64,000 nucleotides of DNA from Girardia tigrina. Taxonomy: Eukaryota. A program made the translations under genes and the position numbers. The stretch's first letter is position 1; each line of letters begins with the position of its first letter. Below the pieces are notes generated by a model, which saw nothing but the letters and a program-made list of their open reading frames with translations, had not been told where the DNA came from and did not search any database. The DNA lies in contig MQRK01203012.1 of NCBI GenBank assembly GCA_001938485.1, positions 1 to 64,000 of the forward strand, read 5' to 3'. Below, piece by piece: positions 1-64,000 of this stretch.

Positions 1-117
1 CCGCGACCGTTGCTATGGTAATCGGGTCGGTTGCCATGGTAACCACGATAACCCATATCGTTGCTATGGTTACGGCCAGGGGGGGGGTGTATGCAGAATG
101 CCCATTTTCTCCCTACT
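1..117. mobile_element. Probable Polinton/Maverick terminal inverted repeat end with three X-box-like palindromes
   Basis: GC-rich block ending CATTTTCTCCCTACT (reverse complement AGTAGGGAGAAAATG; AG-starting termini are typical of Polintons). Homologous to the block ending at 46984. Confidence 0.55.
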
Positions 118-1712
118 ATAGATATTGAATACAATTACTTAATTCTTCTAATTTTTATTATAAAATTTATTTTATTTCTACATCCTTCTTTAGTTTGTGC
201 TTTATTGTCAGTTTGTTCACACCAACTTTTTGTGTTTATTAAACTTTTTGAATAAAGAAAGTAATCAAAGAGCAAAATAAATTGTTTATAAATAAACATT
301 GTAACAAATTCAAGAAAGTATTTACAGAATAACTTAATCAAGATAAATTTTTCAAAGATGATCGCTAATCAGTTGTTATAAGCCACGATCAGGTCGTTCG
401 TTGAAAAATATTGTCACCCGTTTATTTAAAAATATAAAAAAACATTGTTGTAATCGATTGTATATTTGGTGCAATCTTGTTGTTCTGAAAATTGTCAAAA
501 ATTATATTTCAGCCCCTTCAGGGATTCCGAGCACAGTTTACATAAAACTCACTTACCTTGATTGTTAAGGAATATTTAAAATTTAGTATGTTGAAATTCG
601 TATTTGAAAATGTGCTTCTCCCAAGCACATGGAAAACTGGTATTTTGGGTGTTCGTAATGATTAATTGTTCGAGCATGAAATATTATGAAATATAATCTA
701 ACAAATATTTATTGAGAAATATTTATATAAAACCGCAAGAAAGCGGAAAGAAATTACAAACTACAATAGATCACAAAAGCACTAAAAAATTGACAGGAAA
801 AATGTAAAATAATAACCGTTTTCTGAAAACAGCAGGCGAGAAATATAGAATTACAATGATTTTAGAGGATGTGGTTAGGAACGAGTGTACAGATTAATAT
901 CAAATATATAATTTTTTATATAATTTTTCTAATATTTTTTGTTTTAATAATTGAATTTCCCATTTCCTTTATTTATACCTTAAAGTATATCTTTAAAATA
1001 ATATTTTATGGAATTCATTCTGTATATTTTACAGGTTTATTATAATATAGTGTTATTTAGTCAAGAAATCTCATTATATAATTACAAAAATCATCGTTAA
1101 ATATTGCTGAGGTTATTAAATTAAGTAACAATTTGTCCTGTGGCGTAACAAATTTAGCGTCGTAACATCACTGATCACGCGAAAAGGGTTTATTAATCCA
1201 ATACATCAACTTAGCAATAATCAATTAAATAGCCTGCTAAAACAGAGATAAAAAAATTCATAAAACTTGGTAAAAAATGAGGTTTCATTAACTATTTTCA
1301 TTGATTACTGCACTTTTGTTCAAATATCATTAACAAGTTATGTTCGTTTTAAAATACCCAATTTTCAGTCTTCAAACTAAAATTTTAATAGCCATATTTT
1401 TTCATTTTCCTAACAAAAATGAAAAGAAATACATTTTCGAAATCATCATTTTTGTGGAGATCTGGTAATTTCTTTTTGTAAAGTAGACTCAAAGAACCTC
1501 TGAGCAAAGAATGTTGATTGAATTGAAAGTCGAAGTTAATATCATGCGTTACATAAACGATTAGACGGTTAGATAAATGTAATTCATAAAGTGAAAGAAT
1601 AATTATATATTAAAGGAATTTTGGTGAATGAGTTTATATTTTCTACTTTATGTAACAAGTTTTATTAGTTTTTTATAAGTAATATTTTATAGTTTTTTAC
1701 AAAGTTTATATA

Positions 1713-3140
1713 CAGTGCGTTGAAAAAGTAACTGTGCACCTGCAATTTCAAAACAAGAACGATATCCTGTGTTCTAAAAATCAATAACAAAATATTTTGA
1801 ATAGTCAATTTTATGTGAAGAACAANNNNNNNNNNNNNNNNNNNNNNNNNNNNNNNNNNNNNNNNNNNNNNNNNNNNNNNNNNNNNNNNNNNNNNNNNNN
1901 NNNNNNNNNNNNNNNNNNNNNNNNNNNNNNNNNNNNNNNNNNNNNNNNNNNNNNNNNNNNNNNNNNNNNNNNNNNNNNNNNNNNNNNNNNNNNNNNNNNN
2001 AAGTTTGTGGTTTATTTCGGTAAACCTTTTGCTTTATCGCTCCCCACAGGTAAAAGTCCAAAACACTTAGATCTGGGGATCTTGGCGGCCAAATTCCTTT
2101 GGAAATGATTCTCTTCGGGCAGATCTCATTCAGAAAACGAAGCGAAATGTTTGCGGTATGTGCTGTGGCACCATCCTGCTGAAAATAGCCAGTCGATCGT
2201 TCTTCTTTAGTTAACTGGTCGATGAAAGCAGAAAGGATTTCCTTGCAGTACCNNNNNNNNNNNNNNNNNNNNNNNNNNNNNNNNNNNNNNNNNNNNNNNN
2301 NNNNNNNNNNNNNNNNNNNNNNNNNNNNNNNNNNNNNNNNNNNNNNNNNNNNNNNNNNNNNNNNNNNNNNNNNNNNNNNNNNNNNNNNNNNNNNNNNNNN
2401 NNNNNNNNNNNNNNNNNNNNNNGGAAAAAAAGTCTTGTCAAGCATGTCATCCTCATTCAGATTTTCCTTGAACCAATGACAAAACTGGAGTCGCTTTTCA
2501 AAGTCTGTGTCTTTCAACTCATGTTGAAAAATAACACGATATTGATATAAGTTTAAAGTTTTCCTCACGGCGGCATGTGCAGTTCCAACGGATACACTCA
2601 CTTCTTGAGATAAACGGCGCATTGACTTTGCTGCACTCTGGCTCATGGCTTTCGAAATAACATTGACTTTTTGCTACGTTAAAATCGTTGGTCGACCTGA
2701 GCGGGAGGTATCATGAACGGATCCAGTTTCTCTGAACTTGTTCACTAACGCTCGAACTGCATTTCGATAAGGTATTGCTGTTGCGGGAAACTTTTCGGCA
2801 AATTTTTCTTTCACTGCTTCTGTGTATTCACCATTCGCACGAAAGACATGTTCAATCAAAAATATTCTCTCCTCCGTTGACAAAACCATTTTCAATTGGA
2901 ATTAACTTCGCAATAAATTGAATTTCGTCAATGATTAGATTGAATATCAAAATGATATTTTTTTTTAAAAAAATTTAAAACGCTCTGTGTCAAGGTCAAA
3001 AGTTGTAGGTATGTTTTTTGTTCACGAGTCTATTTCATAATTCGATTTCATAGAAATTTGCATTTAAAAAGTCTGCTACAACGCTGATTATCTAAAAATA
3101 AACCAGACAATGAAAGGTGAACAGTGACTTTCTGAACGCA

Positions 3141-3143
<3 letters not shown>
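1713..3143 (-). mobile_element. Tc1/mariner-superfamily transposon (rosa/maT-like DDD), near full length, one in-frame stop
   Basis: About 29-bp TIRs CAGTGCGTT.A.AAAGT.ACTGT.CACCT with TA on both sides. ORFs 2674-2895 (HTH ...FRETGSV..RSGRP) and 1774-2646 (FQQDGATAHT, WPPRSPDLSVLDFYLWG) are in frame across a TAG. Confidence 0.92.
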
Positions 3144-3192
<49 letters not shown>

Positions 3193-3199
3193 AATGCTT

Positions 3200-4560
3200 C
3201 AATTGCAAAAAAGGACATTCCTACAGAAACGGCAACCAAATTCGGAAAATCTAATGTTATACATGCAAAGAAGAAGGCCATATCCGAAGGAATTGTACAA
3301 ACATATGTTGTTCAACGTGCAAGAAGCAAGGACATTTCAGTTACCAGTGTTTTGAAAAACGACAAGTTCAAAGTGGTAATTTTGGATTTAAAAACTTCAG
3401 ACAAAGAAGAAATGACAATGTAGCTGCGATCAATTCAGAGATGAGACTCGTAGAACGTGAAGAATACGATGACGAAATTGATGATTATTATTCAAAAGAT
3501 CGGGCTCCGTCTCCAGGAGAGATGATTGGAGTCATCCACTAAATGGAGGTCATTTTGTTCTCGATCCGTATGTAAATAGTTTATTTTATAAAAAGCGTAA
3601 TATTTTAAATTTTAATAAATCTAGTAATCTTGATTATCTTAGTAAAAATAGTGATAATAAAAATAATAAATTTAAAAATGTATGTATTTAAAATAAACGA
3701 AATAAAATCACTATATATAAAAATGTTAAAAGTAATTCTATTTCGAATGATTCTATTTTCATAATTCTATTTTTATATAGAAGACATGTTGGATATTCTA
3801 AATGGATCTCTGTATTTCAGTACCATTGATTTAGGAAATGCTTATTATTATTATTTCCAATTATGAAATTGGATGAAGAATCACAATAAAAGACGGCATT
3901 CTCAACAAAAGCTGGACAATTCTACTTCAATCGGATGCCTTTTGGAATAGCAGCAGCACCTGCGACGTTCCAGAAACTGATTACAATAGTTCTTGGTGAT
4001 ATGCATTGGAAGGAGGCAATTGTTTATCTAGACGATATTTTGATTTTTTCAAAAACTTTGGAGAAACATTTTCAACGTTTAGATAAAATTTTTCAGAAAA
4101 TATGATATGCGGGATTAAGGATAAATTCAGAAAAATATCATTTTATTAAAGAAGAAACAAAATTTCTTGGATAAGCTCAAAAGGTATAAAGGTAGATGAA
4201 AGTAAGATTGAATCAATAATAAATTATGAAAAACCGAAATTTTTAAAAAAACTTAACAAGTTTTCTAGGATTATGCAATTATTATCATAAGTTTATCAAG
4301 GATTATTCTAAATATTCAAAGAATTTAGAAAATTTTTGTGGATTTAACAAGGACAAACTGATATGGACAGAAACATGCAATGATGCGTTTGTGAAAATGA
4401 AAGAAACATTATCGAAGACACCAGTCCTAGCTTATCCAAATTTTGAGAAAGAATTTATTTTAGATATTGATGCAAGTTTTGATACCATTGGAGCAAACAT
4501 GAGATAGGATCATGTGTAACTAGGAAAGAGTTATTGGATATTTTTTATTTTACTCAATAT
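3200..4560 (+). mobile_element. Degraded Gypsy LTR retrotransposon gag (two CCHC knuckles) and RT/RNase H
   Basis: CYTCKEEGHIRRNC and CSTCKKQGHFSYQC; FSTIDLGNAYY, KTAFST, RMPFGIAAAPATFQ, VYLDDILIFS, PVLAYPNFEKEFILDIDAS; stops and frameshifts. Confidence 0.88.
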
Positions 4561-4609
4561 TTCAATACAGAGTAAAATATTTTTATTGATTTGAGAAAAG
4601 GCCTAATGA

Positions 4610-5150
4610 AAAAGGTTCCTTCGGGTTTTCATATGCAGGTGATCTACATAGATATTTCTCAAATAAATCAAAAACTCCTTCGGGTGTCCAAGCTAAACTA
4701 GTTTATCAATTTAAATGTCGCAAGTGTGAATCCATGTACATTGGAAAAACAAATCGTCATCTCCGTACTAGAATAGCTGAACACACCAAATTGAGTAGGA
4801 ATATCTCGATTCTAGATCACATTAGAGAAATAGAGATAAAGTTAACTATAAAACTGAATTTACAGTTTTGAAGAAAAATTTTGACACATATCATGAGAGG
4901 ATAGTCACTGAGACATTATTAATAAAGCATTTAAAACTATGCTGAAATGTTCAAAGTGAAATATCCAATCATATTAAAATCTTTTAATATTAAAAAAAGA
5001 TTATTTGTGTAATAGTCAATGTACCACATAAATGACTTGTAATTTGAAAATTACTTCACAACTGATGATGCCGTTATGGCGAAACATGTTTTGCAAAATA
5101 AAAAACTTTTAAAATAGAGTTTTTTTTATTTTATTTATAAATAAATTGCC
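4610..5150 (+). mobile_element. Penelope-like element 3' fragment (GIY-YIG endonuclease + pLTR)
   Basis: LVYQFKCRKCESMYIGKTNRHLRTRIAEH, followed by a hammerhead motif and then a (TA)n tract. Confidence 0.88.
5057..5093 (+). ncRNA. Minimal type-I hammerhead ribozyme
   Basis: caa-CTGATGA-t-GCCG tta TGGC-GAAA-CATG-T-T-ttg; intact core with a palindromic stem-III loop. Confidence 0.8.
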
Positions 5151-5655
5151 ATTATATATATATATATATATATATCTGTGTTCATGGAATTTAGAAACCT
5201 ATTTTGAAGGTCTTTTACTCAATCAATTTTCTCCAAACTTTGCATACTTACTCCTTTTCGTTGACAATAAATGATTATGTAAATATTTGATCGAAAAAAA
5301 CTTTTTAAGATCCCGAAATGGAAAAAAACGGAAAATTCGGAGTTCCCAAACAATATTAATTACAAGATACCTACTTATAAATTAGAAGTAGTTTATATTA
5401 ATTTTTATTGTTTTTTTAATAAAAATTTTAAAAACTTTGTTGGCAAAGCAGAGTTCTGTCTGCATAAAGAATGGATATAAAAAATTTAATTTTTTTGATT
5501 TACTAGTATTTCAATTACACTTACATAGAAGAGGAGAAATGTATTACTTCTTATCGAAGATTTTATAGGAATTTTAAAATGTATAACAGAAATGTTTTTT
5601 AAAAAATTTTCAAAAAAATTATTAAGTTAACATAAAATAATTATAAAATATATAC

Positions 5656-7906
5656 TAAATTAGTGATTTGGTAAGCAGCCGTTCTCCAACAGTCTCTTTC
5701 TATTTCCAGTTGCGACACAGTTTTCTCTAATCTCTGTCTCTGCTGCTCGTACAGGGAATGATATTCCCGCAATAAGTCAGCATTGGTTTTGGTTTCCTCT
5801 ACGGCTTCTTTTAACTAATTAACAACAATTTAAATATTCCAAAATAAAACAATCTAATAAAATTAATTATTAAAATTTTTTTAAAAATTGTATTTATTAT
5901 TATTATCATAAATAATAATAATAAATAATAATAAATTAATTTAATATTTTTAACATCAAATTTATTTTCTTTTTAAAGTACTCATAAAATAAAAATACAA
6001 CAAAAATACACTAAACATTGAAAAGCAGGAAATAAACAAAAAAAGTAAAGTTGAAACAAACCATTCCAAATGACATTTAAATATTAATGCAATATTAATT
6101 AACTTCAAAAATATAATTCTAAAAAAAGATTTTCCGAATTTCATAAAACATTACTTTTTATTCTGAAACACGCAATAAAATTCCCAGAAGAAAAGTAAAT
6201 TTATATTTAAAGCATGAAAATATAAAAATAACTTTTTAACCATAATTTTCGTTTTATAATTTTTTACTTTTATAATTTATCATTTATTAAATGCAAAAAT
6301 AATTGTTTATTTATTATTTTCTTTTTAGTTATCATTTTAAAAATAGAAATGAAATTAAAGTTTATTATATAAAAAATATTATTTATAAAAGATAACAACA
6401 TAATCATAAATAGAAAGTAACAAATTAAAAATGTACAGAAATTAAATTAAAAATAATCAAGATGAATTGAATTATAAATAAATATAAATAATACATTTTT
6501 ATTTTTAATATTATATACTTCATTTGATAATTTTTTAATAATTTTCTGATTAACAAAAACACTTTTCCGTATATTCTTTTCAGAAAATATAACAAAAAAA
6601 CTATTTTTTTCTGAATTATAATAATCTTTTGCTGTTTGTTTCATATTACCATATGATTAAGGATTGATAATTATATAAATAACTTATTTATATACATATT
6701 TTAAAGTATTGGTGCGACAGAAATTTTGTTCTTTTGTAAATTATTTAATTAAAAGGTTACTAAAAAAATTTTTCTTTAATTACAAATACTGAAAAATATA
6801 AAAATCTTATTCGATACAAAAAACAAAACTAAATAAAATAATAAGTGTTACGAAAATTGAGTAAAATACAAAGTGTCCGGAATTTAAATTTCAGTTTTAT
6901 TATTTATAGTTTTGAGGAATATTTTTGAATGGTATTTATCGTTTGTTGTTAGGTATGTTGTTTTAGGATTGTGTTTCTCCCACCCAGATGGAAGATTGAT
7001 ATCTTAAATATTTTAAAACGTTGAGTTGTTTAATCAGTTATTAAAAGTTAAATAATCACTTTAAAATTAAACTAATATTTCATAAATAATATTTTAAATA
7101 TAATTTCTTAAAATAAATAAAAATTATTTTAAATTTTAATTATAAATAATTTTTGTAATAATTAAATTATAATTTAAAGTATAAATTATTTTGGTAATGA
7201 TTAAATTGTATTTTAAACTTGTTTGAATAATAAGGCGTTAAAGAATATTATTAAAGATTATCAATCAAGAACGATGACGAGCTACGCAAGTTTTAAGGAG
7301 AATTGTTGTAGTGACAATTCAAATTGTGATAATAATAAATGTAAAGGAAACTCCATTAATGTTCTTAATAATAGTATTATCTAGGTATATTTAGTTTTTT
7401 TTTTGTATTGAAAATAAAAAAAATCAAATTTGTTCGATTGGAATATTTGTTAGTCAAAAATATAGATATTCGTACAATCAAATAAATCACCAAGTTAAGG
7501 TTGAAATTGTTAATTTCAGATTGAAATTATAATAATAAAAATCGTCAATTCAAAACACTCAAAATATTCCTAAAAAGTGAATTAGTGATTTAAAAATTCA
7601 CCTGACTGATGAAACTCACTCTGATTGGTTGACCAATCAGAGAAAGCCAATCGACTCATTCAAAATCACTGCTCACTACAACTAGCACACACAATCACGG
7701 TATACCATCCTAACAATCGTTAAAAATAACAAAAACAATATAACCTAATATGAGATTTCTTTGTTCGGGTTTATCTCAATCAATTATTTAAATTATTAGT
7801 ATTTTTAGATGTAAATATTTTTAATAGTAATTTAATTTTTAATCATTCTATACTGTTTTTTATAAACATACACAAAGGCAAACAATAAATTTGTGATATA
7901 CAGTTC

Positions 7907-7946
<40 letters not shown>

Positions 7947-7996
7947 NNNNNNNNNNNNNNNNNNNNNNNNNNNNNNNNNNNNNNNNNNNNNNNNNN

Positions 7997-8032
<36 letters not shown>

Positions 8033-11000
8033 AAAGTTCAACTCAAAGTACTGGTTGGTTTATTAAAAAATTTTAATTATTATGACCCAATTAAACATTC
8101 TCTCAAATGAGTATTAATTTTAATTATTCAATTATTTCATTTACAGAAACAAATTAATTTAATTCCCGAAAAAATTAAGTTTCAACTTTTTATAACAGCA
8201 AATCTAAAAATATTTTTGTATTCCATCGTTAAGAGAATTCCTTATTGATTTTAAAGTATTTCAATTTTATTTAATAAATATAATTTAGAAAAATTATACT
8301 TATAGATCTTCTAAATATGAGTAATTAGTTTTTAAATTATTATATAATTCAATTTTAGAACCTTCCAATAATCTCTCTTTTTTGTAAACTCCACAGACGA
8401 AAGATGGAGATGAAAATTCAGCGAGTAAATTAGTAAAATTGGATTAAATTCTCTTCGACAATACAATGAATACAGAAATATTAGAAATTTTGACAATAAA
8501 TTTGCAGTAATATTATTATTATTATTAATATTTTTGTCATTTAAAGCTTTATTAAATTTAGAAATAAAATGATACAGTTAGAGACAATTTTTATTCATGA
8601 AAGAAAATGAATAAATTATTGATGAAAAGGATGGAAATATAAATTAAAGATATTAACACAGAATTAAAGGATTAGATGGAGATTATAAATTTGTCAGATG
8701 TAACTTGACAGAGTAACTAGGATATTTAGGAATTCTGTCACGTATGACACCCGACGAAACAAGATAAGATTTGTGAATTATGATAAGAAATATGATTGTT
8801 TCATATTTGTTTACCGTTGGGTCTATATATATTACAGATATGTGTATATATATAGGGCCTCAGTATTTAAAGAATTATTAATCGATTAATGATTAATTTA
8901 TAATACCACTGAGGAGGTATTTAAATTAGTTCGCTGATCAAAATTTAAAGGGGTTTAAAAATTATTTTGAACTTTGTTCGCAAATTTTTATTCTCGATTT
9001 TTCAGTCACGTTTCCAAAATTGATTTATCGGTTCCGTATATGTGTTGGTGCGTCAGTCGTATTGGGGAGAGAGAAAGTCATTGTGTGCTGATTGAGTTGT
9101 TAAATTTTAATTTTACTATTTCAATTTATTTTGTATACAAATTTTATTTACAATTAAATCCCGATAGATGGTGATTTTGTTTGTTCACACTGAGGATTTT
9201 TTCTTGAAAATTATTGTAAAAAATAATATTAATATGCTTATTCGTAAACGATTAATGTGATTATTTAAAGAAATATTGATTAAGATTTTCATATCGGAGA
9301 ACAACAAAATAAATTTTTATATTATCAATTTAAGATACTTATTTTATGATATAATGTTCCATATAAAAATACAACATTTGTGTTGACGTTGTAAGGCATC
9401 CTAAGCAAATTTATCGTGACACCATATGCCATAAGTATCTAACAACATGTAAAAAGAATATTTATATAAATAATTAATAAAATCAGAGAATAAAGAATGC
9501 GATTTGATTAATCTTTTATTAGAAAACAAAACATGATCTCAATTGTAGTATCTACATTTTTGTGTAAATGTTTGGGACTTGAAAAATCGTTTAATGAAAA
9601 GTGTTACTTCGGGTTTTAACTGGCAGATGATTTTTGTAAAAAGTGAACTGACGAAATATTTATCTAATAAATTGAAAATTCCATTATGTGTTCAAGCTAA
9701 TCTAGTATATCAATTTAAATTCATAGGTGAATCAAATCGTCATCTCTGACCTAGAATTGCTGAACATATGCAGTGGAGAAGAAATAGTTCGATTCCTCAT
9801 TACATTGAAAAATGCTAAAATAATGATACAGTTAGCTATGAAAATGAATTTTCAGTCTTGAATAAAAATTTTGATATATATTTTTAGAGGATGGTCACTG
9901 AAGAGATACATTAATTTCATCAACTTATTTTTTTTATCAAAATTTTCTCATCAAAATTTTTTCATGGAAGTTTTTTGTTGATTTTTTTGTTGTTTTTTTT
10001 AATATTTTTTGTTAATATTTTTCATCGTAATATGTTTTATCACAAATTACTTTCAGCAAAATTAATTTCAATAAAATAGTTTTCAATAATTTTTTTTGAT
10101 CGAAATCTATGAGATATTTTTTTTCAATTTAATTTTTATAAATGGAGAAAAAATATAAAGAATTTCACAAATATTTTTTACAAAGTATTTGAAATTTTGA
10201 AAATAGTTTTGTAATTTTTAAAGCAATATATTTCGGCAGAATATCCGTCATCATCAGACAGTAATAAAACAATTTTTTAATGGCGTCTTAATTTTTAAAA
10301 AGCATTTATTTTTTAAATTTACCAGTATTAAATTATTTTCATTAAGAATTTAAAAATATATGTAACAAAAAAGTAATAAACATTAAAAAAATTTTATCGG
10401 TTTTTATATTTGTAAAAATGTTTACTAGATAGTAACTTATTAATTATGTTGAAAATAAATATGATTTTTTTCAGTCCAAATATTTCAATAAATAAAATCA
10501 CTATTAATAAAAAATATGAATAATAAGAAAAATTTAACCTTTCAATGGAGAATAAAAATAAAGTATTATTTAGATTAAAGAGAATTGAAAATAAATAATT
10601 TTAAATTATTTTGATGAAGTTTTAAAATTTTTTTCAAAAAATTTCTTAAAATTAATTAAGAAAAAGTTTAGTTTAAAATATACAAATCATGAAAAGATAT
10701 ATACATTTGTATGTTAATTGAAATTCATATGAATAAATTTACATACATGGAAAAATATATTAGAAATCATTTATTGAAAATACATTAACATAGAAAACTT
10801 TATAAATTCAAAAAACAAAACCTTAGGTTTAATAACATATTTAATACAAGTCCGAATAAGAAATATTTCTTATGACAATTCTGAGACCACTTTGAATCAT
10901 TCTTCTTAATTATGCAATTAATTATTTTGTAACTGGAATTTGAACTTAGTGCTTAAAATACTGCATCATTGCGAGATATTCTGAACTCATTGTAAATGTT

Positions 11001-11397
11001 GTGGTCCTTTTTTACATTGATAAATTTCCTTATATATAAATGGTATGCTGCTAGAGTTTCATTTAATCGTTTATGCCAACCGATGATGGAATTATTGGTA
11101 ATAGCAAGATCATCGTTGATAGCCTAAAATACATTTCACAAAGAAATTTTAAATAAAAGATAAAAAAATTAAATAAAATTCATTTCGACGAAAGAAATAT
11201 CTAAGAATGCACTTTGGACTTTCTTAAAACCATGCTTAAATATCCAAATCTAATCATATTAATTTCTTTTATTGATAAATTGCGTAATATTCAATGTGGC
11301 GTATAAATGACTAGTAATCTGAAATTAATACACAACTGAATATGCCGTAATGACGAAAAATGTTTTATTTTCTAATAAAAATTATTAAAATAGCGTC

Positions 11398-11438
<41 letters not shown>

Positions 11439-14400
11439 TAAATACTAAATAATTTTCTGGTTTATACTTTAATTTTTATAACATTTTTAAACAAGCCAGT
11501 TACATTTAAAATGATTTTTATTTAAATAAGTAATGTAATTTATTTTAAAATCTGAATCTATTTTAAAATGAATCAAAATACATTAATCCTTTGTATTTGT
11601 TTCTTAAGAAGCATCAGTTCACCGTATTATTTCCCTGAAAGGTCGTCTTAAGCCCATGATTAGATTAGTTGGTAAAGCATCATTTCATTTGATTAAGTAA
11701 AATCAAAAATAAGATGTATATCATATAATAATTGCTTGAATGCATTTTAAACAATAATTTTATACTAAATAAACAATCACTGAGTAAAAAACGTTTATGC
11801 CTTATGTTATAATAATTCTTGTTTTCGCGATTTGTGTGTATTCATACATTTTCCATAATTTTTTACATCAAAAGAGTAATTAGTATAATCACAATCAAAG
11901 TAAATGTTGGATATCAAAACTTCAAACTGCTAGATCCACTCCAAACCTAAATTGATTCCAAAAGAATAATATGATATCCATTTGATAGAAATTTGACGAA
12001 ATCTGCATTTTAAACTTATTAAAAACACCAATGTACTTTCAATATTTTTATTTGTATTACAAGTTCAATTGTCCTCAGAAAAATCTTTTCAAAGGTTTTG
12101 TACATTTGCATCCTTCTAATTAATTATTGATTTTAATTCTATTACCTGAGTAAATTGAGATTACATAGTTCTTTAAAATATTTACTACAGTCAATCTCTA
12201 TTTAACGAACGTCTATTTAACGAAAACTATATTTAACAAAGGATTTTTCCTGTACCAACGAAGAATTTTAGCTTTAATTTTACCTCTTTATTTACCTCTT
12301 TAGTCTGCATTTAACGAAGTATTTTTTGGTCCCTTCCACTTCGTTATATAGAGGTTCCACTGTACAAATTTTATTGGATAAAAATTAAAATAAAGATAAT
12401 TATTTAAAAAAATATTAATTTAAATTACTTATTTAAAAATTGTAAATCAAATAATTCAAATTATTTAAAATTTTAAAATTATTTTAAATTAGAAATAAAT
12501 TTAAACATGACATATTTTCAGATAATAGAAATAAATTTAAACATGACATATTTTCAGATAATAGGAATTAAAATATTAATCATCTATCTGGGTAGGAGAG
12601 ACACAATCCCAAATCAACATACACATTCAAACACGAAACATTCTAAATATTTATCATAAAAATTGTTTTGAATTGTCGTACAATTCAACATGGAACTTTA
12701 CAGTTAGTAAACCTGATAGAGTTTACTAGTTGAAAAGTATTCTAGACATGTTCGATGAACATAAAAAAGTACAATGAATATTGTTCATCGAAAACGTGCT
12801 TTTTTCAAAAGTTACATGCGAGATTACATACATTTAACCAGCAACATGATTAACAAATCAAACATATAGCCCAAATGTTGATCCATCTGATAATGATCAC
12901 CACCAAACAATGCAACACTTATGTTATATCCCCGATTTAAGTCATTTAATGAAGTTGAAAAAGTCTGTCTAAGATTTTTGATTCAAAGATCTGCCAATGG
13001 TTGGTTTACGAGAATGAGACTGATTGCATTTAGTGCATTTTTCTTAATTTTAAGGAAAAGTGAAATAAAGTTATTTTCATCCAATAATTTATTAGATAAA
13101 TTAAATTTATTTTCGGCAAGCTACCATANNNNNNNNNNNNNNNNNNNNNNNNNNNNNNNNNNNNNNNNNNNNNNNNNNNNNNNNNNNNNNNNNNNNNNNN
13201 NNNNNNNNNNNNNNNNNNNNNNNNNNNNNNNNNNNNNNNNNNNNNNNNATATATATATATATATATATATATACAAATGTTCTAGAAAATTTAAGAGCTT
13301 AACAAGAATAACTTACATGATGAGTGAAAAGTCTATAAATATTACAATACCTGAAACTCAAATTTAAACAAAGAATTTTGTATTTCTACTACATCCAAAA
13401 TTTGATGCTAAGCACGAATATGATAGTCATTTTCATCTTATACGTCCCGATTATTGGTAAATTGAAAAAAATAATAACAATATATTTTTATATTTAAAAC
13501 AACGTTCGATCTTTACACGATAAACCCAAGATAATAAATTAAAACAATAAAAAATTAAATAATAATCAAATGATTATTTTTTTTAATATTGAATTGTTTT
13601 TGAATCGAATAATGGCACATAAAGATAAATTAAATTTAGACAGCATTATTGCCTATCTCTTGGAAGTTCGTGCATCACGACCGAAGAAAAATGTTCAATT
13701 GACCGAAAAGGAATCGCGGGATTTAAAAATAAAAAATTCAACCGGATTGTTTATGGAAGAGCTATTGAAGATCAAATTGATATACGTTGATTATAAATCA
13801 AAAGGAATTGAAATTGTGGAAAATATGAATGTCGGCGAAGCGACAATTGAGGGGAAAACGAAACAATACCGGATTTTGACGTTTTGTGCTTGATTGTGTC
13901 CAAAGGCAAAATGACCGACGGTGACTGTGTGAAGAGTTACTTAATGGAAGGCGAAGCGGCGATTAGTACGAAAACGGCGACTCAAATTTTCGAATTATTG
14001 TTTTTGGTGGTATCAAGTCATTTTATTAAGCAACATTACGAAACTAATTTTATTGCTAAAAAATTCAATATGATTTCAATTGAGTGGGTCACGAGAAGGA
14101 TCGCTACAGGATCTTTTTTAAAGAGAAATATCGGTGTTCCGGTGGGTTATAAATTTTGTCCGGTTAAACAAGCAATGTTTTTCAAAAATGACACCAATCA
14201 CGATTCACAAATAGTTGCTGCTGAACTGAATTTCAGGCCAAAGCAACGGATTATAACAAAGAAAGATGTTCGAGTTATGTCAGAAATGACAATCGCGATT
14301 TTTGAAAATTTAGAAAAATTTTGGAGAAGTTTAAATTGTCAATTAATCGATATAAAAATTGAATGAGACGTTGATGATTTCCTTCGATTACTTGATGTTC

Positions 14401-17400
14401 GATGCAATTCTTTGGATTCACGAACGTTAGTTGTTTATTTTTCCCCTCGATCCCAAGCCTGTCTCCTAACACCGGAATGTCGCGGCCACACAACCGCTGA
14501 ACCCGCTCTGCATTACAATCGAAGCCATTGGCCAGAGCGCTTAAGGAATGACAAATGTACAACATGTGGCTCCCGTACGACCGGAAAAAGTAATGTTACT
14601 TCATTTGCATGTTAAGCTTGCCATTTTCAAAATTTTCTTCAAAGTTTTGGATTCAGAGGGAGAGCTAATGAAAACACTAAAGAATATTTTCCCGCGATTA
14701 TCAGCAACCAAAATAAAAAAAGGCGTTTTTTTCAGCCAGATACCAAAAAATTAATGAAAAGTCAGTAATTTTAAGATGTATTATCCCAGTGTAATTGCGT
14801 GCCTGCAATGTTATTAAAAAGTGTGTGTGTAGAACTTTCTTTTTATTTTTCCATACTTTCATCTCTTGATCAACATACATACAAAATGAATAAATCGTAT
14901 TGGCTATATATTTTTATTTTTGTCTCAGGTAAACATCGATCTCTTGATTATCAAGATATAGCTTCAAAATGTTGAATGCATTTAAATAGATGAAGGTGAT
15001 TATGTCTCCGAAAATTCACTTTCTAAAAAGTCATATTGACTTTTTCCCATCTGAGACAGATGAGCATGGTTAACGATTTCAACAGGCCCTTTCAACACTG
15101 GAATATCGATATCAAGGAAAAGCAGATCCTAGAAGGATGGCTAACTATTGTTAGATGATTTGCAGTTCCTAAAATATGAATTTTTTTGTCAAAAGTGCTG
15201 CCTTACCGTTTTGCGACTTCGGGTTTTCGCATATTTTTAAAGAAAATAAAACATAAGATAACAAAATATCTGGACGTGTAGAAGAAAAAGTGACTTTCAT
15301 ATTCGTCTTCAGCTTCAAATTCTGGATATAATAAACGTAAAGACTTCTTTGTCTAAAATAAAAAGTTCAAATTTGTTATTTGAAAAATGCATAACTAGAA
15401 AGCAGAAGCAAAGTTAAAGATAAAAAATCAAGAAAAAAACAAAAAAATACATAAAATAAAATATTTTACTCGAATAAAAATAAAATTGATAAAAATAAAA
15501 TCAAAAAGAAACAAAAAAAATACTGAAAGTTATCCAAGAGTATGTGATGAAAAATATATCCAAAATTATTTAGAGATAATGTAAAATAGGGAGAATAATA
15601 AAAAATGTTACGAGACATTATTATTAATAAGACATCGCGTCGGAATTTGTTGAGAAAAGTATAAATCAATAGACAATATAGGCATATGTACACCTTAGTG
15701 TCATAGATGATAGAGAATAAAAAGATAATATATTATTCATTTTACAAACGGGTCCGGATAACTCGATTTCGGATAACTCAATCATTTAGTTAACTCGATT
15801 TATTGTGGTTGTCCTGACTGAGGACCAGACATTTACGTAGTCGTAACACCGGATAAACTACTTTACTCGATATAATCAATGAAAAGTATGAGCATTTGAG
15901 AGACCATTATTAATTTTGTTTAAAAAGACATTATGGGATAAAAATAATAATGAAACATTCTACTTATTTAAAGATTTTAAGAATTGAAATGATCTCACTT
16001 CGCTTTTTGAAATGTTACTTAATTGATTGTAAAATTTTATTAATAATGATTCACAGAACTATTGCTTGATTTGTAAACCAAAGTAATTCTGTAAAAAGGA
16101 AAACATTCTTTGATTAAGAACCTTAATCGATCGCCTCGATTGGGAATGCTCACATATTTTGGTTTTGAAATAACGAAGAACTGATTCGGTTGGTAAACAA
16201 TTATAGCTGAATATGATAAATCGACGTGCTAGGAATGAAATGTTTCAGATTTTAAATGATTGTAAATTATAGATTTAAAAAACGTTTTACTGATAATTAG
16301 AAAAAATAGTAAACAGCTCCCTTAAGAGCCCAAAATCATTATTATGAGATTATTTTAAACGTTCAAATGAGTGCATTTCCTATACTAGATAGTGAGGAAC
16401 CCAAAACAATTTTATATATTCATATTTTTTCTTTCAAGTAAGAATTTCTCGCTCATAACTCCCAATGGTTAGTCACTCATAAATTTTTAATAAATTTTGA
16501 AAAATTTTCCTATATGGTAATCATTCATCCGTGATATCATCTTCTATCAAAATAAAAAAGAGCGGAATGAATACTCTTAATACTCTTGTATTGACTAGAA
16601 AAATATCTATTATTATAATTTTATAAATTGATCATACATTATTAATGAATCAAACAAAACGTCTCTGTTTTTATTTATACTTTGTTTTATAATAATTTTT
16701 TTATTCTGTTGACATTTTTCTAAGATTAAACACTGTCATCTCTCGACGGATAAGATGATATGAAGGATAAACAGAATTTCTCCAATCACAAACTCCTACC
16801 TAATCCAAAGTGATAAGATAATATTTATTTGTTTTAATGAAATACAAATATTTTTAATTAATAATAATTGATTCACTTAATATATTAACTCATTTTGCTA
16901 AAAAAAACATTATAAATCATTTATATTTTCTCATTAATAATAATAATACTAATAATATAAATATATAGTTATGAGTTGGTTATTCGAACAATAAATACAT
17001 AGAAAATAAATATATAAAATCAATAATAAATAAAGCAATAAAACAAAAAAAATCGTTTGAAAATTAAACAAAGATTTATTTGTTGAATATTATTTCATAA
17101 TTTTTTTGCAAAATTTTTAGTTTATATATTAAAATTTTACAAAATATGTTTTGCTTTGCAATTTCACTAAATTTCCATATAAATATTTCAGATATTTAAA
17201 TTTTATAAAGACAATATTCTCTTTAAATACAAAAAGTATTTTTTAAAGAGCCAAGTCATGCCTTTTTGTCACAATTTTGCGTTCAAGGACGCAAACCAAG
17301 TTCATAATGCAATATTCTTTGATCTAATCATTTACGACATAAGAACGTGCGATTTTGAGTTTGAAATGTCAAAATCATACTTTACAACATGTCTTCTGTG

Positions 17401-20400
17401 CAAGAAGTTCTTTATAAGCTTAAACAAACATTCAACGAAATTCAATACCAGTTGTCTTCAAAAGAAAAAAACAATTCGAGAAAACGAATCTAATTTCTTT
17501 AAAATTTATAAATTTTCTTTACTGCTAAATCTAGAAACATAACCTTATTTACATGGAATAACATTATGGGAGTAAAAACTATATCTGATACATTGTTCAG
17601 TCACTACTGTAGCAAAATGGTAAAAAAATATTCAGTCACAAAAACAGGATCCCAAGAAAAACTCTTCAACAAATATTCGAAAAAGTGATAACAATTTCAA
17701 TGAAATGTCTGAAGTCTGTGAACTTCTGTAAAGTACCATATCAACCTAAGACAAAAAAGAGTTATTGGTGTTGTTAGCTTCGATGATAATGGAGTAATAC
17801 CAAATTATTTCTTTAAACAGAATTGTTCGGATTGTGAGCAATGATTGAAGTCATGAAAACCAAAACTTTATTTCTATCACAATTAACAATTATTCAAATT
17901 TTTATTGAGGAATTTTTATTTTGTTTTCTTTCCGAACAGATTGTTTATAAGTAAAAATACTTTATTATAAATACCGATATGTTATTCTTTAAAATTGCTA
18001 TTTTTCGAATTGAATTTATTATTTTTTTAATTACAATAATTTTACAGAATAACATTTCAATATTTAATTTAAAACTATTTTCAACATATAATTGAAATAC
18101 AAAAAATTAATTTACAATATTTAAATTTATTATTATAATATTATTATATTATTATGTCTGTTTTTTTTAAAAAACAACTTTTTTGAAAATTAATTATTTA
18201 TCAAATTTTTTAAAGTTACAAAATTTCAAATAATTTTAATATTTAAACAATTATCTGTTTTAAAAATTACATTTTTAGCAATTAAAATTTTATTAATTTA
18301 TTTTTGAGAATTACTTTTTAAAATTAATTAGAGATATTTTAATTATAATTTTTTTCAAGAACTTTTGATTTTAGATATTTGCTTATTTTAAGTATTCAAA
18401 AATTTTAAGAGTGCGCCAGATCCTCACAAGAACTATATGAGAAAATTACATGGAAAGGTTCAGCAAAAGGTGAACCAAAACAATGTCTGAATTAAATAAA
18501 TATAATCAGTTATATCAAATTACAGATTTACGGTTGTTCACACTTAAGTTAAACTGATGATACTCTATCAAAAATTATGCCAGTCTAAATCAGTATAACC
18601 CAAATACTTCATTTTTGCAATCAAATTTTCAATTTTCTGAATTTTTAATTAAAAAATCAAATGTTTTTGATACAAATTTACTCAATTTTCGTATTATTTT
18701 TTCGAAAAAAATTGTTATAAATGTTATAAAAACAAAATATTAATAATGACAATGATTATTCTTGTCATTAATGAAGTAATAAAAATCTATTAAATGTTAT
18801 CATAATAAATAAAAAATAATATAAAATGAATTTTCAGAATCGAATTGTCTACTTAATAATTAAAAACAAAATATATTTAGTAAAAATTATTAATGAGTGA
18901 ATGTATAATCACTCCAGAATATTTTATATCATACCTGGTTTTTGGCTCGTTGACACATCTGAAGGATATTATCTTCGTGGTCCTGGACTCCGGAAAGCTC
19001 ACTATATTTTAAAACATAAATCTATTAAATAATTAAAGAAAGAAATTTCAATTTAAAATTCTGCATTATCAAATTTTATTTTGGAAGGATACTTTGGCAA
19101 ATCTGAAGCTTTTAATTGTGAAAAAATGTTTAGCAAATGTTAAATTTTAATGATAATTAAATCCAAATATTTCATTAAAATGTATTGAAAGATTTAAAAT
19201 GTTGGGTTATAATCTAAAATCCAACTAGGATCCAAAGACATAATCAAAGTACAGTATAATGGGACATCACAAAATAATTAGAATATGTTAAAATGGAATA
19301 ATTGTTGTAAATTTGGAGTTGCGACAATTAAATATTCAGTTAATTATTCTTGTTAGAATAAAAGTATCCTTTAGGGATTCGAAATAAAGCAGATTTATAA
19401 ATTCAGAGATAATAATTAATAATTTTCTCGTAATAGTAATTATAAATTCATAAAAAAACACTAAAATGATTAAATTTTTATTTACTCAAAATATTTAACA
19501 AATACTTAAATATTTAGATAATATAAAAAAAACATTTCATTATCAACAAACGTTGGTAAAATGTTTGAGCTGTGGAAATAGATTTAGAAGAACTTCTTCT
19601 TTGGAACTTTTTAGTAAATTATAGTTAAGTTTAAGTGAAGAAAAATATTTTTATTCGAAATAAAATAATATAGTGAAAACTATTGAATAATAGTTATTTA
19701 TATGAGGAGTTAGTGAAAATTTCATCTCAAAAAGTTTTTTAGAAAATTTAAATTTAATATTATAATCTCAAAAATAAAAAAAACAAACTAAATTCAAAAA
19801 TCCCAAAATCATAAAAAAATATTATAAGAAAATAAGTTTTTTAAAATTAAAAAAATTAAAGAATATTGATTCAAACTTGTTAAAACATATATCGAAATTT
19901 TAAAACAATATATTATAAAGATAATAAAACAAAAAGAACCAATGTATTACTGGAAATAAATATCAGTTCGTGTGTATAAATTATATTTTATTTTAATAAT
20001 AATAATAATAAATTAAATTATTCAAACATTGACAAACATGAAAAACTACATAACTCAAAAGACAAATAAAAAAACAGCTTTCATGGAGAAATAATGATCG
20101 TACCACTTTTTTCGATTAACTACTAAAAAAATTAACTGATACTGTTGGGTTTGGGAATATATTCTGATGAGAATTCAGATAAAGACATTTTTTGAAACTT
20201 TTATTTTCTAACAATAATATAAAAATTATTTAAACAAGTTTTGTCTAAGTAAATTTCTGAGGAACGATTTTTAATTTTTCTTTATCAAAACAATAATATC
20301 AAAATAATTGTAAATATAAATATAAATTTATAATTTTAAAAATTTTGTATTGTATTTAATTTTATAAAACTTTTTAATATAACTGTTTAAATTATAAAAA

Positions 20401-23400
20401 TAAACTATTTTCAAATATTTGATAAATTAATTGTGTATTTAATTTTGTATTTTTAATGTTGTATTTTCTTTTGAATGAAAATTTTATAAAACTTCGTTAA
20501 TTTTTAATATTTATTATGATATTTATTTTTCTTCTAATTGTATTTACATTATAAAAGTTTATTAAATTCTATTTAACTATTCTTAAGATCTTATATTTAA
20601 TTCGTTTTCAAATCTATTTAATTTACAAATTTCATTACTTTAAATTTTATCTAAAAAATTTCTTTTTAAATATTATTATTATTGTAACGTTATACCACAT
20701 TTTATCGTCTTTACTTATATTACAATAAATTTCTATTTTTGATTTTATACTTTAATATTAATTTAAAAATGTTTAAGTGAAAAATTAAAGAGTTTCCCAA
20801 AATCCTCACAAATACCAGAAGAAAAAATTATCCGGATTTCAAATAGAAAAATAAAACATGCCATATGAAAATGAAATCTTAGTGAAATAACCTACTCTAC
20901 AAAAGAGAATATGCACATAGACACATATTGGTGAGGAAAATTAAATGTTTGACCGAACATTTTGCCAGTTTAGAAAAGATTATATAAATAAATTTAAGTA
21001 AAAAAAATATAATTCGAAAATTAAATTAAAGTAATTGAAGTTCGGTAAAATGTTAAATAATAATAATTAAGATAATTTAAATAAATTAAATAAGATAAGT
21101 AAAAATATCATTTAATTAAATTAAAGAATCATAAATAAATAAGCTAAATAAATGAATAAAAAAATTAACAAAATGATAAAGAATTAAATTAAAGAAAAAT
21201 CTAATTGGAAAATAAAAAAAAATTAAAATTGATGACCTTGAAAGGAAAATTTGTTTTAAATCATCTAGTGAAAATCATAGTAATGTACGATAATATTAAA
21301 TCGAATTAAATAAATAAATTAATTAAAACAAATAAATCAATTTCAATGTACAGTTAAAAAAATTCGTGCAAAATGGTGAAAATAATGTTATCGAATTTTC
21401 TTCAATTGTTAAAAAATGTGGTCACAATTAAAATAAAGTTTAAAATGTCTTTGTTGATTTGATCTCAGAATTTGAAATAATGCGTCCTAAAATTGTGCCT
21501 TTGTTATGCGGATCGTTTAATTTAATTACAAATATGCATTTGAGAATGTTCGACGATTCTGATGATTTGATTCCTGTGGATAAACGACTAAAATTAGAAG
21601 TCGATGTTTCTGATGATTCTTCTCATCATGACCTTTTAATCAAAAAAGACACGGTTTCTGCAACACATATAGTTATTATTTATATTTTCATTAAATATTT
21701 GTGTGAGAAGTGGTTGCAACCTCAATATCAGGATTCATTTTTTAAACACCAAAATTTATTTATATAACAATTCACATCTTTAAAACAAATTTTCCTGTTA
21801 ATTTAATTTAATTATCACGACCCAAATTAATCTATTAAAATCTTTTCGATTTCATTTTTAAAATCCTGAAACTTTATTTCGAAAATTATTTAAACTTTAT
21901 TTTCATAATTTATTTCAAAGTTTTTTAAAATTACTTATTAAAAATATTTTTATTTATAAATAAATATTTAATATTTTTGTTTTCTTGATATTTTTAATTN
22001 NNNNNNNNNNNNNNNNNNNNNNNNNNNNNNNNNNNNNNNNNNNNNNNNNTCTTTTATTATATCATTTTTAATTTTTTTTAAATATTTAAGAACACATTAA
22101 AAAATATTTTATTTTTAAAAACGTTTTTGATTTTTTAATAGTTGTTTTATTATATCATTTTTAATTTTCAAATATTGAATAAGCATATTAACATAACAAT
22201 ATTTTACCCTTTAAATTAAAAAAATAATAAATTATTCAGGCGAGATAAAAATTTAAATTAACCCCTCATAATTTGAATGTCATAATAATCACATCATAGT
22301 AATTTCTTAATTGATAAGTGATTTTTTGTTGTTTTTATAGTTATTAATTTTAACTGATTTTTTTTAAAAACATGAATAAATAAACCTTGAAGCATCGTGT
22401 TTTAATTACTTTCTAGTTCCACAAATTACGACCAGCCACAGACATCGTCATATAATTCAAATAAAGGCTTGGGTCTTATCACAAAATTAATGGAATGAAC
22501 ACGCGCATATACAGTAAAATCAAAGAAATTAGAAAAAAATGAATAATTTAGAAGAAAAAGCATGTCGATCAGAAGAGAACTCTAAACGCTACAAATTATT
22601 TTTAAGAAAACTTTGGGCCAAACGAAAGAAAAATTGCAAGAGTGCTTAAATCAAAAGATCATTGTTTATTAAATTTTAATTAAATCAGTCGATTTTCTAA
22701 CAAGATAATCGTTTATCAAACGACAAGACTTTGCTAAGACTCCATTGGATTGGGTGTCTAAACGAAAGCCGAATGTGGTCTTTGATCACTATATTCTGTT
22801 GTAACCCTTTTGGGGTTACTTGAAGGATAAAATTTATTGTAATTAACGATCAAAGATCTAAGTGGTGATTGAACATGCAATTAAAGAACTTCATCCTGAA
22901 ATATTAAAAAAAACTATAAAAACATGGAAAACCGATTTTGTTATGCTAATAGTCCTGAAACAATCTCAAATTCAATCAATGTAAACCAACTGAAATGCCG
23001 CTGACCAAACGATATTGTGAGAGAATTGACGAATTCTACTTCAGAAGGAATGTGATCCATTAAATTCCATTTTAAGACTTTAATTTCACTTATGTTATGC
23101 AAATATTACATAAATAATTGTTCTTATTTTATCTATTATAATAAAAAATATTTTCTTGTTTAAAAATTAAAGATGATTATTTTGATTTACAAAAACATTT
23201 CAGAGAATGACAGTTTTATTTCATTACTTTGGCAGTTTGTGAACGTTATCTGATAAATATTTTTTTCTGTTTTTGGTCTGGTTCCATATATACTTGTATA
23301 TATTTGTCATTTTTTAGATAAAAATCTGTGTAACTGTCAAGATAAACCTATTGATAAATGTTTTTAAGATCCATGATATTAATTTGTATATCCATAAGGA

Positions 23401-24091
23401 CTTGACTAAATTAACGCGACAAGTTATCATAACCCACCAGAAGCATATTCAGACCAATTACTGTTCATTTGGTCTTGTTTTTTTTCTGTTAAAGTTGTTG
23501 AGCTATAGTTTGTTGATAGATAGAATAATTATCTAAATTTTATTTCTCTAATTATCAATTTTATGTCTTTATGACTATTCAGATCAGGTCAGACATGAAT
23601 GTCTACAACAGATACCATGCAAACATGTACTACATGTCACATGGTCGTATGGTTGGCCACTAAACCAACTCCCTCACCCAGAGCAACATGAATGAATATG
23701 GTACCTGGACACCAAACAGGATGAAAAACAAAACCTATCAAAGGGCGAATGAGCTTCTTAGAGCAACAGCCATTCATACCAGAATAGAAGATAGGCACCA
23801 ACAGGTTATTTTCCTACAGAGACACTCAAAATTATGATAAATCCAAGGCATAAGGCTTGTGCATAATTAGGTGCACCCACGACTTTGGGCCAAAAACAAG
23901 TCCTTTAAAGAAGATAATACATCGTGAACAAGATAAAATTCCAAAGAAACTCTAATTGATCAACGTTTTATTAAGTATCACTTTCTTTTCTCAAGACTTC
24001 TTCACAGATGGAAATGGGGCTTAAATATTAAAATTAATTTAATTTAACCGTGCAGCTTTTTAAAAATTATTTTTTAAAAAGAAAACTTTTA

Positions 24092-24124
<33 letters not shown>

Positions 24125-27100
24125 TATATATAATTTTTTAATTTAAACCTTCTGATAAATATGATAATCAAACAATGTTTTTAATTCATAGAAATCCCCA
24201 TAGTCATTTGTATATTAAACATATCTCCGAATTCAACTTTAAGTTGAAAAAGAATTGTAAAAAATGTCTTTAAATATAAAATACTATAAAACTTCCAATA
24301 AACCCCATGGATGATTATTCTATTTTTTTAAAAAAGTTCGAAAAACAAGGAAATGGATGGATTATTAGAAATTTTTAAAAATCAAAAAAATTTAGAAAAT
24401 CTAATTTATTCATCATTTTTTGAATAGCTAGATTGCGAAAAGTCCTGACCATCAAAAACTTGATGATACCTACTAGCACAATATTTTGTTCTAAATTTCG
24501 ATACCAAATTGTGCATCTTTGGCAATGAGCAAGCTCATTCCTTCATCTAAGAAACATGAATAAAAACCTTCTATAATCACTTCTTTTGAAAGAGTATCCC
24601 AAGCAATATTTACTCATTTTGAAATCAGCTTGCATGGCGGAGGTTTTATTCTACCAGATTTAGTACACTCATAAACACCAGAAATCATTGAGAAGTTTGG
24701 CCGTGCAGGCTGTCTTTTAATAATTTAAACCAAAAAGCATCCACTGGCTGAAGAGGACTGGTCAAATCGCCCTGGGATTATAAAAAAACAAAATCCTTCT
24801 TTTTTGCAAATGCTCTTTTACCTCTTTGGAAATATGGCATCGAGCACTATCATAAGAAGAAGTTCATTATGTCGTACAGTTACCATGGGGAACATTTAAT
24901 CAATCCACATTTTGAACAATTTCGTGATGACCCAGGATTTAGGAGCTGTAGATTGAACAACTCCATTTTTTGAAGAGATTGATTCTTTTTTCCTTTAAAA
25001 ATAACAGTTAGGAAGTTTTGTTCCCGCTGCAGATGCAGCACAAATACTAGTGATCCTTAATCTGAACATACCAGCTACTACAACAGGGACCTTTTTAGCA
25101 CCAATTTGTTCGATTGTTTTGAAATGATTATCTTCGATAAAAATTGCCGTTTCATCAAAATTATAAATATTTTTTGGTAAAATCTTGTATTCGATGATGA
25201 TGCGTTTGAGATGAATAATAAAGCTTAATCTTCTTTTGATCACTTCATCATCATCTAAGCTACATATTTTGTTAGCTTTTTCTGATTGTTAACTGGTTTC
25301 TCCAAAGAAATTTATCTAGCCAACCAGTTGAAGCCTCAAATATTGAATGATCCAATTCCAAAGCAATCTCTTTAGCCCATTGAACAATCATTTTTCTCGA
25401 TACAACTTTTTTTGAAGTTGCTTATCTTGAATTTTTTCAACTAACAAATCATCTAATTCAACACATAACATTTTTTCTTCCAGCGCCATCCAAGCGATAA
25501 CGATCTAGATGTGCACCACGAATAGCCTCCTCGGCAGCAAGCCATTCTGTCAGAGTTTTACAATCTATTTTGATTTGTTTTGCTGTTTGTAGCCTTATAA
25601 TCATTAATTGCTTTTAATTTATATTGGTTGCTATGCTGGTTAGATTTCATTTGGGATCAATAAAATGTTGGGATATGTAAAAATTATTGAAAAAAAACGT
25701 TAATTAAAACAAATATATTGGTTTGTAAATAAACCAATTTTTTAGAATTAAAGTGTAAATAAATCAATTTTATGGTTAATTACAATTTGTTTATTTGTTT
25801 AATAAATATATTAATAATTAAAACGGGGTTTAATATTTTAACGATATTAGTTCATTAATTGATAAACTAAAACTCTTCCCAAATAACACAACAAAAATCA
25901 TTTTTTAAAATCATATTGGACAAAAATTATTTCAAAAATATTCAGCGAGCGGAATTATCCTCGAGAAAAAATTAGATTAGAAAAAATAGCTGTACTGGGG
26001 GATTATTAAAAGTTTGAGAGTAATACTAATACTGTACTTATTGTAAACAGGAAAATTGATCAGAAAATAAGAACAAACCTTGACAATAATGAAACCGTAT
26101 TCTGAAACCTGATCAATTCTTCCGTTAATCTTCTGTCAAGGATCTTTTGAGCAACAATTTTATCATGAAAACTCAAATAATAAATAATTTTATAACAATA
26201 ACAATAAAATGTACTTTTTAATTTTTTCTGGAACCTTTGTAAAAATATTTCTATATCTTTGTCGAATATTAGACAACAGTTCCCCTCGTTCTATACAATC
26301 AACTGTTGTCTGAAATGATTACAAATTATAAAAGATTATACCAAGATCTCCAAGTTTACCTCTTTAATAATTCCATGAAAAATAATGTTATACAAGTCTT
26401 GTTCTTTTTTAACGAATGCAAGTAAATTGTGAAGAGTGGTAGGCATTTTGTAATCTGAAGAATCGTCAAGACCACTTTTTTGAAGAACGTCACTTAAGCT
26501 TTGATAAAGTTTCATCGAATTCGATTGAGTATTAGGCTCCCTTTTAGAAATACAAATAACAATGGTACAACAAGTATTAAATTAAATAAAAATTAAATTA
26601 AATTAAAAATAAATTAAATAAAAAAATGGAAAATCCCTATTTACTGTACTTTTATTGGAAGCCTTGTACTTTACTAATTATTGAAAAATAATGGGAAAGT
26701 CTTAATATCAAATTCAAGCTCAGTGACCCCAGAGGTATATTACATAAGTAGATGGGAATCTCTTGTTAGGTCTGTTAAATATTATTATTTTCTGAAATTG
26801 GTAAAGTTTTGAACCTTGATAAATAAAAGCGAATATATTATAAAAAAGGAATGAATAAAGAATACTAGTGAATCAAGTATATTGAAGAAATAACAGAAAG
26901 AACGACTATGAATCAATAAAAATCAGAAAATGACAAAATGATTGAATAAAATATTTTAAAATACAAAGTTATCACATAATAGTTTTAAATAACTTATAAT
27001 ATCTGAATTTATCTACTGAATCAGATATAGAGTAATCGTTGAATCCCAGAAGATAGATAAATTTCAACATGTTTATGTATTAGAGGTGGGGGGGGGGTAA

Positions 27101-28692
27101 ATAGTAATTTTTTCAAATAAATCATTATAGAGATATTTAAAAAATGATGAAAAATTAATTTTAAAAGTTAAAAAACGTTCGTCATAATTTATTGTAATTA
27201 ATTTCTGCTGAACAATTGTCTTCCTCAGACTAAACTAACAATAATATAGTCATATTTATACTTAAGTATATCAGTAAAATGTTTATGTAATCATTGCGTA
27301 ATTTATAAATCATGAAAATACTTTCAATAAAGTTGAAGAGGATGGTGTTTGTTTTAAAATTTATGTTCACAATTTAATAATTACAAAAATCATTATATAT
27401 TTGTTTGATTTTTTTCGGTAATAAATTACGCTAACACAGTTTGAAATTCATATAATTTTTTGTTTGAAATTAGAGTGTCAGAGTTCTGTAATTTGTTTTG
27501 AAATTTTAAACGTTTTATAGTGTTTTCTATGAAGGACAGTGAAATTATTTCCATTGGAAAATGTACCCAGGTTGAAATGTTGCATGATGAAGGCTTTTAA
27601 TCAAATCAATCTTTCGGTTCAAGGGATAAATTTAATTATGAGAGTAAATTTTTCATTTTGAGAAAAGTTTTGAACGCATAAAATGAAAGAATATTAACTG
27701 AGGTATTATTAATAAGAATTTTAAACATAATTTAAACATCTCAAGTGATAAATCTAATCATATTACAATAATTTAAAATCGATAAACTGATTAAAAGTAA
27801 ATGTTAGTGCGAGAGTGGGTGCAGCGCGGTCGCGGCCATAATGCTCTAGTGATGGGGATGTGGCGACGCTGAAACGAGGGTATGGAGAATGAAAAAGAAT
27901 GTAACCCATTCGATCAACAATCATAATCATTTTGCTCGCCGCTTTTACGAACATCCTTTTCTCATCTTCAAATGTGAAAAACGTCAGCAGTCCCGGCCGA
28001 AAACAATCCAAACTAACTTGGTCGTGCGCCACGTCCATAGACTACTTGAGCCAGTCTGGTACCATACCTGTGATTGGGCAAACAATCGGCGGCCGTTCAC
28101 ACCGCCCATTACTATTATACCACTCGATTATTTTATCGCAGCAAATCGGCAATCTCTTGTTGGGATTCAAGACCACACAGAACAATCCCGAATAATCATA
28201 TGTCAAATTGATAGTTTTATTTATAAAAATTTCAGACTTTTCACAATTTTCACTCACACAGAGAGCCCCAGTATCACTGGAGATTACCAAATCAATTTTC
28301 ACTGAATTATTTTGGTTACCAGAATCATTAATGTTCTGAGAATCTTCAGAACATGCCAAATTATCATTGAATTCATTCATTGAATTATTTTAGTTATGAC
28401 AATTATTAATGCTTTCAAAAAAAATCCTTGTTATGGATGGTGGACGAAATTATAATGATCGTATTTTCCATTAACGAATTGAAATATCTATTTTTTTCTT
28501 TTCGAATGAATTTTATCATGCAATGAAGCAATCAAATCAGAAAGACATTCAATCACGTATTACTATTTTTATTGTTATTTAAAATTGATCAACGTTTTTC
28601 ATTTACAACTGATTTAATTGATTCGGTATAACACATGGAATCAAATCGAATTAAATTTTTTTACATACATTAAAATTCTTTTTTTTACAATT

Positions 28693-28740
<48 letters not shown>

Positions 28741-31700
28741 TGGTAAATGTACAAACTTCGTAAAACTCGTATATGTAATATAATATTAATTATTATAGAT
28801 ATGTGTATTCACAGTACGAAAACATAAAACTCTCAGCATTTAGGTAACTTACGAGAGTAAATACTGAAAATTCCTTATATAAACACCTCAAGAATTCGAT
28901 CTTGAAATTAACAAATAACATTTTAAATTTCATAATTATATCTCAATCATTTAAAGTTGAGAATATGTATTGCAATAAATCACATACTCCTTTAGGTTTG
29001 TGTTCGGACATTGTTTATCAATACACATGAAATGGGTGCAATGCCAAATACATCGGAGATACTGCTCGTCATCTCTGCAAACAAGTCCAATAACACAGTG
29101 AAAAAGGGGGAAAGAGTAATATTGCTGAGTATAAAAAAACGTGTAAATGTAATATGAGCATAAATGATTTTAAGATTTTGTGGAAGCATTTTAAAAATTA
29201 TTGGAGAGTGTCAAGTGAAGCATTGTTGATAAGATCATGTGATATAAAAATCGATTTTCAAACAGCATTCTCAACTAATTTGTTAAGACTTTTCGATTAG
29301 ACTTACGTAAGTGATTACATAATCATTAATTTCTTAAAAAGAACATAATCAGTGATTTGATGGTGACGCTTAAACCGTCGAAATATATTATCATAAAATA
29401 TTTTTTTAAGTAATAATAGTTGCATTTTTAGATTAAGATTATAACAATTCAATTACATTTCATAAAAAAGCCAAGTAAAAAAGATAATATAAATGTAAGA
29501 ACCCCTTTAAATCATTTTGGAAAAATCAAATTCAAACTTACATTATCGGGAGAAATATCTTGTGATCTTTATGAGCTGAAGGCTTCGTCGTGAATATTCT
29601 AGGGTACAAAATATATGAATCTAACATTAAAGAAGATATACTCATCATAAAACTGTATGGATTGAGATCCATGATGAACTGATAAAGTGAACTCTGATGG
29701 GAATAAATTTTCAGTAACTTTAACTGTCTGGTTAAGAAAAAACAATGGTTATATTAATTGATTATCAAAATAGCTATCAAAATCATTATTATTTTTTCTC
29801 GACAATTTATAAAAACTTATAGGGGACGCAAAAAACTGCATTTTAGAAGAATAAAATTTGATTTTGAATATGATGGATAATATATTCATTTTCGTACTTG
29901 ATTTGTGCTATAAAAATTGATTTTGATTACACATTTGATTTATTTATTTTATAATATATTTATTTGTATTGATGTTGTTTTTTAATGGTGTTCTTCACTT
30001 TCTATACTTAGTGTAAATATGAAACATATCGCGGTAAACATGAAATTTTTCATTGCAACCTTACGAAAGAGTGATTGTAAAGCTATAGAAATATATTCCC
30101 TGTTAGTTGCTGATAATGAATCAAGAACCTTTTCTATCATTTATTGCATGGTTAGATCATTGCTAACACTGGGTATAATTGATGACTAGTCTTATTCCAT
30201 ATTAGCAATTCAATATTTCAATTTAGTAAGTTATAAACATTGTTATGTCAAAAGTTTCTAAAATTTCTGATTTATACTTTTATTCATAAAGACGTTCCAT
30301 TTTACCCTTCACTTAAGTCTCGGTCTTTATTCGCATTGATTTATTATTTGTCTTAAGGCTTAAAAGATAGAACTAACGTCAATTTACAAACTTTTCTAAA
30401 ACATTTTCATCAGATTTGCTTTTGATACGACAGAAATGTAGTGAAAAAACTTTTTTTCTCCGTTTTTCTAGGCTTTTTATAGTCTTAAAACATAGTTGAT
30501 ACACCAGTACATCATTTTGCAAAATTTTATTTTAAAACATTTCGTACTACAAAAGAATTCACTCAAAGTTAAGAGACAAATTAAGCTTGTTGTGATAAAA
30601 AAATCCATCTAGACGTGAAGCAAATTATGCTATAAATTATGCAATAGGTAGAATTATAATTTATTAAGATACTGCATAAGGTATACCAAGACTGCTCAAC
30701 CTGCAAGCTTGGTTTTAGTCCAGAAGCCTATTATTTACCCTTTTGCGTAAATATTAGAACACGGTTAGACGTTTTAGGATATGAATAAAATAATCATTTG
30801 AGATGAAACGTGTTTTATCAATTTTCTTTGAGACTCATTTTTTAGAAGGTGAAAAACCCACAGATATGAACGACATAAAGTGATGACAAGATGAAATTTT
30901 GAAAATGTACTTTATATCAAGCTAATGGGTCTTTCTTTATTCCAACAGGTTACACTGTCTCTCTTGGAATTTTGATGGAATGGATGTTAATGACAATCAT
31001 TATTTTGTTATCACTTTCTCCTAAGAACGGAGAAGCATACAGCCCTTCCAAAAATTATGAAATAGTTCCAGTCCATACAGCTACTAACTTTACCTGGATA
31101 TTATCCTAACCTCTTACCAACAGAGAATTTTGATTTTGTCCTTTAAGAGTTCCTTCCACCCAGCCAAACAATAAACAAAAAGTCTTACTTGCGTGTTTAG
31201 CGTTGTTTGTGTGTAGTTTTGCAAGAATAGGCCAGAACTAAGAAAAGAAAATATTTGTTTTGCTTCACAATACCTTCTTACACTGCACTATTTCGGGTAA
31301 AAAAATGACCCCTTTCGTTTAACAACCCCCATATTCACCTGGTTTAGCATCGTAGAAGTTTTAGGTATTCACAATGTTCATAAGACCACTGCAGGGAAAT
31401 TATTTTGAGAAAATTGAAGTAATTCAACATGCATCGATTCGCGCTCTGAAAACTATTGTGGCTAGGATTTATGTTGATTTAAGTATTTCGGGTCGTTATG
31501 GGATTACTTAAATGGCAACAAAATAGATTTTTTAAATAAATAACAATTAGTATAACTTTCTCGAAACAGAATATTTGAAAAATTCGAATTACAATCAAGA
31601 AACAGCATTGATTAAAGAAAATATTTTCGATAAACACTCAAATCAGAAATAAAAACCGTTTTATCATCGAATTTTTTCTTTCTCGATTTGACTTGTTCGA

Positions 31701-32081
31701 TATTCGTATGATCGCGTTTGTTCTCAGTGATCTTGTCGAGTGTTTTATCGTAGAGAAAGGTTAAATCGCTGATTTTGAAAACCGATGTAACTTAAAAAAA
31801 TTCGATAATAAAGAATACTTTCCCGCCCCGCAAATGCACACAGGATTATCGGTTATGTGTCGGAATTTTTCTCTTCGTGTAGGACTCGTCCAAACGTTAG
31901 ACACTTTTCCTTCGAGAGGTGAATGAAAGCTGTCTTTACAATATTTCAGATTCGTTAAAATGTCATTCGGTATAAAAGCGGGAATGTTATTCAAATTAGT
32001 AATTGGTAAAACATTATCTTTAATTTTTAATAATGGCAATCGTCCTTTTTCCGGTAGATTTACGGTGCACAGTTGATTCAT
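5656..32081 (-). CDS. AXDND1: AXDND1-like gene, 5' part; exons 32081-31819, 31768-31657, 29727-29642, 29598-29542, 26540-26360, 26309-26215, 26171-26079, 19001-18935, 5814-5656; continues beyond the left edge
   Basis: All exons are bounded by AG/GT with compatible phases (1113 nt = 371 codons, no stops). Translated blocks are collinear with vertebrate AXDND1 as recalled: VWTSPTRREKFRHITDNPVCICGAG, DLTFLYD, ENLFPSEF..QFYDE, LHNLLAFVKKEQDLYNIIFHGIIKE, TVDCIERGELLSNIRQRY, KIVAQKILDRRLTEELIRF, ELSGVQDH, NADLLREYHSLYEQQRQRLE..ERDCWRTAAY. Confidence 0.9.
6950..7005 (+). repeat. Conserved box of an unidentified dispersed repeat (six copies in the window)
   Basis: TGTGTTTCTCCCACCCAGATGGA-like copies at ~611(+), 6970(+), 12581(-), 34264(+), 40070(-) and 56101(-). 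Confidence 0.8.
9590..9905 (+). mobile_element. Penelope-like GIY-YIG remnant
   Basis: VQANLVYQFK..NRHL*PRIAEH; nucleotide similarity to 4610-4915. Confidence 0.75.
10222..10261 (-). ncRNA. Minimal hammerhead motif (weak stems)
   Basis: Reverse complement ctgt-CTGATGA-t-GACGG atatt CTGCC-GAAA-TATA-T-T-gc. Confidence 0.6.
10850..11145 (-). mobile_element. MULE/Mutator transposase C-terminal remnant
   Basis: *NVF*AINDDLAITNNSIIGWHKRLNE resembles the WN..DLPRTNN.IEGWH motif. Confidence 0.6.
11331..11366 (+). ncRNA. Degenerate hammerhead / PLE pLTR copy
   Basis: cacaa-CTGAATA-t-GCCG taa TGAC-GAAA-AATG-TT; homologous to 5057-5093 with core mutations; followed by (TA)n. Confidence 0.55.
12188..12362. 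mobile_element. pogo/Tigger-like MITE
   Basis: TA-flanked imperfect TIRs CAGT..A.CTCTAT.TAACGAA, with internal TATTTAACGAA repeats. Confidence 0.75.
12490..12561 (+). repeat. Perfect 36-bp tandem duplication
   Basis: TAGAAATAAATTTAAACATGACATATTTTCAGATAA x2. Confidence 0.9.
12700..13040 (+). mobile_element. mariner transposase C-terminal remnant
   Basis: QTYSPNVDPSD..QTMQHL..FKSFNEVEK resembles HPPYSPDLAPSD..MQH..F.S.EEV. Confidence 0.55.
13612..13725 (+). pseudogene. Protein phosphatase 1 catalytic subunit N-terminal fragment
   Basis: [38 protein letters not shown] matches the PP1c N-terminus ([26 protein letters not shown].EIRGL), then homology stops. Confidence 0.85.
13825..14366 (+). 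pseudogene. PAICS: PAICS/ADE2 SAICAR-synthetase domain fragment, frameshifted and truncated
   Basis: EGKTK, MEGEAAIS, IEWVTRRIATGSFLKRN, FFKNDTNHD, IFENLEKFW..NCQLIDIKIE; frameshift near 13880 and a short deletion after HD. Confidence 0.9.
14540..15380 (+). mobile_element. Chapaev3 (CMC) transposase remnant and right end
   Basis: LLHLHVKLAIFKIFFKVLD, IFPRLSATKIKKGVF, MSPKIHFLKSHIDFFP and DEHG*RF resemble LPPLHIKLG, FPKLSEAKIKEGIF, MSLKIHFL.SHLDFFP and SDEHGERF. Confidence 0.7.
15745..15880. repeat. pogo-like subterminal repeats (GGATAACTCG)
   Basis: Several (CG)GATAACTCG(A) copies. Confidence 0.45.
22370..22945 (+). mobile_element. Tc1/mariner (rosa-like) remnant
   Basis: LKHRV N-terminus and FWGYLKDKIYC near 22810; heavily decayed. 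Confidence 0.5.
24500..25620 (-). mobile_element. pogo/CENP-B-type DDE transposase remnant
   Basis: ASTGWLDKF HTH, IYNFDETAIF, ICAASAAGTKLP, LQPVD, and AWD near 24600. Confidence 0.8.
27763..28380 (-). pseudogene. Intronless ~205-codon frame with one in-frame TAG, nested in AXDND1 intron 4; product unknown
   Basis: ORFs 28042-28380 and 27763-28038 are in the same frame, separated by TAG plus one codon. GC content is higher than the flanks. Confidence 0.5.
28880..29400 (+). mobile_element. Penelope-like 3' fragment with degenerate hammerhead (29352-29394)
   Basis: High nucleotide similarity to the reverse complement of 47340-47875 (SDIVYQYT..YIGDTARHL). Motif gtgat-TTGATGG-t-GACG..CGTC-GAAA-TATA-T-T-atcat. 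Confidence 0.85.
30830..31490 (+). mobile_element. mariner remnant
   Basis: QPPYSPGLAS near 31322-31355; otherwise decayed. Confidence 0.5.
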
Positions 32082-32149
32082 TTACAAATAAATCAATTTT
32101 AATTGATTTATTAAAAAATAATTTTACAATTCAAATTGTCGCTATTTGT

Positions 32150-32163
32150 GTCGTCATGTTGAC
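32150..32163. promoter_or_regulatory. Possible degenerate RFX X-box ~70 bp upstream of the AXDND1 ATG
   Basis: GTCGTCATGTTGAC, an imperfect palindrome centred on AT, in the position expected for ciliary genes; poor match to consensus. Confidence 0.3.
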
Positions 32164-32565
32164 AAATTTAAACAACGATTTTTTCTCAGATTTGGAATTT
32201 TTACTGTAATTTGAGTTCAAATAAAAACAATTGAATTTTTAATAGTATAAATGACAGAAATATTTATTAATTTATTTTTGGCATTATTTCTTTTTAATTT
32301 TGTAATTCCTCTTTAAATTTTTGATTGATAATTTCTTAAGAACAAAATTTTGGACAAGTTTTTTAAATAAATTAATTATGTTCTGGTATAGAATAAAGTT
32401 TGTCAGTGAGAACTAAGTAAAATCATTTGAAGGGTCAGATCATGAGGTACACTTCATGAATTAAGTCTATTAATATGAAGAAGCATAAAAAGGAAATCAA
32501 AAAAGCATAAAATTGCACATTTAGATCACATTTTGATATGGAATTTGGAAGATATTATTGTAAAA

Positions 32566-33362
32566 AGGAGTTATGTGATAAAATAGAAGAAGATAAAACA
32601 GAACAGGAAAAAAATAGAACAGTGATAAGACAGAAAATTTATTTATTTTTGAAACACAATAATTAATAATAAATAAATAATATCTTTATTTTTCTAACAC
32701 ATTAAAAACTTCTTTCACATAATATACAAAAATACATTGTAATGAATAAAAAGCAAAAAAGTTTTCATTCTGACCTCAAATAATTGTAATATATTAAAAA
32801 TACGTTAAATTAATAACTAACTAGCAATTGAGATTTCTTTATCTGGTCGCTTATTAAAAAATAAAATATAAGAACAATATTTTTTGTAGAATAGCCCTTT
32901 GTCGAATAGTATAATCTAAAACGCCAAGTTGTTATTTCAAAATTATATACTCTGAATTTTGCATACTCAAAACCTAGCAAAATCAGAACTCGATTTCCCT
33001 TGTCTTTCATAGAGTATTCCACTATAACCCTGTTGAAAACTAAAATAAAATAATAATTAATTCTATTTTTAGTCTAAATTATGTCATAAAAATAGTTAAG
33101 CTCCAAATTAGGTTTAAAAAATTGTTTTTCTTTAACATCAAATAGATTTTATTAGTTTTCGAAAAATAAATTAAAAATCTAAATTGAACTTACCTTGGTA
33201 GAATAAATTTAAATGATTTATTTTAAAATAATACATGTTTAAGTATATATAAAAATGTAACGAAATTCTTTATCAGTCTGTTTCTCGTTAATAATGTTCT
33301 GTTTTATCCTGTTCTGTTCTGTACAGTTCTGTTTTGTCAAGTTCTGTTTTATCCAGTCACCG
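32566..33362 (-). mobile_element. Internally deleted MULE (FLYWCH) element
   Basis: Inverted arrays of GATAAAACAGAAC at 32575-32640 and 33270-33360; ORF 32810-33022 (KGNRVLILLGFEY..TTWRF) is FLYWCH-like. Confidence 0.65.
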
Positions 33363-34799
33363 TTAAAATGACATGCTGAGGTATGAGTATTTTAACTAAA
33401 TTCATTTATTAACTGTTGCCATGGACAAATAATGCTGGAAGTCACAAAAGAAGTTTTCAAAAAAGGATAAAAGAATCACGACTTTGACTCAAAATATATC
33501 TTCCTAGTTTTTAAATCAAATTGAAAATATGTTTAGTAGATAGAAATAATTTGTTTGAAGAGACAACAATCCGAAGATAAGTAGCATATAATAAATGCAA
33601 TAGAACGTGTATCAAGATTAATTACGACTAACGATTTTAAAGCATTTGTTCAAAATATACTGTCAGGTTAACCAAGGGATAAAAAATAAATAACGTTTTC
33701 AATAAAGACTTTTATTTAATAAAATAATTAAATAAAAATAATTTTAGGGTTTTTAAAATTGAAAAGAAAGCTGTTAAAAGGAAGAAAATCGTTTATAAAA
33801 TAAAGATAAAAGCCTGGTTTTTTCAAATAAATGTTTTAAAATTAAAAAAACTTATTAAAGAGACTTATTTTTTAATTTACAAAAGTTTTACATTTTATTT
33901 TCGATAAAGAGATCAGTGAACCAATTCATTTTTATTTTAATAATTTAGTCCGTGTGCAAAATAATTTGATAACACATTCTCTAGTTCTTTGATAATTAAA
34001 AAAATAAAGTAAATAATAAATGCCTTCTAGCTATTTGACATTGAAAAAGATTGTTCTAGAAGTACAAACTATCTACATTCAGAAGCAAAATATCATTTTA
34101 TATTCTATTTATAATTAATGATGTAACATTGATTTTATTTTGAAAAGTTTTATAAAAATTAAAAGTTTATTTATAATTTTTGTTAATCCTATTTTGTTAA
34201 TCCGATGGCCACCACTTCAGTATTGATGATGTATGTTGATTTGAGTATATTTAACTTAGAATGGTGATTTTCCCACCAAGATGGAAATTGGTATTTTTTT
34301 GTATTTAGTGATTGGCTATTCGAACATAATTAAAATTATAATTTGAAAAGTTTATATTTTTAAAATTAACAGTTAAAATTAAGTTTTTATTTTTAAGAAA
34401 AAAAGCATATAATTAGATATAAAATTAATAATTAATAAAATTTAATTAAAAATAATAAAAATGTTACCAAATTGTTAAAAATGATTTAAGTTTTTACAAA
34501 GAAATAGTTTAAATTATGAGTTTTAATTAATATTTTTAGAAATTACATATTTTAAAAAGATTTAGAAAAATTGTTCGAGTAATCATGATTAAAAATAGAA
34601 ATACAAAAACCAATTAGAGTGATATCAAAGGGGGAATGATCTTCCCAGAGTTGTGATGACTCTAAATGTGATAATAACAAAACTTGAAATGAAAATTTTC
34701 TCAATGTTCTATACATTTCAATTATTATCTGTATTGGAAAAATTTAAACTGAGACCATAAAACCATAACTTTCATGTTTCATACGAAGAAACCATTAAA

Positions 34800-37700
34800 G
34801 GCGCTATTACAAACGTGGATGAAATAGAATTTTAAAAAGGAGTGCTATATAACAACGCAGAACTGCTATCAAGACGGAATCGCGATACCTGTATACTATG
34901 TCAAATCGAACACGAGAAGGCAGAAAAAGGTAAAAACGACACCAGATTATTAGTAGTGACTACGAGGAGTCACACCAAAATTGGTATGAAAGATCTCATT
35001 ATACAAATACATAGAAAACTGAACCATACGGGAGCAGAAAAAGTAAACAAATACCTGAGGGACAAGTTTGACATTGAAAAAGAAAGGAAAACGGTATAAG
35101 AGGAATATATAGAGAGTGTCAACAGACAAAAACAATAACCCCAAAGACAAAGGAAGAAAACATGAACATAACAGTGTCAGAAGTATTTGAGAAGGTTTTG
35201 TCACGACCCTTTCGAGTTAAAACATTTTTGCAAGCTCAAGAGCGCCCAGTGGTTATTAAGAGTCAACCACAACCCACTGTCATTTTATGAATGTGTTTAT
35301 AAAGTTGTTGGTAAACGGGTCAGACGCCTCTTCTTACTTGACATCTGACTAACAGTGCCAAGCTCAAAGGGCCTGCTGGTTCGATTACAGACAGGACGAG
35401 TTATCAGCCCTCCGCCTAGATCAGCGTCGATCGGGGTGATTTCTTGTTGTGTAAGCATATGTTCTCCTCCAATGAATGCATCACTCATGCCTGTATGAAA
35501 TGTAAATGCTGTGCAGTAATTGATACTTGTGGCACTGTTGTGTGGTATATATTATAGAACTTATTTATTAAAATATCATGATTGACAATAAAGTACCTTA
35601 TTTCAGTGTCATCGGCACTGCTAACGGGAGATAAATTGTATTTTTCCAGCATTTTTGAAATTTAATTTTTTTACTCTTAAAGTCTGGATTCACTCTTAAA
35701 CGCTGGCAAATCAGGTGTGTATGAGGTATGTATGAGGTGTGTTTTTGTCTCTGTATGTATGTATTGTATGTGTGTTTTGTGTGTATGAGGGGTAGAACAT
35801 TCTTTTCTATAATATAAACTATTCTTAAATGCTGTGAGTTATTTTTATCATCTGTTTAAACGTTTTTTATGATTTTTAATTGGCTATTTATTTTTAGATT
35901 TACAATTTTCATTTGGATTTTTCAAACGAACGATGTTAAGTCACTGTTAATTGCCAGTGACTGTATTACTTTGACAAATATTCAAACCATCAATTCGCTC
36001 TCTACAAATTAGTCATTTAATAAACTCTAAAATATTCACTCATTTAGAATATGTATCTACGCTTTGATTCGTTCTATCGACTGGCTGATTATAGCATACA
36101 TGTACGCACATCTATTGATTACATTTGTCCTTGATGTTGTTTGCTCTCTGAACGATTGCATCTCTATTGAAGTTATTAATTTTAACAACACATTGAACTC
36201 TGAATATCAGTGTACTGTGTTGGATACATGTGGATTTTTATTTCTCTGGCAGATGTGCGAGCTCAACAACGACGACGAAGACCAGCTTCCTCTTAACTTT
36301 CTAATGAAGGAGTTACTACTCAAATGTTCGGATTATTTAAAATTAGAAAATAAGAAGGTTTTCATATCAATACATATATTCAAGTGAGTAAATCAATACT
36401 AACACACAAAATAATAACTACCATTACAGTTTCTACGTGGTCCGGAGGATGGTTCTTTTGTAGTCAGTTCCTTACGATTTTCGGTTTCGCGTCTTCTTGA
36501 TTAGTTCGTTGCACGTTAACGCTGCTAATGACTTGTCGATTTGAATCTATCGGGTATCTCGATTAATAATTATTCGATTTAATTCTCGCTCTCTTCTTCA
36601 AGTTATTCCACTTGTTATCAAAATGGTCTCTCTATTAAAATGTTCTATTAAAATGGTCCTCCTTTTCTGCAAATCACCGTCATATTTATAACAATAATTT
36701 TCAGCGATTGTATGCCTGACTTTATTGTGGAGGTATTCTATTGGTGGAACTTTTTGATTCTCGGTTTTTATTTGACGGGGTCTACCACACATGCCGGTTT
36801 CTAGCAGTGCTGCCATCATTCTCGGAACGCGTGATCAGTATTATTCATGGATGAATCATGCTGATTAATCGCATGATGGTTTCGCTGTTGACTCATGCAG
36901 GTTTTTTAATTAATTCTTCTTATATTTTAATTAATTTTTTAATTTAGCAGGGGCTATACTTCGTTCAGGAATATGTTATCGTCTCGCGAGTCTCACCCAT
37001 GAACTCGGTTCACTGAGAGCTCTTCGGAGAGGGTCGGGTGACCTTCTATTCTTACGGTGAAGTTCAGTAAGGGCTTTGTTATTGGGTTGGGTTCTTTTTT
37101 AATTAACGTTTGCTCTTTTAAGGTTTATAACTTCTCTCGGGGTCGTGCAATCTGTTGGAGAATTATTGCCACTGACGCTCCTAACGAAGCTCTGTTAGGG
37201 AAGGGGCGGTTGTCTGATTTCTCTCAACGGGTGAGTTTTCAAATGACTCTGTCCATTTTTCTTTATGTTATGTTTAGTTTTAATGTGGTTTCTTCAGTGC
37301 TCTGCCGGTCAACAAGGATGTCGAAATGGCTTCGGAATTTGCTTGATTGTGACAATGTCGTTACTCTTAAATATATGTATTTTGTATCAATCTTTCTTTT
37401 AACTCTCTTTATAATTCATGTATAGGTAATGTGTAAATGCATGTATATGTAACCAAGTTTCGACCACAACAGTTTATATAGACATCTACGGATCGTGGTC
37501 GGAGACAATAAGAAACGAAAGATATATCTTGGGAATAATAGATAACTTCAGTAAATACTTAAGTCTGACGGTAATTAAAAAACAAGATGAAGCAACATTA
37601 GTACAAATGATATTTAAAAAATGGATACTAAAATTTGGAGCACCCACAAAGGTCTAGATAGACTGCGGAAAGTGTTTCAAAGCGAAAAAAGCAAAATAAA

Positions 37701-39140
37701 TATTGGAAGCAAAAGATATAAAATTAATTTTCTCCAGTCCATACCACCATAATACAAATGGGATAATTGATAGGCAGTTTCGAACTATACGAGAATTCAT
37801 CGAGGTAAATTTAAAAGAGAGAAATGGAACAAGTTGGGCAAACATATTACCAGAAGTGGAAATAGCTATAAATGCAACAAAACAAAAGACGATAGGGTGT
37901 AATCAAGCAGAAATCGTATTTAAGAAGAAAATAGATAGACAAAAGTGGTTTGAAGGCAGTAACATAAACTCAGAGGATACTAGACTAAGATTAGCAAAAC
38001 CAGAATAAAACGTGACGCAAAGAATATATGAAGTTGGGTCTGGATATTGTAAATACAAAAACTCCAGTGAAGGTATAGAGTGTTTATTTTTACAATTAAA
38101 TAAAAATATTAAACGGAATTAATAACTTCTAACGGTTAATTAAAGAGAATAATACACAAAATAATAACTTTGACTATTTAATAAGTTTTATTAAAGTTCG
38201 TAATAACCCAACTACAAATACCAATTCGAAATATTTCATGGAATGCAAAAGAAAACTGTAAAACTTGATTCAATGGGAAAGAACCAAAACCACTGTAGGA
38301 TTTCTTTAATATTGTAATTCGATTAATAAAAATATAGTTCTTTTGATATAACGAGATCTAAACGAGGTGGAGTTGTTTTGCGAATAAAAATCTTGAATTA
38401 AACCGAACAATAATTAGTCTTTAATAATCTTCTGACAATTATAATATTCTAATTGCTTCTAAGGTCTTTGCGTTTTTGAATTTATTGTTTTTTTTCTATC
38501 CAAAACGATGATATTTGATTCACGAATGTTGATACTGACAAATTAACGGATAATAAACAGTGATTAGTAATTTCAATTTCTGGTTGCCAATTTAATACTT
38601 TTTAATTATCGTCAATCGATTTTATTATTTGTATTTTTTTCAAATTTATTTAAATCTTTATCACTATTATATTTAATAATATTATTGCCGTCATAATTTC
38701 CAAACGATAAAATGAATCGACGGCCGGCAAAGATCGTATCGAAACCTAAAACGATAATAGTAAAATCTCATAAAAAATATAATTCCCGTTGATAAATAAA
38801 AATTAATGATAAATAAAAACATATGAATAAAAATATAAAAACAAAAAAATAAGCATTACAAAAATTAAGCTGAAAGTTTTTATCACACAAAAAAAATAAT
38901 ATGAATTACATAAGGACAAAATAATAAGTAAAGATAAAAATAATGATCAAGTAATTACATAACTTAATTACACACATACACACGTCACAAACAAAAAAAG
39001 AATCAGTAGGGCACTGCAGATATGAACGGAGAAAACAGAGTCGATCGCTCATATGAAATCATAGAAAAGATTCACGAAAGAAGTTATAAGGTGGAAGACA
39101 AAAATAGTAGACAAATTATTTTAAAAAGAGGGGATTTTAG
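34800..39140 (+). mobile_element. Gypsy integrase remnant split by nested insertions
   Basis: IHRKLNHTG (zinc finger); FEKV|YIDIYG..YILGIIDNFSKY, SSPYHHNTNGIIDRQFRT (core); YEIIEKIHERSYKV followed by the polypurine tract AAAAAGAGGGGA at ~39123. Confidence 0.85.
35199..37471. mobile_element. 2273-bp TGT...ACA insertion with 4-bp TSD (solo LTR or deleted LTR element)
   Basis: GTTT at 35195-35198 and 37472-37475; removing the insert restores integrase FEKVYIDI. Confidence 0.85.
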
Positions 39141-40240
39141 AATATTTTGGTCAACTTTAAATTTTTGAATATTTAAAATGTAAAATCATATTTATAACTA
39201 AACTAAGTTCAAATAATTTATTTACATAAGTTTTTAGAAAAGTAATTTAAAAAGGGAAAATTTAATTGGAAAGGATTTTTACAATTAATGTTTAAAATTA
39301 AAAGTGAAAATAAATATTTCACGAAAATTAATTTTAGCAGTAAAATTTGCATTGGAAATAATTTTTATAATTAATGTATAAGATAAAACAATGAAAATAA
39401 ATATTTTAAAAAATCAATTTAACATTGAAAAAGCGAAAATGATTTTTATAATTAATCTTTAAAATCATATTTCGGATTTACAAAAATTATAAATAAAATT
39501 TTAATTTATACAAAACTTAACAAAATAAAATCAATGTTACATCATAATTTATCATATTCGTACTAAGAATTTTAAAAATCTGGTTTATGCAAATTGAAAA
39601 TATTGTTCCTCATAAATTTGTTTGTAAAATGTAACATATATTAGAAATAAATTTTTAGTGTCATGAATCTTGATCTTAATCACGAATTCAATAAACATTA
39701 ATATGATATCCAATACTTTTATTGACATCACGACTCGAATTTCACCTATATCAATTCTCCTAAAAATCTTTGTAATTAAACAATGTTCTGGATTGATATT
39801 TTTATTCTATTTCTAAATTTCTAATTATTCGAAAAAAATTAAATAACAGTTCTTTAGTAAAGTAATTATTGTATAAAATATTTTTAATTCATTTTACATA
39901 CATTATTTATGATTAAATAAATCTTATTATAATATACTATTAATATATTTTTAATCACTTTCAAATAAATGTAAAATATTTTGATTAAACTATTATAACA
40001 TCTTTATTAATTAAAACATATTAATTTAATTTTAAAGTTGTTATTTACATTTCAAAATTATCAGAATAATCTGGGTGGGAGAAACACAATCCTAAAACAA
40101 CATACTAAACACAACCACTATTCGAAAATATTCCTTAATAAGGCAAATAAATACGAGTCCCACGCCACATTAACAACGCTCACCATAGAAATTAAATTGT
40201 TAAATTAACTTGAAAAAATTCATATGATAATGTAGATTTC

Positions 40241-40795
40241 CTAGAATACCGTCTGAAGCGTGAGAAGCTGCGCTTGGCGCGCGGACTCATGCCCTGAACC
40301 GCGTTGTTCTTTCTGACAAAATGGGGAGACAGAACCGGTTCTAACAATAATTACATTACCGGTTTTGGATGGCGCATTTTTGAATACCATAGGGCCGCCA
40401 TCACACCCTCGCGCGATAAGATTAGAATCGAATGACGATGGACAATTGTCGGGAATGATTTCCATTTCTGAATGCTGGTTGATCATTTCGATCAATTCGC
40501 CGATTGTCGGTTGTTCTTTGAACGGTTGAAGCAGTTCGATCGGAGACGATTTCATGGTGATCGATGCCAGTTTGATGGCGTTGTTGAATTTCGTATTCAT
40601 TGACATCGCCAAGTGATTGTCGGGAGTGAGCGGTTGCCGGACGTTGTTGCAATTCGATGATGATTTGACTTTACGAGCGATACAATGTGGAATGATAATC
40701 GGTTCGGGATCATTACTACGACCGAATCGTAGTTTCGTTGATAAAGGATGAAAAACGAGAATGTTTTCCCGTGGAAATGATGTTGATTTAGACAT
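40241..40795 (-). pseudogene. Actin-related protein 8 (ARP8/ACTR8)-like N-terminal fragment
   Basis: ILVFHPLSTKLRFGRSNDPEPIIIPHCIARK resembles ARP8 IIVIHPGS.TLRIGRA.D..P..IPH.IARR; no downstream exons were recognised. Confidence 0.7.
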
Positions 40796-43103
40796 TAATA
40801 ATGATAGAATCGATTATTATCGATTTTAATATCGTCTATTGCATGAATCGGATTTTATCCGACCGATTTTGAAAACAAAACGAAATTGATTTAAGATTTA
40901 TTTCGTTCGCAAAAAAAGGTGATTTTAAAACAAAATACATTTTGTTAAAGAATAATAATTTTTACATTTTTTTTATAATTTGATAATTGTTAATTGATTT
41001 TTGTTTACAACAGAATTTTTTTATAATGTTTTTCTTTTAAAGTATTTTTCAGGAAATTTTTTTATTTTCAAAACCGCGTGCAAATATATATATATATTTT
41101 TTATTTTGATTAAAAAAAATTTTAATTCTGCTTTAGTAAATCACTACACCGTCAATGTAAACCAGAAAGCTTTAATGAATTTTAATAAATATAAATTTTA
41201 ATTTGAAATCAGTTTTCCTATATATTTTTTTAAATAATAAGATATACAATCTAATTCTTCGTCGCAAAATGTTGAAAAATCTTTGTAAGTTAACATTCAA
41301 TTCACTTGAAAATTCTTCTTCGCAATAATCAAATAAAAAATAAAACGAAAGAAACAGGCTTAAATTATTTAAAAGCTTTATTTAGCGAAAGTTTAATTGA
41401 GGAATCCTCTTCTTGTGTAATTAATAGTGATATTTCTGTATTTTCAATGTACCTCTAAGTAGACCTCTTGTTAACATTAAATAGTTTTAATTTTGTGAAG
41501 CAGTTAAAAACCACTTTGTCAAAATTTTTCACGAGTAAATCAATATTAATTTAACTTGAATTATTTCAGTCGGAATGAAGAATACGTATACATTTTTTTA
41601 CTTTTTACTCATTCATACTTTTTTCTAACTTACTCTTCCAGTATATTTTTAAGGAACTAAGAAGACACTTCAATTATTGATTAATAATGGAAATCTTAAC
41701 TTAGAAAAATATGTCACTCGGATTATGTATATCGCGGAAGCAAAACCACTTGAAGGGTGTCATACCACTGATCATTACTCAAATTTTATGTCTTCAATTT
41801 GTTGATTAGTCAAGCTAACTTATGCTTATGTATCCTTCCTTAATCTGTTTTATTAGATGATAACAGGTCTTGACTTTTATTGCTTTAACGAACTTTCGCA
41901 GCAAAAAGTTCGTTAGAAATGCACTGATAAAAAGATTAATGGAAATTTATTCTCTCTTATCCAATTTTGAAATTCATTGTAAAGCGTTACCCCTCAAACT
42001 CATTGTCATGACACCTCAGAATGTTTTACAATTATCAAAATAACATTAAGCCAACAATATACTTATTTTAATATATAATAAGCTTATATTTATTAATTAA
42101 TTTTATTTGTTTTATTTTCCTTGCTGATTTGCAAAGTTTCTAAAATATTTTTTACATGTATTACTTAAAATTTATTGATTATTTTAATTTTATTAATTAA
42201 AAACGTATTTTGTCTTAATATAAATAAATTAGAATTGTTTTTTTTTCTTCTTAACAAGAAATTGAACTTATTAATAAATAAACAAAATAAAGAAATATAT
42301 TTTTTTACATAAATACTTTTCCTAAAAAATAGTCTTATCGATAAAAAAAGTGCTTAAATGATACAAAAGGTAAAATTACAGAATCCACATATTGTCCCGT
42401 ATAATCTGTTACTTTAATACATGATGAATTGGTTGTTCAGTGTAATTACTTGGTTCAGTTATATGTATTATTTTTTTATTATGGTGTATGTGGATGTATT
42501 TTATTTATCATGTATTTATTTACTGTATTTTGTTCTTTTTTATACAAAGTTTTTTTTTCTCCCAATCAAAAAAATATATTAATTTATCTAAATAAAGAAG
42601 AAAGAAAAAAGAAGAAACAAGAAGAAGCTAAATAGAATTCCCCCCTTCCACTATTAAATTATCTATTTCGATCATCGTATTCCAACCCTCGAAAATTCGA
42701 ATTTAACAGCCAAGTGACTGATTAATACGGACAAATATACAGAAGTTCATATTGGTTGAATTATTTACTTATTTTACATTTCCCCGAAGTACTTTGAGTA
42801 ATTTATTTTGTAAGTATATTAACCTCTTTTCGTACCCCTGTGATCCTCTGAGGTATTACATGATTTGTATTATCATTCTTTCTTTTAGTGATCGAGTTGT
42901 ATAATATTTTTCTTTATTCATATCGATTGTTCACCTTTATTCGGGTTAATTAAAATCATTTAGAATATAGTCATTCCTATATTATATTAAAAATCTAAAA
43001 TTTCTATTTTATTTAAGTTAGAGTATTGTAACAATATATATATATATATATATNNNNNNNNNNNNNNNNNNNNNNNNNNNNNNNNNNNNNNNNNNNNNNN
43101 NNN

Positions 43104-43164
<61 letters not shown>

Positions 43165-43432
43165 GTTCTGTGAACATTTGATTAACACTATTGATAAATA
43201 ACTGTGTTATCATTAGGACGTCTCACCTTCTTTGAACTTGTATGGGTGAAGAATGAAATCATTTTTGATTTTCATTCTAATTGATTATAGATTGATTCCC
43301 CGTTTTATGAGCAGTTTTGCTAATTGATAATTTTTGCGTTCACAGAGGTTTTTACTCTCCATTTTCTTGAAATATAACTAAATGATTTAATTGATTTAAA
43401 AATAAATTCTCGTATTTTTTAAGACGTTCAAA

Positions 43433-44532
43433 ATGAACAAAATTCATCTTCGACATTGCATGCTTTTCATGTATAATTTTGGAAAAAACACCACCGAAAC
43501 ATTTAATCAAATTACGCAAGCCTATGGAGCTGATACTGTTTCATATGCCACGGTCAAGAACTGGTTCAAGAAGTTCAGAAATGGTGAGTACGACCTAGAG
43601 GACAAGCAGAGAAGCGGAAGACCCAAAGAAACTGAAGATTCGGAATTGGAGGCGTTGCTTCAAGAGGATTCAACCCTGGTGACAAGAGATATGGCTAAGA
43701 TCCTCTAAATCGATCAATCAACGGTGCAACAAAGACTTACGGCAATGGGAAAAGTTTTGCAATTTGGACATTGGGTTCCGCACCAGTTATCACATGCAAA
43801 TATTGCCCAAAGACTAAATTTGTGCGTTGCAGTTCTTTGACGTCACCGCCGTAAATTGTTTTTGGGGAGAATTGTCACCGGGGACGAAAAATGGGTGTAT
43901 TTACGAAAACCTACAGCGTAAAAGATCATGGGTAGATGCGGTTCAACCTTCAACTTCAACGCCAAAACCTTATCTTCATAGCAAGAAATTGTTGCTCTGC
44001 ATATGATGGGACATGAAGAGAGTCCTCTATAATGAGTTACTTAAACCTGGAGAAACAATCACGACACAGCGCTACATTGGACATTTGTTGAAACTGAGCG
44101 AAAAAATCAAAGAATTGCGGCCGCAACATGGACATTCGATGAAAAACATTATCCTACTCCACGATAACGCTACACCACATTTTGCGAAAGCGACGAAAAA
44201 TAAAATTTTGGAACTGGGATGGGAGGTTTACCGCATCTGGCATATTCTCCGAACATTGTTAAATCCGTTTTTTTATTTGTTTCCCTCTCTACAACATACT
44301 CTGGCTGGTAAGCGATTCAAACATGAAAGTGATGTGCGAAATTGCATCGATGAATTCATAGCATCGAAACCAGAAAAAATTTTCAGCGATGGAATTAGAA
44401 AATTACCGGAAAGATGGTAAAAAGTAATTGATTGTAACGGCGAATACTTCCCCGATTATTATTTTGTAGTTTCTTTAGAAATTCTTTGATAAAAGTATTA
44501 AAAATAGGCTAAAAACTTATGCATCAACCTAA
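43433..44532 (+). mobile_element. mariner (DD34D) transposon, full coding length, stops and frameshifts
   Basis: MNKIHLRHCMLF, WVPHQL, IVTGDEKWV, LLHDNATPH, GIRKLPERW; right TIR AAAAACTTATGCATCAACCTAA+TA; left TIR not visible. Confidence 0.92.
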
Positions 44533-46449
44533 TATGAAAGTTATGAAAAAATATTCAACCTTAAAGTATCTCTAGAAATAGAATACTTTCATTAATGCAA
44601 TTTTAACACAAGTCAAACCTTCTTTTTTCCTGGTCAAAAGCTTTTCTTTTAGCTCTTAAATTTTCAAAATTTTAATTAACTGAACATATTTTGTGAAAAT
44701 CTTTCAAAATGACTACAAATAGTAGCTGATCTAAATCAGCTGATATTAGCAAACATTAGGGTAAAATAGGGTTACCTAACTTTATCTTAAAACCAATTTG
44801 ACCCGAAAATACAAATAAACAGATTGCGGCTGGACTATGGGCAAAATAACTTGAACTAAATATTTTCAATATTAATTTTAGTCACCAAAATAAACAAAAT
44901 TTGTTTCATAACTTATGTAAAATCTTTTTAAAATGTTAATCTAATTCTTCTAACTATTCATTTAACATACATATTTCCTTTGACAAAGAGTACAACGGTC
45001 TGAAGAATTTGAAATATATTCATCATTAATATCGCTTTCTTTAGTAATCGCAAAAATAATTTGATAATTTTGATATTTAATATGAGATATTATTATACAT
45101 TTCTCAGAATAAAAATACATCATAAAATGTCTCAATCTACAAAGAATTCGTTCGGTATCTTAAAACAATTGTCATTATGTTATTCTCAATTTACGAGATT
45201 AAATTAGAATTATAATTACATTATTATTTCAAAATTATTACTATAAGGAAACAAAATTTTATATTTATAATTTCAAATTCAAGAATTATAAATAAATAAC
45301 TTTATTCCTGCATTAAAACTATATTGATGTAGTAGTTGTTCAAATAACCTTCCCAATAACCTTTTTTATAAGAATAGAAAAAAACTTTGTTTTTCTTCTA
45401 TATGAATAAACTTTGAAATTTTAAAAATAGAATATTAAAATACGTTTTTCAGTCTCAAAAATTTAAATTAACCCATTTGGCTTCACAAGCCCCATTTCGG
45501 AATTTCTAGTTTTTTATTAGTTTTTTTTCATTGTGTTCCCACGATCCCCGAATGAGTATTGGAAAAAATGCTTTTTGTTAATTTTTTGATTCTATTGTCT
45601 AAAAAACATACTTTTAATTGTTTTTAGTACAAATGCATAAGGTCGACAAATATAACAAACTGGAAATGAAGGAGGTTAACAATAAAAGTTTTTTTGATTA
45701 TAATAACTCAGATACACGTCTTTGTTATCATCAATATTCAAAAAACACAAAGTCATCGGTTATTCAAATGTCGTGCTCCCCTTCAAAACAACATTATTGT
45801 TGGCTTTGAGCCCCCATCCGTTTTCTTGGAGTTCAACGGCAACTCTAACTCTCACTACTTCTCTACATAGACATTCACTACACTTGGGGAGTAGACGCAC
45901 TTCCTTTGCTTACATCAACAAGTTGTGTAAACATTAGAGCGCCTTCTGGTTCTTAACCAGTAACGAGGATGTCCAGACTGGTGGCTGAGCTTCTGGAGGG
46001 GTCGATCGTTTGATTTTACAGTTATTCCAATTCATCTTCATTTAATTGTACTGGACAATGATACATTCGAGAAACAAGTGTCGGTCAGCCCACGTGCCCC
46101 TATGCATTCTATGGGATGTCTGCACCGTCCCTTTAAGATCATTGCTCAGGTAAAATTCGATTAATGAATATTTTCAATTGTACACATGATATTTTAGCTC
46201 AATTATATTTTAGTGATGTAAGTTCATAGTTTAACTGATGTTCATACTAGTTAAAGATTACTTCAGCGAGACAAGGGGAAACAATAAAAAAGATTTTTAA
46301 GCACTTTTTTGAGAATTTCAGAAATTTTCGATAAAACCAATTTATCAGCCCTTTTTTGAAAATGTCGACATGGAATCTGAATGTAAGTATATGGGTTAAT
46401 ATTCAAGTGTATCAGCACTTTTTTTATATTCTGCTTCCTTGTACCTCTA

Positions 46450-46984
46450 AAATCGATGTGCATTTTGTGTAAATTTGCACATTATGCTAATTATAGGAAA
46501 ACTTAATCAATATATGAAATTTCTAATTGTACATTCAGATAGAGAATCAAATTGTGCATCAAACACATGATATCGATTTTTGACTCTAGCACTTTTAAAA
46601 AATTTTATATTGATTTTTGCACTTTTGCACATGTGCAACTTAAAAAGCACTGTGCTAGCACATTAGAAATGTGCGGCACAATGTGCACTATCGATTAGCA
46701 CATCTAAGCACTGTGCAGTGATCGATTAGCACTTTTTTACGGTTGCTAAGGAAATGATCTCGGTTGCTATGGACACAGTAACCGTTACCATGGTTACAAC
46801 CGCCTTGAATCACTGTATCCGTAGCTAATGAAAAACGTCCTTGGTTACCGTTGTTATGGTAACGGTAACCGTCGCTAAGGAACCGGGAACCAATGAGAAG
46901 CGTTTCTAGGGTTTTCGGAATCGTTGCTATGGTAACGGGCTATCCCCCCCGGGGAGGTCAAGTGACATACATTTTCCCCCTACT
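46450..46984. mobile_element. Probable Polinton/Maverick TIR fragment (GTGC/GCAC repeat zone + X-box array)
   Basis: Ends CATTTTCCCCCTACT like position 117; about eight GTTGCTATGGTAAC-like motifs in 46742-46936. The left boundary is approximate. Confidence 0.55.
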
Positions 46985-47339
46985 AGAGTCTCTGCCTGCT
47001 CTGTCAACATGCCGTCGAACAATGTCTTTAATGTTATTCACATACATTGAGTCAATCAGCACATATCTGCAAACCAGCATCCCGCTTCTTCTGTAGAATT
47101 TCCATTAAAAGGCCTCAGTTTCTTGTTGATCACATCGGTTGATGCTTTCAGAAGTTCCAATTTCGATACTGATTTGATGATTTTCACTCCGTTTCGTGGA
47201 AGTTCTTCTTGTTTGGCGTGGTCACCAGTTAAAATATTCGACTCTATTAAGACAATTCAAAATTCATTTATATAAATAAACTTGAAAAAAGATGGCAATT
47301 TTTTATTATAAACAAATAAACGCCATTTAAAAATATATT

Positions 47340-48001
47340 TTAGGATAATATATTTCGACGGTTTAACCTTCATCATCAGATCACGGATTATGTTCTTTTT
47401 TATTGCTTTTGTATAAGAAATGAATGATTATGTAATCACTTATGTAAGTCTAATCGAAAACTCTTAACAAATTACTTTGAGAGTGCTGTTTGAACATTGA
47501 TTTTTGTATCACATGATCTCATCAACAATGCTTCACATGACACTCTCTCCCAATAATTTTTAAATGCTTGCACAAAATTTTAAAATCATTTATGCTCATA
47601 TTACATTTACACGTTTTTTTATGCTCAGCAATTTTACTCTTTCCCCCTTTTTGACTGTATTCTTGGACTCGTTTGCAGAGATGACGGACAGTCTCTCCGA
47701 TAAATGTGGCATTGCACCCATTACATGTGTATTGATAAACAATGTCCGAACACAATCCTAAAGGAGTATGTGATTTATTGCAAAACATATTCTCAACTTT
47801 AAATGATTGAGAAATAATTTTTAAATTTAAAATGCTATTTGTTGATTTCAAGATCGAATTATTGAGGTGTTTAAAACCCTTGGAGTAAGGTAAGCTTAGA
47901 GTATACTCAGGTGTAAAGCAGTTTTCAATGTTTAAACTATTAATTTTATTTTCAACAATATCCTTGTTGTCTGCAATCGCTACTTGAGATATTCCAGCCA
48001 T
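47340..48001 (-). mobile_element. Penelope-like element 3' part (GIY-YIG) with hammerhead at 47344-47384
   Basis: SDIVYQYTCNGCNATFIGETVRHLCKRVQEY..IAEHKKTC; reverse complement gat-CTGATGA-t-GAAGG ttaaa CCGTC-GAAA-TATA-T-T-atc. Confidence 0.9.
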
Positions 48002-48834
48002 CGTTTGTTTACTTCACTTTGTGAATTTTAGTTTAACATACAAACGATGGAGCTAGGGGGGAGATTGAGTGGATGTATGTTTTAGAAACCAACATCCATT
48101 CATTATTGGTGTTGATATTTAAACAGATTCCAAGTTCGTCCGTGATGTATCTTGCTCCCAACCAAATAGAATCGATATATTTAATTTAATTGCAAATCTA
48201 TATTCACCATGATTTGTATTCATTCTCTTTGTTGCCTTGATTTAAGCCCTATGGGTAATCCGTGAGTGTCCAGCCTCTTTCTGTTTTGTTTTACTTATCT
48301 AAAGGTTTTGCTAAATTAAATAGTGTTAAGTCCTGAGATGTCGAGTCCGAATAAGTGAGATTTAAAATGCTTGCACTATCGATTGCATTGGATATTCGTC
48401 TCTGACTGACACAAGTATAAGTCCTACAGGATCCTTATCTGCATATAAGTATTCGTTGGAGGAGTTCGGGATTGAGTCAAATATTTGTTTCAATAGTCAC
48501 CGGAGTTCTAAGTCCAGGTTGCTCTTAAAAATTGAATTTTTCTTTGCGTAATGCCCGTAGTTTGTAAGTTCCTGAGGAGTAAAACATTTATTTTTATAAA
48601 AAAAGATAGCAAACTACTTTTTGCAAAACGTCGAAGCATCTACATTCACACGCCTTTAAACAATTTACACCAATATAACGATATCTTAATAAAAAATGGA
48701 ATTAATATTCTTTGACAGTTTTATAAATTTAAACTGTATTAATTCGCAAAACAAAATAATTTCTAAATAGTTTGACTTGGTAGATGAAATTCTAAAGAAT
48801 AATTACTGGACAGGAAGCCGTGTCTCCTTGTTAC

Positions 48835-49015
48835 TTATGAAAGAGAAGAATTTTTTTTCAATTTATCATTTAAAGCACTCAGAGATTCTCTTCGTTGAAT
48901 TACATCGTCAATGCCCTTCACCATAATTCTTTGAATATCATTCAAATCAGAATTAATTTGATTAAAAGTTACTGGTGTTCGGGTGACTGTATATTTTTTT
49001 CGTGAATTTTGAATG
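48835..49015 (-). pseudogene. Sec22 (R-SNARE) fragment
   Basis: IQNSRKKY..NQINSDLNDIQRIMVKGIDDVIQRRESLSALNDK..NSSLS* resembles Sec22b [40 protein letters not shown]. Confidence 0.75.
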
Positions 49016-52000
49016 TCTTTATGACCTCTTGTCACGGCGATCACAATCGGAGTGTTTCCGATTAGGCCAGGAGCATCAATGGAACAACAATCAGCTCGCT
49101 TACTGTAATCGATTTCAATGTAATGTAAGTGTGTTCAATGTAATGGTTTTTATTTTGACTAATAAAGTTGATTCTAATGAAAGTTATGTTCATTTAAAGT
49201 TGACGGTTTAAAAACTACACCTCTTTTGCATCAACCTAATAACTCACTTTGAGTTTTAGTTTTATAGTGAAATAACCTTTAAAACTAAAGCGGGAAAATA
49301 AAATAAGTTTGCTCTATCATTAACGTTCTGCACAGTGGCTAATCAAAATTCTTACATTACTTTATTTATTTATGATATAGTTTAGGATACACCGTGGATA
49401 AGAAAATATATCGTGTAAAATAACATTCATTTTCTACTACTTTTGTGTAATATTTTTTCTATGAACTCTAGTTTTCGAAATATTTAGCCGTCCCCATACT
49501 TTTAGATCACTTTGTATAAAAAAGGTTACTTTTAAACAGCATTTAATGAAAACTTTCTAAAAAAATTAAATAAATCATAGCAGTTCAATTTCAAAAAACT
49601 ACATTTTTTGGCCATAACGTTTTTTCTACCCTGTATATTTCTACCAAAAATGTTGAATTTTGAATGTCTTTATGACCTCTTGTCACGTCCTTGTTATATT
49701 CTGACTACATACCAGATTTTATTGTAATATGATAAATTCTATGATAATTGACCAACAGACAGAAAGACAGACTGACAATTTTTAACAATAAGAGTTTTAA
49801 ATTGTGCAGTCCTCAAAAGGTGAAATTTTTGAAAATTGAGAAGGTTGAAAATTTTAAGAATACTCTAGTGCCCTATTTATTATTCCTCTTACACCAAGGG
49901 CATTCGTCACGCCGGAAATCAGAATATTATTATTTGCTGAGGGTGAGTGAGATCGTGAATGATTCTTTTGTTGTTGACTTTTATTACTGATTATGCTTCG
50001 CATTTGTGTAGTTGTATTGTTCAACAATTGCATTTGTCACACGTGCGATATCTCGAATTTTTACTTCAAATTATTCAAACTATATTATTTGCAAAGAAAA
50101 TAGAAAGTGTTGCATCAATTTATAAAACATTTATTACTGATGAATGTTAATTGCCGGATTGGATTACCGAATTCGAGTTAATAAATATTTGTTGGAATAT
50201 TTTCTATTATCCGAAATGCAAATAATAAAAATGAAATATCGATTAGCAAAAATCAATACAAAGAAATTGTTAGACGACGATATTAAAGTTAATAACTGAA
50301 TTTGACGAAGTTTTTGGTATGATGCTTATGAAATATATAATATGGAACATATATTTTGCGGTTTGTTAAATAAATTTGTTGAATAACGAAGTTTTTTTAT
50401 TTTTTTGTCTATTATTTTTCTGTGTTATCAGATCATTAGGTTCATCAAACACTGTTTTATTTGATTAACCTAGTTTTTTTCATCGTTAATCATTTTTGTT
50501 TATAGTAAAGATAACGGACACATTACCTATAGGTTAATTCGTCGAATCCGTTATTTTTATAAATACAATACTTTAGCGAGGAAATTAAAAAACAGCAGTC
50601 TTTTTAGCGCGAATATCAAACGAACAATTTTGTGCACTATTCGTAAAACAGCGACATACAATTTGCATAAAAGAAAGGCAGACTCCTGACATAAGAGAAA
50701 GAGAGAGCGCCATGGTAACTAGTAGGAATGTGCTATCAAATCGGTATAAATCAGAAATAACATAAAAATATTTACTATAAAATTGTTGGGTATTATGATC
50801 TTTTAATTCAAATATTTACTTTTTAAAAACACAAATCTTTAATCTTTAAATCTTTCAACTTTAATATGACTCTACTTAATCAGTAGGTTCTTCCAACATA
50901 AATATATAAATGAATGAATTAAAATTCTTTTTAGAAACTTTATTTACAATAACAAAAAATAACACAAAGCTTTATATTTTTCAAATCAATAATACCAATA
51001 AACGTATTCAAAAACGGTTAAACAATGCGAGTTTGTCAGATCACAGTTTATTAACGTCGAAACTATAAATCTTCTAAAATGAACGATAACCATTAATCCA
51101 AAATCAAAATAAACGTTTTTCTCCTATACAGGATACTTAGTTCTTAGATTGACTTTTGATAAAAATAAAAAGAAAAGATTTATTAAACAACAATAAGCTT
51201 TACTTCATTCCAAGCTAAACGCTTTACTATGAATTCTTCTTTATTTTTCTTTAACAGTAGTAATTTCTGTATGAATATGACTGAATTAATTATTGTTTAT
51301 ATACTAGTTTTAAAACACCTTGAAAATTAGTTTGTTAAAACAATTCTAAAAATATTTACAAATATTCTACAAATGTTATTAAAATAACTATTATGTGAAT
51401 CGAAAATTATTGGTTTTTACAAGAGAATGATTTTTAATTTCTTTTACAAGAATTTTTAGTTAAAATTTTAATTTATATTTTTCGTAACCCCAACAAAATT
51501 CATAGATTAACTTTATATTTAAGTGAGATGTTGTAGCCCCCAATATATAAATAAGCATAGAACAATGTAACGGAATTGTGAGCTTTTACTTGAAATCTTG
51601 GTGTATTTTCTTATAATGTCTCTAAAAAAAATAAGTTCCATAAAATATGACCTTATAGGTCATTAGATTATTGAACTCTTGAGAAAGTTATAATTAAACA
51701 ACGAAACGTTGGGGACCAATAAAATTTTAGTTTTCTTTGCTAGAGCCCTCAATTCTGCTACAATGTTCTATGTTTAAAATTAAGATTCAAAGAGTGTAAT
51801 TTGAATACAAAAAACAAGAATTTTAATTTAAAAAAGACGGATTTGAATGCAGAACCCAGTATTAGATAAACATACAACAAAAAGTGTTTATAAATCATCA
51901 AAATCTCTGTTAAACAAATGATCAAATGGGTTCCACCGAGCTTAAGCTTTTTGTTTCAGTGCGTATAACTTAGGTAGGTTTAGAGACAAGGGCAGATCCA

Positions 52001-52256
52001 GGGGGGTAAAGTACGCCCTTGGTCAGACTCGAATTCCGTATCAAAGATATCATATAACTGTTTGTTTGCAAAGTATTTATCAGTATTCACTGTCTCTTGA
52101 ATATTACTCGGAGCAGTATGATGAATTGTTAATAATGTTCAATGAAATAACCAAAGATAATCTTGCAAGCGTCGAAACCGTCCATCCGAACGCTCTGAGC
52201 GATGAAAGCAAAATCGACGAGAAGGGATTTGTAATCAATGTAATAAATTCTTCAAA

Positions 52257-53880
52257 TCAAGTAACAGCATCGAAGTAACAGCAGCGCAAAGAGGGACCTA
52301 TGGCGTGCAGGTTGTAATCGACTGTGTGTTGGAGGTGTGCGTACAGACTGAGACCATGGTGTTGCAAGCGATCACCGAAAGAATCAAAGTATGTGATATC
52401 TTTTTGTGTCTCTCTCCTCCGTCCCAGCATCTCTGATTTCCGAACACCAATTGCTTCAACAGACAGATCTCCAGTCTGACCGTGTAATCCCAGCACCTCA
52501 GCAACCGCTTCACTTATATATGTTCACGAACTTGCGTCATCCAAAAGAGCGTTAATTGTTAATACCTTCCAATTTTCCTATAAGAGCACTGGTATCTTCC
52601 TCAATGCCCCGTAACTATTATTCATCTCAAAATTGACACACCGGTCACCAGAGTATTTTCTCTCAGAGTTAGTGGCTTATCTTTATTTTCCAACTTCTCT
52701 TTGATGTCGTAATGAAGCAACCAGTGGTGTCTTTTATCGCACTTGTTACACTTATTGAATGCTCAACAGTCTTTCATTTGGTTGTTCTTTTGCAGAAAAT
52801 TGAAACACAATTTTTCCTTTTTAACTTAGTCAACTCTATCTTCTACTGTCAACTTGCAGAACTGTCCACATTCTTCGAACCTATGATTCGTTTGACACAG
52901 AGTGCATATGTCTACGTAACTAGACTTATTCTGTCGTCTGTTTTCTGACCTTGTACCGTCAGGGGATTTCAGTACTCGATTCATATTTTTATACTCGGTA
53001 CTAAACCCATACGGTTCAGCTTGAGTGACGAACGTCCGTTTACTTTCTCCTTTGAATGATTTACTGACTCCGAACAATGTTTCTTGACTGTTTCTCCTCA
53101 GCATGTTCTCTTTAGAAATCCACTCGTGTAGTTTTTTTTTCACTTTTGGTTCTTCAGTGTGAGTACTATTCCATCTCTTATATTCCAATAACATATCAGA
53201 TGGAAACTTTTTTTAGAAGACATTGTAGTACCATACCATCACGTAATTCTGACTCTTTCCCCATTTCTCTGAATCGTACGATGATATTTTCAGTTATTTC
53301 TGTGAATTTTTCCATATCTTAAATCTCTCCGGATCTAATAGGCCGAAGTCTCTCCATATCCTCCAAAATCGATAGATACAGACATTCTTTTCCACCGTAT
53401 CTTGACTCTAGACTTTGCAAGGCTAATTCATAAGCCTGTTAACCATAACCGAGATTTTATATCAATCGGAGAGCTGACCCACTCAGGTAATTGCGGAGAT
53501 AAAGCAATTTTTCTTCGTTGGAAGGTTCCACCTATATCATATAATGCCTGAAAGCAGCTCTCCATCTTTCGTACTCCTTTGCATTTCCGTTGAACGTAGT
53601 AATAGTCAACTTTCTAAAATTATTTAGATTTTTTCTATCTTCGCTCTGAAATTAAGATTAAGATTATTTTTCGTCGAACTTGTTTCTCCGATCAGAATTA
53701 AGCTCTCCAACTCTTCGTATTTCTTCTCAATGACATTTAGATCTTCCTCAATTTCAGCAATTTTTCTTCTAATTTTTCCAGCACTTTGAAATACGTCATA
53801 CTGAAGACGGGCTTCTTTTCTTTCTTTATTCGATTCCGCTGCACACACATTGTTCCTCAATCGGGTGAGAAGTCATTTTT
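52257..53880 (-). mobile_element. BEL/Pao LTR retrotransposon remnant (gag, zinc knuckles, integrase tail)
   Basis: FNGNAKEYERWRAAF, KLLYLRNYLSGSAL, LESRYGG, CTLCQTNH..C, LCFNFL, CNKCDKRHHWLLH. Confidence 0.85.
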
Positions 53881-54399
53881 CATATAGTTTTTTCCGGAGT
53901 CCATCCGAGAACTCTTTTGCCTCTTTTATTATTTAAAATTGCCACAAAGACATCAGCAAAGTTCAATAGTTTAAAAAATCAAATAAAAAGATGATATTGT
54001 TTTACCGTTTTTCATTTATACTCCCAAAAGTCATATAATAAGTAAGAACTATTCATATTCCTTGAAGATTTATCATAAATTTATGAACTAAATTTAAAGA
54101 ATAATTTGATTATTACATTATTACAATCTTGCCATCAACATAAACAGTTAATTTAAACAAACCTTTATTAATAATTCATATTTTATTAATATTTCCATAA
54201 CTATTCCACTTCTTTTATAAATGCATCTTGTAATTATTGGACGATCCTGTATGTCTCAAGATATGATTAGAGATATTTAGAAGGAAACTTTGTTAACAAG
54301 TTGCTTTTTCCTTGAAAAAAACCAAAACATTTCTGTTTTGATAAGTCGTTTGATTTTCATATTTAATTCTAGTCATTTATTGTTAACATTTCATATTTT

Positions 54400-54861
54400 T
54401 TTATTAATTTCGACGGTTAAACCGTCATCGTCAGAACAAATGATTTTTCAAACGAAATTTATTTATATATTGCAGTTAATGATTACGCAATCAATACGTA
54501 ATCAGTGCATCATTTAAAAACTTTCAACAAAGTTGTAGAGAGTGCAGTTTTAACGTTAATTTTAGGATCCAAAGATCTTATATATAACGCTTCACATGTC
54601 CCTCTCTCCAAATAATTTTTAAATTGAGTGTACAGAATTTTAAAGTGTTGTGAAGTTATATCGCCTTTACAATGCCTCATATGTCCTGGACATGTCAAAA
54701 ATTAACTTTCAAACTGCACTCTCTACAACTTTGTTGAGAGTTTTTAAATGATGCACTGATTACGTATTGATTGCATAATCATTAACTGCACTATATAGGT
54801 AAATTTCGTTTGAAAAATCATTTGTTCTGACGATGACGGCTAAACCGTCGAAATTAATAAA
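54400..54861. mobile_element. Fold-back PLE unit: ~150-bp inverted arms (54400-54550 / 54711-54861), each with a hammerhead
   Basis: Arms are near-identical inverted repeats. The spacer and left arm encode the GIY-YIG tail ERGTCEALYIRSLDPKINV on the minus strand. CTGACGA-t-GACGG..CCGTC-GAAA-TTAA-T-A occurs on both strands. Confidence 0.92.
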
Positions 54862-55691
54862 TATTTTCAATTGGCTTTCGAATTTTGATTTTAATAATCT
54901 GCCAATTTTTTTCAATTTATTCACAATTTCATATTCTGTGAGGGAAATTTCATTATTTAACAAACTAAATTCGAAATTATAATTTAAATTTGTGTCTCTT
55001 TAAGTTTTTAATAATTAGATTAAATTTTGTTCGTGATGATTGCAATTTTTAGCAATCTGACTTTTCTCCTTATGAAAATGTGTTAGCTTTCGAAGACAAG
55101 ACTACTTAGTAATATAATATAATTGTTGATGCAATTATTTACAAAGGTACAATGTTCCGTAATATATATTATACATAAGTAACATGGTTTAAAAATTTTA
55201 AAGTAATGTAAACTGTAATACAAAAGAATAAATTCAAAACAGGCTTTAACAAATAAGTTTTAAAAAAAAGTAGTGAAAGATAAAATAAATAAAACATCAA
55301 ATTACTCTTACAAAATACTTATATTGTTACAAAGATTGCCCCCGGAAATTATAAATATATTCAGCGAATGTATGAAATAATTTCCCGTAATTTGGTGAGT
55401 GAAGTGTCCTTTTCAGCCGAATGAGCTTTGACGTAAAAACAAGTCTTACGTACAAGTATTTCTTCTGCTTGATTCTAAATTTTCTAATACAATTTCTTTA
55501 TAGCAATAATTAAAATTTATCAAAGAAATATTTTTTCTACTCGTTATACGCTTAAATATATTTCAATTACGGGATCATTATACTAAAAATGTGGTCAGTT
55601 GGTTGATATGTCTTGATCAACTCGCAATTATATCAATCGATCAATAATTGATATTAATTTAAAAAAAAATTGTGATTCGAAAATAGTAATA

Positions 55692-56071
55692 TTGGGTTGT
55701 TCGGAAAGTCATTTCGTTTTTTTAATACTTGTTTTAAATGTATTTTTTATATTAATAATCATTAATAATCATTGACAATATTATTTATTTTAGCAGTTGG
55801 TTAGATATGGAAAATTTTTCATAATTATGAATTATTTTTAAGAGAAAAAAAATACAATAACCAAAATGATATTATAAAAAAACTGAATTGTTTATTAACT
55901 CAAAAAATAACGATTTTTTTTCAAAAAGGCATATATGATTTGCCCAATCATTGGCAGAAAGTCGTAGATGCAAATGGGAATTATTTCAATTGAATAAAAT
56001 AAATAATGCAAAAATTAGCGCTTTTCGTTTTTTTATTTTCATTCAACGACAGTTTCATAGTTTCCAACCTA
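55692..56071 (+). mobile_element. mariner deletion derivative(s)
   Basis: TA-TTGGGTTGTTCGGAAAGTCATTTCG left end, GIYDLPNHWQKVVDANGNYFN*, right end TTTCCAACCTAA-TA; the two ends do not match well. Confidence 0.7.
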
Positions 56072-58544
56072 ATAGTAGGAATCAAAGATAAAACCAATCA
56101 TCCATCTGGGTAGGAGAGACACAATCCGAATCAACTTACAACATGCACAATATCAACAAACAATTCAAAACATTCCTCACACATAAAATTCGTCATAAAC
56201 ACATCTCACACACATCATCCAATCACATTCAAAACACGTATGCATGCAATCACACAATACTATTTCCTCTCACATTTGATTGGTTCATTCAAATAAAACT
56301 AACAAAAATGACGTGATCTCTAAATTAATGAAAATTTCAATTACATTTTGGAATACAATTTAATTCGCCCAACTAGTAACGAAATGAAATTATTTATTTA
56401 TTTTATTTTAAATTATATAATTATTTATTTTAACTATTTTTATCTTTTGAAGTGATTTAATTATATTTGTTTTAATTAATTATTACTATTAATTAATTTT
56501 AAGTTTTTATTTAATTTATTTTCTTTTAATTATTTTGATTTTCTCAAAATGACAAAATATTCGGTCAATCCTTGATTTAATTTCTGCTCCAAAAGTAGTG
56601 TGTGGCTTCATATGCGGAAGAGTAATAAACTTTCTTTATTTAGCTATGTTTTCTGTACCATTTATTTAGTAAATGTGATTTAGTATGTGATTTAGTTGTT
56701 TCATTAGAAGTTTTTTGTTATCAAAAGTTTAAAAGTTTTATTTCCTGAAATCAAAAGCCGAATATTTCAGAGTAACACTATAACATCTAATTATTTTTAG
56801 AAAATTATATAAATAGGGAACAAGACAACTTGAAAGGGGTTGAAAAACCAAGGCACATAGAGGTGCTCCAATTATGGTATTGTTTTTTAAATTATGTTTA
56901 AATTGAAAATGGAAATTAATAAATCATAGAAATATATAGTATTAAATAACTTAATAAATTAAAAATTTCAGTAAAAGAATAAATTCAGGTACGTAATTGA
57001 CATATCTCAATAAAAATAAATTTCCGTTCAGTTGCGAGTAATTTAGAATTGAAACTATAAAATGAAGACAGAAGTTGGAGATCCGATCATTCTAAAATGA
57101 TTGATGATCGGATTGAAAAGATAAATTTAATTTTCATGATCTTATTCAAAATATTATTTTATATTCCACAAATATTTTACATTTCCCATTAATATTTAAT
57201 ATTTTTCTTTGATACAATGACAAATCTATCAGTAAATAAACCCTTTTTATTATGAAATTTAATTTATAATTTTAAAATTATACAAATATTTGGGATTCTG
57301 TGAATTAATTTTTATAATTTACAATCACAATACGTTTACTTGAAACAAAGTTTATTTGTCTTCTATTCATTGAATTTTACGAAATTTTCTTCTTCTTGTA
57401 AAATGCATTCTGAAAGTCCCTAGTTTCACATAGAATTCAAAAATATATTACCATAGTCATTTTAAATTTTAAGTTAGTTTTCGAATATTCTTTACAGAAT
57501 GTAGCAGTTAGAAAAATGTCATTGCTGTGAACCTTACTCAACATTTATTTATATAATTTTAATTCGGACCCTGGGAATTTCCTAACGGTAGATTGTCTTG
57601 AATGGCCGAACAACACTGAATATCACAATAATGCATACTTTCTTCGCTTCTTTGAAAGTTATAATTTTATTCCACGAAATACTTCTCTTTTAACATACAA
57701 CTTTTGTTGAGTATAGAGTATAAAAAATAAAATTTTATAAATTAAATTGTTTTAATTAATAGATATAATAAGATATTATTTATCTATTTATCATATTAAA
57801 TATAAATTATATATGAATAATTAAAATAAAATAAAATTAAAATAAAAAAGAACTCAGATAAATTAAAGAAATATTTAAGTAAAAGAAATAAATATATTTA
57901 GAAAAAGATAAATAGAGAAAAATTGAATTTTACGAAGTAGTACAAAAGAAGAAAGAAAGTTAGTAAAAGGTAGACAAAAAGGAATTATTTTTACAAGTTT
58001 AAAAGTTCTAGTATTTTAAAGAAGATTAATTAAGAAAAGAAATTTTTAATTAAAATTGACATTTAAAAAGGAAAAAAAAGAATTCCACGAATTTATGGCA
58101 GTCAACTACCCAGAGCGAAAAAAATGGAATATACAAATCAGTTCCAGCAAAAATGAGAAATCAGAAAAAAGGAGAAGAAGAAAATTTATAATCAGAAGTA
58201 CCATTTGGCTATATGAATTTAACATACAAATTATATATTTTATTTAAATTATTTCCCTATATATTTTAAAATTAGTTAGTGTGAGTAAATTTGCTTCACC
58301 ATCTATCTAAACTTCAAATTCATAAGAATAAGGTCTAAGTCCTTTAAAGAAAATAAACTTGTTATTGTAAATAATAAATAAATATGTTTATAAAACTCTA
58401 TCCTTTTGAATTTCGTTTTTGAAAATAAATAATCATCTAGATACCCCAACACTTTTATCATACTTTTAATTAGTTTTTTTGAACATTAAATTTAATTTTT
58501 TTTTATAATTCACATAAAAAATAAAATTAAAAGTTTAAAATATT

Positions 58545-58850
58545 ACTGAGGAGCTGGCCACCTGATCGAGCAAAGGAGAAACAAAGAGTGGTACCGGCAA
58601 CTACCATACATCCTTCTCACTTGGAGAAACATTCCGAACAGTGGGCACAGAACGTCACCGGCATAATTATTATTCGAAACCAAAACATCCTTCGTGAATG
58701 AGTTATTTTTCAACGAAGTTTCACGCGACGACGCATTACTCTCTGCGGCTAGCAACCACTTCCTACATGCAGACAGAACGCCGACACACCGGAGCCAACA
58801 AATTCTTCGTCCAGAAATCGGCAAGAGAGGTCTTTGAAACATCAGAGAAG
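58545..58850 (+). mobile_element. Gypsy integrase fragment
   Basis: Plus-strand frame EWYRQLPYILLTWRNIPNSGHRTSPA*LLF. Confidence 0.75.
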
Positions 58851-59039
58851 CCGATTTTATCATTAACATAAATAAATATTAATTTTTATAAATCTTTGTC
58901 TTTTGATCAACTGTTAAATTTGATGTATTATACTTATAATTGTTGTTAAAATAATTTGATTATTATTTTTTATCATTATTATTTTTATATTTTATCTAAA
59001 TAACTGTTTTGAAGTTCACTTCATTGTAGTATTTCGTTT

Positions 59040-60348
59040 AAATAAAACAAAGTTTGCAAAAAGGAACAAGTGCCACCCGAGTGATGTGCCAACCACATCT
59101 AACATTAGATATATTGGTATTTTACATGTCTTTTAATACTTCCTACTGCTGTTGCTGAACATTATTTTTTCACATTTCATAAAGCATTTAGTATAAAATT
59201 TTGTGTTCTAGTTTCAATTCACAAAACAATAATCCTGTTTTTTCTTCAAGATTGTAATCTCTACTGGCAAAACTGTGTGAAAATATAGGAGCTAAAGACA
59301 TCTAATTTCTGTACTATTTCCTCATGCAAAAGTGTATTTGCAGGGTTCTTAGACTGAAAAAAACATTGTTATTTTAAAAATCATAATGATGACACAATTA
59401 TATTTAGATTTGAAAAAACGTATTCCTAAAGTTACTTATTAGGTTGACCTTTTTGGACAACTGAGTGTTTTTAATAGATCAATGCAAGGGACACAAATGA
59501 ATTTACTTATTCAAAAAGACAAATTGAAATTCTTTATAAAAAATTTAAGTTTTGGAAACCAAATTTGCAAAACAAATAAAATGGACTAATTTCCACTTTT
59601 AAATTTATGCATTCCAATTAATATAGAAACAAACAAAATCTGTATGTTGAACACTTAAATGGTTTGTCAATACTCTTGTCAAATTATTTTGATAATCTTG
59701 ATTTTACATCATTTACATGGATACGGAATCCATTTACAGACGAAGAAGATGGTTTTTGTAAATCAACAAGTTTTGAGAAAAAAAACTTTCTTAAATTATC
59801 TTNNNNNNNNNNNNNNNNNNNNNNNNNNNNNNNNNNNNNNNNNNNNNNNNNNNNNNNNNNNNNNNNNNNNNNNNNNNNNNNNNNNNNNNNNNNNNNNNNN
59901 NNNNNNNNNNNNNNNNNNNNNNNNNNNNNNNNNNNNNNNNNNNNNNNNATATAATACTTTGACAAACAAAGCTTTAAAAATACTGATACAGTTACTAACA
60001 TCATTTATGTGACAACATTTATGCAAAATATTATTTTCTACATTAGTTCAAATGAAATCGAAATATTGAGTTCGTTTAGTTGTAGAAAAGAGATACGAGT
60101 ACTCATCTCGTCAAAAACATCAAGATGTTATAAACTTTATGCTAATAAAACAAGGACATTAATCTCATTAAAAGACAATAATCAAATATTTTTATTCTCT
60201 TTTTTTATTTGATGTGATTAGTCTGTATGAATAAACATTTTAAGAATAAAACGTTTTGTGTTTGTATTACGTTGTAAAACGGAAGGGAGGTGTCATGTGA
60301 AAAATATTTTTAAGGGAGGACTGATAAAATAAAGTTTTTTAACCACTG
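59040..60348 (+). mobile_element. hAT Buster/Charlie-like remnant with right TIR
   Basis: WIRNPF, NKALKIL..HLCKILFSTLVQMKSKY*VRL dimerisation domain; ends AAAGTTTTTTAACCACTG (reverse complement CAGTGGTT..AAACTTT). Confidence 0.75.
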
Positions 60349-61039
60349 ACTTAAAACTCTTGTAAAGATTTTAAAATTCTAAAAATTTTAAAAATTGATA
60401 CATATAACGTATGGTCGCGTTGCGATTCTATTTTGACTCATTTTTGAACCCATTTGTTAAAAAATAAAAATCAAATTAATATTTTAAATAATTCAATTAA
60501 AATAATTAATTAAGGTAAATTAAAATAAAATTAAATAATTAAAATAAATAAAAGTAAAATTAAATCATTTAAATTAATTAAATTAAATAAAATATATAAG
60601 TATATATAAATAAGTGAATATGAAATCATCACGTTCATATGGTTTAGTGATGATGTATATAGTTAAATCAGTTATGACTTCGTTTCATTGTCATTATTCA
60701 AAAAGTCTTTCATGCAATTCGTTAATCAATTAATGTTATTTTTCAATTTCTCAAAATCGTTATTTTCCTTTGGATGGTGATTACTAATTTTCAATTAGTA
60801 GTGAAATGTATTTTAACTAAATTTAATAATTAAAAAAATTATAAGTCCTTAAATGTAATAAAATAAGTGTTCTATTTATCCAAAATTTTCGGTTCGGTAA
60901 ATCCTCTCTCCTCGATTTTATCAAATCTCTTACGAATTGCCGATATACAATCCTTTACTAAAAATTTTACTCCAAAATGTTTGTCTCAAAATCCAGCTTT
61001 CCATCCAGCCAATCTAATAGTCTTGCCATCCAATCAAAC

Positions 61040-61275
61040 ACAAACTACGCGAACTTTCAGTGAAACTCGGATCATCAGTCCAAAAAGATTTCCGTCAGTT
61101 AGAAAAAGACAGAATAATCAACCGATATCCCTCCCCATGTGCCTCAGCTCTTTATATCGTTGAAAACATGACATATCATGCCTCGCTCACGGAGATTATC
61201 GAGCATTAAATGTATTAACAATGTACAATTCCTATCCCATGCCAGTATTCACTGATATTTTTCATCGTCTCACTG
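61040..61275 (+). mobile_element. Gypsy RT N-terminal remnant
   Basis: IINRYPSPCASALYIV and GDYRALNVLTMYNSYPMP. Confidence 0.75.
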
Positions 61276-62551
61276 ATCACTGTTGGGTTATGAAGGTGAT
61301 TTATTCTATTTCGTTAAAAAAAATAGACGATTTCTTTAAAATATATATTTTTTATGAATAACTTTTACAATCTTTTTATATTTCAATTAAGAAATAAAAC
61401 TTTAACGCTTATGCACAGATATGTTAGGTAAAATGTGGGATACTTGATATCCGCACATAATTTTATTTTAAATATATAATTTTATATAGTTTTTGGTATA
61501 TAAAAATATAACGTTCATATTCTAGTACTTTATAAGATTTTTACCAAGACTTAATATTAGAAAATTGTTGATTCTTGTCGATTTTTGTGATTCCTTTTAT
61601 ATATATTTTGGAATCAATTACTTCGGGTAATTGGTCTCTCAAATAAATTTATCTGATAATTACCCCTCTTGTACTTTAATAATAATTCTTATTTTTCTTG
61701 GACATATTTATCTCATATCTTATTTTTTATACATATTTCTTCTTTTCAGATTAAGTCTCTTTTTAGCCTTCTTTTGTATTTCTTTTAAAATAAAATCTTT
61801 TGTGCCCGCTGTGGTATAAACTTCTTTCATTTATATCTTTCTTTTTAAATATAACTTATCTTTATTTATTAATTTGTTTTATTGTTTACGTTTTTACTGA
61901 AATTTTTATTCTTTCATATAAAATTTAATGTTATTTTTACTGTTCCAAAAATTTATTAATTATAAATATACCTAATTATTTAGTAATAATTATATTTTAT
62001 TTGCAATCAAAACTCGTTTACTTAGAGGAAAAAATTGCAAGATTTCGAGAAAAATATCAAAATTATTTTAACAAAATACCTCAAATTGACAGCAGATTTC
62101 ATTATTAACATTTCACAACGAATTTTCTATGTTTATATATAAAACATTAATCGGTAATTTCCGATTTTTGTTTCAAGGATGTCAGTTTTAGCTGATAAAA
62201 ATTTCGCAATTGTATTTATCCTGAATTTTTTTAAAGAATTTAAAGACAAAATTTGTAGACAAAATCTTGATGAATATATAATGATACCACATTAATTTCA
62301 TATTCAACTGAATTTTAATTAATATTTATAATTAAAATGATATTTACAATAAAAAATCTATTATTTATCAATAAATCAAGCACTTTATTTATTTATATTT
62401 TCAATATATATAGTTGCATACAATGTATATAATGTAAACAAAATGTATTTTTATCATAACGTAACACTTTAAATCTTGTGATTCTAAATATTTTTTAAAA
62501 AATGTTAATTATTATTTTTTAAAATTAACAAATCAATTAAAATTTTCATTA

Positions 62552-63126
62552 TTGTTTATTAATTTCGACCGATTAACCGTTATCTTCAGAACAACTGATT
62601 AAAAAAAGAAATGTACTTATATACTGACGGTAATGATTATGCAATTGATACATCATCAATAAATCATTAAAAAACCCTCAATAAAGTTGTCGACAGGACA
62701 TTTTGAATGTTAATTTTAAGACCCAAAGATCTTACATATAACGCATTACATGTCACTCTCCCAATAATTCTTAAATTGTGTGCACAGAATTTGAAAGCTA
62801 TGGGTATTTATACAATTTTTTTACCAAATCTTTCCCTTTTTTCTATATCCACCATTATTACTTCCACCTTCATTACGACTGTGTTCCTGGATTCTCTTAC
62901 AGAGATGACGTTAAGTCTCTCCAATGTATGTGGCATTACACCCATTACATGTTTATGAGATCCGAACAATTCTAAAATCAATATTCAAAATGCTATCTCA
63001 ACAACTTTATTGAGAGTTTTTAAATGACATATTAATTGAATACTGTTTTCCGATAATATATAAGCAAATTATTTTTTTAATCATTTGTTCTGAAGATTAC
63101 GGTTAATCAGTCGAAATTAATAAACA
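62552..63126. mobile_element. Second fold-back PLE unit with hammerheads at 62552-62594 (-) and 63084-63126 (+)
   Basis: Inverted arms ~62552-62720 / 62973-63126 around a minus-strand GIY-YIG fragment (CNGCNATYIGET*RHLCKRIQEH); CTGAAGA...GAAA-TTAA-T-A with stem I TTGTT/AACAA. Confidence 0.88.
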
Positions 63127-64000
63127 TTTCAATAAAAAAATTCAATTGGTTTGTTTTTTTAATTTAATTGAGTTGCCATTTTTTAAAATTTACTTATTAT
63201 TATTTTTTATTAAATTTATTTAATTTTGTTTTTATTTTATTTTAAACTTTAATTTCGTTTTTCACTTCTATTATAACCACTGCAATAATGTTTTTATAAC
63301 GTTAAACTATTTTTTTATGAAATTCGAAATATAAATTACAAATTTATTTTTATATTAATTTATACATTACAAAATAAAATTTCTCTAAATGTATTTTATA
63401 TTTAACTTCATTATCATACCATCAAAAACACTCATTTTACTCATATCTGTCTGACCCACCTCTTTTTCTGAACATCGTTTTTGTCAAAAAAAATATTAGA
63501 TGACATTTAGAAATTTATTTTTTCGGACAAAAATTTAGGTTGTACGTTTGGATAAATAAATATTGTTAATTTAATCAACAGAATTAGTTTCACAGACTTT
63601 ATATTCAAAACATTATCCGTTTCCGTAGACGTTTTATGAATCTGTTCTAAAATCAACTTTTTAAAAAAAACTTTTTAAAATTAGGAGTTCATTTTTTTAA
63701 GAATTATTTTATAGTTCTTATTTATTTTAAAGTATTTTATTTTATATAATAATGTTTATTTTTTAAAAAAAGTATTTAACTAGATAATAAAATATATTAT
63801 AATTGTCAAACTCCGAAATTCAAAATTACTGTTTTTAATAATTTGAGTTATTTTTTACTTAGAATATATTTCCTAACGTTTTTGGAAGGTCCCTCTGATG
63901 ATACAAGCAAATCAAAATATTCTGACAAACATAATTAGTTTCATTAATAATTTATGTTTATTTAGGCTGTTCTTCAAAATGTTATAGTAATGGTTTATTG

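Follow-up and report, generated by a model that had tools for sequence, protein, structure and literature searches.

Minimal hammerhead motifs with a palindromic stem III at the ends of decayed Penelope-like elements in Girardia tigrina

Why do the small hammerhead motifs scattered over a 64,000-nucleotide stretch of Girardia tigrina DNA (the window) carry palindromic loops, and does it matter which palindrome each one carries? The original prediction placed nine minimal hammerheads here, and all nine are present at its coordinates, which denote the start of stem I for plus-strand motifs and the low coordinate for minus-strand motifs. Counted from the first core base, they lie at 5062(+), 10257(-), 11336(+), 29357(+), 47379(-), 54434(-), 54827(+), 62589(-), and 63090(+). 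The four nucleotides 3' of GAAA read CATG at 5062, AATG at 11336, TATA at 10257, 29357, and 47379, and TTAA at the last four, so that eight of the nine are palindromic as claimed and AATG is the exception. These letters had been called a 4-nt loop; the reading of the letters was correct, but the positions are actually 15.2, L3.1, L3.2, and 16.2, and with A15.1 and U16.1 the palindrome is 6 nt long. The extra U after A9 is found in 9/9 motifs, between positions 9 and 10.1, and the cleavage triplets are GUU, AUU, and AUA as foreseen. We rejected these non-GUC triplets as a special feature: their first base is set by the palindrome, and GUC is the commonest triplet in relatives.

The nine motifs exceed chance. 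A strict descriptor gives three matches in the window, where 60 dinucleotide shuffles average 0.07, and a relaxed descriptor gives five, all palindromic, against 0.08 in shuffles, none palindromic. An Rfam search of the window returned no hammerhead family match up to E 10, and self-comparison revealed no 150-450 nt tandem repeats; a canonical type I hammerhead or non-LTR retrozyme was rejected on these grounds. A tenth, decayed motif, absent from the original prediction, lies at 27228(-) (24.5 bits, E 0.0085). The nine motifs represent seven insertions, with 54434/54827 and 62589/63090 forming the arms of two inverted ones, and trace back to no more than three or four independent lineages; at the window GC content of 27%, TATA and TTAA are frequent 4-mers.

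How intact are these copies? The core CUGANGA ... GAAA ... UH is kept in seven of the nine, being broken in 11336 and 29357 (C3U and A9G in the latter). The G10.1-C11.1 pair closing stem II is likewise present in seven; 62589 and 63090 have lost G10.1 plus a second stem II pair, and 47379 and 10257 each have a single stem II mismatch. Core and stem II are both preserved in 5062, 54434, and 54827 alone, and breaking changes occur in 6/9 motifs: the copy at 11331 (core 11336) that had been singled out as decayed is indeed so, but five others are too. The stem I pairings described earlier (CAA/TTG, GTGAT/ATCAT, TTGTT/AACAA) are perfect in 5062 (3 bp), 29357, and 62589, but not in the others; in 10257 and 54434 the bases 3' of the cut site are target DNA rather than stem I. 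Minimum-free-energy folding of 14 motifs returned the hammerhead or double-hammerhead fold as such in 0/14. The core is non-canonical, and we therefore used helix energies alone.

The motifs are embedded in fragments of Penelope-like elements (PLEs). The one intact family A hammerhead (5057..5095, plus strand; stem I 3 bp, stem II 3-4 bp, CATG, GUU, H17 = 5090) scores 50.0 bits with a model whose own training set includes it. It sits in a 5'-truncated copy (4590..5150, plus strand) consisting of a broken GIY-YIG end (Pfam GIY-YIG, E 1e-4; tblastn 72% to P0004), a pseudo-LTR with the hammerhead, a tail of ~60 nt, and then (TA)n. A short family-A-related end at 11224..11395(+) (blastn 70% to 4931-5171) holds the decayed hammerhead 11331-11369 (G8U, a stem II mismatch, AATG; 23.2 bits). 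Family B is represented by two ends with GIY-YIG remnants: 28878..29409(+) (tblastn 60% to P0001), with the decayed hammerhead 29352-29394 (C3U, A9G, TATA, AUU), and 47275..47946(-), with the hammerhead 47384-47342 (TATA, AUU), whose stem II mismatch at 47369 is private, and a tail. Family C forms two head-to-head inverted insertions. The first, at 54403..54904, is flanked by an 8-bp direct repeat and carries TTAA and AUA; its 54434(-) arm stops at the cut site (H17 = 54402), and its 54827(+) arm has a full tail. The second, at 62485..63196, has hammerheads 62589(-) and 63090(+), both tailed and both without G10.1. At 10226..10288 lies a 63-nt inverted mini-insertion in which a minus-strand core (10257-10226, TATA) stops at U16.1/H17 and joins a plus-strand PLE-like tail via stem I; it is flanked by a 14/16-nt direct repeat and shows no endonuclease remnant. 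The tenth motif lies behind an ORF-end remnant of the B/C group at 27191..27330(-) (core 27228, extra A, TTAA, AUU, stem II broken). Three further remnants were found. A GIY-YIG remnant at 9579..9908(+) (tblastn E 2e-21 to P0004) is cut off ahead of the hammerhead, with no hammerhead model match downstream, and a hammerhead was looked for and not found at an old endonuclease end at 15990..16175(-) (tblastn E 1.5e-7 to P0008) or at a family-A-like ORF end at 27622..27779(+) (blastn 72% to 4832-4990).

In families A, B, and C the GIY-YIG remnants stop 60-80 nt 5' of the hammerhead core. The motif lies in a pseudo-LTR behind a GIY-YIG ORF end in 8/9 cases, with weak evidence for 11336 and the two short inverted arms; the exception, 10257, has only a tail-like piece. 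The C-terminal GIY-YIG endonuclease carries the CxxC and H residues of Penelope/Poseidon EN+ PLEs, and inverted 5'-truncated arms with an optional tail are observed, as expected of such elements. Reverse transcriptase (RT) is missing from the truncated window copies and present upstream in the same ORF in the nearest relatives, P0001 and L001. Absence of a zinc-finger linker between RT and endonuclease separates Penelope/Poseidon from Neptune and Nematis (PMC8557442); the linker pattern occurs in 1/102 relatives with the endonuclease motif, and P0001 is not that one. Judged by linker pattern and GIY-YIG sequence, the host elements are assigned to the endonuclease-bearing PLEs of Penelope/Poseidon type. 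All PLE material in the window consists of dead end pieces, 5'-truncated or inverted. Self-comparison detected no direct tandem of two motifs in the window, only dispersed or inverted copies, and hence none able to dimerize in cis here. Relatives preserve more: L001 has an open 744-codon RT plus GIY-YIG frame with the motif (TATA, AUU) 75 nt behind the stop, and L052 has a tandem layout of hammerhead, 753-codon frame, and next pseudo-LTR. In family B, the first ATG, a candidate start codon, lies 20 nt behind the cut site.

Is the structure under selection? Among 80 loci fetched via the endonuclease, a search permitting either 0 or 1 extra base picked up 38 motifs downstream, with the extra base in 38/38, and a loop-blind descriptor found 44, of which 42 have a 2-, 4-, or 6-nt palindrome, one is a wobble variant, and one is a non-palindrome. 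Eighteen family representatives were hand-chosen from 4-nt-loop families, leaving aside families with 2 or 6 nt and six window copies that have decayed. They have 94% of cells paired versus 66% when shuffled; both loop pairs are paired in 18/18, with 5 and 7 double changes, and 52 model-aligned copies give the same covariation picture. C3-G8 has changed to U3-A8 in 3/18 representatives, and every catalytic position, as well as NUH, is conserved between families that share 31-60% endonuclease identity. CATG is retained throughout a 30-row clade, and the 4-mer changes eight times on a 37-row endonuclease tree. In 200,000 shuffles of 17 family loops, none left all of them palindromic, and relatives include the GC-rich palindromes CGCG, CTAG, and TGCA. 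Stems and palindrome thus covary across families, and the selection on structure proposed for at least three PLE subfamilies is borne out by compensatory changes between families that keep both. This selection operated on ancestors that were still active; the copies now in the window are decaying. Viral and prokaryotic contigs scanned for motif and endonuclease gave no matches. Further scans yielded eight loci: seven proved unrelated in blastn and tblastn comparisons, and the eighth (L085) is a relative-family copy with a decayed loop and an ordinary tail. A recurrent antisense UUGAUGA ... GAAA in relatives, ~200 nt 5' of the endonuclease, falls within coding sequence and was dismissed as a chance match.

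Very probably, then, the window motifs are minimal type I hammerheads of PLE pseudo-LTRs whose active ancestors dimerized via the palindrome, while the loop drifted without a code. PLE minimal hammerhead dimers cleave with low activity (PMC4209133), and by analogy families A, B, and C would have behaved as dimer-cleaving hammerheads. An active tandem element would produce an RNA with two pseudo-LTRs. Because a lone motif cannot close stem III, two copies would pair through the 6-nt palindrome and swap stem I strands to form a double hammerhead, probably assisted by the element's own protein; protein-assisted cleavage of a PLE hammerhead has been reported (PMC11167929). Each core would then cut after its NUH triplet, just 5' of the tail or ORF start. 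Selection would maintain loop self-complementarity plus pairing in stems I and II, and the identity of the palindrome would shift rarely, through compensatory drift.

Sequencing runs were compared with family B. Contigs of runs X1 and X2, which come from one study and are not independent, have a depth within the element several hundred times that outside it, a ratio that is not a copy number. In X1, 95% of the depth restores the stem II pair missing from copy 47379. No variant falls in the loop among the 40 listed (74 more are unlisted). Cut-site ends are absent among the 21 listed of 1425 loose ends and the 15 listed of 142 joints; such ends therefore make up a minor class at most. Coverage of the motif came from contigs and from no raw RNA reads. 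In RNA run X8 a single contig crosses it, contigs showing neither strand nor cleavage, and the match in X21 is limited to a 40-nt piece.

Do the insertions themselves record cleavage? Two window insertions with target-site duplications (10257, 54434) stop where cleavage is predicted, and cut-site junctions also occur in the relative copies L026 and L030. We tentatively suggest, as a possibility with the odds against it, that hammerhead cleavage in vivo has left its record in inverted PLE insertions and that some reverse-transcribed templates are cleavage products. The element protein would nick both target strands and then reverse-transcribe two templates. The 5' product would yield an arm ending at H17 (10257, 54434, L026), the 3' product a short arm starting at nucleotide 1.1 (L030; the tail of 10226-10288), and the 63-nt insertion at 10226 would represent the two products together, copied in head-to-head orientation. 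If true, genome-wide junction counts would read out a ribozyme activity that RNA sequencing has not revealed. The in vivo role of PLE hammerheads, described as unclear in PMC8557442, is what this lead bears on, and genome assemblies alone suffice to test it. Our literature search found no paper on PLE junctions at the cut site; the idea may still be in print.

Could cleavage instead be irrelevant to transposition, with the motif retained for a structural or protein-binding role as a signal close to reverse-transcription starts? Most copies extend 33-45 or 59-75 nt beyond the cut site, and their templates were therefore uncleaved RNA. In the PLE studied in vitro, insertion did not require cleavage: catalytic mutants inserted normally, and RNA reads with an end at the cut site were absent (PMC11167929). 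Prolific PLE clades without hammerheads also exist (PMC8557442). A signal of this kind nevertheless has to accommodate the conservation of catalytic positions and NUH, the C3-G8/U3-A8 double change, and the few junctions that coincide with the cut site, and we regard it as very improbable.

Does loop identity act as a code? The original prediction held that it might be a subfamily-specific dimerization code; under such a code, loop identity would be selected so that each subfamily's RNA avoids pairing with others. Cross-dimers of A, B, and C are predicted at -0.9 to -5.3 kcal/mol, 10-15 weaker than self-dimers (-14.5 to -16.9 kcal/mol); the 10257 energies were discarded, its stem I 3' strand being target DNA. 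The palindrome is preserved at every family-level loop change, L002 and L003, of different families but with one contig-name prefix, carry CATG and CGCG, and close sister pairs have unlike loops (A/L003, B/C, L013/L036), which fits a code as well as drift. But loops are common to distinct subfamilies. TATA occurs in family B and the 10257 copy, TTAA in family C and the 27228 copy, and CATG in 8 of ~21 relative families, three of them (L015, L060, L028; 57-61% endonuclease identity) in one metagenome assembly, which may contain more than one host. The predicted L015 x L060 cross-pair (-18.8 kcal/mol) matches the self-pairs (-18.3 and -19.7). Stem I, also intermolecular in the double hammerhead, contributes 4.5-9.6 kcal/mol of discrimination by helix energies versus 3.5-5.9 for the loop. 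The natural partner sits in cis, moreover, and only 16 Watson-Crick 4-mers are possible. A code would bear on the way in which retroelements sharing a host escape cross-processing, but the evidence here speaks against it, and we consider it very unlikely; under drift, cross-family incompatibility, where present, would be a by-product of joint stem I and loop divergence. A literature search for hammerhead heterodimers or a pairing code found no paper, and the idea may still be in print. Finally, chance matches or plain inheritance of unselected structure in AT-rich DNA, which the few lineages, the commonness of AT-rich loops, and the 6/9 broken copies might suggest, are refuted by the shuffle control, the relatives' motifs with their GC-rich palindromes, the pairing statistics, and the loop shuffles.

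The window motifs are real, mostly decayed copies of an already described class of PLE end-repeat hammerhead. Cervera and de la Pena (2014, PMC4209133) had already published the additional base behind A9, the palindrome in stem III, the existence of covarying families, and paired copies on opposite strands. With those metazoan minimal hammerheads the window motifs share type I topology, a short stem I, a single additional base separating 9 from 10.1, G10.1-C11.1, the palindromic 15.2-16.2 pair plus loop 3, multiple covarying consensus families in each genome, a predominance of solo copies from truncated PLEs, opposite-strand pairs 100-700 bp apart, and the dimer model. They differ in host and sequence, in a stem II of 3-6 bp versus 7-8 bp in the schistosome families, and in the AT-only loops TATA and TTAA; cross-family pairing and cut-site-ending insertions are not discussed in the portions of that text available. 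New here are further families and the covariation check, with the palindrome conserved and not its identity; as the class is known, their value is modest. Small PLE hammerhead variants (Lunse, Weinberg and Breaker, RNA Biol 14:1499, as summarized in PMC6765202) likewise have a palindromic, very short stem III and cleave as dimers. With Penelope/Poseidon EN+ PLEs (Craig et al. 2021, PMC8557442; Frangieh et al. 2024, PMC11167929) the shared features are a C-terminal GIY-YIG (joined to RT in the relatives P0001 and L001), pseudo-LTRs, the lack of a zinc-finger linker (in P0001), adjacent inverted 5'-truncated copies, AT-rich targets, and two preferred 3' ends ~30 nt apart (the tail). The window is without any RT sequence. 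The ORF of the anole element begins within stem II, unlike the family B ATG behind the cut site. Non-LTR retrozymes (PMC7229834; bioRxiv 10.64898/2026.07.22.740005) share the type I motif, dimer activity, and a proposed PLE origin, and those of amphibians also a weak palindromic helix III. Retrozymes, however, form 150-450-nt tandem repeats without coding remnants, whereas the window motifs sit in dispersed solo or inverted PLE ends that retain remnants of the endonuclease.

All nine hammerhead motifs claimed for the window are present in a sequence that is AT-rich (27% GC) and crowded with decayed mariner, LTR-element and other transposon remnants. Grouped by layout (stem I 5' strand, core, extra base, stem II, GAAA, a four-base loop, UH, stem I 3' strand) and named by the first core base, they fall into three Penelope-like element (PLE) subfamilies, A (5062, 11336), B (29357, 47379) and C (54434, 54827, 62589, 63090), and a lone type, 10257. 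A strict descriptor finds three motifs in the window versus 0.07 in 60 local dinucleotide shuffles, and a relaxed one five versus 0.08. All nine are within the ten best matches of a covariance model trained on 18 representatives, including four from the window. The model also detects a tenth, decayed hammerhead missed by the original prediction, 27228(-) (24.5 bits; remnant 27191-27330, minus strand), which has a TTAA loop and lies behind a B/C-type ORF end to which its upstream sequence aligns. Decay had been thought confined to the 11336 copy (listed as 11331); core and stem II are both preserved only in 5062, 54434 and 54827.

In families A, B and C, tblastn places ORF ends 60-80 nt upstream of the cores, and Pfam identifies a GIY-YIG remnant upstream of 5062. 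ORF-end remnants without a motif lie at 9579-9908 and 15990-16175 (tblastn) and at 27622-27779 (blastn); no RT was found by tblastn anywhere in the window. The nearest whole relative protein, P0001, combines an RT with a C-terminal GIY-YIG and lacks the zinc-finger linker, which points to Penelope/Poseidon by the linker criterion in the available text of PMC8557442 rather than by a tree of named references. The same text confines EN-positive PLEs to animals, one transfer excepted, which points to an animal as host. An animal-type PLE end on a contig binned with a bacterial genome (L085), ~90% identical to that of metagenome locus L026, is probably host contamination. Because 54434/54827 and 62589/63090 form two head-to-head inverted insertions, the nine motifs represent seven insertions, none in direct tandem arrangement. 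Family B is plentiful, with 16,561 contigs from sequencing run X1 aligning to it, and the stem II pair lost in 47379 is restored in 95% of the depth at 47369. Loose ends at 47361 (55 contigs in X1, 43 in X2) belong to another subfamily, whose stem II loop is different, as is the 5' strand of its stem I, and which shares the 3' side of family B. One contig of run X8, a leaf-litter metatranscriptome, is a 97% match to family B over 672 nt (window 47275-47946) and a candidate transcript.

Other remnants surround these copies. A Mos1-like mariner occupies 43406-44420 (+), a Tc1/mariner-like frame with masked stretches was recognized by eye at 1774-2673 (-), and LTR-element pieces (zinc knuckle, RT-like, integrase) lie at 3255-3542, about 4160-4500 and 37700-38008 (+); the family A PLE piece directly follows LTR-element pol sequence. 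At 13543-14366 (+), a SAICAR synthetase piece comes immediately after a protein-phosphatase N-terminal piece, both intronless and possibly captured or processed gene fragments.

Is the structure itself maintained? An alignment of 12 endonuclease ends identified 158 related loci in metagenomes, and the best 80 served as the sample of relatives. All 38 motifs downstream of an endonuclease carry one extra base under a descriptor permitting zero or one. A loop-blind descriptor yields 44 motifs (~21 families, grouped by stem II), 42 of them palindromic (2, 4 or 6 nt), with one wobble variant and one non-palindrome; an all-palindromic outcome never arose in 200,000 shuffles of 17 family loops, which do not keep relatedness. 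A set of 18 author-chosen representatives covers 4-nt-loop families, without those of 2 and 6 nt and without six decayed window copies. In this set 94% of alignment cells are paired versus 66% in shuffles, and both loop pairs are intact in every row, with 5 and 7 double changes. C3-G8 becomes U3-A8 in three of the 18. Fifty-two model-aligned copies concur, in an alignment biased toward the model. Of the 41 rows in an endonuclease tree, 37 have a 4-nt insert; among these the 4-mer switches eight times, once through a mutation confined to a single copy, and a 30-row clade keeps CATG throughout. The palindrome counts, pairing and double changes therefore uphold, for active lineages, the proposal that structure is under selection across subfamilies. 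The U3-A8 core variant occurs in the endonuclease-linked hammerheads of L013, L036 and L037; the start of L013 repeats its own end, resembling a collapsed tandem unit. Loop length varies in steps of two with self-complementarity retained, from 2-nt palindromes (L057, L059, L041 541(+), L044 3970(-)) to 6-nt ones (L065 1193(+), L080 4093(+)).

How might these motifs cleave? From the topology in the available text of PMC4209133, we infer that each core of a double hammerhead joins the 5' part of one copy to the UH and stem I 3' strand of the other; stem I is thus also intermolecular. Most likely, the two pseudo-LTR (end-repeat) motifs of one tandem transcript would pair in this way and cut weakly, aided by the element's own protein. 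In that source monomers are inactive and dimers weakly active; the portions of the review PMC6765202 consulted also treat dimer cleavage, and those of PMC3088659 already give palindromic stem III as compatible with dimers. The available text of PMC11167929 describes cleavage only in the presence of protein, insertion in vitro without need of cleavage, and no RNA reads ending at the cut site. Being solo or inverted and mostly broken, the window copies are probably inert. Their non-GUC triplets, once singled out, are unremarkable: the palindrome fixes the first base, and GUC is commonest in relatives. NUH triplets cleave in general.

Does cleavage leave a trace in the genome? The ends of most relative copies fall 33-45 or 59-75 nt past the predicted cut site (after H17), and both clusters match the two reverse-transcription starts plus tail of the element in the PMC11167929 text. 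Direct repeats of 14/16 nt, equalled by 8 of 1500 local random pairs, flank the 63-nt insertion that makes up the 10257 copy (10226-10288). Its minus arm terminates at U16.1/H17; its plus arm begins at the stem I 3' strand and is putatively a PLE tail, sharing a terminal motif with the tails of B and L001. The insertion 54403-54904 has an 8-bp repeat (15 of 1500 pairs equal it) and a long arm ending at -1..+2, as does that of L026 4106(+). At L030 1-67(-), the inverted arm begins at nucleotide 1.1, the first base behind the cut site; it is the sole one of 53 within-contig tail matches without a preceding core. Both arms of 62485-63196 carry tails. Outside the two clusters, 1/8 ends in relatives and 2 of ~5 in the window fall on the cut site, a pattern observed post hoc and drawn from motif-based discovery, which is biased to ends at or behind the core. 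Contigs aligned to family B gave no cut-site pile-up among the matches listed. That such arms reflect hammerhead cleavage in vivo is a tentative and rather doubtful reading; the same ends could come from endonuclease nicks at ATT or from microhomology in an AT-rich spot.

Very improbable is the original prediction that loop identity acts as a subfamily-specific dimerization code. Predicted helix energies for self-pairs are -15.9 (A), -16.9 (B, from the perfect stem I of 29357, possibly not the family consensus) and -14.5 kcal/mol (C), versus -3.3, -0.9 and -5.3 for cross-pairs, so these families would not cross-pair; stem I contributes a predicted 4.5-9.6 and the loop 3.5-5.9 kcal/mol of the difference. 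Loops also differ between L002 and L003 and within three sister pairs on the endonuclease tree. However, CATG is common to L015, L060 and L028, three families at 57-61% endonuclease identity in one assembly (which may hold several hosts), and the L015 x L060 cross-pair is predicted at -18.8 versus -18.3 and -19.7 for the self-pairs, an alternative copy (L039) being weaker throughout. In the window, TATA is common to family B and 10257, and TTAA to family C and 27228. Moreover, the natural pairing partner lies in cis, as in L052, where a 753-codon frame separates a motif from the next pseudo-LTR.

A literature search, with supplements and Lunse et al. outside its scope, found no published account of cross-family pairing or of junctions at the cut site. 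Inverted arms and tails of PLEs are described in the PMC8557442 text. The structural features in the original prediction are all already published in the available text of PMC4209133, whose opposite-strand pairs 100-700 bp apart recur in the predicted list, and whose hammerheads share with the window copies the extra base, G10.1-C11.1, the palindrome and covarying families.
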